From an uncultured Acidobacteriota bacterium (GTDB lineage Bacteria > Acidobacteriota > Thermoanaerobaculia > Gp7-AA8): DNA of 64,000 nt. Numbering within the stretch: the first letter of the stretch is position 1; each line of letters opens with the position of its first letter. The notes under the pieces were generated by a model, which saw only the letters and a list, made by a program, of their open reading frames with translations, made no database searches and had not been told where the DNA came from. Location: positions 96,001-160,000 of the forward strand of contig CAVUKB010000004.1 in the NCBI GenBank assembly GCA_963741955.1, written 5' to 3'. A program made the translations under genes and the position numbers. This document shows, in pieces, positions 1 to 64,000 of the stretch.

Positions 1-7
1 CGCACCG

Positions 8-3000
8 GTGAACGCGGCTGCGGGGCAGGTCTTCACTCTGTCGATTCGGAACGGCCTCGTGACCAGCGGAGACCTCGCATTCCTTACCGATACTCCGGTC
101 GTCGAGCCGCTGCGCATCGTCGCTGCGCGCCAGGATCTTCACCTCGACGCAGACGGTCACGTGGTGACGGTTCTCCTCAACCGGCCTCTCGAGAATCCTC
201 CTTCGGACTTCGTTCCGCTCTTCGACACCGACGTGTCGCTCGATGCCGCGAAGTTCGGCGTCGGATACTCCGGAAAACGTGCGCTCGCCGGCGCCGCTCT
301 GCAGGCCGACGGACGGACCATTCGACTGAACTACGACAGCGCACTCTCCGGCGACGCCAGCTACGTCATCCACACCACCGGCATCGTCGATCCGGCAAGT
401 CCGTCCGACGTCGTTCCGCAGGTCGAGCTTCGTGATTCCGCGCTCATCCTCGGGACGGTGATCGACGGATCCAATCTCCCCATTCCCGGCGCCGACGTCA
501 GGATCGCGACGTTCACCGGAATCCAATGGATGACCGCGGACGCCGATGGCCGCTTCCTCTTCGAGTACGTGCCGCGAATCATCGACGGCCCCGAGGTCGG
601 TGGAAACTACCACCTCGAAGCGTACGCGAACCAGAAGAAGGCGGAGCTCGATGGGACCGTTCGCCTCCTGCACACCCTCAATTTCGTGAACATCTCATTC
701 CTCGGTCGTGGCTCCGCGGAAGGGTATGTCCGGTACGACAATGGAGAGCCGGTCTCCGGCGCGACAGTCGTGGTCGGAAGCACGATGTTCAATCAGTTCC
801 GGAGAACGACCACGGACGCGGCGGGGCACTACGCGGTGACCGATCTTCCGGTCGGGCCTCTCACGTTCAGCGCGCAGGATGCGGACGGCAACGTCGCGTT
901 CGCGGCGGGAGAGATCCGCTCCGCCGGTCAGGCGGTCCTGCAGGACATCTCCATCTACCGGCGGCCGTTTCCCGGGACCGGAACGGTACGTGGACGCATC
1001 GTCCGGAGCGACGATGGAACACCCGTTGCCGGGGCCCACGTCGGTGTCTACAGCCAGGGATACGGCCTGCGCGACGCGTACACGGGAAGCGACGGCAAAT
1101 TCGAATTCACCAGCGTTCCTTCGGGGTTCGTGACCGTTCTCGCCGAGGACTACCAGGTCGCGCCGCAGTCGATCGCAGTCGATTTCGATCTGAAGACGGA
1201 CGAGGTTCACGAGACGGGCGACCTCGCTCTCGCGATCGCATCGGGTGTGACGTACGTCCAGGTGGAAGGCGACGTGACGACCGAGGATCCGTTGATCCCC
1301 GGTTCGTACGCACCGGTCCCCGGGGCGATCGTCCAGATCTCGGGACTGCCGGCCGCGGTCGCTGACGCGAGCGGCCATTACACATACGCCTCGGTTCCTC
1401 AGTCGTTCAGCGGGAGAAAGATTCGTGGATACGATCCTTCGACCGGAAGGATGGCGGAGGTTCCGCTTCCTTCGCTCAACGCCGGCACGAATGCTGTGCC
1501 GATCGTCATTCCGCGCGACGCGGGGTCGGGGACCGGAACGATTCGGGTGCATCTCCTGGCGGCCGACGGCTCGCCCGTCGTCGGGTACCACGTCTTCGAA
1601 TCGGGATTCCCGACTCTCGAATCGGTCGAGAAGGAGAACGGCGTCTACGAGTTCGCCGGAGTCCAGGTCGGCCGGCGGCTCACTCCGATCATGGCCACGC
1701 CCCCGGGCGGGTACGACTCCCGGTACGGATATCAGTTCACATCCGGCACCGCGTCGGTCTCGTTTCCGGAACAGATCTCGACTCTGACGCTTCGTCTGCC
1801 CGGCCAGGGCTCGGTCCGCGCACGCATTCAGCAGCAGACGGAGGCGGGTGTCCTGATTCAGATCGCAGGGCAGCTGAAGCTTCGCCTTCGAAGGTGGAGT
1901 GACGTGGTGCAGGGTGTGAAGCTGGTCGAAGTGACCGCCTCCACCGACGGATCGACCGACGCCGTCTTCGATCAGGTTCCGGCGGGAGAGGATCATCTCC
2001 TCGAGACCTTCGATTCGGTCGGGTACGACAGCGACAACGTGCGTATCAACTACGACGGCGAGGTCGCTTCGCGGACTCTCACCCTCTCCAGCTTGTCCAG
2101 TGTGAGGGGTCACGTCTTCACTATCGACGGATTCACTCCGGTCCCCGGTGCGGCGGTCCGCCTGGTCGACTCGGCGCAGGACCACGGCTGGATCACGACG
2201 GGCCTGGACGGCAGCTTCGAATTTCGCAACGTGACGTCCGGCTCGGGCTTCACGGTCACGGCCGAATGGACGCAGAACGGGATCTTCAGAACCGCACGCC
2301 TCACCGGCACGACGCCAGTGAATGGAGGGCGGATCGACGACCTCTCGCTGGTCCTGATGCGCCAGGGCTCCGTGGAGGGGACGATCGTCGATGCGGGCGG
2401 TGCGCCGATCCCGTTCGCCCTCTTCTGGATCCGCGAGCTCGATTTTCCCTCCAGGACCTTCGGATCGAAGAGCGAGCCGCTGAAGGCGGACCAGAACGGC
2501 CGGTTCCGCGTCAACGGAATCTTCGCCGTCCCGTTCCGGATCGACGCCCGGGATCCGATCAACGATCAGCTCACCGGAGCCTGGAGCGGCAGGATCGACG
2601 ACGAGGGTCAGGTCGTGACTCCGACCATCACCGTCGGCGGAGCCGGCGTCGGCACAGTCCGGGTGGTGGTGGTCGACCCGAATGCTTCATACGCGCCGGT
2701 CGCCAACGCCGAAGTCTCGCTGGTTCGAGAGTCGACGCTGTTCGATTTCGCAACGACCGACGGTACGGGTACGGTCGTCTTCCAGGGCGTTCCGGCCGCG
2801 CAGACGTATACGCTCGACGCCTATTCGAAGGCGCTCGCGAAATCGGGATCGGCTTCGTCGTTCACGGTCGCGGCCGACTCGACTCTCGAAGAACAGATCA
2901 CTCTCGTCTTCAGCGGTGAAGTGACCGGAACGCTGAGCGATCCGGAGAACGCCTCTGCGCCGATCGCCGGTGCGAGCGTGACGCTGCACGGCGACCATTA

Positions 3001-6000
3001 CGATACGCGGACCTCCACCCTCGGATCAGGGGCGTTCGTCTTCGGCGGCGTGCGTGAGGGGATGTTCCGTCTCGAAGCGCGCGATCCTCTCTCGATTCGC
3101 CGCGCGACGGGTACGGGGGCGGTCAGCACGGCGCAGCCGACCGTCATCGTCGACCTGCAGCTCGAGCCGACGTCGATTCTCACCGTCGATGCGTTCCTCC
3201 CCGACGACGCGGGTAATCCCTCTTCGACACTCGCGCCTCTGGTCACCATCGACGTCAGCCAGCACTCTCTCGGTGGGGCGTATCTCCGCAGCTCGCAGAC
3301 GAATGGAGCGGAGTTCCCCGGTCTCCTCCGTGGCGTGTCGTACGACGTCGTAGTCCACGAGATCGGCGGCCTGCAACGGGTGGTCGGTAGCAGCGGTACG
3401 TTCGACGCGAACACCGCGACGAAGACGCTCAACCTCGTCTTCAAGGCGACCGGCTCCGTGATCGTGCACGTGATGCAGGGGAGTCCCGCGGCTCCCGCTC
3501 CGAACGTCCGCGTCACCGCCTCCAGCGTCGGATCGTCCATCAGCGGCTACACCGACGCGAATGGAACGGTGACCCTGAACGGCGTCCCGCTCGGGACGAG
3601 CGTGTCGCTCCAGGCGACGACCGGTGGCATCTCGCCGCTGACAGGCGCGGGATCCGTTTCACTCGCCAGCCAGAGCCAGCCGGCCGAAGCGACGATCCTT
3701 CTCGGCTCCTACAGCGGTGTGACCGGTTACGTCGAAGCCGAAGAAGGGGGCGCGTCTCAGTCGACGCGCGTCCTCGCGATCTACGACGGCGTGACCCTCG
3801 AAACGCGGACCGACGTGACCGGTCGCTACACCTTGCAGGGGATCGCGACACCGCTCGCAGGCATCGACGTCCGCCTCACATACCTCGGCCCGGACGATCA
3901 GACCATCGGTGCGACGCAGAGCGTGCACCTCGCGAACGGTGCGGGTCTCGTCGAAGCTCCCGCAGTGCGTCTCGACTCCACCCCGCCGCACCTCGACTCG
4001 ATCTTCCCCGCGGACGGCGCGAGCTCCGTCGCTCCCGACACACAGCTGCGGTTCACGTTCAGTCGGGCGATCCAGTCGAACCAGCTGAACAACGGCTACT
4101 TCCAGCTCTTCGAAGTCGCGACCAGCGCACAGGTGAGCCTGACCCTCGCGTCGGCCGTCCTGCAACCGGATGGGAGCGAGATCGTCTCGTTCGCACCTCC
4201 GCTGCCACCTCCCGGGCAGACGTTCCCGCTCCGCAGCAAGACGCTGTACCGCATCCGCGTCTCGGGTCAGCTGCAGGATACCGCCGGTCACGCGCTCGGC
4301 GCAGACCTCGGCGCGAGCTTCACCACGAGTGACTACAGCAATCCACAGGTGGTGAAAGTCGAGCCGTCACCGAAGCTCCCGCTGACGAAGCAGGGACTTC
4401 GTTTCGGAGTGACGTTCAGCAAGCCTCTCGATCCGGCGCCATGGCAGGCCGGAGGCAGCGGCGTCATGCAGCTCGTCCGGATCGACGCGATCGGCGGACA
4501 GCCGGTCGGGACTCCCGTCACCGGGACGATTCAGCTCGATCCCGACACCGCAGCCACACTCTGGTTCGGACCCGGGGAGACGCTCTCTCCCGCATCGTTC
4601 TACCGGCTGTCGATCAGCGGCGTGAAAGACACTGAGGGTCGCGGGCTCGTCGACGACCATGGCGCGCCCCTCTCCGTATGGACTCAGGACTTCTTCACGT
4701 ACGACGAGACGGCGCCGGTGGTGACGCTCACCCCACCACTTCTCAACGGTGTCGCGATCGGCGAGGCCGATCCGCTCTACACCGGGGTTCTCTACACGTT
4801 CCCCCTCTCCGCGACGAATCCCGACGGGTCCGCAGCGACGGATCTTGCGCGAGTCGACTTCTTCGTGGTCGACGATTCCGGACACGAGACGTTGCTCGGC
4901 AACCATCCGCTGGCCAGCGTCGCTCTGTCGCTTCCCTCGGGCTCCACCAGCTTCACGCTGAAAGCGGTGGCGACCGACCTTTCGGGCAACGTGAGTGCTC
5001 CCGCCACGCGTAGCTGGAGCGTGCAGGAGATTCCGGCGCTCTCGATCGCGGCGACCTCGTTCGCTCCTGCGACCATCTACGCGGGGAACACCGTGACCGA
5101 GACGATCTTGATTGCGGGCGGTGCGCTCGACGCGACCGTCTCCGTCAACGTGACCGCTGAAGGTTCTCCGACCACCGTCGCCTCCGCGACCCAGGCGCTG
5201 CATCGGGCTGCATTCGGCGATCCGTGGTCGCCGGTCGCGCTGGAGCTCCCGATCCCGAGCGGTGTTGCCGCGGGGTCACTCCTCCACTTCGTCGCCACGG
5301 TCGTCGACGCGCGTGGCGTACCTCTCTCGCGCGATGACGCGATTCAGCTCGCGGCGGACGCAGGCGCTCCGTCGATCGACACCCCGACGATCGAGGTCGT
5401 GCACTCCACCGTCTCCGGCTCGCCGGTCGATCGCTTCAACGGCGGCGACACGTACCGCGTCCACGTCCTCACGTCCGACGCGGAGACCGGAATCTCGTCC
5501 GTGGTCTTCCACGTCGACGGCGTCGATTTCACAGTGACCAGCGGCGTCTGGAGGAGCGATCTCTCCAGGTGGGAGTTCGTCTCGCCGACGATCACCGCAG
5601 AGGCGCGCAACAACGACACGACCATCCAGATCGCCGCGACCGCGCACGATTTCGGCGGGAACGACGCGACGTCGGCGACGCAGATCACGTACAACGGCCT
5701 CCACGATCCGAATGCGCCGACGGTAGGCTGGATCCAGCCCCTCGACGGCGCCGCATGGCCCGCATCACACGCTGGCTTCACGACGCGACTGCGCGTGTAC
5801 GCGAGGTCGGCACTTCCGCTCGCGGGGACGTTCGATGTCCCCGGCGCCGGAACGGTCACCGCCATCCGCGGTACCGATGAGCTCTACGCCGACCTCACGT
5901 CGTTCGACACTCCGGCAGCCGGAACGACGCTCGACATCGTCGCCCACGTCAATGACGGCGACGGCGGCCACGCGGTCGACCTCCCGATCTCCGTCCATCT

Positions 6001-9000
6001 CGTCGACGTCACGCAGACCATCGGAAGCGGCCAGACGATCGCGGTCGACGCGACACATCCGCTGTCCGGTGACTCGATTATCGTCGATGGCGGCCAGCTC
6101 GTGCCGCACATCCCGCTCGCGCTGTCGAACCTGATCGTGATGAACGGTGGAGTCGTCAAGACGGTGCGATCGACCACCACTGCCGATCAGAAGCTCGACC
6201 TCACCGTCTCGGATCACCTCTACATCGACGCGGCCTCTTCCATCGACGTGACCGCGTGCGGATACCTCGGCGGCCACCAGCAGAATTTCGATCTCACCGG
6301 CACCAATGACGACGCCCGCGGAATGACTCTCGGACGGACCGTCGAAGGCGGCACACAGCCCGGTGCGTCTGCGTCCTACGCAGGCCTCGGCGGTGAGCCG
6401 CAGAGCGGTCTTACGAACCCGGTGTACGGATCCATCACCGATCCCTCCGATCTCGGGAGCGGCGGCGGTGCGGCCAGTGCGACGGGAGGGAGTGCGGCCG
6501 GCGGTCAGGGCGGCGGCGCCACCTCGCTGACTGCGCCTTCCGGCGCCCGCGTCGCGATTGCCGGCGTCATTCTCGCGAACGGCGAGGATGGTGTGGGCCG
6601 CGGCGGTGCCGGTTCCGGCGGCGGCATCTCCATTCACGTCGACTCGATCGTTCTCGGCGCGGCCTCACGTCTCGCGGCCAACGGCGGCGACGACGACGCG
6701 GCGGATCAGACCTCGCGCGGCGGCGGAGGCGGACGTGTCGCGATCTCCGCGACGTCCCTCCTCGATATCGATACGGCGAATCCGCCGCACGTGAAAGCTC
6801 GCGGCGGACGGAACCGCGGAGGGGAGATCGCCAGTGCGCTCGACGGCGGCGCGGGAACGATCTATCTCCGCGCGCCGGGTGCGACCGACGGAATGCTCGA
6901 AGTCTCCTCGCTCGATCCGCGATACCCGACGTCGATTCACCTCACCCGGCCGACGCCCTTGAGTGATGCGACCGGAGCGCTCTCGTTCGATGCGATGGCC
7001 GTCGGCCCGCGCGCGCTCGTGCGCGCCGACGCGCAGCTCACCATCGGCGGAGTCACTGATGATGTTTCGAAGGCGGCGGTCGATCCGACGGCAGTCCTCG
7101 TGCTGCAGAACCAGCAGCCTTCGATCTCGCTCAGTACCACACCCGGTGAAGGGTCGTCTCTGATCCAGGGATCGTCACTGAACGTGACTTACGACGCCAC
7201 ATCGCTCTCGGGCGTGGGCGAGGTCCGGCTTCAGTGGTCGCCGGTGACGCCCGATCGCGTCGACCCGTTCACGTCGTACCCGGCAGACACCGGGTTCAAA
7301 GGTGCGGCGCTCGCGATTCCGGTCGATGCGGTTGCCGGCTCCACGGCGACGCTCGCGCTCGGGGCGACCGATCGCGCCGGACGCAGCGTCGATTCGGCTC
7401 CGCTCAGCTACACGATCGTCGCGAACAGTGCACCTGTGATCGACCGCTTCGACGTCACCGCGCCGTCGCCTCTCTATCCCGGCGCACGTGTCACCGTCAC
7501 GATTGACGCACACGACGACCTCTCGGTCACGAAGCTGGCGCTCGACAGCCAGATCGGCTCGGGCGTGGTGAATACACAGTCCGTGACGCCGAACACCAGC
7601 GCGATCCTTCAGAACTTCACGATCGATATTCCGAAGGACATTCCGGCCGGCGCGACGACGCTCACACTCACCCTCTCCGTGGAAGACGCCTTCCCCGCAC
7701 GGAGCGCGACGGTCCAGACGCAGACGCTCACCATCACTCCTGATACCGCGGCGCCCACGGTGCAGATCACCGCACCGGCAACGGGCGCGCTCTTCAACGA
7801 AGGGAGTGGCAACACCATCCACGTCGTCGCCACCGCGACGGACGTCGAGACCGGCATTGCGCAGATCACGGCAACGATCGAGAGCGGCACGACGGCATCG
7901 ATGACCGCGACCGGCAATCCGAACGAGTACGCCACCGACCTCCCGGTGCCGAACGTGGTCGGCGACCAGGACGTCACGAAGCAGATCACCGTCACCGCGA
8001 CGGATTACGCCACGCATTCGACTGCGATGATGCTGCCGGTCACCATCCATCCGCTCGTCGATCCGACTGCCCCGGTCATCACCTGGGCCTGCGGCACCAC
8101 CGGCGCGATGTTCCCGGTCGGATACACCGCGCAGCTCAGCATCACCGCGACGCCTCCGGCGAGCGGAAACGCGGTCGAGAGCGTGACGTTCTTCGACGGC
8201 ACGAACAGCTACCCGGCCACGCAGAATGGCACGACCTGGAGCATCTCTTACGTGATTCCCGACGTCGGCGACGGCACAGCGATCCCCATCAGCGTCACCG
8301 CGACCGCGCAGGGCGGCGCCGCGGCCGACGCACAGACCTCCATCACCGCAATCGTCGCCGACAAGACCATCACCTCAGATACGACGATCCTCGACGGCGA
8401 CGCGACGTACGACAACCAGACGGTGGTTGTCGAGGGCGGTAGCCTGACTCTCGACGGAGACCATACGTTCACGAGATTCATCGTCCTCTCCAGCGCCGTC
8501 GTCACACATCTTCCGACCAACGCTTCAGGAGAGCACCATCTCGGCGTTACCGCTGACCGCGTGTTCGTCGCCTGCGGAGCCAGAGTCGATATCACGGCAC
8601 GCGGATACTCCGGCTGGACGAATGGCCAGGCAGCCACGTGGCCGAACAGATTCGACAACGGCAGCAGTGGCTACTCCGGCGGGAGCCACGGTGGAATTGG
8701 CGGTAACTATTCGGGAACACCGGCGCCGGTGTATGACTCCGTCTACGAGCCGCACGAACCGGGAGGCGCGGGAGCCGGATCGCCCAATAGTCAGGGTGGC
8801 GGTGTCGTGCGAATCGACAGCTCGACGCTGACGTTGGACGGATCGATCGTCGCGAATGGAACTGTCGATGGAGGTTCCTACGCTATCTCGGGTGGTGGTG
8901 CAGGAGGCACTGTCCTGATCCATACGGGCTCGATGTCGGGTGTCGGCCAAATCTCCGCTGATGGTTCAACAGGCCTGTGGCAAACGAGCGGCTACTATGC

Positions 9001-12000
9001 GCCCGGTGGGGGCGGGGGCGGGCGCGTGGCGATCTATCACCGGAATCCGTTGGAATTCGACGAATCGAAAATTTCGGCCCTGGGAGGGCACGGCCGGCCG
9101 TCAGGTGCAGCTGGGACGATCTATCTATGCACGGTCGATCAGGCCGGCGCGAAGGTCTCCAACAAGCTCGTGATCAGGAACGTGGAGACGGGTCGCACGA
9201 CGGAGTTGCCATCTCTCGGCGCGGGTCGGATCTCTGCCTTCGATGCAACCACCGGGGTTATTCTGACGGACCGGCCGACTGAGATTCCATCGTATCTCGT
9301 CGGCAACGGGGTCAAGATCTGGGCGGCTGACGGTTCTACCCTGAAGGGATATTCGAACCTTCGAAGCGTTCTATTCGATTCGTCTTCCGGACTCGCGAGT
9401 TTCTCGCTGAATTCGGGCGACATCGGCTCGCTCGCGCTCCAGCCGACCGATCAATGGCGCGGTGTCTACCGGGTCGACGAGTTGTCGGTCGATGGAGCGG
9501 TTCTTCTGTCCGAAGATCTACTCGAAAGCGGCAATCCACCCGAATTGACGCATGGCGGCTCGATCGAAGGCAGCAATGAGGCGGCACCTTCCGTCGATGC
9601 GAGTCGCATAAGTCTTCTCTTGAGCAGTATCGGGTACAGCGTCGTCGGGACCGTGGGGGCCGTCGCCGATCCGGATCAACCGGTCCACGTGACTGTCACG
9701 AATGAAAGAAGTGGCGATTCGTGGGAAACCACCGCGGAGTCGGATGGGAGCTTTGCCGTCGTGGTGAACGGTCAGATGGACGACGCGATTTCGCTTCAGG
9801 CCCGAGACTCGAGCTACTTCGCCATGACGTCCGGCACGATCGAGGTCGGTACCTTGCCCGCGGATGCACCTGCGAGTTCGTCTGTCGATCCCGCAGCCTG
9901 GGGCGTCGATGCGGCATTCCGTGTCCGGAGCGTCGCGGCCGGATGGCACCGGTTGCTCGTAGGCGGCCGGCCTTTCTACGCCGGATCCTGGAGCGGTCAC
10001 TCCGATAATCTCGCGATACTCGATACGACGAATACCGCTTCTCCCGGGCTCATTGGGAAGCTCTCAGTCGGCAACGGTTGGATCAGGGACATACTGGTTC
10101 GAGACGACAAGGCATACCTGGCCTGTGATGATCTGCGAGTCATCGATCTGGCAGGGCCAGTGCCCACGGTGGCCGTGCCCGACCGTGCCGTGAGTGGGAA
10201 CGCGATGGCGGTGGCGGTCGACGGCGGCAACGCGTGGGTTTCGAGCGATCAGGGCGACGGGCGGTTGACTCTCTTCGATGTGACGGATCCGTTCCATGCA
10301 CGCTTTGTGGTCGAACGCAGCATGATGTCCGGAGTCACCTTTACCGGTCTTTTCGACCCTGGCCCGAACTATCTCATCGCCACCTCTCCGAATCGGACCA
10401 ACAGCGGGACCTTGGGGCACGATGTCGTCGTCATCGATCGCCGCAATTCGACGGCTCCGACCATCGCTGCGGATCTCGACATCCCCGCATTCGACGCGAG
10501 ATCGGGCGTGCTCGTCGGTAATCTCTTGTACCTCGCCGGCTTCGACACCGGATTCGCCATTGTCGATGTGTCCGATCCGGCACACCCGGTGACTCGAAGC
10601 GTCAACCCGATCGGATATGTGCGTGGTGTTTACGTCGCAGGCACGGATGCTTACGTGACCGTGGGGACGAGACTCGAAATGTTCGATATTTCCGATCCCA
10701 TGACGCCGGTGCTCGAAGGTATTACGGACCTTCCAGGAGACGGATGGGAGATCGAGAGGACCGGCGACATGCTCTATGTAGCGGCCGATACGACGCTGTC
10801 GATCGTGTCTGCGTCGCCGTCACCGTCCGTCGATGCGTATCTATTCACTGTGAACGGACCGACAGGTGTTGCCGAAGTGCACGGACAGCCGAACGCTATC
10901 GTGGGCGTCGCGCCACTGACGGTCGAGCTACGTGACGTCGCCCGCGGATCATCGACGGCGGGTATTTCCGTGGCCGCCGATGGAAGTGTAGACGGATCGA
11001 TCGCCGCGCAACCTGGGGATGAGGTCGAAGTCATCGCCACGGATTCGCTCGGTCGGTCAAGTCTGGTCGTGACGATCGGCTCGGTGCCGTTTGGAACCGG
11101 AGACGTCACGGTACCGATCACGTATGGGATGACGAACAACGACGTCAACTTCCGTGCACGGCTGCTGGAGGTGGAAGGGACGAACCTGATCACGACCGGA
11201 TGGCACGACACGGACAAGGTGGTGCGATTCGATCTGACGGATCCGCGTTCGCCGGGGTACGTGGAGACGATCAACGTCGGCAACGGGAAAATCTGGGATG
11301 TCGCGCTGCGGAACGGGTATGCGTATGTGGCGGCGAGCTACTTGCGGGTGCTCAATTTGAACGTGACGCCAGCGACGGAGTTCACGCCAGACGCAGGCAG
11401 CCTCAACACGGCGGTATCGGTAGCGGTGGACGGAACGTACGCATTCGTCGGCGCGGACGGAACGAGCGGATGGATTCAGATTCTGGACGTGAGCAACCCG
11501 GAAGCGCCGCACTGGATCCGGAGGCAGAGTCTGGGCGGAGGAGTGAACTTCCACAAGCTGATCACGCTGGGAACCGACTACCTGATCGGGATCACCCCGC
11601 AGGGGAACAACGATATCTGGATCATCGACCGGCGGGACATCAACAACCTTCGGGTGGTGGCGCAGCTGTCGATACCCGGGATGACGGCAAGCACGGCGAG
11701 GCTCGAGGGAAACACGCTCTACGTGATCCACAGGGGGAGTGGGAACGGCGTGGCTGCAGTCGATGTGACGAACCCCGCGTCTCCGACGCTGCTCTGGACC
11801 TCGGCGACGGGAGGGCTCGGCTTCGGTCTGGATGTGGCCGGGTCGACGCTGGCGGTGGGGGATGGGAGTTCGGGAGTGAGTCTGCTCGATGCGAGCGGTC
11901 CGGGTGGCGCTACGCTGAAGGGGACGCAAACGTTACCGGGAACCAGCTGGGATGCGCGGTTCGCGAACGGAGCCTTGTACGTCGCGCACGAGACCGGGAT

Positions 12001-15000
12001 CAGCGTGATCTCGGGTGTCGTCGCACCGCCGGTGATCGACGTTTCGGGAATCACCGTGGCGCAGACGAGCGGCGGTGGTCTGGTGAACGGCGGCGTGAGA
12101 TCCGTGACGGGAACGGGCGCCCTGAGTGTGACTCTGCGAAACGAGACGAGCGCCGCAACGTCAAGCAGTGTTGCAGTCTCCGCCGATGGGAGTTTCAGTG
12201 CGACGGTGAGCGGAGTACCAGGCGATCGTATCAGCGTCACGGTAACGGATGATTCGGGTCGGTCCACCGGCCCGACAGTGATCGGAGCGATCCCGTTCGG
12301 CGGTGCGATAACGACGGTACCGATCACGTATGGGATGACGAACAACGACGTCAACTTCCGTGCACGGCTGCTGGAGGTGGAAGGGACGAACCTGATCACG
12401 ACCGGATGGCACGACACGGACAAGGTGGTGCGATTCGATCTGACGGATCCGCGTTCGCCGGGGTACGTGGAGACGATCAACGTCGGCAACGGGAAAATCT
12501 GGGATGTCGCGCTGCGGAACGGGTATGCGTATGTGGCGGCGAGCTACTTGCGGGTGCTCAATTTGAACGTGACGCCAGCGACGGAGTTCACGCCAGACGC
12601 AGGCAGCCTCAACACGGCGGTATCGGTAGCGGTGGACGGAACGTACGCATTCGTCGGCGCGGACGGAACGAGCGGATGGATTCAGATTCTGGACGTGAGC
12701 AACCCGGAAGCGCCGCACTGGATCCGGAGGCAGAGTCTGGGCGGAGGAGTGAACTTCCACAAGCTGATCACGCTGGGAACCGACTACCTGATCGGGATCA
12801 CCCCGCAGGGGAACAACGATATCTGGATCATCGACCGGCGGGACATCAACAACCTTCGGGTGGTGGCGCAGCTGTTGATACCCGGGATGACGGCAAGCAC
12901 GGCGAGGCTCGAGGGAAACACGCTCTACGTGATCCAGCGCGGCGGCGGTGCGATTGCCATCGTAGACGTGACCGATCCGACGGCGCCGGCTCTCGACAGC
13001 GTCGAACAGACGCGAGGGCTCGCGTTCGGGCTCGATTCGAGCACTTCTCTCGTCGCCGTCGGCGAAGGATCTCCCGGCACGACTCTCATCGACACGACGA
13101 CCCCATCTTCGCCAATCGTCCTCGGTTCGCAGTTCCTCGGCGGAACGACCTGGGACGTCAGATTCGCGAACGGAGCGGTCTATGCGGCGCGGGAAGTCGG
13201 CATTGCGGTCATCGAAGACTTCAGCACGGTGGCACTCGCCCGATCCCCACGGCCGTTCGCTTCATCGAAGGCGGTGTCACCGGTAAGGCACGACTCGGAG
13301 GTGTTCCTTGCTGACCTCTCGAAGGTTTCGATAGTGCCCGGACACGGTGTCGTCACTATCCGAGGATCCGCTGCCGCGATGGCCGGTCCCGCGCCGCTGA
13401 CTGTCGAGATCACGAACGAGACTCTCGGTACCTCCGTCCCGATCGTGCCGGTCGCCGTCGACGGAAGTTTCGAAACGAACCTCGTTGCTGCACCCGGCGA
13501 CCACCTCACCCTACGCGCGACGTCCGGGACCGGCGAGACGACTGCTCCCCTGGATCTCGGTCAGGTGCCCCACTTTGCCCCCCCGGAGGGTCGCGTTCCA
13601 AACGAATCGTTCGACCCGGCGGGAGTGGGCCGAATACCGCGCTCTGCAGCCGCGATCGCCGCGGATGCATCCCCCGAGGAGCGCCGGCTTCCAGCCGGCA
13701 GCGGTCAGGCCTCTGCGCCTGACCGCGAGCGACCGCGCGACGACCGGCGGATGCTCGATGCGACACCGATTGCGAGATCTCACCGGTTGTCGTGGCTTTC
13801 CCCGCGAACGCCGATCGCATTCGCCATTCTCCCGAGCCTCGAGCCTCGAGCCTCGAGCCCCGCGTCTCTCACCCCGAGCCTCGAGCCTCGCGTCCTGTAC
13901 CTTCATCCTGGAGCAGCGATGACCTCACCCTCGCAGAAAGATGCAACCATGGATCAGCGTCAGAGAACCGCAGACTCGATGGCGCATGGTTCGACGCTAG
14001 GTAGCCGAACCCTGTTCGCGACTCTGATGCCACAGGGCGAGCAAGTGCGGTGCAGGTTCCCGTCAGAATTGAGCGAGCCGCTACAGTCGTGGCTCGCGAC
14101 CGCGGCTGTGGTGCCAGAGAGCGACGATCTCCACGCCGTGCGGCGTGATCTGATAGTAGAGCCAATAGCCGGTATGCCGAAGGATCAGCCGTTGAACCTG
14201 TCCGCTCCGACGGCCGTGAACGACTTGCCCGATCGACGGGTGTCTGCGAAGCATCTCGACCGCAGCGCTGATCTCCTGCTCCAGCAGTGTGGGTGCCTCG
14301 GGACGGTTCTGGTTCCACCACTCCAGCGCACGCCACGTCTGTCGCGCGGCGCGCGGAGCGAAGGTGACCTGCTCGATCAATCCGGAAGCCCTGACGGTCG
14401 ATGCTTCAGCACGTCTTCAGCGGGGATCCCTTCGCCTCGCCTCAACTCGAGCTGCGCCTGCCAGATCTCCTCGTCCTCTTCGTCGTTCAGCTCGTACGCC
14501 TCGTCCGGCTCGATGACGTTGATCTCCACCGAGGCACCCTCCGGGAGTTGTGCATCACTCTCGATCCGGATCTGCCCATCCACGATTCTTCCCGTCAGTT
14601 TCATCAGAGTTCCCCTTGCCGGCAGCATCGGCTTTACCCGGAGCAACCGGCGATGCGAGGAGGTAATTCTGCAGAACCCACTCTCCGCATCGATCGGCGG
14701 TCGCAATGTCCCTGATCTGTTTTCGGGGCGCGGGCGTAACCCGCAGCCGGACGTTCACTCTCTGGCCTCGAGCTCATCCAGAAACGCCCGGGCATCAGTG
14801 GCTCCGCCTTCACTCGCCGCCGCCACCGCTTCACGAAGCCAGACCTTCTCTTCATCCGTCAGCGTGACGGGCTCTTCCTCCAGCAGCGCGACTTTGACCA
14901 GCTGCCCTTCGGGAAGCGCTTCCGCATCGACATTCAGGCGCCCATTGACGACACGAGCGGTTGTGATCCTCATGAACTCATCCTACTCCCGGCGCGGAGC

Positions 15001-15253
15001 CTGCGCCACCAATCAGAACGGTGACTTTCCGTCGCGAACGACGCGGGCGAATTCCATTGGACTTCGATCTCGCTCCGGCGAGGACCACCGGCCTTCATCC
15101 GACAGCGCTCAGGCTTCCGCACCTCAGCGCGATGAACCGCGCGACGAGCAACCGACGTACAGAACGACCCCGACCGCGTGTTCACCCCTCCCGGCCTCCG
15201 GACGGCGCGCGCGGTTGTCGGCACAAGTCACCGCAATTTTTGGGATCTCCTAA
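8..15253 (+). CDS. Giant surface/adhesin-like protein, 5' partial (carboxypeptidase-regulatory-like repeats, SbsA/Big_5 Ig domains, two Gly-rich domains, LVIVD beta-propellers). The folded part ends near 13570; the rest is read-through.
   Basis: 5081-aa ORF with G.V....G.PV.GA.V repeats, DxTPP/P.DGA..V Ig motifs, GGGGGGRVAI segments and 'IVDVSDP..P' LVIVD repeats. The stop codon lies inside the ISL3 end. Confidence 0.85.
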   Translation: MNAAAGQVFTLSIRNGLVTSGDLAFLTDTPVVEPLRIVAARQDLHLDADGHVVTVLLNRPLENPPSDFVPLFDTDVSLDAAKFGVGYSGKRALAGAALQADGRTIRLNYDSALSGDASYVIHTTGIVDPASPSDVVPQVELRDSALILGTVIDGSNLPIPGADVRIATFTGIQWMTADADGRFLFEYVPRIIDGPEVGGNYHLEAYANQKKAELDGTVRLLHTLNFVNISFLGRGSAEGYVRYDNGEPVSGATVVVGSTMFNQFRRTTTDAAGHYAVTDLPVGPLTFSAQDADGNVAFAAGEIRSAGQAVLQDISIYRRPFPGTGTVRGRIVRSDDGTPVAGAHVGVYSQGYGLRDAYTGSDGKFEFTSVPSGFVTVLAEDYQVAPQSIAVDFDLKTDEVHETGDLALAIASGVTYVQVEGDVTTEDPLIPGSYAPVPGAIVQISGLPAAVADASGHYTYASVPQSFSGRKIRGYDPSTGRMAEVPLPSLNAGTNAVPIVIPRDAGSGTGTIRVHLLAADGSPVVGYHVFESGFPTLESVEKENGVYEFAGVQVGRRLTPIMATPPGGYDSRYGYQFTSGTASVSFPEQISTLTLRLPGQGSVRARIQQQTEAGVLIQIAGQLKLRLRRWSDVVQGVKLVEVTASTDGSTDAVFDQVPAGEDHLLETFDSVGYDSDNVRINYDGEVASRTLTLSSLSSVRGHVFTIDGFTPVPGAAVRLVDSAQDHGWITTGLDGSFEFRNVTSGSGFTVTAEWTQNGIFRTARLTGTTPVNGGRIDDLSLVLMRQGSVEGTIVDAGGAPIPFALFWIRELDFPSRTFGSKSEPLKADQNGRFRVNGIFAVPFRIDARDPINDQLTGAWSGRIDDEGQVVTPTITVGGAGVGTVRVVVVDPNASYAPVANAEVSLVRESTLFDFATTDGTGTVVFQGVPAAQTYTLDAYSKALAKSGSASSFTVAADSTLEEQITLVFSGEVTGTLSDPENASAPIAGASVTLHGDHYDTRTSTLGSGAFVFGGVREGMFRLEARDPLSIRRATGTGAVSTAQPTVIVDLQLEPTSILTVDAFLPDDAGNPSSTLAPLVTIDVSQHSLGGAYLRSSQTNGAEFPGLLRGVSYDVVVHEIGGLQRVVGSSGTFDANTATKTLNLVFKATGSVIVHVMQGSPAAPAPNVRVTASSVGSSISGYTDANGTVTLNGVPLGTSVSLQATTGGISPLTGAGSVSLASQSQPAEATILLGSYSGVTGYVEAEEGGASQSTRVLAIYDGVTLETRTDVTGRYTLQGIATPLAGIDVRLTYLGPDDQTIGATQSVHLANGAGLVEAPAVRLDSTPPHLDSIFPADGASSVAPDTQLRFTFSRAIQSNQLNNGYFQLFEVATSAQVSLTLASAVLQPDGSEIVSFAPPLPPPGQTFPLRSKTLYRIRVSGQLQDTAGHALGADLGASFTTSDYSNPQVVKVEPSPKLPLTKQGLRFGVTFSKPLDPAPWQAGGSGVMQLVRIDAIGGQPVGTPVTGTIQLDPDTAATLWFGPGETLSPASFYRLSISGVKDTEGRGLVDDHGAPLSVWTQDFFTYDETAPVVTLTPPLLNGVAIGEADPLYTGVLYTFPLSATNPDGSAATDLARVDFFVVDDSGHETLLGNHPLASVALSLPSGSTSFTLKAVATDLSGNVSAPATRSWSVQEIPALSIAATSFAPATIYAGNTVTETILIAGGALDATVSVNVTAEGSPTTVASATQALHRAAFGDPWSPVALELPIPSGVAAGSLLHFVATVVDARGVPLSRDDAIQLAADAGAPSIDTPTIEVVHSTVSGSPVDRFNGGDTYRVHVLTSDAETGISSVVFHVDGVDFTVTSGVWRSDLSRWEFVSPTITAEARNNDTTIQIAATAHDFGGNDATSATQITYNGLHDPNAPTVGWIQPLDGAAWPASHAGFTTRLRVYARSALPLAGTFDVPGAGTVTAIRGTDELYADLTSFDTPAAGTTLDIVAHVNDGDGGHAVDLPISVHLVDVTQTIGSGQTIAVDATHPLSGDSIIVDGGQLVPHIPLALSNLIVMNGGVVKTVRSTTTADQKLDLTVSDHLYIDAASSIDVTACGYLGGHQQNFDLTGTNDDARGMTLGRTVEGGTQPGASASYAGLGGEPQSGLTNPVYGSITDPSDLGSGGGAASATGGSAAGGQGGGATSLTAPSGARVAIAGVILANGEDGVGRGGAGSGGGISIHVDSIVLGAASRLAANGGDDDAADQTSRGGGGGRVAISATSLLDIDTANPPHVKARGGRNRGGEIASALDGGAGTIYLRAPGATDGMLEVSSLDPRYPTSIHLTRPTPLSDATGALSFDAMAVGPRALVRADAQLTIGGVTDDVSKAAVDPTAVLVLQNQQPSISLSTTPGEGSSLIQGSSLNVTYDATSLSGVGEVRLQWSPVTPDRVDPFTSYPADTGFKGAALAIPVDAVAGSTATLALGATDRAGRSVDSAPLSYTIVANSAPVIDRFDVTAPSPLYPGARVTVTIDAHDDLSVTKLALDSQIGSGVVNTQSVTPNTSAILQNFTIDIPKDIPAGATTLTLTLSVEDAFPARSATVQTQTLTITPDTAAPTVQITAPATGALFNEGSGNTIHVVATATDVETGIAQITATIESGTTASMTATGNPNEYATDLPVPNVVGDQDVTKQITVTATDYATHSTAMMLPVTIHPLVDPTAPVITWACGTTGAMFPVGYTAQLSITATPPASGNAVESVTFFDGTNSYPATQNGTTWSISYVIPDVGDGTAIPISVTATAQGGAAADAQTSITAIVADKTITSDTTILDGDATYDNQTVVVEGGSLTLDGDHTFTRFIVLSSAVVTHLPTNASGEHHLGVTADRVFVACGARVDITARGYSGWTNGQAATWPNRFDNGSSGYSGGSHGGIGGNYSGTPAPVYDSVYEPHEPGGAGAGSPNSQGGGVVRIDSSTLTLDGSIVANGTVDGGSYAISGGGAGGTVLIHTGSMSGVGQISADGSTGLWQTSGYYAPGGGGGGRVAIYHRNPLEFDESKISALGGHGRPSGAAGTIYLCTVDQAGAKVSNKLVIRNVETGRTTELPSLGAGRISAFDATTGVILTDRPTEIPSYLVGNGVKIWAADGSTLKGYSNLRSVLFDSSSGLASFSLNSGDIGSLALQPTDQWRGVYRVDELSVDGAVLLSEDLLESGNPPELTHGGSIEGSNEAAPSVDASRISLLLSSIGYSVVGTVGAVADPDQPVHVTVTNERSGDSWETTAESDGSFAVVVNGQMDDAISLQARDSSYFAMTSGTIEVGTLPADAPASSSVDPAAWGVDAAFRVRSVAAGWHRLLVGGRPFYAGSWSGHSDNLAILDTTNTASPGLIGKLSVGNGWIRDILVRDDKAYLACDDLRVIDLAGPVPTVAVPDRAVSGNAMAVAVDGGNAWVSSDQGDGRLTLFDVTDPFHARFVVERSMMSGVTFTGLFDPGPNYLIATSPNRTNSGTLGHDVVVIDRRNSTAPTIAADLDIPAFDARSGVLVGNLLYLAGFDTGFAIVDVSDPAHPVTRSVNPIGYVRGVYVAGTDAYVTVGTRLEMFDISDPMTPVLEGITDLPGDGWEIERTGDMLYVAADTTLSIVSASPSPSVDAYLFTVNGPTGVAEVHGQPNAIVGVAPLTVELRDVARGSSTAGISVAADGSVDGSIAAQPGDEVEVIATDSLGRSSLVVTIGSVPFGTGDVTVPITYGMTNNDVNFRARLLEVEGTNLITTGWHDTDKVVRFDLTDPRSPGYVETINVGNGKIWDVALRNGYAYVAASYLRVLNLNVTPATEFTPDAGSLNTAVSVAVDGTYAFVGADGTSGWIQILDVSNPEAPHWIRRQSLGGGVNFHKLITLGTDYLIGITPQGNNDIWIIDRRDINNLRVVAQLSIPGMTASTARLEGNTLYVIHRGSGNGVAAVDVTNPASPTLLWTSATGGLGFGLDVAGSTLAVGDGSSGVSLLDASGPGGATLKGTQTLPGTSWDARFANGALYVAHETGISVISGVVAPPVIDVSGITVAQTSGGGLVNGGVRSVTGTGALSVTLRNETSAATSSSVAVSADGSFSATVSGVPGDRISVTVTDDSGRSTGPTVIGAIPFGGAITTVPITYGMTNNDVNFRARLLEVEGTNLITTGWHDTDKVVRFDLTDPRSPGYVETINVGNGKIWDVALRNGYAYVAASYLRVLNLNVTPATEFTPDAGSLNTAVSVAVDGTYAFVGADGTSGWIQILDVSNPEAPHWIRRQSLGGGVNFHKLITLGTDYLIGITPQGNNDIWIIDRRDINNLRVVAQLLIPGMTASTARLEGNTLYVIQRGGGAIAIVDVTDPTAPALDSVEQTRGLAFGLDSSTSLVAVGEGSPGTTLIDTTTPSSPIVLGSQFLGGTTWDVRFANGAVYAAREVGIAVIEDFSTVALARSPRPFASSKAVSPVRHDSEVFLADLSKVSIVPGHGVVTIRGSAAAMAGPAPLTVEITNETLGTSVPIVPVAVDGSFETNLVAAPGDHLTLRATSGTGETTAPLDLGQVPHFAPPEGRVPNESFDPAGVGRIPRSAAAIAADASPEERRLPAGSGQASAPDRERPRDDRRMLDATPIARSHRLSWLSPRTPIAFAILPSLEPRASSPASLTPSLEPRVLYLHPGAAMTSPSQKDATMDQRQRTADSMAHGSTLGSRTLFATLMPQGEQVRCRFPSELSEPLQSWLATAAVVPESDDLHAVRRDLIVEPIAGMPKDQPLNLSAPTAVNDLPDRRVSAKHLDRSADLLLQQCGCLGTVLVPPLQRTPRLSRGARSEGDLLDQSGSPDGRCFSTSSAGIPSPRLNSSCACQISSSSSSFSSYASSGSMTLISTEAPSGSCASLSIRICPSTILPVSFIRVPLAGSIGFTRSNRRCEEVILQNPLSASIGGRNVPDLFSGRGRNPQPDVHSLASSSSRNARASVAPPSLAAATASRSQTFSSSVSVTGSSSSSATLTSCPSGSASASTFRRPLTTRAVVILMNSSYSRRGACATNQNGDFPSRTTRANSIGLRSRSGEDHRPSSDSAQASAPQRDEPRDEQPTYRTTPTACSPLPASGRRARLSAQVTAIFGIS
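11108..12936 (+). repeat. 623-bp near-identical intragenic duplication (11108-11730 / 12314-12936) of an LVIVD block
   Basis: Direct comparison at offset 1206; one substitution noticed (QLSIP vs QLLIP). Confidence 0.9.
13683..13699. repeat. REP-like mini hairpin GCCGGCT-TCC-AGCCGGC
   Basis: Perfect 7-bp stem with a 3-nt loop at the start of the low-complexity tail of ORF1. Confidence 0.5.
13834..13940 (+). repeat. Heptamer array + RBS + MTSPSQK start module, copy 1
   Basis: (GAGCCTC)n followed by CCTGGAGCAGCG-ATG-ACCTCACCCTCGCAGAAAG, ATG at 13919. Confidence 0.85.
14081..14380 (-). CDS. RelE/ParE-family toxin, antisense within ORF1
   Basis: V.F.P.A.......WW..NRP.AP..L..E......L...P..G...R........Y.LYY......V.IVALWH..R pattern; overlaps the stop of the upstream antitoxin. 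Confidence 0.85.
   Translation of the reverse strand: MIEQVTFAPRAARQTWRALEWWNQNRPEAPTLLEQEISAAVEMLRRHPSIGQVVHGRRSGQVQRLILRHTGYWLYYQITPHGVEIVALWHHSRGREPRL
14377..14604 (-). CDS. Putative antitoxin (MKLTGRIVDGQI...LPEG..V, acidic C-terminus)
   Basis: 75 aa, AAGGGG RBS, directly upstream of and coupled to the ParE-like gene. Confidence 0.7.
   Translation of the reverse strand: MKLTGRIVDGQIRIESDAQLPEGASVEINVIEPDEAYELNDEEDEEIWQAQLELRRGEGIPAEDVLKHRPSGLPD
14700..14758 (-). pseudogene. Truncated N-terminus of a second ParE-like toxin (MNVRLRVTP..RKQIRDI)
   Basis: ATGA-coupled to the 14755-14973 antitoxin; similarity is lost after about 20 codons. Confidence 0.45.
14755..14973 (-). CDS. Putative antitoxin, paralogue of 14377-14604
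   Basis: MRITTARVVNGRL....LPEG..V.V....E....LT.EE; AGGA RBS. Confidence 0.7.
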   Translation of the reverse strand: MRITTARVVNGRLNVDAEALPEGQLVKVALLEEEPVTLTDEEKVWLREAVAAASEGGATDARAFLDELEARE

Positions 15254-16826
15254 CAGGTGTGTAGCAGAGTTCATAGGCCGAGAGGATGGAATGCGATTGC
15301 TGACGTACAGAGGAACGCCATTGCGATCAGAGCTTCCGCGGTGTGAAAGCCGAAAGCGCGGTGACTGAGCATTCGGATCTTGTTGTTGCAGCCTTCAGCA
15401 ACTGCATTCGTGAGTCGATACTCGAAGTAACGGCGGATGCCAGGCCATTTCGCCGCGACGGTTCGCGCGAAGCGAACGAGGGGTTGAATGCGGCTATGAA
15501 CCGCGGACTGATACCAGCGCTTGAACCGTCGATCAGCTTGGCGGACGGACGAGGAGTCATAGATGTCCTGAAAGGATTCCTTGACCAGGTAACTGCGAAA
15601 GAGGGTGTGATTCATCCGCGCGAGCTCCGAGAGTTTCGCCTCCTCGGCATCACGCAGGTTCCAGGGGTTCTTCAGGAGGACGAACCGAGTGGATTTGAGA
15701 GCGGAGCGCTCCTCGCCGGTGGCCTTTCGCATCTCGTCCCGCCTCACCTGATCGATCGCATTCCCGAGGAGTTGGACCACGTGGAACCGATCGAAAACGA
15801 CCTCGGCGTTCGGCAGTCGGTCGCGAACAGCTTTCTCGAAGGCCGCGCTCATGTCGATGCTCACCAGACGGATTCGCGCGCAGCGCTCGGGGCCGAGCAG
15901 ATCGAACAGCCCGTCGAGAACCTCTGCACTTTTACCCTTCGCCGCCCAGATCATCTGCCCGGTCTCGTGGTTCGTGACCACGGTCATGAACTTCTTCGGC
16001 CGCCCCCAGCAGATCTCGTCGATGCCGATCCGGGTCAGATTCTCGAGCGCGTTCGGGTCGCGTTTTTCGGCAACCACTCGAGCGGCGATCCGTCCGGCCG
16101 TGAGCCAGCTGACCTTGAAGTACGCCGAGACCGCGGTTTGATTGGATCGCTGCAGAAACCAGGCAAGCTCGTCTTCGAACGCGCGGGTGAACATCGAACC
16201 AGGCCGTGCCCACGGAACCGCGGCCGTTCGCACCCCGCAGCGGCGGCAACGCACCCGCGGCAGATCCGCCCGCAGCATCACCCGGCATCCCCAGAGGCCG
16301 AGATGACGCCATTCGCGATGCTTCATCACCGTTCCGTGAAGCTCGGGAGCAACCCGTCCGCACCCTCCGCACCGCGGACGTCTCCACGTTGGACTCACGT
16401 CGAGATAGAGACTCCGAGCTTCGAACCGAACCCCGCGAACCGTTACGTTTGCCATGTTGAGCAACTTCCGGAACAATGTCGTCAGGCGCACCGTGCCTGT
16501 CCTCCCCGTGTCTTGGTTTCATCGACTACAGACTACGGGAAATGGGCAGCACGGTTCGCCGATTCCAACCTGCTATCGCTGCTTCGATCTTCACCTCTCC
16601 ACGAGCAGCGACTTTCGGGGCTCCTTCAGATCCTTCCGCGACGGCGGGGCAAGTTGTGGGAACGGCGGAAAACGCGGCGGCCGGGTGGCGGCGTTTTCCG
16701 CGGTTTCCACAACTTCGCTTTCCGAACGCTTCGGCGAACACCGACTTGCTCCTCGAAAACAGCCGCGTCGCCGTTCCTGCATGCCTCCGACAATCATTCC
16801 GCACCTACACACCTGTTAGGAGAACC
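15243..16826 (-). mobile_element. ISL3-family insertion sequence, copy 1 (1584 bp)
   Basis: 22-bp IRs GG(A/T)TCTCCTAACAGGTGTGTAG; 8-bp target duplication AATTTTTG at 15235-15242 and 16827-16834. Confidence 0.95.
15271..16491 (-). CDS. ISL3-family transposase
   Basis: CxxC zinc-finger motifs, 'IGIDE', 'SIDMS', 'VFDRFHV', 'TNAVAEGCNNKI...AFGF'. Confidence 0.95.
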   Translation of the reverse strand: MRLTTLFRKLLNMANVTVRGVRFEARSLYLDVSPTWRRPRCGGCGRVAPELHGTVMKHREWRHLGLWGCRVMLRADLPRVRCRRCGVRTAAVPWARPGSMFTRAFEDELAWFLQRSNQTAVSAYFKVSWLTAGRIAARVVAEKRDPNALENLTRIGIDEICWGRPKKFMTVVTNHETGQMIWAAKGKSAEVLDGLFDLLGPERCARIRLVSIDMSAAFEKAVRDRLPNAEVVFDRFHVVQLLGNAIDQVRRDEMRKATGEERSALKSTRFVLLKNPWNLRDAEEAKLSELARMNHTLFRSYLVKESFQDIYDSSSVRQADRRFKRWYQSAVHSRIQPLVRFARTVAAKWPGIRRYFEYRLTNAVAEGCNNKIRMLSHRAFGFHTAEALIAMAFLCTSAIAFHPLGL

Positions 16827-16844
16827 AATTTTTGCCGGCCCTCC

Positions 16845-17070
16845 GAGCCTCGAGCCCCGAGCCTCGAGTCCCGCATCCACTCTTCCGAGCCTCGAGCCCC
16901 GAGCCTCGAGCCCCGCGTCTCTCACCTCGAGCCTCGAGCCTCGAGTCTCGAGCTCCGCGTCTCTCACCCCGAGCCTCGCGTCCCGAGCCTCGAGTCCCGC
17001 GTCTCTCACCCCGAGCCTCGCGTCCCGCACCTTCAGCCTGGAGCAGCGATGACTTCACCTTCGCAGAAAG
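16845..17070 (+). repeat. Heptamer array with 42-bp period + RBS + MTSPSQK start module, copy 2
   Basis: Tracts start at 16845, 16887, 16929, 16971 and 17013; GGAG-cagcg-ATG at 17049. Confidence 0.85.
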
Positions 17071-20000
17071 CCATGAAAATGACGCAATCTCGCCAGACGG
17101 AGTCGCCCATCGGCCTCGACACTCAGAGACAATCAGACTGTCCCTCTCGAACCGGTTTATTCCGGACTACGGAGCGGCAGCAAGCGCGCGCGAGCGCCGC
17201 GCTCGTCGACACTGATCAGACAACCTGCCTGGATCGCCTCGGCGTGACTCTCGACGAGAGCAAGGATCATCGCCACGAGTTCCTCGTTCAGCACGTCCAC
17301 CATGCGGATCTGAATGACAGTGGGAAGACGCTGGGAGCTCAGGGCGAGGAGGTCGCTGAAGTCGAGGTCCCGGGTGACGACGACCCAGCCTTGCCGTCGA
17401 GCTCTCTCCAGAATCTCGGAATCAGCTGCGGTCGGCTCGCCGATCGACATCCAGTGAACGCTCTCGATCCCTCTTGTCGACAGCTTTCGCGCGAGGGAAG
17501 GAGCGAGATTGAAGTCGATCAGCAGCTTCACTGCGGGTCCGCAGCCTTACCGATCTCGACCTCGGCCTCGGACGAACGCCACGCTCCGTACGCCAGTGCC
17601 TCGCGGATGTCCGCTTCCTCGAGGTACGGATACTCGGACAGAATCTCCTCGGCAGTTCGCCCGGACGCAAGGAGCCCGAGGATCGTTCCCACCGTCACCC
17701 GCATCCCGCGGATGCACGGCTTTCCGCCCATGACTGCCGGATCCCTGGTGATGCGTGTCAGCCGATGCATGTCAGCCCTCCAGCGGAAGATCGGCGGTGC
17801 GGCTGCCGATCGTGTCCATTCCATCTCCCGCAACGCCACGGCCCGAACCCGAAATCTCGACAGGCCGAGGCATACTTCGAGCAGCCGCAGGAGCTCGGCT
17901 CTGAGCGGCCTCTCCGCCGCGCTGCTTCTCTTCTTCGCGCTACTTCCCGCCCTCCCTCTTTTCGCCCAATCTCCGACCGAAGTCGTCGTTCAGGAAGACT
18001 TCCAGTCGTACCCGACCCAGGCCAACCCGCAAGGCTGGGTCGATACCTCCGTCGGCAACCCGCACCCCCAGGCCGAGGGGCTGTACAAGACGTGGCCGGA
18101 TCCGACGCAGGGGAACAAGGGAGCGAATGTCGTCTACGGGACGAAACAATCCTCCGGCAAACCGGAAGGGCGCAACCCGCGCATCGGGACATTCTCCACA
18201 CTCGTCGATCACACATTCGGCACAAAGGGACGTTTCGAATACCGCGGGCGTTTCATCCGCACGCGCTCCGACGCGCGCATCGGCCTCACGTTCCTCTCCT
18301 CCTATCCCGACTCCGACCACTATTACCTTCTCGGCCTCTGGTCCCAGGCGACGTCGAGCAAGCTCACCATGCAGCTCTTCTCGTTCGGCGCGGGGACGCT
18401 GACCGGCACCATCGACAGCAACTTCACTCCCGAGCCCGGCAAGTGGATCCGCTTCCTCATTCAGGTCGACGGATCGGACGCTGGCAACAAAATCCGCGCG
18501 CGCTTCTGGATCGACGGCACCGACGAGCCGTCCGGATTCACGATCGAGGCGGAAGACTCCGCCGCGGGACATCTCGCGTCGGGCCGCATCGGTATCTGGG
18601 CCGCAGTCAAGGGCGACGCATACTTCGACGAGCTCTTCGCGAAGTACCCGGTCGACATCACCGCGCCCGCAATCTCCTTCCTCGAGTCGGGAACTACGCT
18701 CAACGACGGCGCGAAGTTCAACCGCGACGTCGCCCCCGCGATTCAGGTCGTCGACGACACCGACCCGAGCCCCTCCTGGTCCGCAACGCTCGACGGACAG
18801 CCGTTCACGTCCGGAACGACGGTCGCCGCCGAGGGAACGCATCTCCTTGCAGTCGACGCGGCCGACTCAGCCGGGAACGCGTCGCACGCCCAGCTCTCCT
18901 TCTTCATCGACAAGACTGCGCCGCTCCTCGCGGTTACCGAATCGGGCGCGCCACTCGCCGACGGCGCGATCTTCGATCACGATGCTGTCGTCTCGATTGT
19001 CGTGACCGACATCAGCGCGACCACCGACGCGATCCTCCTCGATGGCCAGCCTTACACATCGCTCACCCCGATCACCACGGAAGCGCAGCACGAGCTTTCC
19101 GTCTCTTCGATCGACGAGCTCGGAAACGGCCCCACGACGTTCGGTCCGGTTCATTTCTTCGTCGACGAGACCGCGCCGGTCGTGACCATTCTCCAGAACG
19201 GAGCGACGCTCCAGGAAGGCTCGGCGTTCAACCACGACGTCACCGGCTCACTCGCTATCGAAGACCTGACCCCGACCACGAGCTCCATGGCCCTCGACGG
19301 GCAGCCCTATGCGTCCGGAACGCCGATCAGCACCGACGGCTCTCACACCCTCGCCGCGACGGTCACGGACTCCGCTGGTCACACCACCACCGCCGGCCCG
19401 CTCCATTTCATCCTCGACGAGGCAGGGCCCACGGTCACCATCCTCGAGAGCGGCCAGCCGTTCCCGGCGGCCTATTTCTTCAACCGGGATGTCGTCGCGT
19501 CGGTCTCAGTCGACGACATCGCGCCGCACACCGCGACGATGTCTCTCGATGGTCAGCCGTACACGGAAGGGACGCCGATCACCGCCGAAGGTCCGCATGA
19601 GATCTCGGCGCACGTGACGGACACCGCAGGAAACGACGTGACCGTCGGTCCGATCGCGCTCACCATCGACAAGACTCCGCCCGTCGTGACGCTCCTCGAG
19701 AGCGGCCAGCCGTTCGCGGCGGGCCAGACGTTCCCACGCGACGTGGTCGCGGATGCCACTGCCACCGACACGATCTCGAAGGCCACGCTCACTTTGACCC
19801 TCGATGGGCAGACGTACGTCGCCTCCACTCCCGTCACCGCCGAAGGAGAGCACACCTTCGCCGCGACCGCCGTCGACCAGGGGGGGAACACGGCGTCCGC
19901 CTCCGTCTCCTTCGTCATCGACGAGACTCCCCCCGAGTTGTCGTTGCTCCTCGGCGGGCAACCGTTCCCGGCCGACCTCTGGACGAATCAGGATGTCACT

Positions 20001-23000
20001 CCCGAGCTCGACATCGTCGACATCTCCACCACCACGACCGACGCGACGCTCGACGGAGCACCGTACGCGATCGGCGCGCCCGTCTCTCTGGAAGGGGAGC
20101 ACGTTCTCGACGTCGCCGTGACCGATGCCGCGGGGTGGACCACGACGCTCGACGCGGTGACGTTCCACATCGACCGCGTACCTCCGGCACTCACTGTCAC
20201 TTCGCATCAGCAGGGTCAGGTCTTGCCGGAGCCGCGCGTCGTCCTCGCCGGCGGTGCGGATGACGCCGTGAGCGTCACGGTGAACGGCCAGACGGCGACG
20301 GTCGACGCGACGGCGAGAACGTGGACTGCGCCCGAGCTTCCACTGCTCGAAGGAAGCAACGCGTTCACGATCCGCGGGACGGACCGCGCCGGGAACAGCG
20401 GGGAGATCACGCTGAATCTAGTTGCCGACACCCGCGCGCCGGAGCTCGCGATCGTGGCGCCCGTTGCCGGAAGCTGCGTCGCCGGCTCGCCGCTCGAGAT
20501 CCGCGGTTCAGCCAGCGATCCCGAGATCGGCGACGTCGTGGTCTCCGTCGATGGAACGTCGGTTCCCGCCTCGCTCGACGCGTCCGGCAACTTCGTCGTC
20601 ACGTTCGCCAACCTCTCCGAAGGAGAGAAGAACGTCACCGTCACGGCGACGGATACGATCGGACATGCGACCTCGCTCGTCCTCCCGCTCAGCATCGACC
20701 GCACGCCGCCGGTCATCGCCGTCACCGAGGGCGGCAAGCCATTCACCGCGACGCTCGTGAACCGCCCGATTGCACTCTTCATCAGCACCAGCGACGCCGA
20801 CCCGAACGCGAAGCCGGTGGCAACGCTCGACGGCGCGGCGTACTCCTCCGGCTCCACGATTGCGAATGAAGGTGCCCACGCGCTTCAGATCACCGCGACC
20901 GACTGTGCCGGTCTCACCGCGACGAGCTCCCTTACCTTCACCATCGACACGACCGCACCGACCATCACGAACCTCCTCCCCGCCAACGGTGCCACGGTAG
21001 GGGAGATGCCGACGACGGTCACCGGCAAGACCGATCCTGACGTCCACGACCTCGTCGTTCGAGCCTCGAGCCTCGAGTCCCGAGCCTCGTCTTTCGCCCC
21101 CGACGGCACCTTCACCATCCCCAGCGTCCCCTTCGCCGAAGGGGAGAACCGCTTCACGATTCACGCGACCGATGACGCCGGAAACTCCAGCGACACGCCG
21201 TACGTCGTCACCGTCCGCACGACGACTCCTTCTCTCGAGATCCTCGACAGCGGCTCGCCGATCCCGCCCGGCGCGCTCTACAACCGCACCGTCACGCCGG
21301 TGATCCGCAGCGGAGCCTCCGACGCGACGATCTCCGCGACCCTCAACGGCGATCCCTTCACCTCGGGGACGGAGATCACCGCGGACGGCGCGTACACTGT
21401 CGACGCCACCGCCACCGACTCGCTCGGCCACAGCGGGAACGCAACCGCGACGTTCTCGATCGACCGCACGCCTCCCGCTGTCGCGATCGCCTCGCCCGCC
21501 GACGGCGCGGCGATCGACGCCGATCAGGTCGTGGTGACCGGCACGTCCGGGGATGCGACATCCGTCAATGTCGACGGCGCGCCCGCCGCACTCGACGGCA
21601 GCGGCCACTTCACCGCGACGCTTCCGCTCGAACCGGGCGAAACGGCGATTATTGCGACCGGCCGTGACGCCGCCGGCAACTCCGGCACCGCTCAGATCAC
21701 CGTCACCCGCGCCGCTGCTGCGACCGGCATCATCCTCACGTCACCCACCGACCACTCCCTGACCAACCGCCCGACCACAGTCGTCACTGGCCGCATCCTC
21801 ACTCCCGCAAATGCCGTGTCGCTCGTCATCGACGGCACCGCGCTCGGAGCGCAGGCTACCGGCCGGCGCTCTCCTTCAAATGCACCCGGATCCACGCCGC
21901 TCGCGACGGCCCATTCCCCTCTCCCCGTCCGGACCTTTGCCTCGGGCGTAAATCGAACTCCGGGGAGAGGGGTCAGGGGTGAGGGGCAACTACGCGCGCA
22001 AACCGAAGTTGTGAGCACGAGTCCCGAGTCCCGAGCCTCGAGCCTCGCAACTCCCTTCGACCCCACCGGCGCATTTCGCGTCACCGCGTTCCCTCTGGTC
22101 GAAGGCGAGAACACCATCACCGCGACCGTCACCGACAAGTCCGGCAAGACCAGCACCGCGAGCGTCCGGATCACAGCAGACCTGACCCCACCCGCTGTGT
22201 CGCTGCTCGAATCAGGCCAGCCTCTGGAGGACCAGGCCCGTTTCGCGACGCAAGCCCTCCTCTCCGCGACGGCGACCGACTCCGGTGCCGCCATCGACGC
22301 GACCCTCACCATCGACGGCGCGTCTGCCACGTCGCCCGGCACGATCACGGCTGCCGGCCCGCACATCGCAATCGCCTCGGCACGCGACACGGCCGGCAAC
22401 GTGACCCGCGTCCAGCGCACGTTCTTCATCGGTACGGAGCAGGGGAGTGGGTGCGGTCTCTCCGCATTCGATCCTGCCGATGGCTCCGTCGTCACCGCGA
22501 GCTCCGTCACGCTCGTCGGCCGCAGCGGCGGCGCAGCCGGCGTCACGGTCAACGGTGTCCCCGCAGTGGTCGCGAACGGCTCGTTCTCCGGCACCGCGGA
22601 GCTCCCGCAGGAAGGGCCGAACCTCGTCACCATCCGCTGCACCGACGCCTCCGGCAACCCCACCGGCGGCCCGGTCACCCTCACTCTCAACCGCGTCACC
22701 GGCAATCCATCCGTTTCCATCACCACTCCCGCCGAGATGGCGACGTTCGCCGCCGGAACCGTCGATGTCACCGGCACGTACGCCGATGCCTCCCGCGTCG
22801 ACGTCAACGGAGTCGCCGCGACGCTCGCGAACGGAACCTTCAGCGTCGCCGCGCTCCGTCTCTCTCCTGGTCTGAACATCCTGGTCGCCCGTGCCACCAA
22901 CGAAGCCGGCCGCAGCTCCATCGCTTCGCGCCGCGTCCTCTATCTCGACAAGTCGTCCGTGATCTCCATCGACTGGCCGAACGACGGCTTCACCACCGGC

Positions 23001-26000
23001 GCCGCCTCTCTGGACGTCAGCGGCACGTGGAGCAATCTCGTTCCGTCGACCATCACAGTCAGTGTGAGCGGCGTGCAAGAGGCGAGAGACGAGAGGCGAG
23101 GGGCGAGAAGGAACACAACAGGTCGGCTGCGGTCGGCGGAGCCACGATCGAAGAACGATGTCGCGAGCGACGACGGTACGGTTTCTTCACGCACCGCCCG
23201 CCACTCGACACACGCCTCCGATCGCATCGCAGCGCAGGGAGAGAAGAATGAGCTTCGACTATCGCGATCTGAAAGCGTGGCAGCTCGGAATGCAGATGGC
23301 TCGTCGGGTCTACGAGATCACGCGAGATTTTCCGAAGCGAGAACAGTACGGCCTGACGCAACAGATCCAGAAGGCAGCCGTTTCGGTTCCGTCGAACATT
23401 GCGGAAGGTCATGCGAGGGATTCGACGGCGGACTTCCTCCGCCATCTGTCGATCAGTCGCGGTTCGCTCGCGGAATTGGAAACGCAGCTGATCTTGGCGA
23501 AAGCTTTTGGATATCTCCCTCTGCAGAGCCTGGAGGAGTTGATGAAAGTATCGGACGAGCTGAGCCGAACTCTGAGGGGACTTCAAAAATCGTTGAGGCG
23601 TCGACTGGAGAAGAAACCATAGCGGAAGTGTCGATCGATGCGATTGCGTGGTCCGACACGACTGGAAACTTCATCGCTCACGCGGTGCCCTTGCTTCCCG
23701 GTACTCAGACCATCACCGTGACGGGTTCGACCATGGATGGTCGCATCGCCACCACGAGTATTCGGGTGACCAGAATCGATGGCGAATCAGACATTACGAT
23801 CGATTCGCCTCTCGCCGAATCCTGGTTCAGCGCGAACGCGGGAGATCCGATCTCCGTCGCCGGCACCTTCACTGCAGCTCCCGGTTCCAATGTCGAGGTG
23901 AATGGTTCGACGGCGACCCTCGGCGTCGCCTCTTCTTCGACCAGAACAGTCACCCTCGCCGCGTCCTCAACGAGCGCTGTCTCTGCGCACCCCGTTTCTT
24001 CGCTCGCCTCTCGCCTCTCGCCTCTCGCCTCTTCTTCGACCAGAACAGTCACCCTCGCCGCGTCCTCAACGAGCGCTGTCTCTGCGCACCCCGTTTCTTC
24101 GCTCGCCTCTCGCCTCTCGCCTCTCGCCTCTTCTCCTTACTCTGCAACCGCCGCGTTCTCCTCCTCCGACCCCACTCCCATCATCGCCCGCGTCACCCAG
24201 CCCGACGGCCTCTCCGCGATCACGACCATCTTCGTCCATCACCTCTCGGGCGCTCCTGCAGTGAAGGACGTCTTCCCCGCGGACGGCGCCACTTCCGTCG
24301 ATCCCGCAGCGCTGATCCTCGTCTCCTTCTCCGCGCCGATGGACCGCGCGTCGCTCTCGGCCGCATTCACGCTCGAGAACATGAGCGGCATGCCCGTCGC
24401 CGGACAGATGCGTCTCGATCGCGATGTCCTCAGCTTCGCCCCCGCGACGACTCTCAATCCCGGCGAGCGCTATACCGTCCGTCTCTCGACCGCCGCGAAG
24501 GACCTCGCCGGGAATGCGCTCGCCTCCGAGTTCACCAGCAGCTTCACGATCTCCACCACGGCGCCATCCACCGCGCCGGTGGTGAACCCGGTCGCCTCGC
24601 CCCTCTGCTCGGATCGGGTCGCCCTCAGCGGCACGGCACTTGCGGGGTCACGTCTGCGGATCGATTTCAAGGGCGTTCCGCAGTTCACGGCCGCGGCTCC
24701 GACGGAACGTGGCATTTCGATCTCGCCATCCCCGCCGAATCGGGATTCGACGTGGTCCGCGTCCGCATCGTCGGCGGCGACGGCACGCTCTCGCCTGCGG
24801 CCGAAGTGAAGTTCCAGGTCGACTGCGCCGGTCCGCAGCTTCTCGGCGCGTCCTACGACCGCACCACGAACATCGTCACCATCGACGTTCTCGAAGCCGA
24901 TGGATCTCGCATCAGCGTCCACCGGCCGAACTCCGCTCTCTCTCTCCAGATCGCCGACGGCACGATCCTCGGCGGCACCGTCGCGCAGGGCGACGAGCTC
25001 CTCTTCGCTCACCCTTACGCCAGCATCCGATCTGACGCAGCAGACGTTCACGCTCAACGTCACGACCGCGATCAAAGACACTACCGGCCGCAACCTCGTC
25101 TCCGGCTATACGCAGACCTTCGCCACCGGCTCCGGATCCGAACCTCCTCCCACCGACGGCACCGGCTACATCTCCGGCAAGATCCTCGACGCCGCCACCG
25201 GTCGCCCCCTCGCGGGCGCGGACATCACCATTGACGTCCCCGTGAACGCCTTTGCCCGAGGGGAGCAAGCTCATAGCTTGCTCTCTCGTTCCACTGGATC
25301 CGCACCCATGCCTCTCGGGACCTCCGGTTCCCCTCTCCCCGTCCACACCCAGGCCTCGGGCGCAATTCGCACTTCGGGGAGAGGGGTCAGGGGTGAGGGG
25401 CAGCTACGCGCGCTGAGCGAAATCGTAAGCGCCGCTTCGTCCACCCTCTCCTCCGACGCCACCGGCACCTATACCACCCGCCTTCCCGAAGGCGCCTACA
25501 CCATCCACGCATCCGCTCCCGGCTACACCGAGGTCTGGCGCCAGATCGTCGTCCCGGCCGGCCAGGGCGTCCTCCCGATCGACATCCGTCTCACACCCCT
25601 CGGCGCCACCGGCACCGTCGGAGCGGCCTCCATCGAGCCCCGAGCCTCGAGCCTCGAGCCTCGGTTCCGTCGGCTCTCCCACGAGCCCCGAGCCTCGAGC
25701 CTCGAGCCTCGGCTCTGTCGGTTCTCCCACGAGCCCCGAGCCTCGAGCCTCGAGCCTCGGCATCCTCTTCAGACCTGACCCTCTCCCACGGCGGCGAGAC
25801 ATCCGTCACCCGCCCCGCGACGCTGACCGTCCCCTCCGGCGCCGATCACCTCCGGCACGACACTGACACTCACCTCCGTCGGCGGCCAGTCCCTCGCCGG
25901 CCTCCTCCCTCTCGGCTGGTCCCCGCTGGCGTCCACAGAGATCTCCTCCGTCGCCACGTCCGCGAACGCAGCCCGAGGGGAGCGAGCTTATAGCTTGCTC

Positions 26001-29000
26001 TCTCCGAAGACATCCGCAGAAATCGGACCTGCCAGCGCGAATCGCCCAGCGTCCTCCCTCGCCGCTCCGGTTTCGTCCTCACTCGTCTCTCGCCTCTCGT
26101 CTCTCGCCTCTCTCCCCAACTCCACTCTCACGTTCACCGTCCCTTACACCGATATCACCAGCGCGGCTCAGACCCTCACCGCCGTCCGCTACGACAGCGA
26201 TCGCGACGAATGGATCGTCCTCGAGCCCGTCGTCAGCATCACCTCCGACGGCCCCGCCTCGATCACCGTCGACTCCACCGGCGCGTACGCTCTCGTCTAC
26301 CCGGATAAGGACTCGGGGAGTACTCTGCAGACTCCACCGCTCCCCATTCCAGGCTCGGCGCTCGCCGGCGTCACTCCCGTCGACCTCGATCCGACGACCA
26401 TCACCGCATCTCTCACCCTCGATCCTTCGATCGTTCTCCCCAGCGGCCGAACCGTCGGCACCCTCACGGTCTCTCCGAGCCTCGAGCCTCCAGCCTCGAG
26501 CCTCGCGTTCCCCTCGGGCACCGCAGTCCAGGCGTTCGTCCACGAAGAGCTGCGTCTCGTCGACGGAACCGTCGTCGCGGACCAGCCGTTCTCCGCGGAC
26601 CTCGTCCTCTACCGCACGCTCTCCGGCGCTCCGGCGACCGCGGCGTTCCACCTCCAGCCGAGCGCGAAGGCCGCGACGGTTCCGCTGCAGATCGGCTACG
26701 ACCACATCCGCGTCTTTCCGTATCCCGGACGCCTCGACCGCGGCACACTCATCGGCCCCGAGGGTGGACGCGTTCCCTCGGATGGGGGAGTGGAGCTCGA
26801 GATCCCGCCCGGCGCAGCCACCGAGCCGCTCCACGCCAGCGCGACGTCGCTCGACGCCACTGCGCTCGCTTCCTACGGCACCATCGACGGCTTCACCCTC
26901 GTCGGCGGCTTCACGTTCTCGCTCGACCGCGCAGTCGGGGGAGAAGAGGCGAGAGACGAGAGGCGAGAGGCGAGTGGATCTGACGCCCGAGGCTCTCGTG
27001 GCTCGGGCTCTTCGTCACGCGCATCGGAGATTGGAGCTGGCAACGGTGATCGTGAAGCGTTCTCTCTCGCCTCTCGTCTCTCGCCTCTCGCCTCTGACGT
27101 CGCGTCCCCCACGCTTCTCGCCTCCGCCCGCGCGACCTTCTCCGTCGACACGACCAATCTCACCGCGCCCCAGTTCATCCTCGCCGAGGTCCTCGGCGAC
27201 ACGCCGTACGGCCGTGTGATCCGTCTTGCGAACGTGATGGAACCACTTGTTGGAGGAGCCGAGGCTCGAGACTCGAGGCTCGAGGCTCGCAGCGGCATCG
27301 CCCGTGGAGAGCAGGCTTATAGCCTGCTCCCTCCGGTACCATCTTCAGACACGGGTGTCGCGAACGATCATCGTCAGGCGTCCTCTCTCGCCTCTCGCCT
27401 CTCGTCTCTCGCCTCTGATTCCACGCGCATCACCACATCCAGGATCGATCCCTCGAACCTCCCTCTCGACGGCATCTCCCACTCCGGGATCTACCTCCTC
27501 CTCCGCGCGAACCAGCCCATCGCCTACGCGACGGGTCTCGTCCGCTTCGGCATCTCCGGCCTCTACGCCTCCGACGCCAGCGTCCTCTCACTCACGTCGA
27601 CGCCACTCGGGACGGCGTCGGTCAAGGAGGCGAGAGGCGAGAGGCGAGAGGCGAGGGGAGGAACGAATTCCGGACTTCTGTCATCGTCACCCGCTGATGC
27701 GCAGGCTCATAGCCTCCGCTCTGGTTCCGGCAAATCCGTACCCGCGACTCTCGCGACGCCCGCTTCCCCTCTCCCCGTCCGCACTCTCGCCTCGGGCGCA
27801 AATCCCAATTCGGGGAGAGGGGTCAGGGGTGAGGGGCAACTACGCGCGCAGAACGAGGTCGCTCGCAGGGCCTCCTCCCTCGCCTCTCGTCTCTCGTCTC
27901 TCGCCTCTTCTCCCGCGTCGCTCGCCGCTTCGTCCCCCCTCGGCACCACCGACCTTACCCGCCCCACCGGCCTCTTCTCCATCCCCGTCGTCGCCACTCC
28001 CGCGGATCCCTTTGCGCTCCAGCCCTCGCACCCATCCACCGGCGCCGGCACCCCCTGGACCGCAAACTCCAGCCCTGACCCCGGCATCGTCATTCACGTT
28101 GGCGATCTTGTTCTCACATCGCAGCCGCCGCAGCTCCAGCACGTCAACGTCATTGGCGGCGACCCCTCCGGCACGATCGACCTCGTCGCCGTGAACGGGG
28201 CAGGCGAGATCTCCCTAGGCACGAGTGTTCAGGCCCTCTTCGACGTGAACCTCGATCCGGCATCCGCCGGCGCGACCTCGCTCGTCGTCACCGACGCGTC
28301 CACGCAGACCGTCGTCGCGGGCACCGCGATGCTCGCCGGCTCGACCCTCACCTGGACCGCATCCACTCCGAACGCGCTTGCGCCGTCGAGGCAATACAGG
28401 GTGACCCTCTCAGCCACGCTCCGCGGCGCGAACGGCGCCCCGCTTGGGACGACCCGCACGTTCGCCTTCACCACCGTTTCGCAGATCACCAGCACCGAGA
28501 TCGATCCTTCCAAGATCCACATCACCATCCCCGACGCGAACGGCGTATCCACAATTTACGGCCTCCCCGGCGCGCTCCCCTCCGGCTGGCGCGCCGTCGC
28601 CCTCCGCCGCGGCACCGCCTTCGTCACGCAATACCAGACCACCGCCGCAGGGGATGGAAGTTTCTCGTTCGCGATCGGCGGGTGCGGGGGAGGGACGGGG
28701 GTCGGGGGTCAGGGGTCAGGGGTCAGGGAGCTGAGTCGATCTGATCGCCGGACCTCTGAGATTTCCCGCGACGAAGCCTTGTCCCTGTATTCGTCGACCC
28801 ACACGTCACCCCGACCCCTGACCCCCGACCCCGGACCCCTAAGCTCCGTCTCGCAACCACAATTACGAAAGGCCACTCATGAAGATACAAACCTATCGCG
28901 ATCTGGTCGTCTGGCAGGAATCGATGCAGCTCGCGAAACAGGTGGTCCTGATCGCGCGTCGGTTTCCTCGGGAGGAACTCTTCGGATTGTCGGCGCAGGT

Positions 29001-32000
29001 CAAGAGAGCAGCCGTATCGGTGCCGTCGAATATCGCGGAAGGGCACGCGCGGGATTCGACGAAGGAGTATCTCCATCATCTATCGATTGCTCACGGTTCT
29101 CTGGCCGAAGTGGAGACGCAGCTCCTGCTGGCGAAGGATCTTGGCTGGGGAGACTCGTCTTCGATCGAAGGAGCTCTCCAACAGAGCGATTCACTCGGCA
29201 GGAAGCTTCACGCATTACGCAGATCGCTTCGATCGCGCCGCTGACGGCGGCTCTCCCTGACCCCCGACCCCTAACCCCTGACCCCCACTCCCGTCAGGCG
29301 ACTACGACATGCACGGACCAGCTCTCCCTCACCGACCACATCTCCCTCGAGATCCTCAACACCGCCGACAACATCGCGGCGATCATCCCGCTCACGCCAT
29401 TCGTCACGGCGGACGGCCACGGCTTCGTCGCCCCGCCCGACCAGGACATCACGTTCATCATCTCGGACGAGATTACCGTCCACGTCCCCGCCGGCGCGTT
29501 CGACCAGCCAACGCTCGTCACCGCCACGCCGTCCACGAAGGACGCCTTCTCCGAAGTCCCGAACTTCGACACAGAGCTCGACTACAAAGCCTCGGTCAAC
29601 CTCTCCTTCGACTGCACAGTGGCTTCTTCGTCCTCCCCGAGCCTCGAGCCTCGAGCCTCTAGCCTCGGTTCCCCAAGTCTCGGTTCCCCAACGAGCCTCG
29701 AGCCCCGAGCCTCGAGCCTCGCGTTTCCCTGTCGCGCGAACAAGCCCCTCGACCTCTCCATCCCGGTTCCCGCAAACACCGACCCCACGAAGCAATACCT
29801 CCTCGGCTGGCTCGGCCAGTCCATCCGCGGCCCGCGGATCATGATCGTCGACACCCTCCGCATTGACGGCGACCACTTCACCACCACGCCCGCGCCGTCG
29901 ATCGGAACGACCAGTGCGCAAACCGTGCACGCATCGTCGACCTTTTCAAACTCGTCGCTCTACCAGGTTCGAGATCCCGGAACGTACGTCATCACCTCAC
30001 TGCTCAGTCCCTACGCCTGGGTGGATGTCGTCGTCAGATCGGCTGACCTCTACTGGTCGACGTCGTTCTCTCTCTTCGTCGCAGAACGCTACATCACGAT
30101 GGCGAAGGGTCACGTATACATCCCCGTGCTGACGGACACGCCCTTCCGCGTCTACGGCGTGGACGCGACCGGTTTCGAAACCTATTCGCGCGATTACGAC
30201 GGAATCGTTCCTGGAGATCCTGGAGTTTCGGTAGCACTCCCATCGGCATCTCCCGATAACAATGGACCTTATCCCGTGTGGGGCAGCCCTTATCGCGTCG
30301 ATTCCGTAATCCTTCGCGATGGAGACGTGATCGTTCCAAACATCAAGGTCAATCAGTCGGGAGGAGTTGCGACGGTCACGCAGAACTCTTCCTCCACCAC
30401 CGCGAGTGTTCTTTCGAAGGGAACGAAGGTTCAGGCATTCGACGTCGAAACCGGCGCGGTGAACAGCGCGACAGTCGGTGACGGCGGCAGTTTCTCGATG
30501 TCAGTTTCTCCGGTCCATTCCGGAGACCGTCTTCTTCTCTTCATCAGTGCCTCCGACGTCGATCCGTCGAGTCTCGTCACCGTGGTTTTCAACGAGCCGC
30601 TCCAGCTCGCGAACATTCCGGAAGGCATGAGCTCCGCGGATGCCGAGATCGCAAACGAGAAGTTCCTGCACGACCTCATCGGCCTCGAGCACTTCACTAG
30701 TACGGGATGGGTACCGATAACCGACCAGGTGCACTTCCGGCACGATTCGGGAGACCGCCGAATCGTCCTCGAGTTGCCGTCCTCGCTGGTTCGAGGCGAT
30801 CGGTATCGGGTTCACCTCAGCGAGGCAATCACCGACGCCGGGGACAACCACATCGGATCGGTTAAGGACTCCAGCGGGAAGGTCACCAACGGCGCTGGAC
30901 TCCCGTTGGATCTCGAATTCACGGTCCGCAGCCCACACGGCGCGATCTCCTCTTTCGACATCGATCCGAGCACGGCTCACCATGGAGGGCTCGTGCGTGA
31001 CATCGCACGCAACGACACCCTCGTCTTCGTCTCGGCTCTCGACGGCGGAATCCTCGCCTACGATACATACGATCCGGCTGCACTCGCAAAAGACGGAAGC
31101 ACTCCGGCGCCCCTTTCCTTCGTGCCGGCCGCATGGACCAACGATGCCGGACAGCAGGTGACCGGCGGGATGGACGAGCACTGGGCGCTTGCCGTCGATA
31201 AGCACGGGCGCGTCTTTTCGACCGGCTTCATGGCCTCGTTCTCGGTCCTTCGGACTTACCGCGTGGAAGATTTCTGGAAGGCCTCCACTCAGCCCATGTG
31301 TGCCGGATTCGATCAGGCGCCACCGCACGCCCTCTGTAGATACGAGGGCTCCTCAATCATCGCCTGGCGCCCCGGAGTGTCGCTCGGCATTCCCGGGATC
31401 GACGATTCCCTCTACGGACTGACGGAAGGCTATCCGCGAAAGATCCGAGTCATTGAGCAGGACGATGGAGGGGAAGCTCTAGATCGAGACAACTTTGCGT
31501 CGACCTACGGAGGCGCGATCCAGAAGACCTTCAGCAATGGGATTCAGAAACTCTCCGTCACCGTCGCATGGGATACCACGAATCCCTACCAGCTCCAGCG
31601 CATTACGGTGGAGAACCTGACTCAACAGCTTCACTGGTCTGCCGACGCGACCCCGACGTCTCCTGCCGTGATCTCGGAGATCCTCGCCAAACCGGACGAC
31701 AAGCTCCGAATTGTGAAGAACGAGCGCACGTGGGCCGTCGTATCTCTCTTCGGCTACGGGATCGCCACCTACGACGTGAACGCCATCGAATCCAATGATT
31801 CACCAGATAAGGCTGCGGGTTACACCAACGTACCCGAACAGCTGTTCCTCTCGTCCGCCAGCGTCGACGATGCGTGCGACGGCCGGACGTTCCCGACCGA
31901 GGCGATCCGGGATTTGGCCTTCAGTCCCGATTTCGTCGCGAAAGTGGAAGTCGACGCCACGACCAACACAGCGACCATTGGGATCGACGCTCTCGATGTC

Positions 32001-35000
32001 CGCAAAGGCGTACTCGACGTCCTCACCCCGATCGGTGGGGGACTCCAGAAGGGGTCATGCCTCCAGCGGTGGGCGGGACTCATCGTGAACGACCCGGCGT
32101 CCGGATACCTCCTGAGCCGGTTTCAGGGCGTCAACGACGAATTCACGGAGAAACATCACCCGAACCCGTTCATTCGATTCAGCTCGGCCGACTATTTCGA
32201 CTGGACTGTCCAGGCAGAAGACAACACCATCGGACTTCGGGGATCGGAACCCGGCACGAACGTTCATCGTGAGTACGCGCTGGTCGCCGGTGGAGACTAC
32301 GGGCTCCTGGTGGTCGAGATCGGTGGCGATCCCCTCCCGAGCAAGGCTCCAGTGACTCATCCGCTCGATGCGGTGAACCTGGTCGACGACATCTGGTTCC
32401 CTGCAGGGGCCTATGCCGTTCGAGCGATTCCCGGTACCTCGATGGCCGCAGTCCTCGATGGGAAGCACCGGCTGCTGCTCGTCGACCTCTCGAGGATCGA
32501 CGAACGGTGGGACGAAGGCGTCGGGCCGAACGATTTCTTTCCCATCCCGGATGCGGCGATGAAGAACAAAGGTGGGCTCCCTGACGAGGTGGGTGTGGAC
32601 GACCCACGCATCATCTGGAAGTCGAAAGAGGACTTCATCGCTGGAAGCATTGCGCCGATCGTCGACCCGCGCACGGGCATCGTTTACGCGGGCGATTCCA
32701 CTGGCAAGAAGGTGAAGATCGGGTCAGTCCTCGATCCGCGGGTACGAGCACTCGCAGATCCCGATGGCACGGGACAACTGCGGGAGGTTGGCTCGGTCTT
32801 TGGCCTCGGAGTGAAGACCCTTCTCGCTCTTCCTTCGGTCGGTGGGCTCTCGGCGTTTCGATTCGAGGTCGATCTTCCCGGAGGCGTCGCTCAGTCGATC
32901 TCGGATCACAAACTCCACTTTGCCGTCGAAAGTGAGCGCCTCCCGGGTGTGGCCGAATTGCAGACCGCCGCTCCATGGCCGCTGTCGAGCCTCCGACTGA
33001 CTACACGTTCCGGTGAGGCGGAGCTGACCGGCAGGCAGACCGATATCGTTCTCGAGCAGGAGCTCACGAGCGGATTGACGCCGGAGGAGGTGGCGGAGCT
33101 CGCCCCGATCCTTCGAAAGCAGGAAGGATCCGCGCGATTCGTCTCGCCCTGGATCGTGGTCCTCGCAGATCCGCGTGCGAGCGAAACGGCGGCCCCACCC
33201 GTGGGCGGCCTTGCCGCTGCCGGATGTGAGAACTGCGTGCGGCCCGAGGCGCTTCGGAACAAGAGTCGAAGCGATGGCGTGTACGAGATCATGGCCACCG
33301 GCCCGCGGATTGCGATTCGTCCCGAGTGCGAGCTCGCCGCAGGATGCAACAACGTATTCGCGGGAACCCCGTACGAATATCTTGGCCAGAAGGGGAGACT
33401 CGAAGCGGTCCTCCAGACCACTCCCGCCGATACGATTCGCCCGACGGAAGCGCTCGTCGCCGCACAGAACCCTCCCGTCGCCGACGGGATGTTCCAGGAC
33501 GCGATCTATCTTCACAGTGGCGAGCTCGAGACTGTCTCGACGGACCTTGATGCGGGAGGTCGCGCTGGCTTCGAGGTCACGATCGATCGCTTCTACCGAT
33601 CGCGATCGATGGGAATGTCCCCGCTCGGCAATGGATGGGACTCGCCGCTGTACCGGCGTTTGCGGCAGCTTCCGGATGGGAGCGTCGAGTACCGCGACGG
33701 GGCGGATGTCTGGATCTTCAAGACCGGCGACGCCAGCACGGGAGTGGCGGACGTTCTCGCATCGATCGTTCGTCCGACTCTCGTCTACAAGTCACCGGCC
33801 GGACTCGATCTCAAGCTCGTCGCGAATCGCGACGGATGGGTCCTGATCGACCAGCAGTTCCGACTCACCCGATTCGACACGACCGGGCGCCTCGTCTCCG
33901 AGTCGGACGTGATGTACGACCCGAACAAGCCCGGGTCGGGCAACGTCATTCACTATCTCTATGATGACGAAGGTCGCCTCGCGCGCATCGTCGATCCTGT
34001 TGGGCGAGAAACGACGCTCACGTACTGGCACTACGGCGACGACCCGGCGAGGCGCTACCCCGGCCTTCTCGCGAAGGTCACCGACTGGCGTGGCCGTGAG
34101 GTCGAATACGACTACGATGCCGAAGGTCGCCTCACGGACGTTCGGCTCCCCGAAGCCGCCGCAGCGGACGGCGTTCCGTCGAAGTATTCCCATAGCCGGT
34201 GCGGCGCGCCCCGTGATCCACTACACGTACGACAAGACTCCCAGCCAGATCGCGTCGGGTCTCGATGCCCAGCACTCCCCGGAGGTCCTCGACTCGATGG
34301 AGTTCGTCGGAAATCTCGGCAGCGAAACGGATCCTGCCGAGGTCGCGTCCGGCGGCCCGCCGCGAGTGAGCTACACGTACGGCGCCGCTGGCGACGCGCT
34401 CACGCGCGACCGCATCTCGATCCAGCACTGGCCGTGCGGAAATCACGTCGGTGGTAGCTGCTCGAACCTCGACGCAACGCTGTCCTGGACCGCTTCGAAC
34501 GCGGTCAAAACGACCGATGTTCTCGGGCAGGTGCGGGAGTACACGCTGACCGATCCCGCGAAGTATGACGAAAAGGTTCACATCGGATCGATCAAAGCGT
34601 CCATACCAGCCATCGACTACTCGAACGGATTGCCGGAGGTAGCGCAACCTTCCCTGACACCCACCAGCGCCGACATTTCTATGAGTTACGAGTACGACGA
34701 CGCCGGAGAGATCCACATTGCCGACTCGTCCACGGGCCTCAAAACGCAACTCGACCACAAGGCGGCGAACAACGGGGCATCGGGCGAGCTGCTCTACGGA
34801 ATTGTTCAGATGGCACCGTCAATCGGTCAGTTAATCGCGAGCGTCGGTTACGACAATGTGCATCCGACCTCATCGAACGTGCTCTTTCAGATTGGGCGTC
34901 CGGATGCGGCGACAGGCAAGGATGTTTTTCGTGAACTTTCCATCGGCACACGCGATCGATCGAGCATCGAGCGCACCGATGCGGGAACGAAGAGCACCAC

Positions 35001-38000
35001 GAGCTTTGATGATGCCGGTCGTGTGAAAGAGATCAAGACGGTGGATGACCAGGGTACCGTCACTCAAGTCACGAAACTCACGCCGTGGGGCGATACCGAT
35101 GGCACCCTCGCCATTGCACGGGGCCGAAATCACGTGGTCGACTCCGGAAATGGGAGCGTCGTCACCGAGATCTCGTACCAGGATGGTCCCGGCCACGGAA
35201 TGATCGTCACCGCGACGGACCAGAAGAATTCCGCGGAGACGGTGACCTCGTATGACGCGGCCGACCGGCCCATCCACGTCGTCGTGACCGGGCCGAGCGG
35301 CACTCTGAAGGACGAGACGTACGGCTACGACGCGTCGGGACGACTCGCCTTCACGCGCCGCAAACAGAAGGGCGTCGGCAACGTCACCAGCGAAACGACC
35401 TTCGACGCGATGGGCAGGGTCGTCAAGACCACCCTCGACCAGACCTCGGTAGGTGGCTCGCTGCAGAATGTCTCCGCGAGCAGCAGCTATGACCTTTCCG
35501 GCCACACGATCCTGACCGAGCCCCTCCACGCAGGTTCCGCTCCGTACACGACGGAAACTCAGATCGACACACTCGGTCGAGTGGTCAAGCGCACCACGAA
35601 CGGCACAACGGACGGAAGCCTCATTTCGGTATTCGGCTACGACAAGCATGGGCAGCAGAGCTATGTCTCCGACACCGTGCGCACCGCAGAGATCCGGCAG
35701 TTCGACGATCTCGGACGGCAGATCGGCTCCGCCACATCCGATGGTCGGAAGACAATTACGACCTGGTCCGCCTGGAACGAGCCGCTCGAAACCACCGAAT
35801 ACGCCTCAGATGGTTCGATCTCCAGCCATGACAAGAACATCTTCACTTCTCATGGCCGCCTTCGTGCGACCAACGAGGCAATCGTCACGAATGGCGCTGC
35901 CCGGCAGTCCCGCTTCAGCTGGGATGATGGCGACAAGACTCACGGAACCTCGGTCGCACCGATCGCATCGATCGACACGATCAATCTCACCGGTCCGAAC
36001 CGTCGGGCGGAATCCGTAGTCGACGACGCCGGACGCACGATCGCGACGCGAATGGGGCTCGGTAACGGCATCGCGAAGTCCCTTCTTGATGACGGCTCCG
36101 TGATCTTCGGATCGAGCGATACGAACTACCTCGGTACCCTTCCCCTGAGCGTCACGACGAGAGAGCCACTGGCGGGAGCCCAGTACGCGACCACGACGTC
36201 CTATGATGTCCTGGGCCGCCCGATCGCCAGCACCCTGGCGGGCATCTACACGACGAAAACTGAATGGGACGAGGCCGGCGATGGCCTCAGCGTCACGCGC
36301 CCGGGGACGAGCCCCGAAAGTGCGACGTATGACTCCCGTGGCCTCGTTCTCACAAGGACCCTTCCCGACAACGAGACGCAGTCGTACCAGTACGACTCCC
36401 TCGGCGGCGTCACCACCTCCACCGACGAAGCCGGTGAGCCGACGATTTACACCCGCGATGACCTCGGGCGCGTGAAACTGATCCGCTATCCCGATGCCAC
36501 CACGGAGGAGACCCAGTACGAGCCGGTCACGGGCGCGGTTCTCGCGCACAAGAATCGCGCCGGCACCTGGCTCTCGTACGCCTACGACGCTGCGGGACGG
36601 GTGACGGAAGTGCACGAAGGCGAGGACCCTGCGAACGGAAAACTCCTCGAGAAGTACCAGTACGACGCCGCCGGACGTCTGCAATTCGCGAAGAATGCCG
36701 ACGCCTGGATCGAATACGCGGATTACGACCTGCTCGGCCGCCGGCACACCACGCGCAGCTACCGGCTCGCCGGCGATGGACTCGCGCTCACTGCGACGAC
36801 GCTCGACATCCACACGCAGAGACACGACTGGAACGTTTACGACGAGCGCTCGTCGTGGCACATGCCGGTCAACGGGTTCGAAGTTCCCAACGACGACCCG
36901 AATCTCCCGTGGCTCCAGACGATCGTCGAGACTCGGGATGCCGGATCGAATCTCGTCGGGCAGGCGAGACCTGACGGAACGCTTCTCACCGAGGCCACTC
37001 CCCGCGGCGCGGGGCGCGTCAAGGATCGCACGGTGCATCTTGCGGGAGGCTCGGTGGCCGTGACCTCGTTCGCATTCGAAGACGGCAATCCGGTTCCCCC
37101 CACCGGAGATGAGATCCCGGGTCTGTCGTGGCCAACCGGTCCGTCCACAGGGTTTCCTCTCGGCGACATCACCGAGTCGAATGGCACCGTGATCTCCGGA
37201 AGCCTCCTCGATCGCGATTCGGCCGCCCGGGTCGCGAAGATCGATCTCGCCGGGCTCGTCTCGCACGAATCGAGCTTCGGCTATGACGGTCGGGGACGCC
37301 TCCAGCAGTCGCTCCTCATTTGGCCCGACGGAAAACTTGATTCAGCACCGAAGACGATCGACACGTTCGTCCCTGCCGACTTCCTCACTCTCCACGAAGC
37401 TCCTTCGGCACTCTCTACAGCGCAGAACCAGAAGCTCGGGGAGAAGGCCTGGTCGATCGAGCCCGCAACCTGGAGCGCCTCGCGGCGGACCGGCGGACGG
37501 ATCGGAACGCTTACTCTTTCTCTGCCGGGTCTGAACGAAAGCGCCCGCACGTTCCAGTACACCGGCGGCCGCCGCACCTCCGACGGAGTCTGGACTTACA
37601 CGTGGGACGATTTCGAGCGGCTCACCGCGATGGAGAACCCCTCCACCTCGCGCCGTATCGAGTTCCGGTACGACACGAGCGGCCGCGTCATTTCCCGTAC
37701 CGCGTATCGGATCGGCGGCACGGAGCCGCTCCTCGAAGACCGTGGGGACATTCTCGCGAAAGACGGGCTTCCGGCCGACACGACGTTCGTCTGGGATCCG
37801 ATCGCCGACCGTCTCGTGGCCATCTTCGAAGGGCGCCAGACACTGGTCCCCGGCGGCCCGAAACCGTACGACGGTCTCCTCCGCCAGATGCTCCATGGCG
37901 ACCAGGGGTACGACGATCCGGTCGAGGTCCTCAAACGCGTCGGCGGCAGCTCGTCGTACCCCGAGGTCGAGCACTTCTATCCGGTGGTCGACCACTCGGG

Positions 38001-39645
38001 GACCGGATCCCTCCAGGCGGTGCTCGGCGCGGACGGCAATCTCATCGAGCGCGTCCTCTACGGCAGCGCCTGGGGAGCGAAGCCGAAGTACCTCCAGGGA
38101 CCGATGGTCGAGAACGCGAAGCTCGAAGCAGAGAAGGACGGGAGCGGGAATCTGAGGAAGGTCACCGCCGAGATCCGGCTGACCGAGAAGATCGCCGAGA
38201 GCTCGCTCCCGGGCATGGGGATCCATCTTCTGAAAGCCGACGGGAGCGAAGCTGCGCCGCCCACCGGCTCGCTGACGCTCGACTCGAAGAGGCCGAACGT
38301 CCTGGTCTGGAGCGTGAGCGGAGCCGAGTGGCAGTCGTGGACGAGTGCGAGCGGGGCAGCGACGCTCGAGATCGCCGTCACGGACCAGCTCCGTGCCGAA
38401 GGATGGGGCGACACGCCGGTGATGCCCGCTCCGGAGTGGGCGACGACGCTATATGGTGTAAAATCGAGTGCATCACGACCGTGGCAGCGTCGCGAATCGC
38501 TCGCGACGCTCGCCACCGAGCTCTTTGACAAGACCGCGGCCGGTGCGACCCGCGACCGGGAGATCTACGACATCCCGGATCTCTATCTCGCCGCCTCGCC
38601 CGACTCAAAGACGCAGCTCCTGACCGGGTTCAAAGCCTATCCCTTCACCGAACCCGCCTCCGGGATGGTGTACGTCCGCGCCCGCTGGTACGACCCGGAG
38701 ACCGGAACGTGGCTCTCCCCCGATCCGCTCGGCTACCGCGACTCCTCGAACCTCTACGCGTTCGCGGGCGGGGACCCGGTGAATGAGACAGATCCGACGG
38801 GTCTTGCTCTGTACGCTTTCGATGGGACGTGGAACGACCGCACCAAGATGCAAGGGCATGAGACGAACTCTGCAAAGCTGTTCGATGTGTACGGCGGTCC
38901 AAACAAACAGTACGAAGTCGGGGTCGGGAACAAGTGGTATTCGTCGTGGGTCGGCGGGGCTACCGGGTTAGGAGGGCGTGCTCGGCTGAACGAGGCTTAC
39001 AAAGCTCTCGAAGAGTTTTACAATAGCGGCGATCATGATATCGATATCATCGGATTCAGCAGGGGCGCGGCCGAGGCGCGTGAGTTTGCGAATCTGATCA
39101 ACGAACGCGGCGTTTACAACCGGGCGACCGGGAAGGTCGACCACCCGCCGGTTCGCTTCCTCGGGGTGTTCGATACGGTTGCTTCATTTGGCATTCCGGG
39201 GAATGACATCAATCTCGGTTACAACTTGAAGGTTGCGCCGAACGTCCAAACGGCCCGGCAGGCGATCGCCGCCAATGAGTACCGCGGTACATTCCCGTTA
39301 TCGCGCCTAGAGAATCCGAAATGCCCTGACCCGCGCGTTGAGGAGCAGCCCTTTCCGGGCTCACACTCTGACGTTGGCGGCGGATACGAAGATAACCAGC
39401 ACCTTTCTCGCGAAGCATTGAAATGGATGTGGGCGCAGATGAAAGCGGCTGGTTTGCCGGTTGATGAGCTTTCAGAGGAGGATCTCAACGACACTGATCC
39501 TGCCAAGGTCCATAAGTCGTATCGAAGCTGGATGTCGATTCCGACTTGGGTCAGGGTCGCGTGGGCTCATCACCAACGCCGGAAGCCGAGCCGAAAGACA
39601 TATTACCCACCCTGCACGCAACCGAGGTTGGAGGCAGGACGCTGA
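17049..39645 (+). CDS. rhs: Giant (~7500 codon) exported Rhs/YD polymorphic toxin: signal peptide, lectin-like domain, Ig repeats, SbsA/Big_5, carboxypeptidase-regulatory-like, beta-propeller, DUF6531-like, YD shell, Rhs core, DUF2235 toxin. Split into ORFs 16476-24809, 23648-25234 (3' part), 24900-25778, 25995-34457 and 33961-39645.
   Basis: Signal-like LLLFFALLPALPLFA|QS near 17920-17970; continuous domain logic across apparent +/-1 shifts near 24690, 24885, 24925, 24990, 25640-25760, 25845 and 34197; RARWYDP..G.WLSPDP.G......NLY.F...DPVN..DPTG core. An alternative start exists at 17769. Confidence 0.75.
17157..17531 (-). CDS. DUF5615 PIN-like toxin (VapC45-like), antisense within the giant gene's 5' extension
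   Basis: MKLLID.NL.P....L...G....H........D.EI...A......VVTRDLDF...GARARLLPL. Confidence 0.9.
   Translation of the reverse strand: MKLLIDFNLAPSLARKLSTRGIESVHWMSIGEPTAADSEILERARRQGWVVVTRDLDFSDLLALSSQRLPTVIQIRMVDVLNEELVAMILALVESHAEAIQAGCLISVDERGARARLLPLRSPE
17528..17770 (-). CDS. DUF433 antitoxin
   Basis: RITRDPAVMGGKPCIRGMRVTV..IL..LA.G....EIL..YPYLE..DIR.AL.Y; GGAGG RBS. Confidence 0.92.
   Translation of the reverse strand: MHRLTRITRDPAVMGGKPCIRGMRVTVGTILGLLASGRTAEEILSEYPYLEEADIREALAYGAWRSSEAEVEIGKAADPQ
21916..21999 (+). repeat. Palindromic element CCCCTCTCCCCG-N33-CGGGGAGAGGGG-TCAGGGGTGAGGGG, copy 1 (in frame)
   Basis: 12-bp perfect stem; encodes SPLPV...GRGVRGEGQLRA. Confidence 0.85.
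23248..23622 (+). CDS. Four-helix-bundle protein (TIGR02436 / 23S rRNA-IVS protein, Avd-like fold) nested in the +1 frame of the giant gene
   Basis: YRDLKAWQ.GM......Y..T..FP..EQYGLT.QI.KAAVSVPSNIAEG.AR....F..HL.I.RGSL.ELETQL; GGGAGAG RBS. Confidence 0.93.
   Translation: MSFDYRDLKAWQLGMQMARRVYEITRDFPKREQYGLTQQIQKAAVSVPSNIAEGHARDSTADFLRHLSISRGSLAELETQLILAKAFGYLPLQSLEELMKVSDELSRTLRGLQKSLRRRLEKKP
23926..24133 (+). repeat. 99-bp tandem duplication, each unit ending in (TCGCCTC)4
   Basis: Units start at 23926 and 24025; encodes ASSSTRTVTLAASSTSAVSAHPVSSLASRLSPL twice. Confidence 0.9.
25260..25286. repeat. REP-like hairpin GAGCAAGCT-NAT-AGCTTGCTC (also at 25977-26003 and 27309-27329; degenerate near 27700)
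   Basis: 9-12-bp stems with a 3-nt loop; the three full copies encode ARGE(Q/R)A(H/Y)SLL. Confidence 0.8.
25330..25413 (+). repeat. Palindromic GRGVRGEG element, copy 2
   Basis: Same stem and tail as 21916-21999. Confidence 0.85.
25635..25758 (+). repeat. Three 48-bp-period units, each with a 4x heptamer tract
   Basis: GAGCCCC(GAGCCTC)3 at 25635, 25683 and 25731. Confidence 0.9.
26945..27095. repeat. Inverted heptamer tracts forming a 30-bp stem with a ~91-nt loop
   Basis: 26945-26974 vs reverse complement of 27066-27095: 28/30. Confidence 0.85.
27627..27907. repeat. Inverted heptamer tracts (~31-bp stem) enclosing palindromic element copy 3 (27766-27849)
   Basis: (GAGGCGA)4 pairs with TCGCCTC/TCGTCTC x4; the mismatches are G-U compatible. 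Confidence 0.85.
28697..29286. mobile_element. IVS-like cassette: 34-bp inverted (GGGGTCA)4/(TGACCCC)4 arms enclosing a four-helix-bundle gene
   Basis: 28697-28730 vs reverse complement of 29253-29286: 31/34. A second TGACCCC tract lies at 28812-28839. Mobility is inferred, not shown. Confidence 0.7.
28879..29244 (+). CDS. Second four-helix-bundle protein (TIGR02436-like), nested in the +1 frame of the giant gene
   Basis: MKIQTYRDLVVWQ.SM.LA......FP.EE.FGL.AQV.RAAVSVPSNIAEG.AR....Y..HL.IA.GSL.EVETQL; GAAAGG RBS. Confidence 0.93.
   Translation: MKIQTYRDLVVWQESMQLAKQVVLIARRFPREELFGLSAQVKRAAVSVPSNIAEGHARDSTKEYLHHLSIAHGSLAEVETQLLLAKDLGWGDSSSIEGALQQSDSLGRKLHALRRSLRSRR
38804..39645 (+). other. 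C-terminal toxin domain: DUF2235 / Tle1-like alpha-beta hydrolase (phospholipase)
   Basis: After DPTG: FDGTWN, IIGFSRGAA, FLGVFDTVAS, FPGSHSDVGGGY. Confidence 0.9.
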
Positions 39646-39653
39646 GGGAGATC

Positions 39654-40007
39654 ATGAGAACTTTAGGGCTGATGCTGACGATGGTACTGATCACCTGCGC
39701 ATCGACGCCGACGTACAACGTCGTTTTGCGGAATGCGACGGCCGAAAAGATTACCGGCGCCCACGTCTCGTACGCCGGTTTCCGATCAGTTGGAGGGGTG
39801 CTCGTCCCGGGTGCGATGGCACGGCAAGCACTGGTTCAGAAACCTGTACCTCAAAAAGCGAAAGTTGAATGGAGAACAGCAGACGGGCAATTGCACGTCA
39901 AAGAAGTCGCTGTGAAGACAGCAATCCCCGAACGGTTTTCCGGGGACATCACATTCGAAATCTTGGATCACGAACAGGTACGTGTCTCGGCTCAGGGCGG
40001 CGGTTGA
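39654..40007 (+). CDS. Putative lipoprotein immunity protein for the lipase toxin
   Basis: GGGAG RBS; short hydrophobic leader ending LITC; immediately downstream of the toxin. Confidence 0.7.
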   Translation: MRTLGLMLTMVLITCASTPTYNVVLRNATAEKITGAHVSYAGFRSVGGVLVPGAMARQALVQKPVPQKAKVEWRTADGQLHVKEVAVKTAIPERFSGDITFEILDHEQVRVSAQGGG

Positions 40008-40532
40008 GTGGGATAAGATCGCGTCTCGCAGTAGCGGGACCGGGTGCCTGGAAGAGGGTGTCGTGGCTGCGCCGGGAGAGAAGAGGGGTCACAGCTTCCC
40101 TTCTATACAGTTCCAAGGCAGCGTCAGCGTTAGGAGTGGCTCATGGAGCTTGCTCGCATCTATCTTTCGATCCAATGATCGGAAGATCGGGGCCAGGCCT
40201 TGGATTCTCGGGAGAAATGGGGTCACAGCTTCGCTTCTCGGTCCGATCCTTCAGATTTGCGGTCCGACGCAATACTGATGGGTGGCTGTTGGCCGGTCGC
40301 GGGACCGTTGGGAAGGAAGAGGGTCAGGGGGCTTCGCTCGTCGGTCAAGTCGATCGGAAGAGGTGGGTGGCGAGATGCGTGACGGTCCGAGTCGCGTCCG
40401 ACCTGCACCCGACGTGCGAAAGACAGGCGACTTGCGCTGGTTTTCGCGCAACGACCGGGATTTCGGCCGATCTCGGACAGAGCTCCGCCACGTCGATTCA
40501 GATCGATCTTCGGTTTTCGGGAGGCGGAGCCC

Positions 40533-40628
40533 GCCTCAGAACGGTGGTGGGCCGACTGAGTCGCGGATGATATCCGGGGGCGGAAGCATCGGCCAGATCG
40601 GAAGCGGACGCGCCGGAGGGGAGTCCGG
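40533..40628 (-). pseudogene. Second copy of the 3' tip of the RAYT-like gene remnant
   Basis: Near-identical to 47679-47775. Confidence 0.6.
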
Positions 40629-40940
40629 AAAATGAAGAAAATGAAGGGTCAGGCCTGCGTCTCTCGCTTATTCCTCTAAGTAACCGAATATACGCGAGTT
40701 ACTCGTCTGTTTGTCGCGCGACGGGACTTGATGCGGCCCTTTCGCGGCGTTGTTGAGTTCTCGGATGTTCATCCACTGCTCCTGTTCGATCACTTGATTC
40801 CTCCGCCCTCCGGCTCGCTCCGCTCGCCTCCGGACGGAGGAATCATCACCCAGCACGGTTCTCCCCGGCGGAGCCCCTTCCCCTCAGGTGGTCAACTTTT
40901 ACTTCTTCGCAGTGTGTCACTTTTACATCTTCATCGACAC

Positions 40941-42812
40941 GCGATCTTCGAAGGGCGCCAGACGCTGGTCCCCGGCGGCCCGAAACCCTACGACGGTCTC
41001 CTTCGCCAGATGCTCCACGGCGACCATGGATACGACGATCCGGTCGAGGTCCTCAAACGCGTCGGCGGCAGCTCGGCGGCCCCGGAAGTCGAGCACCTCT
41101 ATCCGGTGGTCGACCACTCGGGGACCGGCTCCCTCCAGGCGGTCCTCGGCGCGGACGGCAACCTGATCGAGCGCGTCCTCTACGGCAGCGCCTGGGGAGC
41201 GAAGCCGAAGTACCTTCAGGGACCGCTCGTCGAGAACGCGAAGCTCGAAGCAGAGAAGGACGGGAGCGGGAATCTGAGGAAGGTCACCGCCGAGATCCGG
41301 CTGACCGAGAAGATCGCCGAGAGCTCGCTCCCGGGCATGGGGATCCATCTTCTGAAAGCCGACGGGAGCGAAGCTTCGCCGCCCACCGGCTCGCTGACGC
41401 TCGACTCGAAGAGGCCGAACGTCCTGGTCTGGAGCGTGAGCGGAGCCGAGTGGCAGTCGTGGACGAGTGCGAGCGGCGCGGCGACGCTCGAGATCGCCGT
41501 CACGGACCAGCTCCGCGCGGAAGGGTGGGGGGAAACGCCGGTCATGCCGGCCCCCGAGTGGGCAACAACGCTCTATGGTGTAAAATCGAGTGCATCACGA
41601 CCGTGGCAGCGTCGCGAGTCCCTCGCAACGCTCGCCACCGAGCTCTTTGACAAGACCGCGGCCGGCGCGACCCGCGACCGGGAGATCTACGCCATCCCTG
41701 ATCTCTACCTCGCCGCCTCGCCCGACTCGAAGACGCAGCTCCTCACCGGCTTCCAGTCCGCTCCCTATGTGGAGCCTGCGAACGGAATGGCGCAATTCCG
41801 CGCGAGATGGTACGACCCCGAGACCGGGACGTGGCTTTCCCCTGATCCACTCGGCTACGGAGCGTCCGGGTCCAATCTCTATAGCTACGCTCACGCGGAC
41901 CCGGTGAACGGTAGAGATCCGACCGGTGAGCTGTGCGAGACGAGCAACGCATCGGGCGTGTTCAACTGGCTGCAGCGATGCGGCGAAGACATGTTCAACG
42001 TGCAGCAGGACTTCAGCGAAGGCATCCTGCTGCACCCGTTGAAGACCGGCGGTCGCGCAGTCGCCGGTGTGGTCGGCACGGGGAAGATGATCGGAAAAGC
42101 GGCCATCGGTATCACAGCGATGGTTGTCGATCAGCAGCTCGCGCGAACGGGCGACGTGAACGCGATGATGCGCCAAGGCCAGCGCGTCATGGCGATGGGC
42201 AACGCGCTACGGCATCCGATCGACACGGTGGTCAAAGCGCATACCGACATGGCGGAGAACGTACTCGCTCACGAACAGAAGGGCGAGTGGTTCCAAGCGT
42301 CAATCGAAGCCGGCGAAACCGGTGCGGCCGATGCGGCGGCGATAGCTGGCGCGACGGAGATCGGTATCAGTCTTGGACGCTTCGGCACGCGATTACTGAC
42401 GCGCACGGCCGCGATTGAGTCAGGCGCTGCAGGCGGTACGGCAGCGGGCGCCGAAGCCGCGGCCGGTCCGACAGGCGACATATACAGCGTTATGTATCAA
42501 ACGGAACTGAGGAGCACGTCGTATCCCGGTTTGTCACGCGCAGCGCACTTCCAGGAGGCGAATGAAGCCCTGCTTACAACGATGGAAGCAAACCCGGAGT
42601 TCGCGACCGCATTGCGGCAGGCGGGCGTTAATCTTGAGCGAACACCGACAGGCCTTGCGCCTCGGACTTCACCTCAAGGTTGGACCTGGCACCACGCACA
42701 GCAGCCTGGTGTCATGCAGCTCGTGCCGCGGCTGCAACACACGGCAGGCAGTATCTTCTGGGACGCTTTCCATCCAGGAGGTATCGGCGGCTTCGCAATT
42801 TGGGGGAGATGA
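40941..42812 (+). CDS. Orphan Rhs cassette (core type A) with WHH HNH/EndoVII nuclease CT
   Basis: Homology to the main gene starts at AIFEGRQ; DPVN..DPTG; HF..AN..L and GWTWHH....G.MQLV....H. Confidence 0.85.
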   Translation, partial: AIFEGRQTLVPGGPKPYDGLLRQMLHGDHGYDDPVEVLKRVGGSSAAPEVEHLYPVVDHSGTGSLQAVLGADGNLIERVLYGSAWGAKPKYLQGPLVENAKLEAEKDGSGNLRKVTAEIRLTEKIAESSLPGMGIHLLKADGSEASPPTGSLTLDSKRPNVLVWSVSGAEWQSWTSASGAATLEIAVTDQLRAEGWGETPVMPAPEWATTLYGVKSSASRPWQRRESLATLATELFDKTAAGATRDREIYAIPDLYLAASPDSKTQLLTGFQSAPYVEPANGMAQFRARWYDPETGTWLSPDPLGYGASGSNLYSYAHADPVNGRDPTGELCETSNASGVFNWLQRCGEDMFNVQQDFSEGILLHPLKTGGRAVAGVVGTGKMIGKAAIGITAMVVDQQLARTGDVNAMMRQGQRVMAMGNALRHPIDTVVKAHTDMAENVLAHEQKGEWFQASIEAGETGAADAAAIAGATEIGISLGRFGTRLLTRTAAIESGAAGGTAAGAEAAAGPTGDIYSVMYQTELRSTSYPGLSRAAHFQEANEALLTTMEANPEFATALRQAGVNLERTPTGLAPRTSPQGWTWHHAQQPGVMQLVPRLQHTAGSIFWDAFHPGGIGGFAIWGR

Positions 42813-43090
42813 TGACGCTGCTGGAGGTGACGGGGAGTCTCGCTTCGCTCGACGATGCAAGCACGATCTATGCGGCCGAGCCGTGGACGCCGGAGTCGGC
42901 CGCGGTGGTTGCCGCAGAGCCTCTCGGCGGCGGCGTGCCTGCAGAGGCCGGGCACCTTGGGTGCAAGTACTTTCTCGAGGTCGTGATCGCGCGCGAATTT
43001 CTGGATGGATGGAAGATCCATTTCGCCGGCACACCGACTATAGCCCAACAGTGCGAACGATTGATCCAGTACGCAGTCACCGACGCTTAA
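42809..43090 (+). CDS. Putative immunity protein
   Basis: ATGA overlap with the toxin stop; 93 aa. Confidence 0.7.
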   Translation: MMTLLEVTGSLASLDDASTIYAAEPWTPESAAVVAAEPLGGGVPAEAGHLGCKYFLEVVIAREFLDGWKIHFAGTPTIAQQCERLIQYAVTDA

Positions 43091-43469
43091 CCGTCAGCGG
43101 CATGACAGCGCTGCAGAAATCGCAGCGGCGCTCGGCGCGCATTAACAAGTCCTACCGAACGACGTACGGGCGGTTCACGAGATCGGTCATCTCGGGTCCT
43201 TTGTAATAGGGCTTGGGATGCCGGGCGGATGTGTCGATCCGACGGGAACGTCCGGATGGTGGTCGACGAACGTCGGGTGGCTCGACGAAGAAGGATGGCG
43301 AGAGTTCCGGGGTCTGATGAGCAACGAGGCCGGAAGGCCGACCGGAGCCGCCTCTGGGACCAAGCTCGTTATCGGGGCCAGGCCTTCGATTCTCGCTTGC
43401 GTGTGTAGCGACGCCGACGGAGCGACGTGCTCTGCCTCTGAGAAGAGATGGGTCAGGGCTTTGCCTGTC

Positions 43470-46450
43470 GGTTGTCCATCGTAACTCACTGCCGCAGCGT
43501 CACTTAGCGTCAACGTCGACTCCATCCAGCGGACGCTCTTCGGCGGCCAGACGCCACTCCCTCTCCTCACCGCGAGCTACCGCAACGCGGGACGTCCCGA
43601 TGTCCGCGCCGTCCAGACCGATTGCACCGCGATCCCGAACTGCACGCCGAGCTCGTTCGCGAGGAGATACGGCTACGACAGCGAGACCGGACGGCTCGAC
43701 GAGATGCGCGTCGAAACGGCGGGCGGGATGACCCTCGCCGGATCGCGCGTCGGCTTCGACGGGCTCCAGATCAACGACATCGAGATCCTCGGCGTGTCGA
43801 ACGGCGCGCGTCATTCGCGTTTCGCGTACGACGCCAGGAGCCGCCTCGCCGGGTCGATCTACGGCACGACCACCGACGCGCAGCCGACTCCGGGCGCGCC
43901 GAGCACGAGCCAGGCCACCGAAGAGCTGACCCCTGCCGACTTCCGCTCCGGCCAGGAGCGGACGCCGCAGCTCGACTCGGCGACGCGCTCGGTCCTCGCC
44001 TCGGGCGGGATCGACCTCTCGCTGCTCGACCCGCCGTCGATGACCGCGGCCGAGAGCGCGGGACACAAGATCGACTCGATCACCCGCGGCTCCACCACCG
44101 AGGCGCTCCACTACCCGCAGTCGCAGAGAACCGAGGACGGGACGTTCGTCTACGAGTGGGACGAGAAGGGGAGGCTCACGAGCGTCACGGAGAAGCCCAC
44201 GTCCGCGAACGGGAAGATCCGGCGGATCCTGTACGACTACGACGGCAACGACCGTCTCGTCGGACGCCGTGCGGAGATGGCCGAGGTTACCGATCCCGCG
44301 GCAGACCTCGCGACGCTCAGCTGGGAGCCGGCTCGGATTTCTCCCACCATCTCTGCTGCGGAGGCGGATAGCGGCCTGTCTGCTGCGTTGCGCTTGCTTC
44401 GGCTCCTCGACATAGTCACCACTATGCCTTCGTCGCCGAAGCTGCGCACGCCTTGCATCCAGACCCCTCTCCACCTTCTCGCGACGAGACGGTGAGAGAA
44501 ATCCGAGCCGGAGCCCGGTCCCGATGTCCTCGCGAGCGACGGGCTGCCGGCGGACGTCACGCTGGTGTGGGATCCGCTCTCGGACACGCTCGTCTCCATC
44601 TTCAAGGCGGGGGCGAGCCGGAACGTATCGATCGACCCGAATGGCGGACTCCTCGCGCAGTTCATCCACGGCGGGCTCTCGTACGACGACCCGATCGAGA
44701 CGACCCGCGTTTCCACGCGCCCGAGCACGACTGGCAGCGAGATCGGCCGCTTCTATCCGGTTTACGACGAGGCCGGGACGGGGAACCTCGACGCGGTGCT
44801 GAACGCGAGCGGGGAGATCGTCGCCCGCAACGTGCCGAACGACCCGTTCGGCGCGCACGAGCTCGATCTCAACGGCGCGGCGGTCGACGGGATGGCGATC
44901 CGCGCCGCAAAGGACCGCAACGGCCATCTCTCCTCGGTCGACGTCACGGTGCGGACCACCGAGGCGCTTAGCGCGGCGACGCTCGCAGCGGGTCTGCGGC
45001 TCGCGGCGGTGGACGGCGGGGGAGCGGTGGTAAGATCCTCGGGCGCAGTCCCGCAGCTCATTGACAACGATCCGTATACGGCACGCTTCACGCTGACTCC
45101 CGCGCAGTGGACCGCGCTGACGGATGCGTCTCCGGTGGGACGCTCACGCCGGCGGCGATGTCGGTCGCGGTGACGAAAGACCTCCGGGCCGCGGCATGGG
45201 GATCGGACGTCCCCGTTCTCCCGGCGCCCGACTGGGCGACCGCATCGCAGCCGGTGACGAGCTCCGGGGAGCTTCCGGTGGAAGTGCGCGAGTCGCTCTC
45301 GAGCCTCTCGGCCTGGCTCGCCGGGGTCCCGGCGGACGGCGAGGCGACGAAGAAGCTCTACGAGGTCGACTCGCTCGCCCTCCTCGCCTCGGCAGCCCCC
45401 GCCTCAGGAGGCGGCGAGAGTCCCATGGGCGCGATGCTCACCGCCCGCTTCCAGGCCCAGCCCTTCACTGAGCCGCTCACCCGCCACAACTACGTCCGCG
45501 CGAGATGGTACGACCCGGAGACCGGGACGTGGCTCTCGCCGGATCCGCTCGGGTACCGGGATAGCTCGAACCTGTACGCGTTCGCGGGCGGAGATCCGGT
45601 CAACGGAAGGGATCCGAGGGGGGCGCAAACTGCGGAGGATGACCCGAGAGATGTAGCGGACAGCGGCGTCGACATGTATTACGACGCCCGCAAGAGAGAA
45701 ACGCAGGCTCTCAAGACTGCTGGAAAGATTGGGAGAGCTGGATATCAGGTTCTCGATCTCGCGACTGACTTCGCGCCGGGCATCGGCGTATTAAAGATTC
45801 CGCTCCCTTTCATCGAGGCCTACAAGCGTGGCGGACGACGAGAGCTCATGCGCATGGGCCTAGATGCCGGCGCGGTCGTCATGATCTCCGCTGTTCTCAC
45901 ACACCGGCTCCACCCTAAAATTCAACTTACCAAGGAGGAACTGGCGCTCGAAGAGAAAGCTGAGTTCAAGCTATCGCTCGAAGCAGACGAGCTGGAGGCG
46001 AAAGCAGCCTCACTTAACGCCTCAAGTGGCCTACCAACCACCAATCCTCGACGATTGCTAGCTGGAAAGACCTCATCCGAGATGGGACTCGACTTTCAAC
46101 GGTCCGTTCATGAAGCGCTCGGCATTCCAGAGAATACGGCAAAGTTCACGGGAACAGCTCGGTCAGGGAAACTCGTTAACACCGAACCAGATCTGTACGG
46201 GCTGAGGACCGGCGTTACCGAAATTAAGGACGTTCGTGAGATCAGCTTCGGCGAGCAATTGCAAGCTCAGTTCGACGTCGCGAGGCAGTCGAACCAGTCA
46301 TTTAACCTGATCATAGGTCCCCAAACGGAAACTGTCTCGCGAGCACTACAGCAGGCCATTCGATCTCGTGGGGGTGTGATCGTTTAGTACGATGCCGCGA
46401 CGGGAAAGTGGCGGTACGTGAAATTTGATCGCAATAAGGTGGTTCGATGA
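43470..46450 (+). pseudogene. Orphan Rhs cassette (core type B) with Tox-REase-7-like CT; interrupted by a MITE, a frameshift near 45139 and an amber codon at 46385
   Basis: Homologous to 56960-58935; CT PD......EIKDV..IS...QL.A....A......FNLI. Confidence 0.8.
44330..44509. mobile_element. 180-bp MITE
   Basis: 24-bp TIRs GGCTCGGATTTCTCyCACCrTCTC; 6-bp duplication GGAGCC (44324-44329, 44510-44515); absent from the paralogous cassette near 57815. Confidence 0.85.
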
Positions 46451-47199
46451 AAGAACGGCTTGCCATCGGGCTTTTGACGCCATTATCGATGGACGACGCG
46501 TCAAGCGGCGCAAGAGTGCTTGACATCCTAGTTCGAACGGCACCGGAGCTATCGCCTGAGTTCTATGGCAACTTCGAGCCGGTAAAGACGCCGTTTCAGT
46601 CAATTGAAGAGAGCGTCGGTTGGTGGAAGCCTCCGTTTCTTTGGAAGCGTACAAAGCGCGTGCGCGTCGATGGTGCTGTGTGGTTTACAAACCGAGGCAA
46701 TCACTCTGCTGTGTACATCACGGTGAAGGCGCGGCGTCCGCCAATAGAACAGGCGGTCGCTTTCATTCAAGCTGCGGCGCTTACGCTGTCGGCCGACTTA
46801 GCATATGTGCATCTGATGACGGAAGAGGAGACCAAGTCGTCGCGCGGCACCTACGATACGTGGTACCCGATCGACATCGGAATCACGACGCACGACTTGA
46901 AGAACGGCATTCCGAACGTCTGCTGGGCCATGGTGTTCGGGCCGGCATATGTCCGACTGATTGGCCGGGAGAAGCTCCGTACCGCGCCATGCTTCGACGT
47001 TAAGGATCTGGCTGACGAGCATGTCTATCTTCAGGTAACGGCGGACGTTGAAGCTATCCAGCAAGACTTCCAAGATTTCGATGACCTGCGGCAAAGAATC
47101 AGAGAGCATCTGGGCGAACAGTTTTTCCTAGCGCGACATCCTGATGATTCGGCGCGAGCTGTCCCGCAGTTCAGCGACAAACTCGGCGCCACTTCGTGA
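46447..47199 (+). CDS. Putative immunity protein for the REase toxin
   Basis: 250 aa; ATGA-coupled to the restored toxin end at 46450. Confidence 0.75.
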   Translation: MKERLAIGLLTPLSMDDASSGARVLDILVRTAPELSPEFYGNFEPVKTPFQSIEESVGWWKPPFLWKRTKRVRVDGAVWFTNRGNHSAVYITVKARRPPIEQAVAFIQAAALTLSADLAYVHLMTEEETKSSRGTYDTWYPIDIGITTHDLKNGIPNVCWAMVFGPAYVRLIGREKLRTAPCFDVKDLADEHVYLQVTADVEAIQQDFQDFDDLRQRIREHLGEQFFLARHPDDSARAVPQFSDKLGATS

Positions 47200-47681
47200 T
47201 GTTGCCCTGCTCAGAAACTCTGCACGGAGCATCGGATCCTATTGAAGGTGGCGAGCGATATCACGGCTCGCGGGCACGATGAGCGGAAGAGCGGCGGCGG
47301 AATCTCCCCGCAGCGGTGTCCTGCTCGGAAGGAAGAGGGTCAAGGAAGAGGGTCGGGCCTTCGCTCATCGCTCGCCCATCGTGCCGCGAAGATCGGGGTC
47401 AGGCCTTCGATTCTCGGTCGCGAGTGTAAGCGGCTGCATGGTCTGTGGTTAGCGACACGGTGACTTTGACTCTGAACGGAGAAAGCGGGGTCAGGTGCGT
47501 CGCTTCTCGGTTGATTCGTCAGATGCTCGATCGAATGCGGCGTAGTGGACTGGTGTCGATGGAGATCAGAACGGATTCGGCCTCCGTCTCGTGCCGAAAC
47601 CTGGACCGGGCGTCACTTGGAACGAGGCTCCGCCAGGGCGAATCGTCAGGAGTGATCAGTTTTCAGGGGATCGCGGTTGCC

Positions 47682-47991
47682 TCAGAACGGTGGTGGGCCG
47701 GCTGAGTCGCGGATGATGTCCGGGGGCGGAAGCATCGGCCAGATCGGAAGCGGACGCGCCGGAGGGGAGCCCGGGACTCCGGGCTGAAGCGACGCGAGGC
47801 ACTGGTCGGCGAGAACGCGGAGAAGAGGATCATTCGCCAGCTCGCGCTCGGAACGCGAGATCAAGTTCGAGACGTGTCCGGTGCTGCCGAGGCGCAAGGT
47901 GGCAGCGATCGGACGGAGCTGCTCGGCGCTCTCGTATCGGCCGAGCCACGCGGCCAGCATCCGTGCCGCGCCGCCTCGGCCGTGACGAATC
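47682..47991 (-). pseudogene. 3' remnant of a probable REP-associated tyrosine transposase (DnaA-C-like HTH tail), truncated by ISL3
   Basis: R..AAWL.R......L..IA..L......VS..I.R pattern. No HUH catalytic part is present, so the call is by inference. Confidence 0.45.
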
Positions 47992-49575
47992 GGATCTCCT
48001 AACAGGTGTGTAGCAGAGTTCATAGGCCGAGAGGATGGAATGCGATTGCTGACGTACAGAGGAACGCCATTGCGATCAGAGCTTCCGCGGTGTGAAAGCC
48101 GAAAGCGCGGTGACTGAGCATTCGGATCTTGTTGTTGCAGCCTTCAGCAACTGCATTCGTGAGTCGATACTCGAAGTAACGGCGGATGCCAGGCCATTTC
48201 GCCGCGACGGTTCGCGCGAAGCGAACGAGGGGTTGAATGCGGCTATGAACCGCGGACTGATACCAGCGCTTGAACCGTCGATCAGCTTGGCGGACGGACG
48301 AGGAGTCATAGATTTCCTGAAAGGATTCCTTGACCAGGTAACTGCGAAAGAGGGTGTGATTCATCCGCGCGAGCTCCGAGAGTTTCGCCTCCTCGGCATC
48401 ACGCAGGTTCCAGGGGTTCTTCAGGAGGACGAACCGAGTGGATTTGAGAGCGGAGCGCTCCTCGCCGGTGGCCTTTCGCATCTCGTCCCGCCTCACCTGA
48501 TCGATCGCATTCCCGAGGAGTTGGACCACGTGGAACCGATCGAAAACGACCTCGGCGTTCGGCAGTCGGTCGCGAACAGCTTTCTCGAAGGCCGCGCTCA
48601 TGTCGATGCTCACCAGACGGATTCGCGCGCAGCGCTCGGGGCCGAGCAGATCGAACAGCCCGTCGAGAACCTCTGCACTTTTACCCTTCGCCGCCCAGAT
48701 CATCTGCCCGGTCTCGTGGTTCGTGACCACGGTCATGAACTTCTTCGGCCGCCCCCAGCAGATCTCGTCGATGCCGATCCGGGTCAGATTCTCGAGCGCG
48801 TTCGGGTCGCGTTTTTCGGCAACCACTCGAGCGGCGATCCGTCCGGCCGTGAGCCAGCTGACCTTGAAGTACGCCGAGACCGCGGTTTGATTGGATCGCT
48901 GCAGAAACCAGGCAAGCTCGTCTTCGAACGCGCGGGTGAACATCGAACCAGGCCGTGCCCACGGAACCGCGGCCGTTCGCACCCCGCAGCGGCGGCAACG
49001 CACCCGCGGCAGATCCGCCCGCAGGATCACCCGGCATCCCCAGAGGCCGAGATGACGCCATTCGCGATGCTTCATCACCGTTCCGTGAAGCTCGGGAGCA
49101 ACCCGTCCGCACCCTCCGCACCGCGGACGTCTCCACGTTGGACTCACGTCGAGATAGAGACTCCGAGCTTCGAACCGAACCCCGCGAACCGTTACGTTTG
49201 CCATGTTGAGCAACTTCCGGAACAATGTCGTCAGGCGCACCGTGCCTGTCCTCCCCGTGTCTTGGTTTCATCGACTACAGACTACGGGAAATGGGCAGCA
49301 CGGTTCGCCGATTCCAACCTGCTATCGCTGCTTCGATCTTCACCTCTCCACGAGCAGCGACTTTCGGGGCACCTTCAGATCCTTCCGCGACGGCGGGGCA
49401 AGTTGTGGGAACGGCGGAAAACGCGGCGGCCGGGTGGCGGCGTTTTCCGCGGTTTCCACAACTTCGCTTTCCGAACGCTTCGGCGAACACCGACTTGCTC
49501 CTCGAAAACAGCCGCGTCGCCGTTCCTGCATGCCTCCGACAATCATTCCGCACCTACACACCTGTTAGGAGAACC
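47992..49575 (-). mobile_element. ISL3-family IS, copy 2
   Basis: Same IRs and near-identical to copy 1; no target duplication. Confidence 0.95.
48020..49240 (-). CDS. ISL3-family transposase
   Basis: Two aa differences seen versus copy 1. Confidence 0.95.
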   Translation of the reverse strand: MRLTTLFRKLLNMANVTVRGVRFEARSLYLDVSPTWRRPRCGGCGRVAPELHGTVMKHREWRHLGLWGCRVILRADLPRVRCRRCGVRTAAVPWARPGSMFTRAFEDELAWFLQRSNQTAVSAYFKVSWLTAGRIAARVVAEKRDPNALENLTRIGIDEICWGRPKKFMTVVTNHETGQMIWAAKGKSAEVLDGLFDLLGPERCARIRLVSIDMSAAFEKAVRDRLPNAEVVFDRFHVVQLLGNAIDQVRRDEMRKATGEERSALKSTRFVLLKNPWNLRDAEEAKLSELARMNHTLFRSYLVKESFQEIYDSSSVRQADRRFKRWYQSAVHSRIQPLVRFARTVAAKWPGIRRYFEYRLTNAVAEGCNNKIRMLSHRAFGFHTAEALIAMAFLCTSAIAFHPLGL

Positions 49576-49628
49576 ACACATTTCAGGTTGGCGTAGCGAC
49601 GGGCCAACTCGGCCTGGATCTCTACCTG

Positions 49629-50843
49629 ATGAAAGGAGGTGGCGAGCTCGCCGAGATGAAGGAAGGCTCGCTACTCGCTGAAGCCAAAGCGGCCGAGCGA
49701 TTCAGGAGAGAGGTTCGCGCCGCGGAGGAGTTGTCGGATCTCGAACGTGGTGGCGGGCGAGCGATATCCGAGGTCAAGGCAGGGATGAAAGAGGTCGGGC
49801 TCGAGCCGTGCCCGATCGGTGCGTGCCTCATCGGGAGTGCGCACATCGCAACTCCCGGCGGCTTCGAGCCCATCGAAGACATCAAGGTGGGGGACCGCGT
49901 GACCTCGACGTATGTCGATTCCTCGCACCCCGACGGGTGGACCGATGTCGATCCGATCGACTGGCATGTCCTCACGTTGCGGATGGACAATCCGCAGCAG
50001 CCAGGCGACACCTATGAAATCGAGATGCTCCGTCCAGTCGGATGGGTCGTTGCGCACGGAGCATACCCTGGCCGCACGATCGAGCTCGCGACCGAACGCA
50101 ATGCGAGGGACGAGGCGCACGTCGTGAGCGTCGAGCCGGCACCGCGGATCGCCACCGGCTCGGGTCGCGTCGTTCTCGCGACGTACGTTCACCAGGACCA
50201 GATTCTCTCTATCCGGTTCGTTGGAGTGGACGAGCCGGTGGCGTCCTCGCCGTGGCACCGTCTTTTCTCCGTCGATCGACATGACTGGATCATGGCTCGG
50301 GATCTCCGCGTCGGCGAGCGCGTTCGCGCGAGATCCGGAGAGGCCACGATCGCGGCGATCGAGCAAGAATTTGCAGGAGCGCGCGTGTTCGACATTGAGG
50401 TTGAGCGCGATCACGCGTACTATCTTGGCCCGGCCGCCATACTGAGCCACAATTGTGGAGATCGTCTGCGCGACCTTCCCGATCGACCCGGTATCTACCA
50501 CGTTGAGGCGGAGGGTCGCTATTATACGGGGTCGGCGATAAACGTCCGGAGCAGAGTTATGGATCCGAATCATCCAGCGCGAGAGCTGTTCGACGCCGGC
50601 GATGCAAAGATTACGATCTGGGACGTCGACCTTGGTCACGCGAATCCGGCTCTGACGACAAGGGGAACGATGGGGGCAGCATACAACCACAGCCTGCGAG
50701 GCGCCGAGCAAACGATCATGGATGAAGTAGGAAACGTGCCACGTACGGGCGGTTCCCTGAACCGCATCCGTGCGGCTGCCGTAGGTCGGCATGAACATTT
50801 CCTGCGTCAGAACCCTCTCGTTGGTCTTCCGAAGAGGTACTAG
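49629..50843 (+). CDS. 5'-truncated toxin cassette: pretoxin HINT (49824-50453) + GIY-YIG-like nuclease CT
   Basis: CL...........G...IEDIKVGD.V ... VFDIEVE..H.YY.G...ILSHN|C, then LP..PGIY........YTGSA.NVR.R. Confidence 0.8.
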   Translation: MKGGGELAEMKEGSLLAEAKAAERFRREVRAAEELSDLERGGGRAISEVKAGMKEVGLEPCPIGACLIGSAHIATPGGFEPIEDIKVGDRVTSTYVDSSHPDGWTDVDPIDWHVLTLRMDNPQQPGDTYEIEMLRPVGWVVAHGAYPGRTIELATERNARDEAHVVSVEPAPRIATGSGRVVLATYVHQDQILSIRFVGVDEPVASSPWHRLFSVDRHDWIMARDLRVGERVRARSGEATIAAIEQEFAGARVFDIEVERDHAYYLGPAAILSHNCGDRLRDLPDRPGIYHVEAEGRYYTGSAINVRSRVMDPNHPARELFDAGDAKITIWDVDLGHANPALTTRGTMGAAYNHSLRGAEQTIMDEVGNVPRTGGSLNRIRAAAVGRHEHFLRQNPLVGLPKRY

Positions 50844-50844
50844 A

Positions 50845-51711
50845 ATGAGCTTGTCGATGATGCACCAAGAAATGGTGAGCTATGTTGGCTCCATGCCATC
50901 TGAGCGAATTGTGATCGTTGCAGATCGCAACCAGCAAACACGGATGAGCGCGATTCTGGGCCCGGGGCGGGTAGTACTACCTCAACAAGCGGCTACGCTG
51001 TTGCGGTCTCGAACCGACGTCGCTGTTAGACTCGACATCAAACAGCCCAATGTACTTCGGGACGTGTTACTCGATATGGCCGAACTTCAGGTGAAGTATT
51101 TGGCCATACCATCCGTACTCGCGACGGAGATTTACACCACTCTCTTGCCGAAGGCGGTCAAAGTGTTAGAATTCACGGGCCCTGAAGTCGCCCGAGTTGA
51201 CGCATCGGCCAGAGTTGAAGGTCTGACGCGTCTAGTAGGGGATCGCGTTAAGTGCGAGCCGCAGTCGTTTCGCACCCTTTTGCACACAGACATCGAGGCC
51301 GACTCTGCGGGCGTGCGGTTCATCGTTAACTCGCGGCAATTGAGGACTGTCAACGCGAAGAAGGCGGGCAATTCGGATTTCATAAAGTCTTTGGAGGGAT
51401 CTGAACTGGTGCAGCTGGGTATCCGTGGCGCGTCGCGTGTGAATCTGTTTGATGTGTCCAGGATGCGTAAGCTGGTCGGTCTATGGGTCCAAGACGTTAG
51501 GGGTGAACTTGATCTCGCGCCCCTTGCTGCCAGCGAGATTTGCGAGCTCACGATCGGTTATTGCTCCCAAGTTCGAAACATCGACGTGCTACGAGACTGG
51601 ACATCCTTACGCAGGCTTCATGTCTTCGGTTGTGGGGATATCGGCGTAGAAAAGGCGATCAGAGCCGTCGAAGGCCGCTTCGAGGTTGTGGTCATCGATG
51701 GTTCGGGATAA
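50845..51711 (+). CDS. LRR-like immunity protein
   Basis: LxxLxI/V repeats (LRDWTSLRRLHVFGC); starts 1 nt after the toxin stop. Confidence 0.7.
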   Translation: MSLSMMHQEMVSYVGSMPSERIVIVADRNQQTRMSAILGPGRVVLPQQAATLLRSRTDVAVRLDIKQPNVLRDVLLDMAELQVKYLAIPSVLATEIYTTLLPKAVKVLEFTGPEVARVDASARVEGLTRLVGDRVKCEPQSFRTLLHTDIEADSAGVRFIVNSRQLRTVNAKKAGNSDFIKSLEGSELVQLGIRGASRVNLFDVSRMRKLVGLWVQDVRGELDLAPLAASEICELTIGYCSQVRNIDVLRDWTSLRRLHVFGCGDIGVEKAIRAVEGRFEVVVIDGSG

Positions 51712-51726
51712 CAGCGACCTAACTCC

Positions 51727-52073
51727 AATATGGGGGCGAGGCCTTCGCCTGTCGGTTCTTCGTCCTAAGCCACTGTCGAAGCAGCACTTCGGTTGCGCTG
51801 TCTCTCGGCGCGGATTGCACTCCATGCCCCTCCGCAGTGGTCGTCCGGGCCCTCGAGAGCCGGCGCGTTGCTCCGAACCTATTCTACGAGGAGTAGAACC
51901 CTGGGCGCGAGAGCCGAGGGACTCTCGGTCGCCTGGTACGACCACGTCGACTCGAGTTTCGCGCCGCCGCGTTCCACGTCGCCCGGCGCGGCAACGGGCC
52001 GATTCAATTCGCGGAGACGTCGTTTTCGTGCAGCAACTTGGACGCATCGACCGAAGAGCGAAGGCCTGACTCC
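51727..52073. repeat. ~347-bp non-coding element with inverted AGGCCTTCGC..TCGGT ends; second copy at 62026-62372
   Basis: Direct comparison at offset 10299; both copies precede type-A cassettes. Confidence 0.75.
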
Positions 52074-54666
52074 GAACAACCGCCTCGGGTTCGAGGACGG
52101 AAAGCCGGTTCCGCCGTCCGGGAACGAGATCCCCGGCCTCTCCTGGCCGACCGGCCCCGTGACGGGATTCCCGAGTGGCGAGGTCACCGTCTCGGGAGGA
52201 ACCGTGGTTTGGGGCGGCGCGCTCGAGCGAGACACGGCCGCTCGCATCAAAAAGATCGATCTAGCCGGAGTCGTCTCCCATGGTTCCAGCTACACCTACG
52301 ACAAGGACCGTGGATGGCTCCGCGAGTCGATTCTGGTGCGGCCGGACGAGAAGCTCAGTTCGGTCCCGCCCACGATCGATTCGTTCGTCCCGGCCGACTT
52401 CCTCACTCTCCACGAAGCTCCTTCGGCACTCTCTACAGCGCAGAACCAGAAGCTCGGGGAGAAGGCGTGGTCGATCGAGCCCGCAACCTGGAGCGCCTCG
52501 CGGCAGACCGGGAGCCGGATCGGAACGCTGACCCTCTCTCTCCCGGGTCTGGACGACCTCTCCCGCACGTTCCAGTACACCGGCGGCCGGCGCACCTCGG
52601 ACGGAGTCTGGACGTACACGTGGGACGATTTCGAGCGGCTCACCGCGATGGAGAACCCCTCGACCGCGCGTCGCATCGAGTTCCGGTACGACACGAATGG
52701 GCGGGTGATCTCCCGGACGGCATTCCGAACCGATGGCATCGATCCGCTCCTCGAAGACCGTGGGGACATTCTCGCGAAAGACGGGCTTCCGGCCGACACG
52801 ACGTTCGTCTGGGATCCGATCGCCGACCGTCTCGTGGCGATCTTCGAAGGTCGCCAGACACTGGTCCCCGGCGGCCCGAAAGCGTACGACGGTCTCCTCC
52901 GCCAGATGCTCCATGGCGACCAGGGGTACGACGATCCGGTCGAGGTCCTCAAACGCGTCGGCGGCAGCTCGGCGGCCCCGGAAGTCGAGCACCTCTATCC
53001 GGTGGTCGACCACTCGGGGACCGGCTCCCTCCAGGCGGTCCTCGGCGCGGACGGCAATCTCATCGAGCGCGTCCTCTACGGCAGCGCCTGGGGAGCGAAG
53101 CCGAAGTACCTCCAGGGACCGCTCGTCGAGAACGCGAAGCTCGAAGCAGAGAAGGACGGCAGCGGAAATCTCACGAAGGTCACCGCCGAGATCCGGCTGA
53201 CCGAGAAGATCGCCGAGAGCTCGCTCCCGGGCATGGTGATCCATCTGCTAAAGGCCGACGGCAGCGAAGCCGCGGGAACGACGGGTACGCTCACGGTCGA
53301 TTCGAAGAAGCCGAACGTCCTCCTCTGGACGATGACCGGCGCGGAGTGGCAGTCGTGGACCGCCGCGAGCGGAGCGGCGACGCTCGAGATCGCCGTCACG
53401 GACCAGCTCCGCGCGGAAGCGTGGGGGGAAACGCCGGTCATGCCGGCCCCCGAGTGGGCGCCGACGCTGTATGGTGTAAAATCGAGTGCATCACAACCGT
53501 GGCAGCGTCGCGAGTCCCTCGCAACGCTCGCCACCGAGCTCTTTGACAAGACCGCGGCCGGCGCGACCCGCGACCGGGAGATCTACGACATCCCGGACCT
53601 CTATCTCGCCGCCTCGTCCGACTCCAAGACGCAGCTCCTGACCGGCTTTCACGCCTATCCCTTTACGGAACCCGCATCCGGGCTCGTCTACCTCCGCGCA
53701 AGGTGGTACGACCCAGGGACGGGGAGCTTCCTCAGTCCTGACCCGCTGGGGTATCAGGACTCCTCGAATCTCTACGCATTCTGCGGCGGCGATCCGGTCA
53801 ACTGCTCGGACCCGACCGGCAACGCTGGCGTCAAGAAGGGATCGATCAGCTATCCCGACAATCCTCTGCCAGGTGAGACGCGCGAGCAGTACGTCACTCG
53901 GCTAACCAAGAGCGGCCAGGTCAGCTTCATGGACGCCGCAATGATGGGCGAGTGCTACTTCACGAGCCAATGCGGCAGCGCCCGAATCACGGAGATCGCA
54001 CAGCAGGTCGATACCCGTGTAAAGGCACAAGCGAAGCTGATGCTGACGATGGAGGCTGTCGGAGTCGCGACGGTCTTCACGGGCGGTGCAGCGGGCGGGT
54101 TGGTGACCACATACGGTGGCGGGACATTGCTTGCCACAACCATCGGCGGAGCTGTCGGAGGAGCAGCGGGGCAGGGAACGGCAGACCTCATCAGAGGCAA
54201 GCGTTCGTCGGGCGCTGACTACGCACAGTCAGCGCTGCTCGGAATCGGCGGTGCTTACATTGGTGGCGCCGTCATGGGCGGTGTGGATCCAGGGCCGCTC
54301 ACGATCTTCAAAGCTCCGGTTCGATCGTTTCCGACGCTAACGTTCAGGTACTCGGAGACGCCTGGCATCGCCGCGAACATCGAGACAGCGCAGCAGTCTG
54401 GAACACCAAGTACGCTTTCACGGGCGACGAACAGAAGCTTGATTCGTGCGAATCGCCGTGTAGCTCTGCGGGGTCAGACCGCTCCGGGGTCGGGTTTGTC
54501 GCTCGATGAATATCCGTTCGCATCGACGTATCAAGGTGGATCAGGGGCGCAGGTAGCGGCCGTGCCGGTGCACGAACAGAACGTACAGGGAGGGAAGCTG
54601 TCCATCTTCTATCAGGAGCATGCGATCGGTGAAGGTGACTGGTTCCATGTAGTGATAAAACCATGA
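52074..54666 (+). CDS. Orphan Rhs cassette (type A) with NucA/NucB DNase CT
   Basis: Homology to the main gene from FEDG.PVPP; CT NRR.AL......G.SLDEYPFAST.QGG.GA.V..V...EQ..QGG.L..FY. Confidence 0.88.
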
Positions 54667-55247
54667 CTTCGCCGGTTGCGATCGAAAACGCTCTTGCGCG
54701 AATCGAGGCTGGCTTTAATCGCCTCGGCTTGCCCGTGCATCACCTACTTTGCCCTGGGATATCGAGAGACGCAGTCGAGAAGGAATTTCGCGAATTTGGC
54801 TTCGCGCTCACAGATGAACTTGCGCGACTCTGGAACTGGCGTGATGGCACGGATGTCGTTGGGCGTGTGCTCGACGACACGCATTTCTTCCCTGGGTTCT
54901 ACCTAATCTCGCATGCCGATTCGATCGAGCATTACCGGCGCTTTCGCAACGATCATCGCTGGGACCCGAGCTGGGTGCCTATCTTTGCAAACGGTGGCGG
55001 CGATTTTTATGTCGTGTCGTTAACGGCATCTCGCCGGCCAACGAGCGAAGTAATAGGGTTCATTCTCGGCGAGGAAACGCATCCAGTTGAGTTTCTAAGT
55101 CTCACGGTGATGCTTGAAGTGATTGCCGAGTGCTACGAACACGGTGCGTATTTTCTTTCGGATGAGGGATACCTCGAGACGAACGATGAAATTGAGATCG
55201 CGATCGCGAGTCGTCTAAATCCGGGTGTCGAACGCTGGGCCTCGTAG
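54663..55247 (+). CDS. SMI1/KNR4 (SUKH) immunity protein
   Basis: L.PG.S......L..EL..LW.W.DG; W..SW.PIF.NGGGDFY; ATGA-coupled. Confidence 0.85.
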   Translation: MTSPVAIENALARIEAGFNRLGLPVHHLLCPGISRDAVEKEFREFGFALTDELARLWNWRDGTDVVGRVLDDTHFFPGFYLISHADSIEHYRRFRNDHRWDPSWVPIFANGGGDFYVVSLTASRRPTSEVIGFILGEETHPVEFLSLTVMLEVIAECYEHGAYFLSDEGYLETNDEIEIAIASRLNPGVERWAS

Positions 55248-55415
55248 CGAGAAGAGTTGGAGATGAAGCTTCGGGTGTCTGCCGCGTGTCCGAGCGCGTT
55301 GCAACGTCAGCAGTTCCGGGTCGCTGAGCTCGAGCAGCTGGCTCGAAAACGACCGCTTCGTACGTCTCTCCCTTCTTCCGTCGCGCCATTCTTCACATCT
55401 CCATGGCATCACGTC

Positions 55416-56318
55416 TCAAGCTTCGTTCCGCTGCTGCGCTCTCTTGAGCACATCGAAGTAGGGAAGACGAAGCAGAATGCCGAGCGCCTCGTGCGTCAGT
55501 TCGGCCGACATCTTCCTGAGTGCGTCGCTCGCTGCGATGGCGTGCGGTGGGTCAACAGGGAAAGCAATCAGTTCGCCGATGATCGTCTCCGCCTGCCGCG
55601 CGTCGGCATCAATCAGACGAAGCAGTCCGCTGGCGATCGCGTTTTCGTATGGGAACAGAGCGCGCTTCGGCATCGCGGCATCCAGTCGTGCGAGAAAATG
55701 AACCACGGCATGACTCAGCATGAAGTAGTAGTTACCTCGTGCAGCGGGCGAGAGGACATGTCTCCAAACATCCCACGCGATGCGCTTCTGCACCTCGATC
55801 GCGAATCCGGTGACGGGGAACTCCGCGCCGAGCGAGCGGATGTCGTTGACGTAATCATCGAGCACCTCGTGTGCTTCGTCGAAACTGAGACGGCTAAACG
55901 AATCGTGAGCATGCTCGAACATCATCTCGCGGTACGAGCGCAGTCCTTTCGACTCACGGAATCGCCGGGCGAGATCCTCGGCACGTTCTCGCGGCGGTCC
56001 ACTTTCGTACTCGGATGAGAGGAGGGTGTCGCGAAGGACCTGCAGAAACAGTTTCAATCGCTGGCCGCGACTCGCTGCGTCGGCGGCTTCGATGTCGGCG
56101 CGGGGTATCGAGCGCACGCGCAGTTCGCAGTCGGCCGCGTAGGCCTGATCAGCCGCGTAGTGCGACAGGTAGTGAATCGGAGCTGACGAATCGCGAACGA
56201 CTTTGAACACGGGCTCTCTGCATGCCGGACAGACGATCTGAAAGCTTCGGCAGTCGTCGTAGCTGACAGCAGGTGCGTGAATGTGTTCGCCGAGAAGGAC
56301 GCTGTAGCCCAGATCCAC
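55416..56318 (-). CDS. Hypothetical protein with an N-terminal CPAC..H...C zinc-finger-like motif
   Basis: 300-aa ORF with IVCPACREPVF...YLSHY......C. Confidence 0.6.
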   Translation of the reverse strand: MDLGYSVLLGEHIHAPAVSYDDCRSFQIVCPACREPVFKVVRDSSAPIHYLSHYAADQAYAADCELRVRSIPRADIEAADAASRGQRLKLFLQVLRDTLLSSEYESGPPRERAEDLARRFRESKGLRSYREMMFEHAHDSFSRLSFDEAHEVLDDYVNDIRSLGAEFPVTGFAIEVQKRIAWDVWRHVLSPAARGNYYFMLSHAVVHFLARLDAAMPKRALFPYENAIASGLLRLIDADARQAETIIGELIAFPVDPPHAIAASDALRKMSAELTHEALGILLRLPYFDVLKRAQQRNEA

Positions 56319-56394
56319 GCTTCACCTTGTCATTCGCGCGCTAAGCTCGCGGAGGATGTGGTGTCGCGCACCGGCTTCTTGTGAGCGATCGTCA

Positions 56395-56838
56395 TCAACC
56401 GGCCTTTCCCAGGAACGCGTCGATGGTTCGGAGCAGCGCTTCCTGATCGCGCCGCGGGAGCTGCTCGAGCTGCTGAAGCTTGCGAAGCAGGCGGCGGTTT
56501 TTGATCGGAGCACCGGCGCGCGGCTCTGCGATGCCGAGGATCTCGTCAGCCGACGCGCCGAGGATCTGCGTGAGCGCGATGATCACCTCGCCGTTGAGAC
56601 GGAACGAATCGCGTTCCCATCCTGAGATCATCGGTTGCGCAACGCCGAGCATCCCCGCCAACTCCTCCTGCGTGATGCCGCGGTCGCGGCGCAAACGTGC
56701 GAGCCGCTGACCGACCGTCTCTTCCTGTTTCGCTGCAGCCTTCCGAACCAAGTCGCGAGCCTCCCTGAGATCTTCCGAATCGATTTTAGGGAGTAGGTTC
56801 GTGGTCATCGGCTGTGCTTCTTGACTCTTCATAAGCAT
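56395..56838 (-). CDS. XRE-family HTH regulator (start uncertain)
   Basis: GQRLARLRRDRGITQEELA..LGV.Q..IS.WE; C-terminal LPRRDQ..LLR.IDAFL. Confidence 0.88.
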   Translation of the reverse strand: MLMKSQEAQPMTTNLLPKIDSEDLREARDLVRKAAAKQEETVGQRLARLRRDRGITQEELAGMLGVAQPMISGWERDSFRLNGEVIIALTQILGASADEILGIAEPRAGAPIKNRRLLRKLQQLEQLPRRDQEALLRTIDAFLGKAG

Positions 56839-56959
56839 AGCTTATATTCTACTGGGCAGTTTCGCGAGGTAGCAAATTCATCGAAAAAGCCCTTGACACG
56901 TTTTTCGAAGGAGGCCAGAAGCGACGCGTGAAGAGTGGGGGTCAGGGCTTTGCCTGTCG

Positions 56960-59660
56960 GTTGTCCATCGTAACTCGCTGCCACGGCGCCACTTAGCGTC
57001 AACGTCGACTCCATCCAGCGGACGCTCTTCGGCGGCCAGACGCCACTCCCTCTTCTCACCGCGAGCTATCGGAATGCAAGACGTCCCGACGTTCGTACCG
57101 TCCAGACCGACTGCACCGCGATCCCGAACTGCACGCCGAGCTCGTTCTCGCGGATCTACGCCTACGAGACCGAGACTGGACGGCTCGACGAGATGCGCGT
57201 CGAAACGGCGGGCGGGATGACCCTCGCCGGAACCCATGTCGGCTTCGACGACTCCAGATCAACGACATCAACCTCCTCGGCGTCTCGAACGGCGCGCGTC
57301 ATTCGCGTTTCGCATACGACGCCAGGAGCCGCCTCGCCGGGTCGATCTACGGGACGACGACCGACGCACAACCGTCCGTCGGCGCTCCGAGCACCGGGCA
57401 GTCGACCGAAGACCTGACCCCCGCCGACTTCCGCTCGGGCCAGGAGCGGACGCCGCAGCTCGACTCGGCGACGCTCTCGGTTCTCGCCTCGCGCGGGATC
57501 GACCTCTCGCTCCTCGACCCGCCGTCGATGACGGCCACCGAGTCGGCGGCGGGACACAAGATCGAATCGATCAGCAGCGGCTCCACGACCGAGGCGCTCC
57601 ACTACCCGCAGTCGCAGAGAACCGAGGACGGCCAGTTCGTATACGAGTGGGATGAGAAGGGGAGACTGACCAGCGTCACCGAGAAGCCCACCTCCGCGAA
57701 CGGGGAGATCCGGCGGATCCTGTACGACTACGACGGCAACGACCGTCTCGTCGGACGCCGCGCGGAGATGGCCGAGGTTACCGATCCCGCGGCGGACCCG
57801 GACACACTCTCCTGGGATCTCGAGGCCCGTCCCGACGTCCTCGCGAGCGACGGGCTTCCGGCGGACGTCACGCTCGTGTGGGATCCGCTGTCCGATACGC
57901 TCGTCTCCATCTTCAAGGCGGGGGCGAGCCGGAACGCATCGATCGATGCGAACGGCGGGCTCCTCGCGCAGTTCATCCACGGCGGGCTCTCGTACGACGA
58001 CCCGATCGAGACCACCCGCGTTTCCACGCGCCCGGGCACGACTGGCAGCGAGATCGACCGCTTCTATCCGGTCTACGACGAGGCCGGGACGGGGAATCTC
58101 GACGCGGTGCTGAACGCGAGCGGCGAGATCGTCGCGCGCAACGTGCCGAACGATCCGTTCGGTGCGCACGAGCTGGATCTCAACGGCGCCGCGGTCGACG
58201 GGATGGCGATCGACGCCGCAAAAGACCGCGACGGCAACCTCACTACGGTGGAGGTCACGGTGCGGACCACCGAGGCGCTGAGCGCGCCGACGCTCGCAGC
58301 GGGTCTGCGGCTCGCGGCTGTGGACGGCGGGGGAGCGGTGGTAAGATCGTCGGGCGCAATCCCGCAGCTCATTGACAACGATCCGTACTCGGCACGCTTC
58401 ACGCTGACGGCGGCGCAATGGACCGCACTGACGGACGCGTCTCCGGTGGGGACGCTCACGCCGGCGGCGCTGTCGGTCGCGGTGACGAAGGAGCTCCGGG
58501 CCGCGGCGTGGGGAGCGGATGTCCCCGTCCTCCCGGCGCCCGACTGGGCGACGGCGACGCAACCGGTGACGAGCTCCGGCAATCTTCCGGTCGAAGTGCG
58601 CGAGTCGCTCTCGAGCCTCTCCATCTGGCTCGCAGGGGTTCCCGCGGACGGCGCCGACAAAAAGACGTTCTACGAGGTCGATTCGCTCGCGCTCCTCGCC
58701 TCGGCGGCGCCCGCCTCAGGCGGCGGCGAGAGCCCCATGGCCGCGATGCTCACCGCCCGCTTCCAGGCCCAGCCCTTCACCGAGCCCCTCACCCGCCACA
58801 ACTACGTCCGCGCCCGCTGGTACGACCCGGAGACCGGGACGTGGCTCACCCCAGATCCACTCGGCTATCGCGACTCTTCGAATCTTTACTCCTATTGCCA
58901 CGGCGATCCGGTGAATCGAAGGGATCCGACGGGGCAGTACGAAACAGACGTACATCGCGTCTTCACGCAGTACCTCGCGTTGCGTGCAGGCTTCTCTCCT
59001 GCCGAAGCCCTCTTGATCGCTGCTGGCGACGAAGCCGTAGATCAGGATCCGGTGTCTGAGCCGTTAGGAAATGCTCGCGCCGGTAACTGGCCCGCGGTTC
59101 GCCGTAACCATTTCGCTATTTCGTCAGGCGAAATCAAGGTACGGAGAAATAGCCCTATAGCGCGCCGCGGAGTGGAGACCGCGACCGATCTGGGCGCCCT
59201 TGGCCGAGGCCTCCACGTGCTGCAGGACTCGTACTCACATGAGGATGCGTACGTAGGTGATATTGCCGATCAGTACAAGAAGTACGGCGGCGTGCGGCTC
59301 GGCACTGTGATGCGCGCGATCAAAGATCCGGAGGAAGGGATCGGTCACCCCGACAAGCCCGAAATCGGCAGTCGAGCCGACAATCATTTGACTGACCAGA
59401 CATGGACCGATCCAGGGAAGGCGGTCGAAATGGCACGCACGACGTCTGATGCGCTCGTCGATTATCGCCTCCGCTCAGGTCAGATCACGACTGCTCAGGC
59501 AGCGGCGTTGCGAAGCAAGTGGGATCGTCTCCAACCAAGCGTATCCGCATTCGCTCAAGCGAAAACGAAAGCAGAGAAACAGCAGTGGCTCCAACGGTAC
59601 GCGCAAACACTTGAATTTACGGAGGAGGACTTGAAGGATATGAGCATCCCGAAAGACTGA
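56960..59660 (+). CDS. Orphan Rhs cassette (type B; frameshift near 57250) with Zn-dependent phospholipase C/HET-C-like CT
   Basis: DPVN..DPTG|QYETDVH...T..LA..AGF, HF, LG..LH..QDSYSH. Confidence 0.75.
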
Positions 59661-59661
59661 T

Positions 59662-59931
59662 ATGACAAGACGCCTGCTCCCATCGCTGATCATTGCGTCG
59701 ATCGCTCACTCGGCACTCTGGCTGACGTGGCCGGCTTACAGGTACGGGTTCGGACTGCGCTTGCCAAAGGTTGTGCTCGACTTTGTTGCTTCCGCTTTTC
59801 GATACCGCCAAATCGAAGATCTGCCTGATGCACAAGCGAAAGGCATTCTGATCATGGGGTTTCTTCTGATAGCAGCCGGCGGCGTCGCTGCTTTCGTTTT
59901 GGACCGACGTCGTAAAGCGCAATCGATCTGA
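59662..59931 (+). CDS. Small membrane protein, putative immunity
   Basis: Two hydrophobic segments; starts 1 nt after the toxin stop. Confidence 0.65.
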   Translation: MTRRLLPSLIIASIAHSALWLTWPAYRYGFGLRLPKVVLDFVASAFRYRQIEDLPDAQAKGILIMGFLLIAAGGVAAFVLDRRRKAQSI

Positions 59932-60116
59932 CGCCTACAGCCCAGTGACCTTCTGACGAAGCTTCTCCTTCAGAAGAAGAGCAGGTGTTCTGCCTCAGTC
60001 GGAACGTGACGGACGAACGGCCGTGCCGGAACCCGCAGCAGGGCCAAAGCTTCATTTTTCTCATCCCGGGCAGTGGTATCCGGTCCTGCAGGGTCGACAT
60101 CAGGTCGCCACTGTGC

Positions 60117-61010
60117 TCATGACGCAGCGATCCTTGCGTCGGTGACGATGGCACGCAGCAGAGCCTCGGATGAGGCGAGCACGTTGCGGTCGGCGCGGCG
60201 GGCGAGGGCGACATTCGCGAGGCGGACGGCACCTTCGTTGAGAGTTGTGCGGTTCAGAGAAGGTCCTTCAGTCGGATGGCCGATGAACAGAGCGGCGCGT
60301 GGTGAGAGCGGGAAGGCGCGGATCAGACGCGGATCGAATGGATCGTCGCCGAATCCTCCCTGGCGAACGAGAAGGCCGAGGGGGCGATCGCTCGTGATGA
60401 AGGCCGAGTTCGCGGGAGCGCGGCCGACGAGCCATTCGGTCCAGAACAGATGCATCGCGAGCTCAAACCCGCCGGCGAGCATGACGCTGATCTGGTCGAA
60501 GCCTTTGGTTAGGTCGAGGTGAGCGCAGTCGTCGAGAACGAGGTTCTTGATCGTCCACGGGTCGAGCCACACGCCGGTCACGCCGCGGAACGCTTCGGAA
60601 AACCGCTCGAGAAAGGCCTCGTCGTCGTCGAGGTTGTCGCGGGCGGAGAGCGGCGGGGTGGTGGTGCGAAATCCCGAGCCGCGTGAATCGGCGAATCCCA
60701 TGAAGAACGCCACGCTCCAGCGCTCTTCGCGCGTGAGCGTCTCGCCGTGTTCGATCTTGTCGAAGATCGCGACGGCGCTGTCGATCTCAGCCAGCCGGCC
60801 TTCCACCCAGCGCTCGGTCGCGCCCTCCTTCGTCTTCATCGCGTAGAAGTCGGTCTGCGCCGCGATGTTCCTCGTTCCGCTGAATCGGTACTTGCCTGTC
60901 ACGCGGTCGAACACGTGAACACGGGGGCCATCGGGTGAGAATCGCCGCATGTAGCCCTGCGGCAGCAAGTGGTGGAGCTTCGCGTCGGTCTCGGGAGCGC
61001 GTTGGCGCAT
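60117..61010 (-). CDS. DUF4238-family protein
   Basis: HHLLPQGYM..F, ..DFY, FITSD.P, FPLSP. Confidence 0.85.
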   Translation of the reverse strand: MRQRAPETDAKLHHLLPQGYMRRFSPDGPRVHVFDRVTGKYRFSGTRNIAAQTDFYAMKTKEGATERWVEGRLAEIDSAVAIFDKIEHGETLTREERWSVAFFMGFADSRGSGFRTTTPPLSARDNLDDDEAFLERFSEAFRGVTGVWLDPWTIKNLVLDDCAHLDLTKGFDQISVMLAGGFELAMHLFWTEWLVGRAPANSAFITSDRPLGLLVRQGGFGDDPFDPRLIRAFPLSPRAALFIGHPTEGPSLNRTTLNEGAVRLANVALARRADRNVLASSEALLRAIVTDARIAAS

Positions 61011-61061
61011 TGCGTTAGGTCGTCAGGCGCATGGGTGTGATGAGGTCTTCTGGCCTCCGGC

Positions 61062-61856
61062 CTACTTCTTCTCGAGTGCTCGGCGTACGGTGTTCTTGAT
61101 GGACCGTTCGAGCAAGGCGAGAGACTCGTCGTAGCGGTTCTCGTCGCGGAAGTCGGCGTAGCGGTAATCAGCGAGGAAGAGGGGCACGGTGCATTCTTTG
61201 TGCAGCACCGGAAAGATCTTGAAATCGCTCCCCAGGCGCAGCGCGTACGCGGCACGGAGCTCCTCGTTGACCCACGGGCGCGAGAGCGCTTCGGGCGAGA
61301 GAACGATGAGCATGGAGTACGAGTTCTGCAGTCCTTCCTGAATCTTCGCGGAGAGCGAGTCACCGATCTCGATCTCGTGTTCGTCGCGCCAGATGTTGAT
61401 CTCACGCAAGCCGAGATCGTGCTCGAGACGTCGCGCGAAGTCGGCATCGCCGCTGAAGTAACTCATGAATGTGTCGAAGCGCTTTGGGCGAGTCATATCG
61501 AGGAGGCTGCCGCGTGGGACCAGGACGTCCATCGCCCCGTAGCGTGATCCTTCCGGGTTGGCGGGAGCGAGTCGATCGATGATCGTCTCCGGTGGCGCGT
61601 TGCGGACTAGCACTCCGCGCCGGCTCCAGTACGGATCATCGGCGAATCTTGTCGTGTAGTTGATGATCTTCTCGCCGGCAGTGACGAGACTCGGCAGGTT
61701 CAGAATCCACTCGGCTTCATCCGGGAAGAAGTCGAGCAACAGCAGATCCCGGCCATTCAGCATGTCGCCGATGTTGACGATCTGAATGTTGTTCCCCTTG
61801 GTCGTCAGCTCGTGAATGCCCCAGCAGGGGTTCTGCGCATCGGGCTTGGGGAGCAT
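61062..61856 (-). CDS. TIR (TIR_2) domain protein; start uncertain
   Basis: FDTFMSY...D..FA.RL..DL......W.D..EI..GDSL...I..GL..S...LIVLSP..L..PWV..EL. Confidence 0.85.
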   Translation of the reverse strand: MLPKPDAQNPCWGIHELTTKGNNIQIVNIGDMLNGRDLLLLDFFPDEAEWILNLPSLVTAGEKIINYTTRFADDPYWSRRGVLVRNAPPETIIDRLAPANPEGSRYGAMDVLVPRGSLLDMTRPKRFDTFMSYFSGDADFARRLEHDLGLREINIWRDEHEIEIGDSLSAKIQEGLQNSYSMLIVLSPEALSRPWVNEELRAAYALRLGSDFKIFPVLHKECTVPLFLADYRYADFRDENRYDESLALLERSIKNTVRRALEKK

Positions 61857-62372
61857 GAAGAAGACGTTGGGTGTCTCCGGGAAAGATGAAGGGTCAGGGC
61901 TTCGTCTCTTGCTTGTTCCTCTAAGTACCCGAATATACGCGAGTTACTCGTCGGTTTGTCGCGCTACGAGAAATGATGCGGCGCCTTCGCCCGTCGGTTG
62001 TGACAGGAGATCATCGGGGGGACCGAATATGGGGGCGAGGCCTTCGCCTGTCGGTTCTTCGTCCTAAGCCACTGTCGAAGCAGCACTTCGGTTGCGCTGT
62101 CTCTCGGCGCGGATTGCACTCCATGCCCCTCCGCAGTGGTCGTCCGGGCCCTCGAGAGGCGGCGCGTCGCTCCGAACCTATTCTGCGAGGAGTAGAACCC
62201 TGGGCGCGAGAGCCGAGGGACTCTCGATCGCCTGGTACGACCACGTCGACTCGAGTTTCGCGCCGCCGCGTTCCACGTCGCCCGGCGCGGCAACGAGACG
62301 TTCAATTCGCGGAGAAGTCGTCTTCGTGCAGCAACTTTGGGCGCATCGACCGAAGGGCGAAGGCCTGACTCC

Positions 62373-64000
62373 GAACAACCGCCTCGGGTTCGAGGACGGA
62401 AAGCCGGTTCCGCCGTCCGGGAACGAGATCCCCGGCCTCTCCTGGCCGACCGGCCCCGTGACGGGATTCCCGAGTGGCGAGGTCACCGTCTCGGGAGGAA
62501 CCGTGGTTTGGGGCGGCGCGCTCGAGCGAGACACGGCCGCTCGCATCAAGAAGATCGATCTCGCCGGAGTCGTCTCGCATGGGTCCAGCTACACCTACGA
62601 CAAGGACCGTGGATGGCTCCGCGAGTCGATTCTGGTGCGGCCGGACGAGAAGCTCAGTTCGGTCCCGCCCACGATCGATTCGTTCGTCCCGGCCGACTTC
62701 CTCACTCTCCACGAAGCTCCTTCGGCACTCTCTACAGCGCAGAACCAGAAGCTCGGGGAGAAGGCGTGGTCGATCGAGCCCGCAACCTGGAGCGCCTCGC
62801 GGCAGACCGGGAGCCGGATCGGAACGCTGACCCTCTCTCTCCCGGGTCTGGACGACCTCTCCCGCACGTTCCAGTACACCGGCGGCCGGCGCACCTCGGA
62901 CGGAGTCTGGACGTACACGTGGGACGATTTCGAGCGGCTCACCGCGATGGAGAACCCCTCGACCGCGCGTCGCATCGAGTTCCGGTACGACACGAATGGG
63001 CGGGTGATCTCCCGGACGGCATTCCGAACCGATGGCATCGATCCGCTCCTCGAAGACCGTGGGGACATTCTCGCGAAAGACGGGCTTCCGGCCGACACGA
63101 CGTTCGTCTGGGATCCGATCGCCGACCGTCTCGTGGCGATCTTCGAAGGTCGCCAGACACTGGTCCCCGGCGGCCCGAAAGCGTACGACGGTCTCCTCCG
63201 CCAGATGCTCCATGGCGACCAGGGGTACGACGATCCGGTCGAGGTCCTCAAACGCGTCGGCGGCAGCTCGGCGGCCCCGGAAGTCGAGCACCTCTATCCG
63301 GTGGTCGACCACTCGGGGACCGGCTCCCTCCAGGCGGTCCTCGGCGCGGACGGCAATCTCATCGAGCGCGTCCTCTACGGCAGCGCCTGGGGAGCGAAGC
63401 CGAAGTACCTCCAGGGACCGCTCGTCGAGAACGCGAAGCTCGAAGCAGAGAAGGACGGCAGCGGAAATCTCACGAAGGTCACCGCCGAGATCCGGCTGAC
63501 CGAGAAGATCGCCGAGAGCTCGCTCCCGGGCATGGTGATCCATCTTCTGAAAGCCGACGGGAGCGAAGCTGCGCCGCCCACCGGCTCGCTGACGCTCGAC
63601 TCGAAGAGGCCGAACGTCCTGGTCTGGAGCGTGACCGGAGCGGAGTGGCAGTCGTGGACGGCGGCGAGCGGCGCGGCGACGCTCGAGATCGCCGTCACGG
63701 ACCAGCTCCGCGCGGAAGGGTGGGGGGAGACGCCGGTCATGATGGCCCCCGAGTGGGCAACGACGCTGTATGGTGTAAAATCGAGTGCATCACAACCGTG
63801 GCAGCGTCGCGAGTCGCTCGCGACGCTCGCCACCGAGTTCTTTGACAAGACCGCGGCCGGCGCGACCCGCGAGGCGGAGATCTACGACATCCCGGACCTC
63901 TATCTCGCCGCCTCACCCGACTCGAAGACGCAGCTCCTGACCGGCTTTCACGCCTATCCCTTCGTCGAACCCGCATCCGGGCTCGTGTACGCGCGAGCAC
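62373..64000 (+). CDS. Orphan Rhs cassette (type A), running off the window end
   Basis: Near-identical to 52074-53700; the toxin lies beyond the window. Confidence 0.85.

Follow-up and report, generated by a model that had tools for sequence, protein, structure and literature searches.

Heptamer tracts in and upstream of an Acidobacteriota RHS-type toxin gene as probable arms of small insertion cassettes able to form hairpins

Intervening sequences (IVS) of 23S rRNA that bear an open reading frame (ORF), of the type known from Coxiella, Leptospira, Brucella, and Xanthomonas, carry an S23p (PF05635) gene in a hairpin loop; the complementary ends of the IVS pair as a stem of ~28 bp, and tandem heptamers lie beside the ORF. 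For Coxiella, the available text of PMC4990558 describes a 28-bp terminal stem, excision by RNase III, and three heptamers plus one degenerate heptamer that precede the S23p ORF, and it regards the ORF-bearing IVS as a selfish element. Heptamer repeats have also been described in Xanthomonas (GGGAATC), Nostoc (GGGGAYT), and Calothrix, where the 7-nt unit occurs mostly in four copies and as dispersed inverted pairs. In the parts of PMC4692102 available to us, the Xanthomonas repeats comprise mostly four units, with 70-75 as convergent pairs; 89-93% of the heptamer repeats are intergenic, and they are interpreted as quadruplex-forming. The term S23 is absent from the supplements of that article. 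Lastly, Rickettsia palindromic elements are described in the accessible portion of a review of miniature elements (MITEs) as small and palindromic and as residing in frame inside unrelated ORFs, resulting in translational fusions (PMC10969869); neither 'heptam' nor 'intervening sequence' occurs in that review.

A period-7 scan of the window (the whole 64,000-nucleotide stretch of DNA that was analysed) identified 25 tracts, all confined to positions 13833-29721 (Table 1). In 100 second-order Markov simulations of the window, the expectation was a mean of 0.36 tracts with a maximum of 2, and periods of 4 to 12 other than 7 yielded at most one tract each in the same scan. Tandem Repeats Finder returned arrays identical to those of the scan, with ~4.1-4.9 copies. 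The tracts match 25 of the 26 start positions that had been given in a preliminary description of this DNA; the remaining one, at 16971, marks degenerate sequence below the scan threshold. The three families and both orientations reported there were recovered as well, comprising 13 tracts of family A (GAGCCTC/GAGGCTC), nine of family B (TCGCCTC/GAGGCGA), and three of family C (TGACCCC/GGGGTCA), and each family is real. Tract length ranged from 25 to 37 nt (mean 30.5, sd 2.8, n = 25) and is far tighter than that of a slippage array, as had been argued, with a mode of 30 nt (9 of 25 tracts), two bases longer than the 28 nt of four exact units. Three more four-unit tracts, of a degenerate GGGGNNA type, are held by a 178-nt repeat (DE).

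Most of the tracts (21 of 25) lie within a giant RHS-type toxin gene, as the ends of 13 insert blocks. Collectively, the observations below suggest a family of small insertion cassettes that would form hairpins, of which the heptamer tracts are probably the arms, 28-30 nt in length.

Table 1. Coordinates of the host gene, heptamer tracts, insert blocks, and four-helix-bundle genes in the window.
Feature	Position	Strand	Content and basis
A tract (GAGCCTC type)	13833..13859	.	Intergenic; period-7 scan and sequence
A-tract array	16844..17032	.	Intergenic; 16844-16868, 16886-16912, 16925-16952, then degenerate units
Host gene, giant surface/RHS polymorphic toxin	17751..39645	+	Pfam, GC3 periodicity, homologues, tblastn frames
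Block S1	21051-21086	.	Solo A tract 21059..21084, inside Ig-like domain
Block S2	21860..22050	.	178-nt DE repeat, then A tract 22018-22047
Block S3	23073..23630	+	B' tract (GAGGCGA type) 23075-23107, then four-helix-bundle gene; without right-hand tract
Gene h2, 124 aa	23248..23622	+	PF05635/TIGR02436; Pfam E=1.3e-37; NCBIfam; in block S3
B tract, first copy of 99-nt duplication	24003..24032	.	Period-7 scan
B tract, second copy of 99-nt duplication	24102..24131	.	Period-7 scan
Block I1	25240..25440	.	DE repeat splitting CarboxypepD_reg domain; ends in degenerate (GGGGNNA)x4 tract
Block I2	25632..25830	.	A tracts 25634-25663, 25679-25711, 25727-25759 in 48-nt tandem unit
Block I3	25947..26110	.	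Hairpin D and B tract 26076-26112
Block S5, solo A tract	26476..26505	.	30 nt = 10 codons
Block I4, gene-less hairpin	26934..27095	.	B' arm 26945-26974, loop ~90 nt, B arm 27064-27095
Block I5	27243..27425	.	A' tract 27260-27289, hairpin D, B tract 27385-27416
Block I6	27588..27929	.	B' arm 27627-27655, DE repeat in loop, B arm 27879-27908
Block I7	28680..29315	+	C arm 28692-28728, 80-nt spacer, C' 28809-28839, four-helix-bundle gene, C' 29255-29285
Gene h1, 121 aa	28879..29244	+	PF05635/TIGR02436; Pfam E=3.2e-35; NCBIfam; in block I7
Block I8	29619..29735	.	Two A tracts, 29635-29666 and 29692-29721

The host gene encodes Ig-like, CarboxypepD_reg, and RHS domains and a Tle1-like C-terminus (Pfam), and its frame is p%3=0 from ~17.9 to 34.2 kb. 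That the tracts are inserted, as parts of repeat elements, inside a coding gene had gone unnoticed in the preliminary description. GC3 codon periodicity is lost at each tract or block, to resume in the same frame beyond it. Blocks I1-I8, the eight that were aligned, are absent from 10 of 10 homologues (36-59% identity), and I8 corresponds to a 39-codon gap in several of them. Host frame 0 is kept by 12 of the 13 blocks, the only block then followed by a frame change being I2, which has stops in the host frame. Over the 2,755 nt of inserts counted when I2 is left out, the host frame contains 0 stops, the other plus frames 11 and 28, and the minus frames 12-26; if translated, the inserts would be read in the host frame as Ser/Pro/Ala/Arg-rich peptides. 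In the Nitrospirae locus L070, trpE is likewise open through two tracts and a palindrome.

Within the blocks, the B'/B and C/C' pairs fold as stems of ~29-30 bp, with predicted energies of -91.1 kcal/mol (z -5.9) for the B'/B hairpin of I4 and -90.5 kcal/mol (z -5.8) for the C/C' hairpin of I7. The period-7 scan detected no A, B, or C tract in block I1. The tandem duplication of 99 nt at 23926-24123 is perfect. In the intergenic array upstream of the host gene, ~four units and a 14-nt spacer recur with a 42-nt period, and the array begins 17 nt past the end of an ISL3 copy.

The association between heptamer tracts and four-helix-bundle genes that had been proposed from the sequence is real, general, and found across phyla. 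A period-7 tract was identified within 130 nt of 19 of 22 plasmid-borne homologues, and on both sides in 15 of the 22, and gene lineages differ in their heptamer unit. As controls, 50-kb stretches of two of these plasmids were scanned and yielded a single tract each. The flanks of the other three genes were octamer or irregular. Among the 34 tracts beside these homologues, 25 were 25-38 nt long, with a full range of 17-107 nt. The accompanying units are B' for h2, C/C' for h1, and A-type for the homologue at locus L033, where a pair of A-type tracts (30 + 30 nt) brackets a homologue of 47% identity; at L070, another heptamer unit brackets a four-helix homologue between trpE and trpG. In the window, only four of the 25 tracts adjoin a four-helix gene, the other 21 being in gene-less hairpins or alone, and family A is without a cognate four-helix gene. 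The arms that flank h1 share an orientation (C'...C'), only the left arm is present in block S3, and at loci L134 and L124 the flanks of the gene are direct rather than inverted. Because these flanks are one-armed or direct, the four-helix gene could be a passenger that landed in pre-existing hairpins or tracts.

The Avd protein of diversity-generating retroelements, which had been invoked in the preliminary description, assembles as a pentamer. Both h1 and h2 are related to this four-helix bundle through weak matches to bAvd and DivGenRetAVD, but their scores of 25-30 bits fall below the Avd equivalog cut-off of 80, and no reverse transcriptase was detected among the ORFs scanned in the window. 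They belong instead to TIGR02436/PF05635 (S23p type). The proposed homopentamer nevertheless finds a counterpart in a solved relative of h1, XCC0516 of Xanthomonas (PDB 2GSC, E=1.3e-25), which was deposited with five chains and is described in the available text of PMC4990558 as a homopentameric toroid. According to a supplementary table of PMC4692102, a 28-nt four-unit repeat overlaps the start of XCC0516.

A scan of other genomes, which required three perfect units, revealed a wide range of tract lengths among the matches listed, which did not include the source genome. At 80 loci from other genomes among those matches, 79 of 161 tracts fell in the 25-37 nt range, within a span of 17-139 nt, and the longest tract (394 nt) was from loci with short flanks. 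Four units are therefore a mode and not the constant that had been claimed, since tracts in other genomes span 17-394 nt among the matches listed, and the uniform length is local. Four units were also the mode in 133 tracts from other genomes, among the matches listed, that are spanned by no open frame. A four-helix gene was found at only two of the 80 loci with 2-kb flanks among the matches listed. In the Acidobacteriota loci L057 and L006, ~four-unit blocks of different heptamers abut end to end, indicating that the arms behave as modules, and another Thermoanaerobaculia MAG has related hairpins in intergenic positions (L068).

A complete cassette would thus comprise two inverted arms, each of ~four tandem heptamers, around a TIGR02436/PF05635 gene, an architecture that is already described for the ORF-bearing IVS of Coxiella. 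Incomplete forms, which are much commoner, would include hairpins of arm, loop, and arm without a gene, lone arms, and arm-spacer units repeated in tandem. Families A, B, and C, together with the separate palindromic DE repeat, appear to have accumulated in the toxin gene and its upstream intergenic region in this Thermoanaerobaculia-like genome, some of them nested or side by side, and only insertions that preserve the host frame would have been retained, a pattern shared with Rickettsia palindromic elements. Such persistence would explain why a lone arm of 10 codons is tolerated within a domain. Similarly, tract length would be uniform because each tract is a copy of a fixed-length arm rather than an array slipping in situ. 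The length itself was probably set by the work of the paired arms as a stem of ~28 bp, which may serve as an RNase III substrate, by analogy to rRNA intervening sequences, or possibly as a binding site for a pentameric ring.

These cassettes differ from each of the described systems. Whereas 23S IVS occupy helix 25 or 45, the cassettes are in a protein-coding gene and intergenic DNA, three arm families coexist, most copies lack a gene, and the host frame is kept open. Unlike the Xanthomonas, Nostoc, and Calothrix repeats, 22 of the 25 tracts are without G runs and 21 are intragenic. Rickettsia palindromic elements and intragenic MITEs share with the cassettes a small palindromic repeat that keeps the frame of an ORF (as far as the available text of PMC10969869 describes them), but the former are ~150 bp long and lack heptamer-periodic arms and a four-helix gene. 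In comparison to MITEs, no consistent target-site duplication and no transposase relative were found, nor was an empty site found in a close relative.

TRAP-type rings are homo-oligomers that read tandem RNA repeats. An alternative to insertion cassettes, raised in the preliminary description and here considered possible but unlikely, is that a pentameric four-helix-bundle ring binds the heptamers in a comparable manner, one unit per subunit, such that its footprint sets a length of four to five units and gene-less tracts are sites used in trans. The number of repeat units would then be near the number of subunits, as in TRAP. The tight linkage of genes and tracts, the pairing of each gene lineage with its own unit in the same architecture (h2/B', h1/C, L033/A), the five chains of 2GSC, the four-unit tract at XCC0516 itself, and the equal length of unrelated units in the window and at other loci are all consistent with this. 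However, the mode is four units and not five, tracts beside the genes vary in length, and 3 of 22 genes are flanked irregularly or by octamers. Moreover, the repeats here are inverted pairs that could form double-stranded stems, which single-strand wrapping of the TRAP type would not need, and the available text of PMC4990558 suggests that Coxiella does not produce the protein in vivo, yet the IVS retains heptamers and stem.

It is improbable that the tracts are ordinary replication-slippage microsatellites in which the coding frame selects 7n+2 = 30 nt (n = 4) and so mimics a fixed length. The modal length does equal 10 codons, and slippage clearly operates on tracts of this kind elsewhere: tracts in other genomes span 17-394 nt among the matches listed, where the units seen here also build long arrays of variable length, tracts near four-helix genes span 17-107 nt, Coxiella strains differ in having two or three units (available text of PMC4990558), and unit number in Xanthomonas ranges from 2 to 26 (available text of PMC4692102). 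However, the frame would permit 7 and 10 units too, and no tract in the window exceeds 37 nt; the tracts at 13833 and 16844-16952, although intergenic, also have ~four units; and composite blocks need only a total length divisible by three, yet each arm still has four units. Inverted pairs further share sub-terminal sequence that is not repetitive (families D6 and D9), and the four-unit mode recurs both in the 133 tracts without a spanning open frame, among the matches listed, and in the mostly intergenic Xanthomonas repeats, as far as PMC4692102 is available.

Even less probable are G-quadruplex (or i-motif) regulatory repeats of the kind proposed for the Xanthomonas and Nostoc heptamers, in which an intramolecular quadruplex would require at least four units. 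Four GGGG runs do occur in family C and in the DE repeat, many arms beside four-helix genes are G-rich, and a four-unit majority coincides with quadruplex formation in vitro in the available text of PMC4692102. Yet the units of families A and B (22 of 25 tracts) lack a run of three G or C and are of the same length, and arms of the four-helix genes in L070, L131, and L134 are also without G runs.

Lineage-specific low-complexity linkers under selection at the protein level, rather than inserted DNA, are already disfavoured and barely credible, since, although the segments lack stops in the host frame and are Ser/Pro/Ala/Arg-rich when read, identical 30-nt sequences recur in either orientation and also outside genes, the GC3 signal is lost inside the segments, two blocks hold complete genes in another frame, one block splits the CarboxypepD_reg domain, and the related hairpins of L068 lie between genes.

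Five frame changes were identified by tblastn in the host gene of this assembly (near 24700, 24885-24990, 25754, 25843-25878, and 34100-34240), and part of the gene may therefore be decaying. P0013, a protein of an independent MAG, aligns to positions 29277-37914, block I8 included, and starts inside a C' tract; it is continuous across 34.2 kb, where the frame change is thus absent. The homologues P0004, P0002, and P0011 contain peptides of 10-11 residues with a 7-residue period.

A scan of the window for period-7 tandem repeats recovered 25 tracts, every one within 13833-29721, and periods 4 to 12 other than 7 gave at most one tract each. Second-order Markov simulations of the window (100 runs) gave a chance expectation of 0.36 tracts on average and two at most, and Tandem Repeats Finder returned the same arrays at approximately 4.1-4.9 copies. 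The scan recovered 25 of the 26 start positions reported in the preliminary description; the other, 16971, is a degenerate stretch that falls under the threshold. Three families were distinguished, denoted as A (GAGCCTC/GAGGCTC; 13 tracts), B (TCGCCTC/GAGGCGA; 9 tracts), and C (TGACCCC/GGGGTCA; 3 tracts), where a prime indicates the purine-rich orientation. Tract length ranged from 25 to 37 nt (mean 30.5, sd 2.8, n = 25), with a mode of 30 nt, or four units plus two bases (9 of 25). On the + strand, 20 tracts are pyrimidine-rich and five are purine-rich, and each of the latter forms the left arm of either a paired structure or a block that carries a gene. Solo tracts in the window are all pyrimidine-rich on the coding strand, in agreement with the GC skew, which is strongly negative across 24-30 kb.

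Four tracts are intergenic (one at 13833 and three at 16844-16952); their neighbors are an ISL3 copy, itself free of tracts, and toxin-antitoxin genes. The gene that hosts the others extends on the + strand from approximately 17.75 to 39.6 kb and encodes Ig-like, CarboxypepD_reg, and RHS domains and a Tle1-like C-terminus (Pfam). Its relatives are RHS giants in MAGs of Thermoanaerobaculia and other Acidobacteriota (36-59% identity). Codon-position GC3 indicates a single coding frame from approximately 17.9 to 34 kb (position modulo 3 of 0; the host frame), and this signal is lost at every tract and regained in an unchanged frame. Insert blocks I1 to I8 (25.2-29.7 kb) are absent from all 10 homologs in pairwise alignments, and other blocks were delimited at 21051-21086, 21860-22050, 23073-23630, 23997-24131, and 26476-26505 from GC3, gaps in BLAST alignments, and membership in repeat families.

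The host frame is found on both sides of 12 of the 13 blocks. Over the 2,755 nt of these 12 blocks, the host frame contains no stop codons, compared to 11 and 28 in the other + frames and 12 to 26 in the minus frames, and it is also free of stops in the gene-bearing blocks of 558 and 636 nt. The exception is I2, which contains two stops and precedes a frame change. The blocks resemble Rickettsia palindromic elements, in that a palindrome lies in an open reading frame and the host frame is kept. In-frame elements of that type are covered in a 2024 review of MITEs, in the accessible text of which neither ‘heptam’ nor ‘intervening sequence’ occurs (PMC10969869).

Comparison of the host gene with its homologs revealed five frame changes, at about 24700, 24885-24990, 25754, 25843-25878, and 34100-34240. 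A protein from an independent MAG assembly (P0013) is 99-100% identical to 29277-37914, a stretch that includes I8, and is unbroken across the change at approximately 34.2 kb, which is therefore an assembly error or a polymorphism. For 29277-37914 specifically, the same protein excludes an assembly artifact. The short-read contig that encodes P0013 has its start within a C' tract, which is what would be expected if repeats of this kind interrupt short-read assembly. Because cassettes can sit in a coding gene with its frame still open, the annotation of giant genes in MAGs, as well as assembly, is affected; one such in-gene cassette even carries a complete gene in another frame.

Block I4 is a hairpin comprising a B' arm, a loop of approximately 90 nt, and a B arm, with a predicted stem of approximately 29 bp (-91.1 kcal/mol, z = -5.9). 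A C/C' hairpin makes up the left part of I7 (-90.5 kcal/mol, z = -5.8, computed for the C/C' pair upstream of the four-helix-bundle gene h1), and the C' tracts on either side of h1 are both complementary to the C arm of this block (28692-28728). Block S3, which carries a second such gene (h2), has a left arm only. Block I6 is a B'/B hairpin whose loop holds a 178-nt palindromic repeat (DE), and in I5 an A' tract is joined to a B tract. Tandem copies of arm plus spacer occur in I2 (period 48 nt), I8 (about 55 nt), and the intergenic array (42 nt), and two solo tracts lie inside domains. The DE repeat contains a 9-bp hairpin, in which changes between copies on both stem sides preserve pairing, and a palindrome that ends in four degenerate GGGGNNA units. 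The 99-nt in-frame duplication is perfect and is therefore very recent. Screening of 13000-30500 against Rfam (E ≤ 1) identified no known RNA family and no rRNA; seven sub-threshold matches to microRNA precursors merely mirror the long hairpins.

Coordinates of features in the window and of four-helix genes within CRISPR-cas operons of plasmids (loci L125, L133, and L134)
Feature	Position	Strand	Remarks
h2	23248-23622	+	B' tract upstream; Pfam PF05635, E = 1.3e-37
h1	28879-29244	+	C and C' upstream, C' downstream; Pfam PF05635, E = 3.2e-35
DE repeat, 178 nt, three copies	21851-22028, 25265-25442, 27701-27878		Identity 74-79%
Perfect tandem duplication, 99 nt (33 codons), in frame	23926-24123		One B tract per copy
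ISL3-family IS, two copies, 1,585 bp, 99.8% identical	15243-16827, 47992-49576		406-aa transposase on minus strand
ParE toxin gene	14081-14380	-	Resembles toxin-antitoxin/defence-type gene around the locus
DUF433/DUF5615-PIN pair	17157-17839	-	Resembles toxin-antitoxin/defence-type genes around the locus
DUF4238 gene, then TIR-domain gene	60117-61856	-	Resembles toxin-antitoxin/defence-type genes around the locus
Orphan toxin cassette array downstream of RHS gene	39869-59660		WHH nuclease, Tox-REase-7, PT-HINT, NucA/NucB DNase
Four-helix genes with heptamer arms in CRISPR-cas operons	L125 1501-1869, L133 601-957, L134 604-963		cas6/cas4 and cas10/cmr3

The codon starts of h1 and h2 (position modulo 3 of 1) show that these complete genes are shifted by one base relative to the host frame. 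They score 118 and 122 bits, respectively, against TIGR02436 (cut-off 24) and share 57% identity, and h1 matches the structure of Xanthomonas XCC0516 (PDB 2GSC, five chains; E = 1.3e-25). Searches with tblastn identified no four-helix genes in the window besides these two. The relation to Avd raised in the preliminary description did not hold up, with NF033474 scores of 25.2 and 29.9 bits that are far under the equivalog cut-off of 80. No reverse transcriptase was detected among the 49 open reading frames, or pieces thereof, from the window that were scanned with Pfam.

The association with four-helix-bundle genes that the same description had proposed was borne out on plasmids. A tblastn search of plasmids with h1 yielded 26 records, mostly from Nostocales but also from Gemmatirosa, Azospirillum, and others, 22 of which were inspected. 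A period-7 tract lies within 130 nt of the gene in 19 of the 22 and on both sides in 15; octamer or irregular tandem tracts accompany the remaining three. Most flanking tracts (25 of 34) are 25-38 nt long, and a few extend to 90-107 nt as long arrays. As a control, two 50-kb stretches from two of these plasmids contained one weak tract each. On the sense strand of the gene, purines usually predominate in the upstream arm, which often has GGAG- or GAGG-like cores, and the downstream arm is complementary to it (loci L123-L146). The flanking unit varies between gene lineages, and descent and specificity are not separable in this sample, which holds duplicates (L127 = L129, L131 ~ L132, L126 ~ L130). 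Several of the genes are wedged in operons, among ribonucleotide reductase subunit genes, cas6/cas4, or cas10/cmr3. A figure legend in PMC10910872 names ‘23S rRNA IVP’ among CRISPR-linked domains, and hitchhiking in CRISPR-cas operons could be the reason for that entry.

A scan of other genomes, in which three perfect copies of an A or B unit were required, identified at least 122 stretches from many phyla, 80 of them with full flanks. Among the matches listed, tracts are 17-394 nt long, and the 161 evaluable tracts at 80 of these loci most often comprise four units (55 tracts), followed by three (30) and five (24), with a tail beyond 15; 79 of the 161 are 25-37 nt long. The mode is thus four units, and the uniformity of the window is unusual, such that the constant four units originally described stand for the window but give way elsewhere to a mode with a long tail. 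Intergenic regions of a related Thermoanaerobaculia MAG (L006, 1900-2180) hold longer mosaics of successive blocks, each of approximately four units of variant heptamers, and those of an Acidobacteriota MAG (L057, 1860-3220) hold blocks of four or five units each, with unrelated heptamers end to end, as if four-unit arms were modules that settle side by side. In another Thermoanaerobaculia MAG (L068), B'/B hairpins lie between genes. Two of the 80 loci among the matches listed encode a four-helix gene, in both cases between inverted tracts: one has A-type arms of 30 and 30 nt (L033), and the other, from a Nitrospirae MAG (L070), has trpE and trpG on either side and arms of a different unit, 34 and 37 nt in length. 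The reading frame of the L070 trpE continues across two tracts and a palindrome. A nested palindrome like that of DE was observed inside this trpE (460-520).

Similar arrangements have been described in rRNA genes. According to the accessible portions of PMC4990558, the intervening sequence (IVS) in Coxiella 23S rRNA is a selfish element with an S23p open reading frame, the terminal inverted repeats of which form a 28-bp stem, and RNase III excises the element. Three tandem heptamers and a degenerate fourth precede the reading frame, and strains differ in having two or three units; the same portions give the S23p gene of rRNA IVSs as being of unknown function and cite Xanthomonas S23p as a toroidal homopentamer (PMC4990558). 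Blocks S3 and I7 likewise encode a PF05635/TIGR02436 protein, whereas S23p-type IVSs sit in helix 25 or 45 of 23S rRNA and the h1 and h2 cassettes sit inside a protein-coding gene. In two xanthomonads, 186 and 183 GGGAATC-type repeats of 2 to 26 units, the majority with four, have been reported (PMC4692102). For the interval between bccP (XCC0517) and XCC0516, a supplementary table of that paper gives a four-unit repeat of 28 nt that overlaps the XCC0516 start, and the term S23 is absent from its supplements. According to the same paper, heptamer repeats are over-represented in bacteria and lack an established explanation (PMC4692102). A full-text search, with most subscription journals outside its coverage, found no paper on a general link between four-helix or S23p genes and heptamer repeats. 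To our knowledge, the TIGR02436 family is large and uncharacterized.

We consider it probable that the tracts are arms of S23p-IVS-type hairpin cassettes and of gene-less derivatives, with the uniform tract length in the window arising as fixed-length arms are copied. Such cassettes would have accumulated in a gene tolerant of in-frame insertions. An arm length of approximately 28 bp may reflect a stem that serves as an RNase III substrate, by analogy with rRNA IVSs, or, as first suggested in the preliminary description, putative recognition of its own arms by a pentameric ring. A broader and rather doubtful proposal, which we advance tentatively, is that inverted arms of approximately four heptamers around an S23p-type pentamer gene, together with far commoner gene-less derivatives, represent one widespread, unrecognized selfish cassette class, seen here in Acidobacteriota, Nitrospirota, Cyanobacteriota, and Alpha- and Gammaproteobacteria. 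If this were true, it would explain both why heptameric repeats are in excess in bacteria and how rRNA IVSs that bear open reading frames originated, TIGR02436 proteins would function as a ring that recognizes its own heptamer arms and thereby measures arm length, and the cassettes would also be able to colonize coding genes in frame. The heptamer excess, the S23p genes of rRNA IVSs, and the TIGR02436 family appear to be one thing, connected through the window and 26 other four-helix genes that were inspected outside it. The resulting hypothesis is that the protein, or RNase III, acts on heptamer-built arms of approximately 28 bp.

The four-helix gene may also be a passenger of hairpins that were already in place, and not their parent. 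A PF05635/TIGR02436 gene is present in only two of the 13 insert blocks. Quadruplex formation is the reading given to the xanthomonad repeats, 70-75 of which form convergent pairs (PMC4692102), and family C and the DE repeat have the four runs of at least three G that it calls for, but families A and B, or 22 of the 25 tracts, do not. A role as protein-level linkers also fails for part of the data. Frame selection alone is rejected as the source of the four units, given that intergenic tracts and arms in composite blocks also comprise four. Of the hallmarks of MITEs, namely terminal inverted repeats, target-site duplication, and ends related to an autonomous transposon, inverted arms are present, and nine junction pairs revealed no consistent target-site duplication; ISL3 is rejected as an autonomous parent, since both copies are without tracts. 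A slippage microsatellite, with its broad, roughly geometric unit number, does not describe the narrow length range of all 25 tracts in the window, although the distribution in other genomes, which peaks at four units, has a long tail.

Additional observations concern the surroundings of the tracts. The end of the first ISL3 copy lies 17 nt from the start of the intergenic A-tract array. At both intergenic sites, the A tracts are followed by a segment (13837-13940 and 16967-17070; 81% identity) that continues into a short conserved stretch starting with ATG. A SUKH-type immunity gene accompanies the NucA/NucB DNase in the orphan toxin array. The end of the RHS core recurs with 82% identity in two segments, at 52084-52932 and 62383-63231, a pattern typical of displaced RHS tips.

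Follow-up and report, generated by a model that had tools for sequence, protein, structure and literature searches.

Intervening-sequence-type cassettes as the probable source of in-frame inserts in a giant Rhs-type gene

Thirteen inserts were counted, between 21.06 and 29.72 kb, in a giant Rhs-type gene carried by the stretch of 64,000 nucleotides analysed here (the window). The explanation that we favour, at a probability of about 0.6, is that they are selfish cassettes of the intervening sequence (IVS) type together with gene-less derivatives, lodged in permissive loops of the host protein and tolerated in frame. The preliminary description of this DNA had kept selfish elements tolerated as loops as its fallback, and this is the option that fits best. 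Coordinates are collected in Table 1.

Table 1. Positions in the window of the host gene, its inserts, the nested four-helix-bundle (4HB) genes and related repeats
Feature	Position	Strand	Description
Host giant Rhs/YD-type polymorphic toxin gene	17769..39645	+	Based on translations, Pfam, collinear tblastn and frame mapping versus P0152 and P0062
Nested gene 1 (124 aa; W1), in I3	23248..23622	+	PF05635/TIGR02436; frame +1 versus host; 0 host-frame stops
Nested gene 2 (121 aa; W2), in I12	28879..29244	+	PF05635/TIGR02436; frame +1 versus host; 0 host-frame stops
I1	21057..21092	+	Solo CGAGCCT tract, read RASSLESRASS; ~+4 aa versus orthologues, some native loop residues replaced
I2	21864..22040	+	Copy of 178-nt repeat D2 and CGAGTCC/CGAGCCT tract; 59-aa window-only gap
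I3	23076..23630	+	555-nt cassette: left arm AGAGGCG x4.4 (23078-23108), 139-nt spacer, nested 4HB gene; without right arm
I4	23922..24125	+	99-nt unit with CTCGCCT tract, 2.1 tandem copies; one copy in sister P0152
I5	25233..25445	+	34-nt hairpin (25254-25287) and D2 copy (25265-25442)
I6	25605..25765	+	48-nt units x3, CGAGCCT tract in each; host frame changes in the window, P0152 uninterrupted
I7	25959..26117	+	Hairpin (25971-26004) and CTCGTCT/CTCGCCT tract (26076-26117)
I8	26475..26507	+	Solo CGAGCCT tract, loop of variable length
I9	26940..27101	+	Gene-less: AGAGGCG arm (26945-26977), 86-nt spacer, CTCGCCT arm (27064-27101)
I10	27255..27416	+	AGGCTCG arm (27260-27293), hairpin (27300-27333), CTCGCCT arm (27381-27416)
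I11	27600..27932	+	GAGGCGA arm (27627-27660), hairpin-like copy, D2 copy (27701-27878), CTCGCCT arm (27871-27908)
I12	28698..29303	+	606-nt cassette (202 codons): arms GGGGTCA (28698-28728) and TGACCCC (28808-28840), nested 4HB gene, arm TGACCCC (29255-29285)
I13	29631..29723	+	CGAGCCT tracts x2; ~30-aa window-only gap versus 8/8 orthologues
CGAGCCT tract x8.3	13831..13895	+	Inside other giant ORF (2..15253), outside the reported span
Array of 42-nt CGAGCCT-containing units	16838..17039	+	Non-coding, between ISL3 element and Rhs-type gene start

The inserts are built, as initially described for about a dozen of them, from heptamer tracts, hairpins and nested genes. Tracts of three heptamer families (CGAGCCT/AGGCTCG, AGAGGCG/CTCGCCT and GGGGTCA/TGACCCC) span positions 21059-29721 and are commonly arranged as inverted arms. 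Most copies are devoid of a gene and consist of two arms around a short spacer or hairpin, or of a solo arm. The insert positions are clean gaps: in alignments with 6-8 orthologous giant proteins (45-57% identity), the comparison suggested at the outset, 11 of the 13 inserts (I2-I7 and I9-I13) are present only in the window, while I1 and I8 lie in length-variable loops whose native residues are partly replaced. The I5 insert gives ~70 aa where the orthologues have ~5 aa. All 13 fall within 8.7 kb of the host gene versus none in 24 kb of ordinary genes downstream, a clustering for which tolerance alone does not account.

The host gene (~21.9 kb) codes for a protein with a signal-peptide-like start, Ig-like repeats, DUF6531, RHS repeats and a C-terminal Tle1-like phospholipase domain (Pfam and translations); its orthologues used for collinear tblastn are proteins of 5800-7300 aa. 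A single Rhs-type gene does house all the inserts, as had been proposed, but as sequenced it does not form a single continuous reading frame there. Eight small frame breaks were mapped versus the sister proteins P0152 and P0062, near 24698, 24885, 24940, 24990, 25628, 25765, 25840 and 34180, and stops interrupt frame 0 at 24807, 25776 and 25839. The residues that match orthologues shift to frame 2 at ~24698-24991 and ~25757-25843, and to frame 1 from ~34186. P0152 and P0062, which are nearly identical to the host protein, are uninterrupted where the window has breaks and read straight through I4, I5, I6, I7, I8 and I13. Given its eight breaks the host gene may be a pseudogene in the window strain, in which case no claim of present-day selection on it would hold. 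The transcript of >35 kb that had been envisaged is not supported, the first giant ORF (2..15253) being separated from the Rhs-type gene by an ISL3 transposase gene on the opposite strand (15271-16491).

The two nested genes proved to be whole TIGR02436-type genes, each with a putative ribosome-binding site. Their products match PF05635 (E = 1e-37 for gene 1 and 3e-35 for gene 2) and TIGR02436 (122 and 118 bits; cut-off 24), and a purine-rich Shine-Dalgarno-like stretch is read from the sequence 4-8 nt 5' of each ATG. The protein of nested gene 1 matches PDB 2gsc at E = 1e-26. Their fold kinship with Avd of diversity-generating retroelements, noted previously, is borne out by weak matches to bAvd (PF22296) and NF033474 and by the homology given in the available part of PMC10053308. 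An assignment as Avd proper was rejected at 25-30 bits versus a cut-off of 80; a Pfam scan of 22 window ORFs gave no reverse transcriptase domain, and no template/variable repeat pair was seen.

Openness of the host frame through the inserts exceeds chance. Across the 2861 nt of insert no stop falls in the host frame of any of the 13, whereas the two remaining frames have 10 and 28. The TGACCCC/TAACCCC arms present CGA, GGA or TGG in the host frame, leaving TGA/TAA out of frame only. The host-type frame is open in 4 of the 86 4HB genes examined (W1, W2, L068 and L079), and synonymous-codon shuffles (20000 trials each) kept it open in 0.14% of cases for W1 (P = 0.0014), 3.7% for W2 (P = 0.037) and 0.21% for L068. 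The alternative frame was stop-free in none of the 86 genes and none of 60000 shuffles. Only one register is therefore survivable, which accounts for the +1 register that the nested genes do share (frame 1, host in frame 0); its interpretation as a sign of mechanism was rejected. Frame neutrality, reported for all inserts, applies as sequenced to 12 of the 13 and fails at I6, where a frame break occurs. The stop-free host frame indicates that the inserts would be translated through, and argues against excision or bypass.

Inverted heptamer arms are predicted to form long terminal stems in I12, I9 and I11 (z = -3.8, -4.1 and -6.4, respectively), those of I12 by pairing of its outer arms around the nested ORF and that of I11 exceeding 30 bp. 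The arms of I10 are only partly complementary (z = -1.8), and no terminal stem or special fold was formed by I3, which has an arm on its left side only. Stems longer than 30 bp in mRNA are expected RNase III substrates. Predicted stems of this length sit uneasily with simple read-through, and RNase III may cut the stems of the inserts.

The cassette architecture is general. Flanks were compared for 83 4HB genes, 81 from other genomes of many phyla and the window's two (80 loci were fetched, the window's own genome not being among them). Flank complementarity reaches z <= -3 in 45/83 and z <= -2 in 56/83, and a 7-periodic arm is found in 25 of the 83, control periods giving 4 upstream and 4 downstream. 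The arms measure 22-71 nt (median 32 nt) and are frequently heptamer arrays that resemble the Coxiella 23S rRNA IVS. The usual site is between co-oriented housekeeping genes, at median gaps of 68.5 and 52 nt from the neighbouring ORFs, with the recurrent neighbour pairs IMPDH/GMP synthase, PDH E1-beta/E2-E3, RF-2/LysS and ArgG/ABC-2. rRNA was absent from all 20 short related loci that were searched, and no promoter is recognisable for the cassettes themselves. A second nested case, long-maintained, is found in PglX. In locus L068 (Nitrosomonas sp. ANs5) the same cassette type, whose arms also form a predicted terminal stem, is nested in frame within a BREX PglX methyltransferase as a clean insertion versus PDB 8c45. 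Three further PglX proteins carry it with the host frame open and insert peptides 66-69% identical, the nested cassette being thus common to four diverged orthologues. The three nested 4HB genes (W1, W2 and L068) lie no nearer to one another than randomly chosen pairs do, so that each nesting arose independently.

The nested genes belong to the family of the PF05635 'S23p' ORFs found in rRNA IVSs (Coxiella, Leptospira, CPR). The suggested kinship extends beyond the protein family, as attested by the terminal stems of I12, I9 and I11 and by the complementary flanks: common features are complementary termini, a long stem round the ORF, tandem heptamers adjoining it, and residence inside a host transcript without a recognisable promoter. 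In the Coxiella 23S IVS the termini pair into a stem of 28 bp that RNase III cleaves in vitro, and 3-4 tandem heptamers precede the S23p ORF (PMC4990558, available in part); CPR bacteria are reported to have PF05635-type ORFs as well, in their 16S and 23S insertions (PMC11270868, likewise in part). Here, in contrast, the host is a protein-coding gene and not an rRNA helix, so that the element has to keep the frame and avoid stops; its whole length is overlapped by a second reading frame, and excision is neither needed nor indicated. Rickettsia palindromic elements, selfish repeats compared by description, are also short in-frame palindromic repeats within ORFs, which, reportedly from the work of Ogata et al. 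in 2000, are translated as surface segments and occur in many copies per genome. They are gene-less, whereas the present inserts have tandem heptamer arms, a complete other-frame gene in two copies and the link to the rRNA IVS family. The G-rich heptamers of Xanthomonas and Nostoc (GGGAATC, GGGGAYT) are similar in their unit and in the arm lengths given above. The available text of PMC4692102 describes them as transcribed, with about four units preferred and occasional inverted pairs, lying between co-oriented genes no more than 50 bp from an ORF end and under-represented in coding regions; 'S23' and 'intervening' have 0 occurrences in that text, and the 4HB/S23 family is not mentioned there. 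Two of the three window heptamer families differ from them in not being G-tract-rich. MITEs and REP/BIME sequences are likewise short, multi-copy and strongly structured elements that lack genes and end in inverted repeats, but for the cassettes neither a definable target-site duplication nor a linked or cognate transposase was found, their arms are built as tandem arrays rather than unique terminal repeats, and a non-transposase gene is present in some copies. Inteins and group I/II introns are also intervening elements of ORFs that may bear their own gene; no splicing domain was found in the host-frame insert peptide (a PT-HINT match belongs to a different, downstream gene) and no intron RNA family was matched in Rfam.

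Two alternatives act on RNA. RNase III could cut the arm-arm stems as in 23S rRNA, freeing the 4HB mRNA and chopping or down-regulating the giant transcript without religation, the full-length protein then arising only from uncut transcripts. The predicted stems of I12, I9, I11 and L068, the cleavage of the Coxiella stem and the position of cassettes inside transcription units, which suits an element that is cut out, all favour this course of events. On its own it leaves the open host frame through every insert without explanation, I3 has no stem, and coupled translation is expected to hinder long-range RNA pairing; it retains a minor but appreciable chance and can coexist with selfish cassettes. 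Excision from mRNA or ribosome skipping guided by the 4HB protein, with inserts absent from the protein, was the original proposal and is now highly improbable. In its favour are the relation of the family to excised rRNA IVSs and to nucleic-acid-binding Avd, arrays of 4-5 heptamers as candidate binding sites and two solved homologues deposited with 5 chains each. Insert length and stops would however be free to vary under excision or bypass, yet in-frame length and absence of stops are strongly non-random: the host frame is stop-free in 13/13 inserts, codon choice in the nested genes avoids host-frame stops, and the PglX insert keeps the host frame open despite 31-34% peptide divergence. The Rfam scan gave no other match either, and to our knowledge no bacterial RNA ligation pathway of the required kind has been described.

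The inserts could otherwise serve the host as variable linkers or contingency switches, slippage altering stalk length or toggling the giant toxin gene. Heptamer arrays (7 = 1 mod 3), like tandem units, would lengthen or shorten through slippage, unit number at I4 differs between the window and P0152, one frame change falls at I6, Coxiella strains vary in heptamer copy number (PMC4990558, in its available part), and heptamer repeats elsewhere function in phase variation, according to literature available in part. This role is unlikely, given that frame differences between window and sisters are single bases, mostly outside tracts, and not 7-nt steps, that the arms are degenerate rather than perfect repeats, and that orthologues of other species are mostly devoid of such tracts: a heptamer-type 7-aa-periodic run appears in 1/81 long homologues, period 7 being no commoner than control periods. 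A decaying pseudogene passively gathering repeats, its open frame a by-product of GC-rich, stop-poor sequence, would agree with the breaks and in-frame stops of the window copy; heptamers such as CGAGCCT and CTCGCCT are incapable of giving a stop, whatever the frame, and I1, I6 and I8 are stop-free in all three frames. It is decidedly unlikely in view of the 38 stops that these inserts have in their two remaining frames, of nested genes open only through special codon choice, of uninterrupted sister sequences and of the stops in the host-type frame in the other 81 4HB genes, from other genomes. Mis-joining of repeats during assembly might be suspected from the repetitive inserts and from clustered small length differences between the window and another assembly. 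Its probability is close to negligible, since an independent assembly has the same inserts at identical places (P0002, P0062, P0152, P0153) and the same architecture exists in a genome record of Nitrosomonas sp. ANs5 without a MAG label, as well as in the three other PglX proteins.

According to the selfish-cassette explanation, IVS-type elements, putatively mobile, would have invaded the permissive loops that a giant, modular, secreted Rhs-type protein offers, in a bacterium that probably belongs to Thermoanaerobaculia (Acidobacteriota). A full cassette comprises an array of ~4-5 heptamers, a small PF05635/TIGR02436 4HB gene preceded by a ribosome-binding site, and the heptamer array in inverted form. 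Elsewhere such cassettes usually reside within transcription units without interrupting a protein, in rRNA helices or in spacers between co-oriented housekeeping genes. A cassette inside an ORF would persist only when in frame and without stops, so that the present inserts would be the survivors of this filter, kept open by purifying selection. They would be co-transcribed with the host gene and their peptides probably translated as low-complexity loops of the giant protein, while the 4HB gene, probably expressed as well, would be translated from that mRNA through initiation at an internal site, in the sole register that allows two open frames.

The inserts lie in the second of two giant genes of the window (G+C ~64%), whose features are compiled in the table below. 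The domains recognized by Pfam in this host gene comprise Ig-like repeats (Glucodextran_B, Big_13, Big_5), DUF6531, RHS repeats (RHS_repeat) and a C-terminal Tle1-like phospholipase/catalytic domain. It is followed at its 3' side by orphan toxin/immunity cassettes (WHH, Tox-REase-7, PT-HINT, NucA/B, SUKH genes) and by repeats of the Rhs core end. The locus thus shows every character of Rhs/YD-repeat polymorphic toxins, from the RHS repeats, pre-core domain and C-terminal toxin domain to the orphan cassettes downstream, and is therefore of the Rhs polymorphic toxin type. The orphan cassettes are arrayed with SUKH-type immunity genes alongside and have core ends that are 86–97% identical, a disposition typical of Rhs loci. 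The DUF4238 and TIR-domain genes that adjoin the toxin locus are a possible defence pair. The transcript of >35 kb put forward in the preliminary description is unsupported: an insertion sequence (IS) element lies between the two giant ORFs, which are separate genes.

Features of the window (4HB, four-helix-bundle gene)
Feature	Position	Strand	Details
First giant ORF, 5'-open	2..15253
Internal duplication in first giant ORF	11108-11730 and 12314-12936		623 nt, 99.8% identity
CGAGCCT tract in first giant ORF	13831-13895		x8.3; ORF remains open
ISL3-family insertion sequence, two copies	15243-16827 and 47992-49576		1585 nt each, 99.8% identical; the former copy lies between the giant genes
ISL3 transposase gene	15271..16491	opposite	separates the two giant genes
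Second giant gene (host)	start near 17769, end 39645	+	signal-peptide-like stretch at start
Heptamer families of the inserts	21059-29721		CGAGCCT/AGGCTCG, AGAGGCG/CTCGCCT, GGGGTCA/TGACCCC
Nested gene 1 (4HB, in I3)	23248-23622		124 aa; PF05635 E = 1e-37, 128.6 bits; TIGR02436 122.1 bits
Nested gene 2 (4HB, in I12)	28879-29244		121 aa; PF05635 E = 3e-35, 121 bits; TIGR02436 118.4 bits
Stops in host frame 0	24807, 25776, 25839
Changes of frame of orthologous residues	near 24698, 24885, 24940, 24990, 25628, 25765, 25840, 34180
Orphan Rhs C-terminal cassettes	40728-59660 and 62092-63999		WHH nuclease, Tox-REase-7, PT-HINT, NucA/B
DUF4238 and TIR-domain genes	60117-61856	-

The thirteen inserts (I1–I13) are built from three heptamer families on which Tandem Repeats Finder, a repeat finder and a periodicity script concur. 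The same region carries a 34-nt hairpin in three close copies, plus a fourth at 65% identity, and three copies of a 178-nt repeat. A 1200-residue host-frame query searched against 1.84 billion representative proteins matched 86 proteins at E <= 1e-30, many of them 5800–7300 aa long and 45–57% identical. Alignment with 6–8 orthologues bears out the expectation that the inserts are clean gaps for eleven of the thirteen (I2–I7 and I9–I13), which are found only in the window; I1 and I8 are situated in length-variable loops, where I1 replaces native residues in part. The larger inserts without a gene consist of an arm (a heptamer array at the insert end), a spacer and an inverted arm. A long terminal stem is predicted for I9 (z = -4.1, 0/200 shuffles) and I11 (z = -6.4, 0/100 shuffles), while I10 folds weakly (z = -1.8). 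The outer GGGGTCA and TGACCCC arms of I12 are predicted to pair around its ORF (z = -3.8, 0/20 shuffles), and I3, which has a left arm only, displays no special fold (z = +0.55). Between 22.9 and 29.4 kb a sigma-70 promoter scan returned no site, and five terminator-like sites were found against 2.1 expected. Heavy colonisation by heptamers is specific to this lineage, because the 7-aa periodicity that they encode does not exceed control periods in the long homologues (3 runs versus 1–2). Two orthologues from other species, P0009 and P0016, contain short heptamer-coded peptides of the SPLASRLSSL and GEGSGVR types; those of P0016 are at the I7 and I12 sites, and P0009 carries one at the site of I7 and another, long, at a different site. 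These peptides hint that colonisation was repeated or that insertion has hot spots.

The two nested genes belong, as proposed, to the TIGR02436/PF05635 four-helix-bundle (4HB) family. Both proteins are full-length matches (profile positions 1–105 of 106) with scores far above the curated cut-offs (33.8 bits for PF05635, 24 bits for TIGR02436). Their closest solved relative, with the fold assigned by sequence, is PDB 2gsc (XCC0516; E = 1.3e-26), followed by 2rld (E = 1e-4); each of these entries was deposited with five chains. Assignment to the diversity-generating retroelement (DGR) accessory protein Avd was rejected, since the NF033474 scores (29.9 and 25.2 bits) are far under the cut-off of 80 bits. 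Pfam detected no reverse transcriptase domain among the 22 window ORFs scanned.

The statement that the nested genes introduce no stop in the host frame holds over the complete set of inserts: their 2861 nt have no stop in frame 0 and 10 and 28 stops in the other two frames. The frame is also kept on both sides of 12 of the 13 inserts; the claim of frame neutrality fails only for I6 in the window, where the near-identical database protein P0152 keeps the frame. Among 86 4HB genes (84 from 80 related loci of other genomes and the two of the window), the frame equivalent to that of the host is stop-free in four, namely both window genes and those of loci L068 (Nitrosomonas sp. ANs5) and L079 (an Acidobacteriaceae MAG). 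The third frame is stop-free in none of the 86, nor was it open in any synonymous-codon shuffle that retained 4HB protein and codon usage (20000 trials per gene). The +1 register shared by the nested genes is therefore the only one possible. In the same shuffles the host frame was open in 0.14% of trials for gene 1, 3.7% for gene 2 and 0.21% for the L068 gene, so its openness requires selected codon choice. The arms conform to this pattern: the heptamers of the I12 TGACCCC arms and of the L068 TAACCCC arm read CGA, GGA or TGG in the host frame, TGA and TAA being left only out of that frame. Host-frame openness, codon choice and arm heptamers would all be accounted for by translation through the inserts. 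Excision from the RNA or ribosomal bypass, as envisaged in the preliminary description, would make both a stop-free host frame and the choice of codons unnecessary.

A second nested case is provided by L068, where the cassette is carried within the BREX methyltransferase PglX with the 4HB gene at +1. An AGGGGTT-like left arm and then a GGAGG ribosome-binding site precede the ORF, a TAACCCC-like right arm follows it, and the termini of the cassette are predicted to pair around the ORF (z = -2.1, 2/100 shuffles). Residues 274–429 of this PglX align opposite 17 residues of the solved PglX chain 8c45. The three host-frame "shadow" peptides were combined in a profile, whose search against proteins of 220–2000 aa identified three further PglX proteins with the insert at the same site and the host frame open. 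Their insert peptide is 66–69% identical and the flanks 54–89%, and from these comparisons the nesting appears to have been kept through substantial divergence. The nested copies do not constitute a specialised clade: tree distances among the three nested genes (0.95–1.07) resemble the median of random pairs (1.1). They are thus as distant as random family members, and nesting has arisen independently at least twice.

The host gene as sequenced is interrupted by eight single-base length differences relative to near-identical database proteins, which produce the stops and the changes of frame compiled in the table. Seven of them fall within 1.15 kb (24698–25847) and the eighth at ~34180. In both clusters of differences the frame is recovered downstream, and no obvious homopolymer context was seen; the 15-kb first ORF has none of these differences. 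The near-identical sister proteins P0152 (992 aa) and P0062 (2879 aa), from a Thermoanaerobaculia MAG by source naming, are uninterrupted through the break sites and through I4–I8 and I13. The 99-nt unit of I4, present 2.1 times in the window, occurs once in P0152. The window ORF 25995..34457 is itself present in the protein collection. The breaks could stem from an assembly error, a strain mixture or a real mutation with recent inactivation. Whatever the cause of the breaks, the frame that contains the inserts is open in the sister sequence.

Relatives of the cassettes are found mostly outside coding sequences. Scanning genomes with nested gene 1 yielded at least 511 relatives. The best 80 loci, among which the window's own genome does not appear, show 44–61% identity and are distributed over Planctomycetota, Acidobacteriota, Pseudomonadota, Chloroflexota, Bacteroidota and others. 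Among the 83 4HB genes with enough flanking sequence (81 from the best 80 loci and the window's two), complementarity between the upstream and downstream flanks reaches z <= -3 in 45 and z <= -2 in 56. Upstream, 18/83 have a 7-periodic arm, and downstream 12/83, versus 4 and 4 for control periods; the heptamer tracts by 4HB genes measure 22–71 nt (median 32 nt) with a stricter script. Median gaps between the 4HB gene and the neighbouring ORFs are 68.5 and 52 nt. Both neighbours are co-oriented in 43 of 74 cases, an underestimate because several opposite-strand ORFs have no Pfam match. Of the 157 neighbour ORFs, 100 (from 52 loci) were scanned with Pfam; 75 of these had matches, which revealed recurrent housekeeping pairs: IMPDH upstream (7 loci) with GMP synthase downstream (4), PDH E1-beta upstream (6), RF-2 upstream (3) with LysS downstream (2), ArgG with an ABC-2 permease (3) and PrmC with DinB (2). 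The same operon spacers (guaB-guaA, PDH E1-beta to E2/E3, prfB-lysS, argG to ABC-2, prmC-dinB) are reused across genera in these 52 loci (L001–L054), which suggests old vertical inheritance or site preference. In L079 (9956-10470) an intergenic 4HB cassette keeps the "host" frame open over 169–182 aa with no surrounding host gene; it may be a relic of life inside an ORF or pre-adapted for it. Open spans antisense to the 4HB genes of L025, L008 and L036 have no Pfam match and are probably spurious. The 1135-aa span in a Pirellulales MAG (L025, 8452-11856, minus strand) is probably a GC-rich artefact, the alternative being a large host gene that carries the cassette in antisense orientation.

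The architecture recalls several known systems. In the rRNA intervening sequence (IVS) of Coxiella, RNase III cuts a terminal stem of 28 bp, and 3–4 heptamers stand before the S23p ORF (PMC4990558). PF05635 proteins are likewise described in insertions of the 16S and 23S genes of CPR bacteria (PMC11270868) and in cas loci, where they are wedged between cmr genes (PMC3936711). G-rich heptamer repeats of about four units occur near ORF ends in Xanthomonas and Nostoc, and the published passages on them draw no tie to the PF05635 family (PMC4692102). I12 and L068 share with rRNA-type IVSs the complementary termini that enclose an ORF, unlike I3, but the inserts of the window reside in a protein-coding frame and not in a 23S or 16S rRNA helix. 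Rfam at gathering thresholds matched neither the whole window nor 20 short related loci, rRNA families included, and an intron, riboswitch or rRNA context is therefore dismissed. Group I/II introns and inteins were rejected on the same absence of Rfam matches and because Pfam finds no Hint/intein domain in the insert-bearing host segments. The inverted arms give the inserts a resemblance to MITEs; no target-site duplication is definable from the junctions, and the ISL3 element, the only transposase source in the window, gives no sign of a link. The inserts behave as RPE-like palindromic repeats do, being within ORFs, in frame, stop-free and absent from orthologues; the likeness is one of behaviour alone, and membership of the RPE family by sequence is not claimed. 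The evidence is best fitted by selfish cassettes of the IVS type, which agrees with the fallback idea of selfish elements tolerated as loops. Such cassettes would normally reside in non-coding parts of transcripts and would survive inside ORFs on the rare occasions when they are in frame and stop-free. The window would then record a burst of cassettes, specific to this lineage, within the stalk of a giant modular protein; orthologues elsewhere (for example P0009 and P0016) show only traces.

A wider reading takes PF05635 cassettes as a single, widespread class of autonomous "genes within genes" that reside in transcripts. A pentameric four-helix-bundle protein would recognise its own flanking arrays of 4–5 heptamers, as RNA or single-stranded DNA, and drive processing of the cassette and/or its copying into DNA that is transcribed. 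The element would have three kinds of landing site, namely rRNA helices, operon spacers and ORFs, and the in-ORF copies would be true dual-coding genes that are long maintained. This reading is tentative, with a probability of roughly one in five. Apart from the Coxiella IVS heptamers, the literature searched contained no account of PF05635 cassettes inside protein-coding genes or of a link between heptamer arms and 4HB genes; the supplementary repeat tables of PMC4692102 and Table S4 of PMC11270868, beyond the search, might bear on the link.

A practical effect of such inserts is that automatic annotation divides giant genes into pieces and that short-read assemblies break; in the sister assembly, contigs terminate in the I12 arms. 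In bacteria it is rare for a complete gene to be nested on the same strand in a different frame and for both frames to be maintained. The window has two such genes in one host gene, to which the independent BREX methyltransferase case, seemingly kept through substantial divergence, is added. Three observations that are separate in the literature searched are joined here: rRNA IVSs that carry an S23p ORF, the unexplained G-rich heptamers repeated about four times, and "four helix bundle" genes wedged into operons and cas loci. The shared features suggest that they are one cassette architecture, and the old question of the role of IVSs and of their ORF is thereby opened to direct tests of protein–arm binding and of RNase III processing. 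If the wider reading of an autonomous class is true, the 30-year-old rRNA IVS and its "S23p" ORF would at last have a function, and the cassettes would be a new kind of mobile element without a conventional transposase.

What the first reader, a model, noticed from the sequence alone, without database searches (positions are those of the whole stretch)
21061..29720. Candidate new system: four-helix-bundle (IVS/Avd-like) genes and heptamer stem-loops inserted frame-neutrally inside a giant Rhs toxin gene
Seen: about a dozen insertions sit between folded segments of one gene. They are built from heptamer tracts, hairpins and, twice, a whole TIGR02436-type gene with its own RBS. Both nested genes are in the same +1 register and neither puts a stop in the host frame. 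Known: this family was first found in 23S rRNA intervening sequences that are excised from RNA, and it shares a fold with the nucleic-acid-binding DGR accessory protein Avd. Inference: these are mRNA-level intervening sequences recognised by the encoded protein. They could be excised, bypassed by the ribosome, or act as processivity/antitermination signals for a >35-kb transcript. Alternatively they are selfish elements tolerated as disordered loops.
Basis: partly seen in the sequence, partly recalled or inferred. Interest (0 to 1): 0.92.

Follow-up and report, generated by a model that had tools for sequence, protein, structure and literature searches.

The report
Mobile inserts read through giant gene
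A giant bacterial toxin-delivery gene carries 13 pieces of mobile DNA, two of them whole small genes in another reading frame, and all signs say ribosomes read straight through them as floppy loops rather than cutting them out or skipping them.

Summary
Thirteen inserts are absent or much shorter in orthologues. They come from at least three repeat families: heptamer arms, a DUF559-linked hairpin and a REP-like palindrome. Two carry an intact TIGR02436 gene in the +1 frame. Twelve inserts (2,766 nt) hold 0 host-frame stops against 11 and 28 in the other frames; 67 of 69 relatives' four-helix-bundle genes have a stop in that frame. The inserts sit in loops between β-strands, and the arm of the first cassette pairs across 93 conserved host codons. 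No RtcB was found. This favours read-through, not excision or bypass. The rule extends beyond the finding: antisense toxin-antitoxin cassettes in this operon are covered by stop-free, ATGA/GTGA-coupled filler frames here and in two related genomes, so selection seems to act on unbroken translation. As assembled, the host frame is broken (about 24.7-25.0, 25.6-25.9 and 34.2 kb), probably by assembly error; read support is unchecked. Closest known: ShiLan hidden HNH, Rickettsia RPEs, ORF-bearing 23S IVS. This scan has noted nested four-helix-bundle cassettes and filler frames before on other DNA.

The parts
8..15253 (+). Upstream giant ORF (5,081+ aa, open at window start; CarboxypepD/Big_5/LVIVD); recognisable coding ends near 13560, then filler
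13562..15242 (+). Filler A: stop-free continuation of the upstream frame over a palindrome, a CGAGCCT array (13833-13890) and three antisense small genes
   Evidence: 0 stops against 10-18 in each of the other five frames; Markov null 0 of 2000
14081..14380 (-). ParE-family toxin gene, antisense
   Evidence: PF05016 E 1.3e-9
14377..14607 (-). Probable antitoxin upstream of ParE (no Pfam hit; inference from position)
14755..14973 (-). Second small antisense gene, antitoxin-like by resemblance to the former (no Pfam hit)
15243..16826 (-). ISL3 element, 1,584 bp, 8-bp target duplication; recent (near-identical copies genome-wide)
16844..17039 (+). CGAGCCT heptamer array (42-nt higher-order repeat) ending at an SD and an ATGA stop/start overlap at 17049-17052
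17049..17900 (+). Filler leader of the Rhs gene: stop-free frame over the antisense DUF433/DUF5615 pair, up to the signal peptide (about 17900-17965)
   Evidence: 0 stops against 4-8 in other frames; null P 0.008; same layout in G026
17157..17531 (-). DUF5615 (PIN-like) gene, antisense
17528..17770 (-). DUF433 gene, antisense
17900..39645 (+). Host gene: signal peptide, Ig-like repeats, CarboxypepD, DUF6531, YD/Rhs core, Tle1-like phospholipase tip; about 7,200 codons in pieces as assembled
21060..21089 (+). I1: CGAGCCT tract replacing a short loop
21864..22040 (+). I2: REP-like palindrome + DUF559-type hairpin + CGAGCCT tract, 59 codons
23064..23651 (+). I3: purine-rich AGAGGCG arm (23078-23108) + FHB1, 196 host codons, no 3' arm of its own
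23248..23622 (+). FHB1: TIGR02436/PF05635 gene, 124 aa, +1 frame, SD GGAG
23931..24128 (+). I4: exact 99-nt duplication, each copy with a CTCGCCT arm complementary to the I3 arm
24690..25010 (+). Cluster of frame changes in conserved host sequence (assembly error likely; decay not excluded)
25254..25436 (+). I5: REP-like palindrome + DUF559-type hairpin; G026 and G027 orthologues are split here by an AbrB/PIN pair
25620..25770 (+). I6: 48-nt unit x 2.7 of CGAGCCT tracts; lies in a second cluster of frame changes (to about 25860), neutrality not shown
25947..26126 (+). I7: REP-like palindrome + CTCGCCT tract
26475..26504 (+). I8: CGAGCCT tract
26940..27098 (+). I9: gene-less hairpin, AGAGGCG arm paired with CTCGCCT arm
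27243..27410 (+). I10: CGAGGCT tract + REP-like palindrome + CTCGCCT tract
27585..27929 (+). I11: paired heptamer arms enclosing a REP-like palindrome and a DUF559-type hairpin, 115 codons
28686..29309 (+). I12: heptamer-armed cassette with FHB2; one purine-rich arm, two alternative pyrimidine-rich arms (28808-28840, 29255-29285); between host Cys codons 28683 and 29310
28879..29244 (+). FHB2: TIGR02436/PF05635 gene, 121 aa, +1 frame, weak SD
29622..29720 (+). I13: two CGAGCCT tracts between host Cys codons 29613 and 29730
34150..34230 (+). Single frame change in the Rhs core

Best explanation
The inserts are pieces of the genome's ordinary mobile repeats: heptamer-armed four-helix-bundle cassettes and their gene-less arms, a DUF559-associated hairpin and a REP-like palindrome. 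They have collected in permissive loops of a giant secreted Ig-like/Rhs protein and are translated as Ser/Ala/Arg/Gly-rich disordered loops. Shown by sequence comparison: they are inserts, they are repeats that normally lie between genes, the host frame has been cleared of stops across them, and the sites are loops. Inferred: ribosomes do read them; the nested genes are made from their own SD in the +1 frame; earlier inserts serve as neutral landing sites for later ones. Also inferred: what is selected is unbroken translation of an operon of more than 39 kb, since junk filler frames cover antisense toxin-antitoxin cassettes too. Ribosome cover would prevent Rho polarity, keep the complementary arms from pairing into RNase III substrates, and hand ribosomes on to the next start codon.
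For: Gaps in orthologues. 0 against 11 and 28 stops over 2,766 nt; at-risk wobble positions never use T (0 of 23, 0 of 17, 0 of 19) although T is used at 20-31% of other such sites; synonymous shuffles give a stop-free host frame with P 0.001, 0.038 and 0.083 for FHB1, FHB2 and a third nested copy in a helicase gene. 67 of 69 relatives' genes carry a stop in that frame and 0 of 69 are nested. AlphaFold puts I2-I4 and I7-I11 in pLDDT<50 stretches between strands. I12 and I13 lie between Cys pairs also present in G007, G011 and G026. Duplications are 99 and 48 nt. Filler frames: 0 stops against 10-18, 4-8, 5-8 and 5-15 in other frames in four stretches from two genomes; a third genome has an ATGA-coupled open leader. 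G027 has in-frame tracts at the I10, I11 and I12 sites. Rho and RNase III are present.
Against: No RNA, ribosome or peptide data. The gene is broken as assembled and has an ISL3 in its coupled junction, so it may no longer be expressed. Low pLDDT is partly forced by alignment gaps (8-10 rows). Two loops of about 200 residues inside or between small domains are a heavy load. The G027 filler at the I5 site is not one open frame (stops in all three frames; open only in relay, in an assembly with many frame changes). Neutral accumulation alone does not explain why 13 of 17 intragenic tracts of the genome fall in 8.7 kb when 32 coding segments over 4 kb exist. Single-gene P values for FHB2 and FHB3 are modest.
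Confidence: 0.7

Rival explanations
1. The inserts are removed or skipped at the RNA level: arms pair, the stem is cut and rejoined or the ribosome hops it, perhaps helped by the four-helix-bundle protein; the open frame is only a fallback.
For: Same family and the same heptamer-armed layout as the Coxiella 23S IVS, which RNase III excises (PMC4990558). I9, I11 and I12 form long stems. RNase III is present.
Against: IVS excision leaves unligated pieces. No RtcB and no PF09414 ligase in a 99% complete genome. No Rfam intron match. The FHB1 arm pairs with I4 (-66 to -67 kcal/mol) across 93 conserved codons, not with its own 3' end (-23.5). I1, I2, I4, I7, I8 and I13 have no partner arm inside the insert. 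No stop follows a take-off point. In the helicase, cassette-end codons stand where orthologues have conserved residues.
Confidence: 0.1
2. The inserts are translated but also work as a control system: the four-helix-bundle pentamer binds arrays of about five heptamers on the RNA and tunes elongation, RNA stability or processing of the giant operon, which is why they are concentrated here.
For: Extreme concentration; the same sites are colonised in G026 and G027; median array length 4.6 units and the homologue 2GSC is a five-chain ring; arrays are oriented with respect to transcription (purine-rich after stops 88 against 41; pyrimidine-rich before starts 95 against 33); the proteins are net basic.
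Against: 7 of 10 orthologue loci have no heptamer tract at all in the region fetched and do without (one search scanned 10: tracts only in L027 and L029; L030 none). The arm sequence differs from cassette to cassette. No binding data. Coxiella S23p appeared not to be made in vivo.
Confidence: 0.15
3. The cargo is kept because it protects a costly locus from deletion (addiction by embedded toxin-antitoxin pairs, perhaps also by the four-helix-bundle cassettes); read-through is the price of hosting it.
For: ParE, DUF433/DUF5615 and AbrB/PIN pairs sit at junctions of this operon in G000, G026 and G027, with different cargo at equivalent places. Stabilising of large arrays by such pairs is recalled from superintegrons (one search gave listings only).
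Against: Explains the toxin-antitoxin pairs, not the gene-less heptamer tracts. No toxicity is known for this family (E. coli expressing S23p showed no defect). Compatible with the best explanation.
Confidence: 0.2
4. The gene is now a decaying pseudogene; the open frames record past selection only.
For: Frame changes in conserved sequence and an ISL3 at the coupled junction. The best DNA holder has 0.71 of the sampled words, not all.
Against: Breaks are clustered and no nonsense codon lies in the homologous frame elsewhere in 21.7 kb. The same assembly has a local error cluster: one ISL3 copy with 28 gap openings, mostly single G, while 17 other matches have none. It would not change how the inserts arose.
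Confidence: 0.2

Closest known systems
[quoted passage not shown]
   Same: A whole gene nested in another frame of a host gene, no host-frame stop, no intron or intein features, predicted to loop out of the host protein.
   Different: Cargo here is a four-helix-bundle protein with no known nuclease activity, in the +1 frame, with heptamer arms; two copies plus 11 gene-less inserts in one gene.
Rickettsia palindromic elements and intragenic REPs (PMC2229807, PMC3733652; passages)
   Same: Intergenic repeats found in frame inside genes and translated; RPE-bearing guanylate kinase is made and active.
   Different: Those add 20-50 residues and carry no gene; here three or more families, up to about 200 residues, 13 sites in 8.7 kb.
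ORF-bearing 23S rRNA intervening sequences (Coxiella S23p; PMC4990558; passages)
   Same: Same protein family; heptameric repeats at the 5' end; terminal stem.
   Different: Host is an mRNA whose frame is kept open; excision without ligation would destroy the message; FHB1 lacks its own 3' arm.
Heptamer repeats of Xanthomonas, Nostoc and Beggiatoaceae (PMC4692102, PMC4679880; passages)
   Same: About four units per array, inverted pairs, strand bias next to starts and stops, mostly intergenic.
   Different: In the passages seen they are not linked to four-helix-bundle genes and are under-represented in coding strands.
DGR accessory protein Avd (PMC10053308; passages)
   Same: Related fold; weak profile match (NF033474 30 and 25 bits).
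   Different: Far below cut-off 80; the only reverse transcriptase found lies beside a group II intron domain.
Translational bypassing in T4 gene 60 (PMC7026636; passages)
   Same: A mobile insert inside a gene that still yields one protein.
   Different: Gene 60 has a stop right after the take-off codon and a 50-nt non-coding gap; here there is no stop and inserts reach 600 nt.

Membership tests
TIGR02436 / PF05635 four-helix-bundle protein | Profile score above cut-off | tested here: met
   122 and 118 bits against 24; 129 and 121 against 33.8; 2GSC at E 1.3e-26 for FHB1
TIGR02436 / PF05635 four-helix-bundle protein | Family-conserved residues kept | tested here: met
   18, 20 and 20 of 23 conserved columns (relatives' mean 21.2 of 23, n = 67); wobble position least conserved between copies
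TIGR02436 / PF05635 four-helix-bundle protein | Pentameric ring | not tested
   Known for 2GSC; no complex job sent
23S/16S rRNA intervening sequence | Located in an rRNA gene | tested here: not met
   Host is protein-coding
23S/16S rRNA intervening sequence | Complementary ends forming a terminal stem | tested here: inconclusive
   Met for I9, I11, I12; not met for I3 and the single-arm inserts
23S/16S rRNA intervening sequence | Excision by RNase III without ligation | not testable with these tools
   RNase III gene present; no RNA data
Group I/II intron | Catalytic RNA model match | tested here: not met
   0 Rfam matches in 13000-28600 and 28860-40000
Intein | Hint domain in the host frame | tested here: not met
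   No Hint/intein family in the host pieces; the same scan found one in another window gene
Programmed translational bypassing | Stop codon right after the take-off codon; non-coding gap | tested here: not met
   0 host-frame stops in 12 inserts; definition
DGR (Avd) | Avd score, DGR reverse transcriptase, TR/VR pair | tested here: not met
   TR/VR not searched separately
RPE / intragenic REP-type coding insertion | Repeat also found intergenically in the same genome | tested here: met
   372 of 389 heptamer tracts not inside coding-flanked ORFs; hairpin family at about 33 places, one array around a DUF559 gene
RPE / intragenic REP-type coding insertion | In frame, absent from orthologues, at a loop | tested here: met
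   (I6 not shown)
RPE / intragenic REP-type coding insertion | Insert peptide present in the protein | not testable with these tools
   Needs proteomics
ShiLan-type hidden out-of-frame gene | Intact ORF in another frame with stop-free host frame | tested here: met
ShiLan-type hidden out-of-frame gene | Cargo is a homing endonuclease | tested here: not met
   Cargo is PF05635

The most novel reading that the evidence does not exclude
Heptamer-armed four-helix-bundle cassettes are an undescribed kind of mobile element whose pentameric protein recognises its own five-unit RNA arrays. The arms act as a translation sensor: harmless while ribosomes cover them, pairing into RNase III substrates (or, in part, being removed) when translation lapses. 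This operon has recruited many of them, together with filler frames over antisense toxin-antitoxin pairs, as a distributed quality control on a message of about 40 kb or more that ends in a toxin.
Probability: 0.17. Interest if true: 0.9.

Novelty: new variant of a known kind. Interest (0 to 1): 0.62.

Why it matters
It gives a natural, testable case of dual coding in a bacterium: two conserved genes inside a host frame from which stops have been removed at wobble positions. It ties a large orphan protein family (found in 57 of 60 genomes of this family) to the unexplained heptamer arrays of bacteria. The filler frames suggest that in very long operons the act of translation, not the peptide, can be what selection keeps. 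Annotation pipelines will miss the nested genes and read the filler as protein.

Tried and rejected
Sequencing runs: no RNA holder listed; one DNA run holds 0.71 of the words and may be the source sample. Read-level support for the frame changes and for RNA junctions stayed unchecked. Target-site duplications at insert edges: none consistent in 12 inserts examined; orthologues are too distant (41-53% identity) to fix the edges to the base. Promoter/terminator scan of 13000-28600: 1 promoter-like site against 0.9 expected and 11 terminator-like against 6.7 +/- 2.5, nothing tied to the inserts. Fusion of the upstream ORF with the Rhs gene before the ISL3 arrived: rejected by frame arithmetic, which gives a stop/start overlap instead. 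C-rich wobble positions in the insert region (C minus G 0.32-0.42, top 1% of 2,001 genes): not specific, since the insert-free G007 orthologue has it too and genes near tracts do not. FHB genes interrupting host genes with stops in relatives: none seen in 69 loci. DGR link: rejected. Synonymous-shuffle test on in-phase antisense genes is uninformative by construction and gave P 0.18-1.0 for out-of-phase ones; the filler argument rests on whole-stretch counts and a first-order Markov null. No complex prediction was sent. Paper searches for this arrangement found nothing describing it; subscription journals are mostly not covered and no supplements were read (the intragenic REP table of PMC3733652 could hold similar cases).


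Full report
Setting. The window is G000:C4:96001-160000 of a 5.4-Mb, 16-contig genome, 99.1% complete. The class Thermoanaerobaculia comes from an earlier AI note (e1-1255348) and was not tested. The host gene runs from a signal peptide near 17900 to 39645: Ig-like repeats, CarboxypepD, DUF6531, YD/Rhs core and a Tle1-like phospholipase tip. It follows an ORF of more than 5,081 codons and precedes orphan Rhs tips.

The observation. A host piece matched 12 of 40 other genomes. I fetched 10 of the 12 loci. Seven went into the alignments (first part) and eight into the second part; L029 and L030 were left out because their frames are broken, and L027 was used only downstream of its split. Thirteen inserts appear (I1-I13, see parts). 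The larger ones are gaps in the orthologues; I1 and I8 replace short loops. FHB1 (23248-23622) and FHB2 (28879-29244) are intact TIGR02436/PF05635 genes in the +1 frame. They keep 18 and 20 of 23 family-conserved columns, and the wobble position is the least conserved between copies. The gene is not one ORF as assembled: the coding frame changes at about 24.69-25.01, 25.62-25.86 and 34.2 kb. One ISL3 copy elsewhere in the assembly shows 28 gap openings, mostly single G, while 17 other matches have none and three have gaps only at their ends, so local consensus error is the likely cause. This stayed unchecked at read level, and I6 cannot be called frame-neutral.

What the inserts are made of. 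The genome holds 389 heptamer tracts. Seventeen lie inside ORFs with coding-like sequence on both sides, and 13 of these are in this gene (16 of 23 at a lower threshold, my own dicodon model). The genome has 32 coding segments over 4 kb, so size alone is not the cause. Tracts are oriented: purine-rich after stops (88 against 41), pyrimidine-rich before starts (95 against 33); median 4.6 units, as described for Xanthomonas and Nostoc (PMC4692102, passages). A second component is a hairpin found at about 33 places, mostly in intergenic arrays, one of which surrounds a DUF559 gene. A third is a short REP-like palindrome (label mine; 5 regex matches, 4 in this gene). PF05635 occurs in 57 of 60 genomes of the family. 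Of 69 loci examined, 55 have at least one heptamer arm within 350 nt and none is nested in a coding frame. G000 has seven matches: these two, a third nested in the +1 frame of a Helicase_C/NOV_C gene where 4 of 4 orthologues lack the insert, two seen between genes with heptamer tracts, and two (one below cut-off) whose printout was partly cut.

Read through or removed? Over 12 inserts (2,766 nt) the host frame has 0 stops, the other two 11 and 28. In the +1 overlap a host stop needs a wobble T before AA, AG or GA. The three nested genes use T at 0 of 23, 0 of 17 and 0 of 19 such sites, against 31%, 27% and 20% elsewhere. Synonymous shuffles give a stop-free host frame with P 0.001, 0.038 and 0.083. 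In relatives 67 of 69 genes have a stop in that frame. The third frame was almost never open in shuffles, which explains the shared +1 register without a mechanism. AlphaFold models (8 and 10 rows; mean pLDDT 66 and 67; pTM 0.30 and 0.43) place I2-I4 and I7-I11 in pLDDT<50 stretches between well-predicted strands; the low confidence is partly due to alignment gaps. I1, I2 and I3 leave the equivalent loop of their Ig modules. I12 and I13 lie between Cys pairs that G007, G011 and G026 share. Duplications inside inserts are 99 and 48 nt. Against excision: the FHB1 arm pairs with I4 across 93 conserved codons; IVS excision leaves unligated ends (PMC4990558, passages); RtcB and PF09414 were not found; Rfam found no intron. 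Against bypassing: no stop follows a take-off codon, unlike gene 60 (PMC7026636, passages). Partial cutting is not excluded.

The rule extends beyond the finding. The upstream ORF stays open for 560 codons past its last recognisable domain, over a heptamer array and antisense genes including a ParE toxin: 0 stops against 10-18 in the other five frames. Allowing for the ISL3 and its 8-bp duplication, that frame ends at 17050-17052, overlapping an ATG at 17049 with an SD. From there the Rhs frame is open for about 285 codons over an antisense DUF433/DUF5615 pair (0 against 4-8) to the signal peptide. G026 has the same leader, GTGA-coupled (0 against 5-8). It is split at the I5 site by an AbrB/PIN pair that is covered by a 381-codon GTGA-coupled frame (0 against 5-15; null P about 0.001) ending 13 nt before a new start with a new signal-like sequence. 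G027 has an ATGA-coupled open leader, the same split and in-frame tracts at I10, I11 and I12, but its filler at the split is not a single open frame. G026 and G027 share a family and the three genes may share ancestry, so these are not fully independent. A filler with no place in the mature protein points to selection on translation itself. Uncoupling exposes Rho sites and silences downstream genes (PMC12360218, passages); Rho is present. That step is inference.

Comparison and novelty. In-frame translated repeats are known (RPE, REP: PMC2229807, PMC3733652, passages). A hidden out-of-frame gene in a stop-free host frame is known from the ShiLan HNH (PMC11855218, abstract and passages). PMC4679880 (find) does not mention this protein family. 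PMC10053308 (passages) notes the Avd likeness. Four searches found no paper on four-helix-bundle cassettes nested in protein genes. Earlier AI notes of this scan report such cassettes, dense in-frame repeats in giant genes, and open frames over antisense cassettes on other DNA; they are leads, not support. What this locus adds is density, several families at once, recurrence at the same loops in related genomes, and filler frames in the same operon. Unpublished genomes G022 and G061 enter only the tallies.

Verdict. Real and unusual; most likely translated mobile cargo kept transparent to the ribosome (0.7). Removal or bypass 0.1. A regulatory role of the protein on its repeats remains open. 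New variant of a known kind; interest 0.62.

Noticed in passing
G000:C4:5249-5611 (L061:1486-1848): Third four-helix-bundle gene, nested in the +1 frame of a Helicase_C/NOV_C gene with open host frame and degenerate paired arms; absent from 4 of 4 orthologues; a second small heptamer insert lies further downstream in the same gene.
   Followed up: yes
window 13562-17900: Stop-free filler frames over antisense ParE, antitoxin-like and DUF433/DUF5615 genes, joined by an ATGA overlap and interrupted by a recent ISL3.
   Followed up: yes
L027:10081-11240 and L029 (G026, G027): The orthologous giant gene is split at the I5 site by an antisense AbrB/PIN pair with repeats; the downstream half starts with a new signal-like sequence.
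   Followed up: partly
window 39869-64000: Array of orphan Rhs core/tip cassettes (WHH, Tox-REase-7, PT-HINT, NucA/NucB, DUF6765), three with 85-90% DNA identity to the host core, and a second ISL3 at about 48.0-49.6 kb.
   Followed up: no
G000:C6:501680-503338 (L109): Glycosyltransferase with an in-frame inverted pair of ATTTCGG/CCGAAAT arrays and further in-frame repeat pieces.
   Followed up: partly
G000:C4:517469-519241 and C6:518600-520519: In-frame heptamer tracts in two ORFs that by sequence recall ImuB and asparagine synthetase (labels recalled, no family scan).
   Followed up: no
G000:C1:83969-87364, C5:1165302-1169444, C10:379981-381199: Long intergenic arrays of the CCCCTCTCCCC/GGGGAGAGGGG hairpin; the C1 array holds a DUF559 gene.
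   Followed up: partly
G000:C9:112132-113463: ISL3 copy with 28 gap openings, mostly single G: a local error cluster of the assembly.
   Followed up: partly
window 21000-30000: Four-fold sites of host codons are strongly C-rich (top 1% of genes), as in the G007 orthologue; GC drops after 30 kb, suggesting a mosaic gene.
   Followed up: partly
L107:413-3457 (G000:C11): The only reverse transcriptase found, with a group II intron domain downstream and what looks like a transposase ORF between them.
   Followed up: no

Follow-up and report, generated by a model that had tools for sequence, protein, structure and literature searches.

A candidate intervening-sequence-type gene cassette with heptamer arms, lying in frame within a giant Ig-like protein gene of an uncultured Acidobacteriota bacterium

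We know of no function assigned to the PF05635 family of four-helix-bundle (4HB) proteins since 23S rRNA intervening sequences (IVSs) were first described. Rickettsia palindromic elements, reportedly described by Ogata et al. in 2000, are said to be selfish elements that lie in frame within protein genes and are translated as an extra peptide. Mazel et al. reportedly described, in 1990, the STRR heptanucleotide repeats of heterocystous cyanobacteria. The RAYT protein is a transposase of the Y1 (IS200/IS605) type. In the 23S rRNA of Coxiella burnetii, according to the passages of PMC4990558 on this element, the IVS has a terminal stem of 28 bp whose loop encloses a PF05635-type ORF, tandem GACAGAT heptamers occur in variable number upstream of the ORF, and RNase III makes its 5' cut at the first heptamer repeat. 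In Altae-Tran et al. (PMC10910872), '23S rRNA IVP' is one of the new associations given for CRISPR adaptation modules, and we find that plasmid pANA02 of Anabaena sp. 90 carries a 4HB copy between cas6 and cas4, which fits this association. The cassette described here lies within a gene for a giant surface protein, and its closest known relative is the 23S rRNA IVS.

The cassette, its host gene and its heptamer arms

The window, i.e. the 64,000-nucleotide stretch of an uncultured Acidobacteriota genome that was analysed, contains two giant ORFs with one nested cassette each. The features are as follows, with the source of each call in parentheses.

16476..24809, forward strand: host open frame, giant secreted Ig-like repeat protein (ORF list, Pfam, orthologues)
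23073..23630, forward strand: first insertion, the cassette, 558 nt or 186 codons (ORF list, orthologue comparison)
about 23077-23108 (extended, 23075-23111), forward strand: left arm, 4.4 imperfect GAGGCGA copies (repeat and inverted-repeat search)
23181..23218, forward strand: degenerate stretch resembling a right arm, with GTTTCTTC and the decayed remains of a TCGCCTC run (family D2)
23248..23622, forward strand: nested 4HB gene, 124 aa, one frame over, the host reading the gene's +2 frame (profile matches)
23631..23925, forward strand: host coding sequence between the two insertions, which completes one Ig-like domain and begins the following one (orthologue colinearity)
23926..24134, forward strand: second in-frame insertion, a 99-nt unit in tandem, 2.1 copies, 100% identical (orthologues without it)
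24003..24033, forward strand: right arm 1, (CTCGCCT)4.3 without mismatches; complementarity to the left arm 94% (repeat search)
24102..24132, forward strand: right arm 2, identical to right arm 1 (repeat search)
28698..29285, forward strand: second nested cassette (within the next giant ORF, 25995..34457)
28698-28728, forward strand: its left arm, (GGGGTCA)n (repeat search)
28808-28840, forward strand: its proximal right arm (repeat search)
28879-29244, forward strand: its 4HB gene, the host reading the gene's +2 frame (profile match)
29255-29285, forward strand: its second right arm (repeat search)

The host ORF matches 13 Pfam families at E <= 0.01, including Glucodextran_B, Big_13, Big_3_3 and Big_5, and no intein or Hint family is among the 13, even with the insert included. 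Its start probably lies close to 17.8 kb, at a signal-peptide-like stretch. Orthologues from four genera (G011, G007, G021 and G022) align along the length of the host; all four lack 23073-23630, on both sides of which they align, and they are also without the second insertion. Across the first insertion the host protein reads TITVSVSG-(insert)-VSIDAIAWSDTTGNF. The host sequence between the insertions (about 295 nt) is orthologous to that of the host's relatives and has a single copy in the genome, as do the non-repeat parts of the insert. Within 23073-23630, the host frame has 0 stops, the frame of the nested gene has 1 (its own TAG, at 23620) and the third forward frame has 9. The comparison with orthologues shows that the cassette is an insertion whose length is a multiple of three, with a stop-free host frame and an intact nested gene. 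An initial annotation had placed a stop-free insert of about 550 bp, with a nested four-helix-bundle gene, inside an Ig-like domain, and both claims are borne out.

DNA contigs from three runs of one soil-metagenome study, X1 among them, were compared with the window. A 1055-nt X1 contig is identical to 22901-23955 and therefore covers both insert junctions; since X1 may be the source sample, its contigs are not independent evidence. Joints between heptamer arrays, considered as possible rearrangements, were set aside, their short sides being 25-35 nt long and lying inside repeats.

The ATG of the nested gene is preceded by GGGAG. The ORF matches TIGR02436 with 122.1 bits (cut-off 24; 1.1e-35; profile positions 2-108 of 109) and PF05635 with 128.6 bits (cut-off 33.8; 1.3e-37; positions 1-105 of 106), and the protein's Pfam matches are confined to PF05635 and a bAvd-like family. 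The family-invariant residues E53, R57, S73 and E76 (numbering of this protein) and the SNIAEG motif are present in alignments A1 and A2, of which A1 comprises 34 sequences with the 23248..23622 protein as reference. The nearest protein relative is 66% identical, and the PF05635 family is very large, with 3808 candidates of one search scoring E <= 1e-20. Among solved structures the closest relative is PDB 2gsc (1.3e-26), an entry with five chains; the corresponding paper, going by its title in the references of PMC10053308, describes an assembly of five four-helix bundles. PADLOC gave 0 family matches for the 4HB protein at E <= 1e-5. No match was found for the host-frame peptide of the insert, the 'longer' search being one of proteins of 327-2000 residues. 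A consensus scan found no sigma-70-like promoter in 22800-24300, and an Rfam scan of 22000-30000 returned just sub-threshold matches to microRNA-precursor hairpin models, located at small hairpin elements.

The initial annotation had further described the arms as one left array, (GAGGCGA)4, and two right arrays in a duplicated 99-bp repeat, as around the second nested gene. The left array exists and reads GAGGCGA GAGACGA GAGGCGA GGGGCGA, but its 4.4 copies are imperfect (83% matches). The right arrays, at 24003-24032 and 24102-24131 with 4.3 copies each, are perfect and do lie inside a 99-nt tandem duplication (23926-24134), each unit of which runs from about 70 nt of unique sequence through GTTTCTTCGC to (TCGCCTC)4. 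The layout of one left and two right arms is also present, but the right arms sit in a separate insertion in the next Ig-like domain, 295 nt away, and begin 381 and 480 nt past the stop of the nested gene. The second cassette does have one left and two right arms within 28698..29285. The stretch at 23181..23218 is 76% like the distal right arms and yields, for the first cassette, the order L-loop-R-gene-R seen at the second nested gene.

The left arm is complementary to the right arms over 31 nt at 94%, or over 37 nt at 81%. A partnership of the right arms with the first cassette is no more than plausible, because the genome contains 33 arrays of the right-arm family, including 6 at most 5 kb from the gene (0.06 expected). 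Possibly, although we doubt it, the two distal (TCGCCTC)4 arms have no partnership with the cassette and are independent copies of a dispersed heptamer family that builds up in giant genes tolerant of insertions; the right arm belonging to the cassette would then be the decayed stretch at 23181-23218, or would have been lost. The position of the right arms in a separate insertion, past orthologous host sequence, agrees with that, as does the number of arrays in the genome; the local excess, however, also fits spread from the cassette. Arrays of two heptamer families cluster generally in the two giant genes, and for the second of these, AGCCTCG, no 4HB gene was found, which again suits arms without a partner. 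So does the orientation of neighbouring same-family arrays across the genome, which is mostly direct (166 vs 11 inverted). Against it, the complementarity of the arms continues past the heptamers (GAAGGAAC against GTTTCTTC), and the RNA fold of 23065-24140 joins the left arm to right arm 2 in both the minimum-energy and the centroid structure. The second cassette, moreover, repeats the layout of one left and two right arms; in its fold the left arm is paired with the proximal right arm and the gene is not enclosed.

Open host frames and their recurrence

The open host frame might be accidental if the host were a dying pseudogene in GC-rich DNA. In favour of this, the genome has 63% GC, three out of six frames run open across the insert, and frame breaks occur in the host ORF past about 24.7 kb (near 24.7-25.0 kb, 1.1-1.4 kb 3' of the insert). 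These breaks, however, look like assembly or strain differences, because single-base indels in X1 contigs (24696, 24925 and 24991; three of four break places) fall exactly at the frame switches, and the host aligns with its orthologues over its length. When synonymous codons were resampled with genome codon usage, 2.2% of 5000 trials kept the host frame open across the nested gene, and when they were shuffled inside the gene 0.1% did so (P = 0.001-0.022 for the first nested gene alone). Resampling and the insertion-free orthologues together show, at the level of sequence, that the nested arrangement exceeds chance. Accident also has to contend with an identical +2 arrangement in five hosts from three lineages, and we consider it improbable.

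These five cassettes lie within long ORFs, and each of the five ORFs reads its cassette in the +2 frame. The hosts are:

Hosts 1 and 2: the two giant Ig-like proteins, 16476..24809 and 25995..34457, forward strand (ORF list)
Host 3: an HmaA-type SNF2 helicase, four orthologues of which are without about 125 aa
Host 4: a Pol III alpha subunit whose HHH_6 domain contains the cassette
Host 5: the BREX protein PglX of Nitrosomonas sp. ANs5

PglX and HmaA are the PADLOC matches among the cassette hosts. The host-frame peptides have a hydrophobic content of 15-19%, against 31-36% for the 4HB frame. Among non-nested family members, the +2 frame is stop-free over the profile-matched part in just 16/184. 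Antisense nesting was not found among 109 genes from this genome and relatives of it, although 27/109 have an open antisense -0 frame across the gene; in a sample of 80 loci, a single locus, L152, has a spanning frame on the antisense strand. Non-nested members likewise show a depletion of T-ending codons ahead of AA/AG/GA codons (16.2% vs 26.6%); a family-wide adaptation to nesting was rejected as the reading of this depletion because avoidance of TA could account for it.

An excision of the insert from host mRNA at the arms, followed by ligation as with an intron, would leave the host protein without the insert. The anatomy resembles that of the excised 23S rRNA IVS, and some hosts are enzymes, in which an insert of 130-190 residues might seem harmful. 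Yet in all five nested cassettes the host frame is stop-free across arms, leader and gene, which would be needless if the insert were excised; this constancy is partly a matter of ascertainment, because an open frame spanning the cassette was the criterion for calling it nested. Nor was a gene found split across a stop-containing cassette in 78 flanking fragments from 39 loci, where the flanks matched one Pfam family or gene just at L018, which was already known to be nested. No RtcB was found in the 99.1%-complete genome, and at the first cassette the arms would take out a whole segment of host domain as well. Excision of the IVS itself, as described in PMC4990558, leaves the rRNA fragmented and unligated. 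We regard mRNA excision as very improbable, and return to a cassette that stays in the message.

Heptamer arrays across the 4HB family

Two sets were used for a census, 109 4HB genes from this genome and its relatives and 80 loci sampled from many phyla. Period-7 arrays occur less than 400 nt from the gene in 59/109 and 28/80, respectively, and the same array caller found no array at 50/109 and 52/80. When the distance is set at <=300 nt, period-7 arrays are found at 53/109 genes and each other period from 4 to 11 at 8/109 at most; at the 80 many-phyla loci any non-7 period reaches at most 3. Array density falls from 1.41 per kb near the gene to 0.16 per kb at distances above 700 nt. Inverted pairs of the same heptamer family accompany 34/109 genes, the family differing between loci, and the modal arm length is 4-6 copies (73/155 arms, median 5.1). 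The census shows that the design of gene plus heptamer arms is a property of the whole 4HB family, and this repeat-flanked design recurs in many bacterial phyla. Of the plasmid records with a relative of the nested 4HB protein, 21/22 are cyanobacterial, with heptamer arrays at 5/6 examined copies. One heptamer family around another 4HB gene, GAGGATC, has 137 arrays in the genome.

The initial annotation had suggested that each paralogue goes with its own heptamer family. This is so for four of the six full-length 4HB copies in the genome; a fifth has a weak one-sided run and the sixth has none. It had also asked for covariation of protein and heptamer, and protein identity is indeed correlated with heptamer distance (r = -0.32; a value as low in 0/500 permutations), but common descent of gene and arms predicts this equally. 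Cognate binding between protein and heptamer may underlie the pattern. In three genera, syntenic cassettes between ABC ATPase and MacB permease genes carry GTGCTGA, GTGCCGA and GTCCTGA, and every heptamer change among them is found in the repeats of both arms. Mismatches in 40 arm pairs comprise 22 of G-U type, 28 of A-C type and 81 others; this lack of G-U bias gives no support to selection for a stem in the sense RNA and agrees with homogenisation acting on DNA. Flanking genes identified by Pfam are co-oriented with the cassette in 28/40.

Proposed mechanism and comparison with known systems

We favour, with moderate confidence, the reading that 23073..23630 is a heptamer-armed gene cassette of the intervening-sequence type, inserted in an Ig-like loop of a giant surface protein. 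Such a cassette would consist of a PF05635/TIGR02436 ORF with its own ribosome-binding site, placed between inverted arrays of about five heptamers. Host ribosomes would translate through the insert and add 186 residues as a loop that is hydrophilic and probably disordered, and the 4HB protein would be made from the host transcript by internal initiation, one frame over. Insertions into genes would persist only if the cassette were co-oriented, with the host in its +2 frame and that frame stop-free, and the nested copies seen would therefore be survivors. The arms may form a long stem, as in the 23S rRNA IVS, with a predicted RNase III site; alternatively or in addition, they may be a putative binding site of a 4HB homopentamer, each subunit taking one heptamer. 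The two distal right arms, 0.4-0.5 kb further on, are a separate in-frame insertion of the same heptamer family and can form base pairs with the left arm. The genome has an RNase III gene. Cleavage at the arms inside an mRNA would sever the host message, which counts against the favoured reading. The same applies to the non-adjacent position of the good right arms of the first cassette (381-480 nt off, in the other insertion), to the general clustering of arrays in the two giant genes, to the gene left unenclosed in the fold of the second cassette, to the lack of G-U bias, to the family members in which no array was found and to the frame breaks of the host.

A module of a diversity-generating retroelement (DGR), with the 4HB protein as Avd beside a reverse transcriptase and the repeats as template and variable regions, is hardly credible, since the weak Avd similarity that suggests it (NF033474, 29.9 bits; PF22296, 30.8 bits) falls under the cut-offs (80 and 40, respectively), the genome's sole RVT_1 match lies on a different contig (C11), and the repeats are short inverted tandem heptamers with no template/variable pair.

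Taking the favoured cassette reading further, it is conceivable, though speculative, that PF05635 genes with inverted heptamer arrays are widespread, unrecognised transcript-embedded elements that occur in rRNA, at operon junctions and in frame within genes. A homopentamer would read about five heptamers, one per subunit, protein and array would co-evolve, the arms would homogenise together, cognate arrays would spread, and the cyanobacterial STRR would be the same phenomenon. For the function of the family, the design yields a testable hypothesis, an array-binding pentamer or an RNase III processing site, on the basis of inverted arms of about five units, concerted change of the arms, life inside transcription units and in-frame nesting. 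Such nesting affects surface proteins and enzymes, among them a DNA polymerase and the products of two defence genes, PglX and HmaA. The cassettes also matter for annotation, as gene-within-gene overlaps and long, odd host loops may be misread by gene callers, and heptamer arrays put seven-residue repeats into coding sequence.

Like the 23S rRNA IVSs of Coxiella burnetii and Leptospira, the cassette has an S23p/PF05635 ORF in a loop and is embedded in a host transcript. The stem arms are 28 bp in the Coxiella IVS and 31-37 nt in the first cassette, and tandem heptamers upstream of the ORF are common to both, going by the description in PMC4990558. Unlike the IVS, the cassette lies in a protein-coding ORF with orthologues and not in helix 9, 25 or 45 of 23S rRNA; it keeps the host frame open, both its arms are tandem heptamer arrays, and its good right arm is displaced to a neighbouring insertion. 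Rickettsia palindromic elements are short, non-coding and form sequence families, whereas the cassette has a conserved out-of-frame gene and repeats nothing but its heptamer arrays. As in REPIN/RAYT systems, the subject of PMC3116915, a gene lies between inverted short repeats whose family is dispersed genome-wide; however, REPINs are inverted doublets, whereas the cassette repeats are tandem heptamers and mostly solo, and the 4HB protein, unlike RAYT, is without a known catalytic motif and has no Y1 transposase match. DGR Avd has a homologous four-helix-bundle fold, but the cassette protein scores below the Avd cut-offs and has no adjacent reverse transcriptase. STRR and the cassette arms are both dispersed tandem heptamers, and the likeness is at that level; literature searches found no paper tying STRR to the PF05635 family, and for heptamer repeats with this family they found just the Coxiella description. 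Like inteins, the cassettes can be inserted in frame into conserved enzymes of large size, a Pol III alpha subunit among them; unlike inteins, they hold a nested gene in another frame and imply no protein splicing, and no Hint family is among the 13 Pfam families matched by the host ORF of the first cassette.

A nested four-helix-bundle gene and its host

The source genome, G000 (5.4 Mb, 63% GC, 16 contigs), carries two giant Ig-like ORFs in the window (G000:C4:96001-160000), each holding a cassette with a four-helix-bundle (4HB; TIGR02436/PF05635) gene. All sequencing runs matching the window stretch were labelled soil metagenome. The relevant features, with L and R denoting left and right heptamer arms, are as follows.

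16476..24809, + strand: giant host ORF, secreted Ig-like repeat protein with Glucodextran_B, Big_13, Big_3_3, Big_5 and other domains
23078-23108, + strand: left array, 4.4 imperfect GAGGCGA copies
23181-23218: decayed right-arm copy, between left arm and nested gene
23248-23622, + strand: nested 4HB gene, intact, 124 codons, one frame off the host
24003-24032, + strand: right array 1, perfect (CTCGCCT)4.3
24102-24131, + strand: right array 2, perfect (CTCGCCT)4.3
L 28698, R 28808, gene 28879-29244, R 29255: second nested cassette, layout L-loop-R-gene-R
21968-22055, 25376-25400, 27818-27836: short SPLPVRT-type insert, holding (AGGGGTC)/(GGGGTGA) heptamer runs

The host translation reads ...TITVSVSG up to 23073, passes through 186 hydrophilic codons and resumes as VSIDAIAWSDTTGNF... 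from 23631. Profile scores of the nested protein were 122 bits (TIGR02436) and 129 bits (PF05635). Among solved structures it is most closely related to 2gsc (E = 1.3e-26), an entry of five chains whose paper, by its title, deals with an assembly made up of five four-helix bundles. A role in a diversity-generating retroelement was rejected on membership tests, among them scores under the cut-offs of two models of the accessory protein Avd. No sigma-70-like promoter was found at the cassette locus.

Host-gene orthologues from four further genera (genomes G011, G007, G021 and the unpublished G022) are colinear on either side and lack both the 558-nt cassette (23073-23630) and a 2 x 99-nt unit 3' of it. 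Judged from these alignments, both are insertions, which is still true if G022 is left out. They are separated by 295 nt of ordinary host sequence, both lie shortly past a 'V.V.G' strand in two successive Ig-like domains, and their non-repeat portions occur once in the genome. The profile scores, the absence of host-frame stops and the orthologues without the insert bear out the initial annotation of a TIGR02436 gene nested in a stop-free insert of an Ig-like domain. A 1055-nt contig from X1, a soil-metagenome sequencing run that may be the source sample, spans both cassette junctions with full identity.

The frame of the host ORF breaks ~1.1-1.4 kb 3' of the insert, shifting relative to the orthologues from 0 to 2, 2 to 0, 0 to 2 and 2 to 0 within 24690-25000. 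We take these breaks to be assembly or strain differences and not decay, because X1 contigs differ from the window by three single-base indels (+C after 24696, +T after 24925, -1 at 24991) that coincide exactly with places where orthologue homology switches frame; the fourth break, near 24890, lies outside X1 contig coverage.

Both perfect right arrays are contained in the 99-nt unit, which is perfectly duplicated in tandem. Left and right arms are complementary over 31 nt at 94%, or over 37 nt at 81% when GAAGGAAC/GTTTCTTC are counted. The left array, the decayed right-arm copy and the two distal right arrays therefore give the layout L-loop-R-gene-...-R-R. The earlier description of one left and two right arms at both nested genes holds for the layout, but at the first gene the right arms belong to a separate insertion. 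In predicted RNA folds, the left arm is partnered by the distal right arm at the first cassette and by the proximal one at the second.

Small hairpin elements, in-frame and stop-free, are present within the second giant ORF (26945-27101, 27260-27416 and 27627-27912). Each consists of a heptamer array, a ~90-220-nt loop and the inverse array, and part of them belong to the GAGGCGA family, as does the first cassette; Rfam returned only sub-threshold microRNA-like hairpin matches for them. The short SPLPVRT-type insert, translated ...SPLPVRT.ASG.N...GRGVRGEGQLRA..., occurs in 3 copies across the two giant ORFs.

Recurrence of in-frame nesting

A census was made of 109 full-length TIGR02436 genes from G000 and its relatives (locus L039 among them from the unpublished G022), together with a second sample of 80 loci drawn from many phyla. 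A cassette counted as nested if the frame around it continued for 450 nt or more on both sides without a stop; five qualified.

Cassettes 1 and 2: both in the window, in the two giant Ig-like ORFs
Cassette 3: G000:C4:5250-5610, outside the window (locus 2392-6441), in an HmaA-type SNF2/NOV_C helicase
Cassette 4: L018, G040:C24, within the HHH_6 domain of a DNA polymerase III alpha subunit
Cassette 5: L196, Nitrosomonas sp. ANs5, NZ_JBEUDO010000061.1, within a BREX PglX methyltransferase

In 5/5 the host is read in the nested gene's +2 frame, and all five have inverted heptamer arms, those of cassette 3 being short and TAGGACT-type; four orthologues of its helicase lack ~125 residues. Hydrophobic residues make up 15-19% of the five host-frame peptides versus 31-36% in the 4HB frame. 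Since the definition of nesting demands an open frame, it is the constant orientation and frame, not the missing stops, that form the independent signal. Antisense nesting was found in 0/109 genes, though the antisense -0 frame is open across the gene in 27/109. The 80-locus sample held one antisense spanning frame (frame -1), open ~1500 nt on each side of the 4HB gene at L152 (MAG: Pirellulales bacterium, CAWJDB010000012.1), which could have arisen by chance or represent antisense nesting. At L019 (G029:C3), L011, L086, L145 and L205 the 4HB gene's own frame extends upstream without a stop for 570-1480 nt, possibly reflecting fusion to the preceding gene or read-in from it.

The first insert is free of stops in the host frame, contains 1 in the frame of the nested gene and 9 in the remaining forward frame, and is also open in one reverse frame. 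When the nested gene's codons were resampled synonymously from genome codon usage, the host frame remained open in 2.2% of trials, and when synonymous codons were shuffled within the gene, in 0.1% (5000 trials each); 16 of 184 non-nested family members have no stop in the +2 frame.

We propose that host ribosomes would translate through the insert and that the 4HB protein would begin by an internal start within the host, so that inside genes survival may be limited to co-oriented cassettes with an open +2 frame. The arms could form a stem for RNase III, provide a binding site for the pentamer, or do both. Arm mismatches (22 G-U type, 28 A-C type, 81 other) have no G-U bias, which counts against a purely RNA-level role and suggests that the arms are homogenised as DNA. 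Removal of the insert from host mRNA by splicing is unlikely, since RtcB was not found in the genome, the 23S rRNA intervening sequence (IVS) offers a precedent without ligation, and open host frames would be needless.

Heptamer arms as a family trait

Period-7 arrays were present within 300 nt of 53 of the 109 genes, versus 7, 2, 5, 8, 5, 0 and 0 genes for periods 4, 5, 6, 8, 9, 10 and 11. Within 400 nt, 59/109 genes had arrays, 36 on both sides and 34 as an inverted pair of one heptamer family, and array density was 1.41 per kb near the gene versus 0.16 per kb beyond 700 nt. In the 80-locus sample, period-7 arrays occurred at 28 loci, any other period at no more than 3 and inverted pairs at 6 (density 0.58 near the gene versus 0.08 per kb). 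Arms of 4-6 copies were commonest (73/155 arms; median 5.1); the median distance of arms from the profile-matched gene segment was 39 nt on its 5' side and 29 nt on its 3' side.

Plasmid records holding a relative of the 4HB protein were cyanobacterial in 21/22 cases; heptamer arrays lay upstream of the gene in 5 of 6 copies inspected, with clear inverted partners in 3 of those. On plasmid pANA02 of Anabaena sp. 90 (NC_019429.1; L211), cas6 and cas4 are separated by a 4HB gene bearing (ACAGGTG)/(CACCTGT) arms, a position that may account for a published screen's listing of the family beside CRISPR adaptation modules.

G000 contains 314 to 636 heptamer arrays, depending on the caller, versus 7 TIGR02436 matches, and families flanking 4HB genes rank among the abundant ones (GAGGATC-type, 137 arrays; GAGGCGA, 33). 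Six GAGGCGA arrays lie within 5 kb of the nested gene, versus 0.06 expected. Insertion tolerance of the giant genes is an alternative to local spread, because the AGCCTCG family (43 arrays), for which a search found no 4HB gene, clusters in the two giant genes too. GAGGATC, the commonest family, builds higher-order satellites of (GAGGATC)3-4 punctuated by TGAAAGGCATC (for example C4:269107-269343 and C5:750997-751034), and also borders a 4HB gene at C6:534932-535249. The 4HB gene at C6:532487-532792 is surrounded (G000:C6:531650-533000) by copies of an unrelated ~100-nt repeat (...GATTTCATTTGCGCGATTTGCCATGGA...), not heptamers.

Covariation, genomic setting and known systems

Heptamers vary between loci, and their divergence follows that of the protein (r = -0.32; 0/500 permutations as low): a difference of no more than one base was seen in 27% of pairs whose proteins are 60-70% identical, versus 1-3% of pairs below 50%. 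The covariation anticipated by the initial annotation was thus detected, and common descent of gene and arms explains it as well as specific recognition does. Three genera share a syntenic cassette site flanked by genes for an ABC ATPase and a MacB permease; the orthologous cassettes there (L026, L028 and L056 in G006, G007 and G015) have GTGCTGA, GTGCCGA and GTCCTGA, each one-base difference being present in the repeats of both arms. On this comparison, the change is concerted and compensatory, and it demonstrates long vertical residence of the cassettes within an operon.

Pfam-identified flanking genes at 38 non-nested loci were co-oriented with the cassette in 28/40 cases (binomial P = 0.017, with kin loci not independent), and many cassettes occupy the whole gap from a stop codon to the following start codon. 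In five genomes (L041, L084, L096, L069 and L081), the cassette lies directly 5' of a gene beginning with a polymerase-type PHP domain.

Our literature search returned no paper extending the heptamers to the whole 4HB family, and none on in-frame nesting within protein genes, although subscription journals and supplements may hold more. The nearest known system is the 23S rRNA IVS. According to PMC4990558, the Coxiella IVS is 428 nt long, has a terminal stem of 28 bp, carries an S23p (PF05635-type) ORF in its loop and is excised by RNase III; 2 or 3 tandem GACAGAT heptamers lie 5' of the ORF, and the first of them is the site of the 5' cut.
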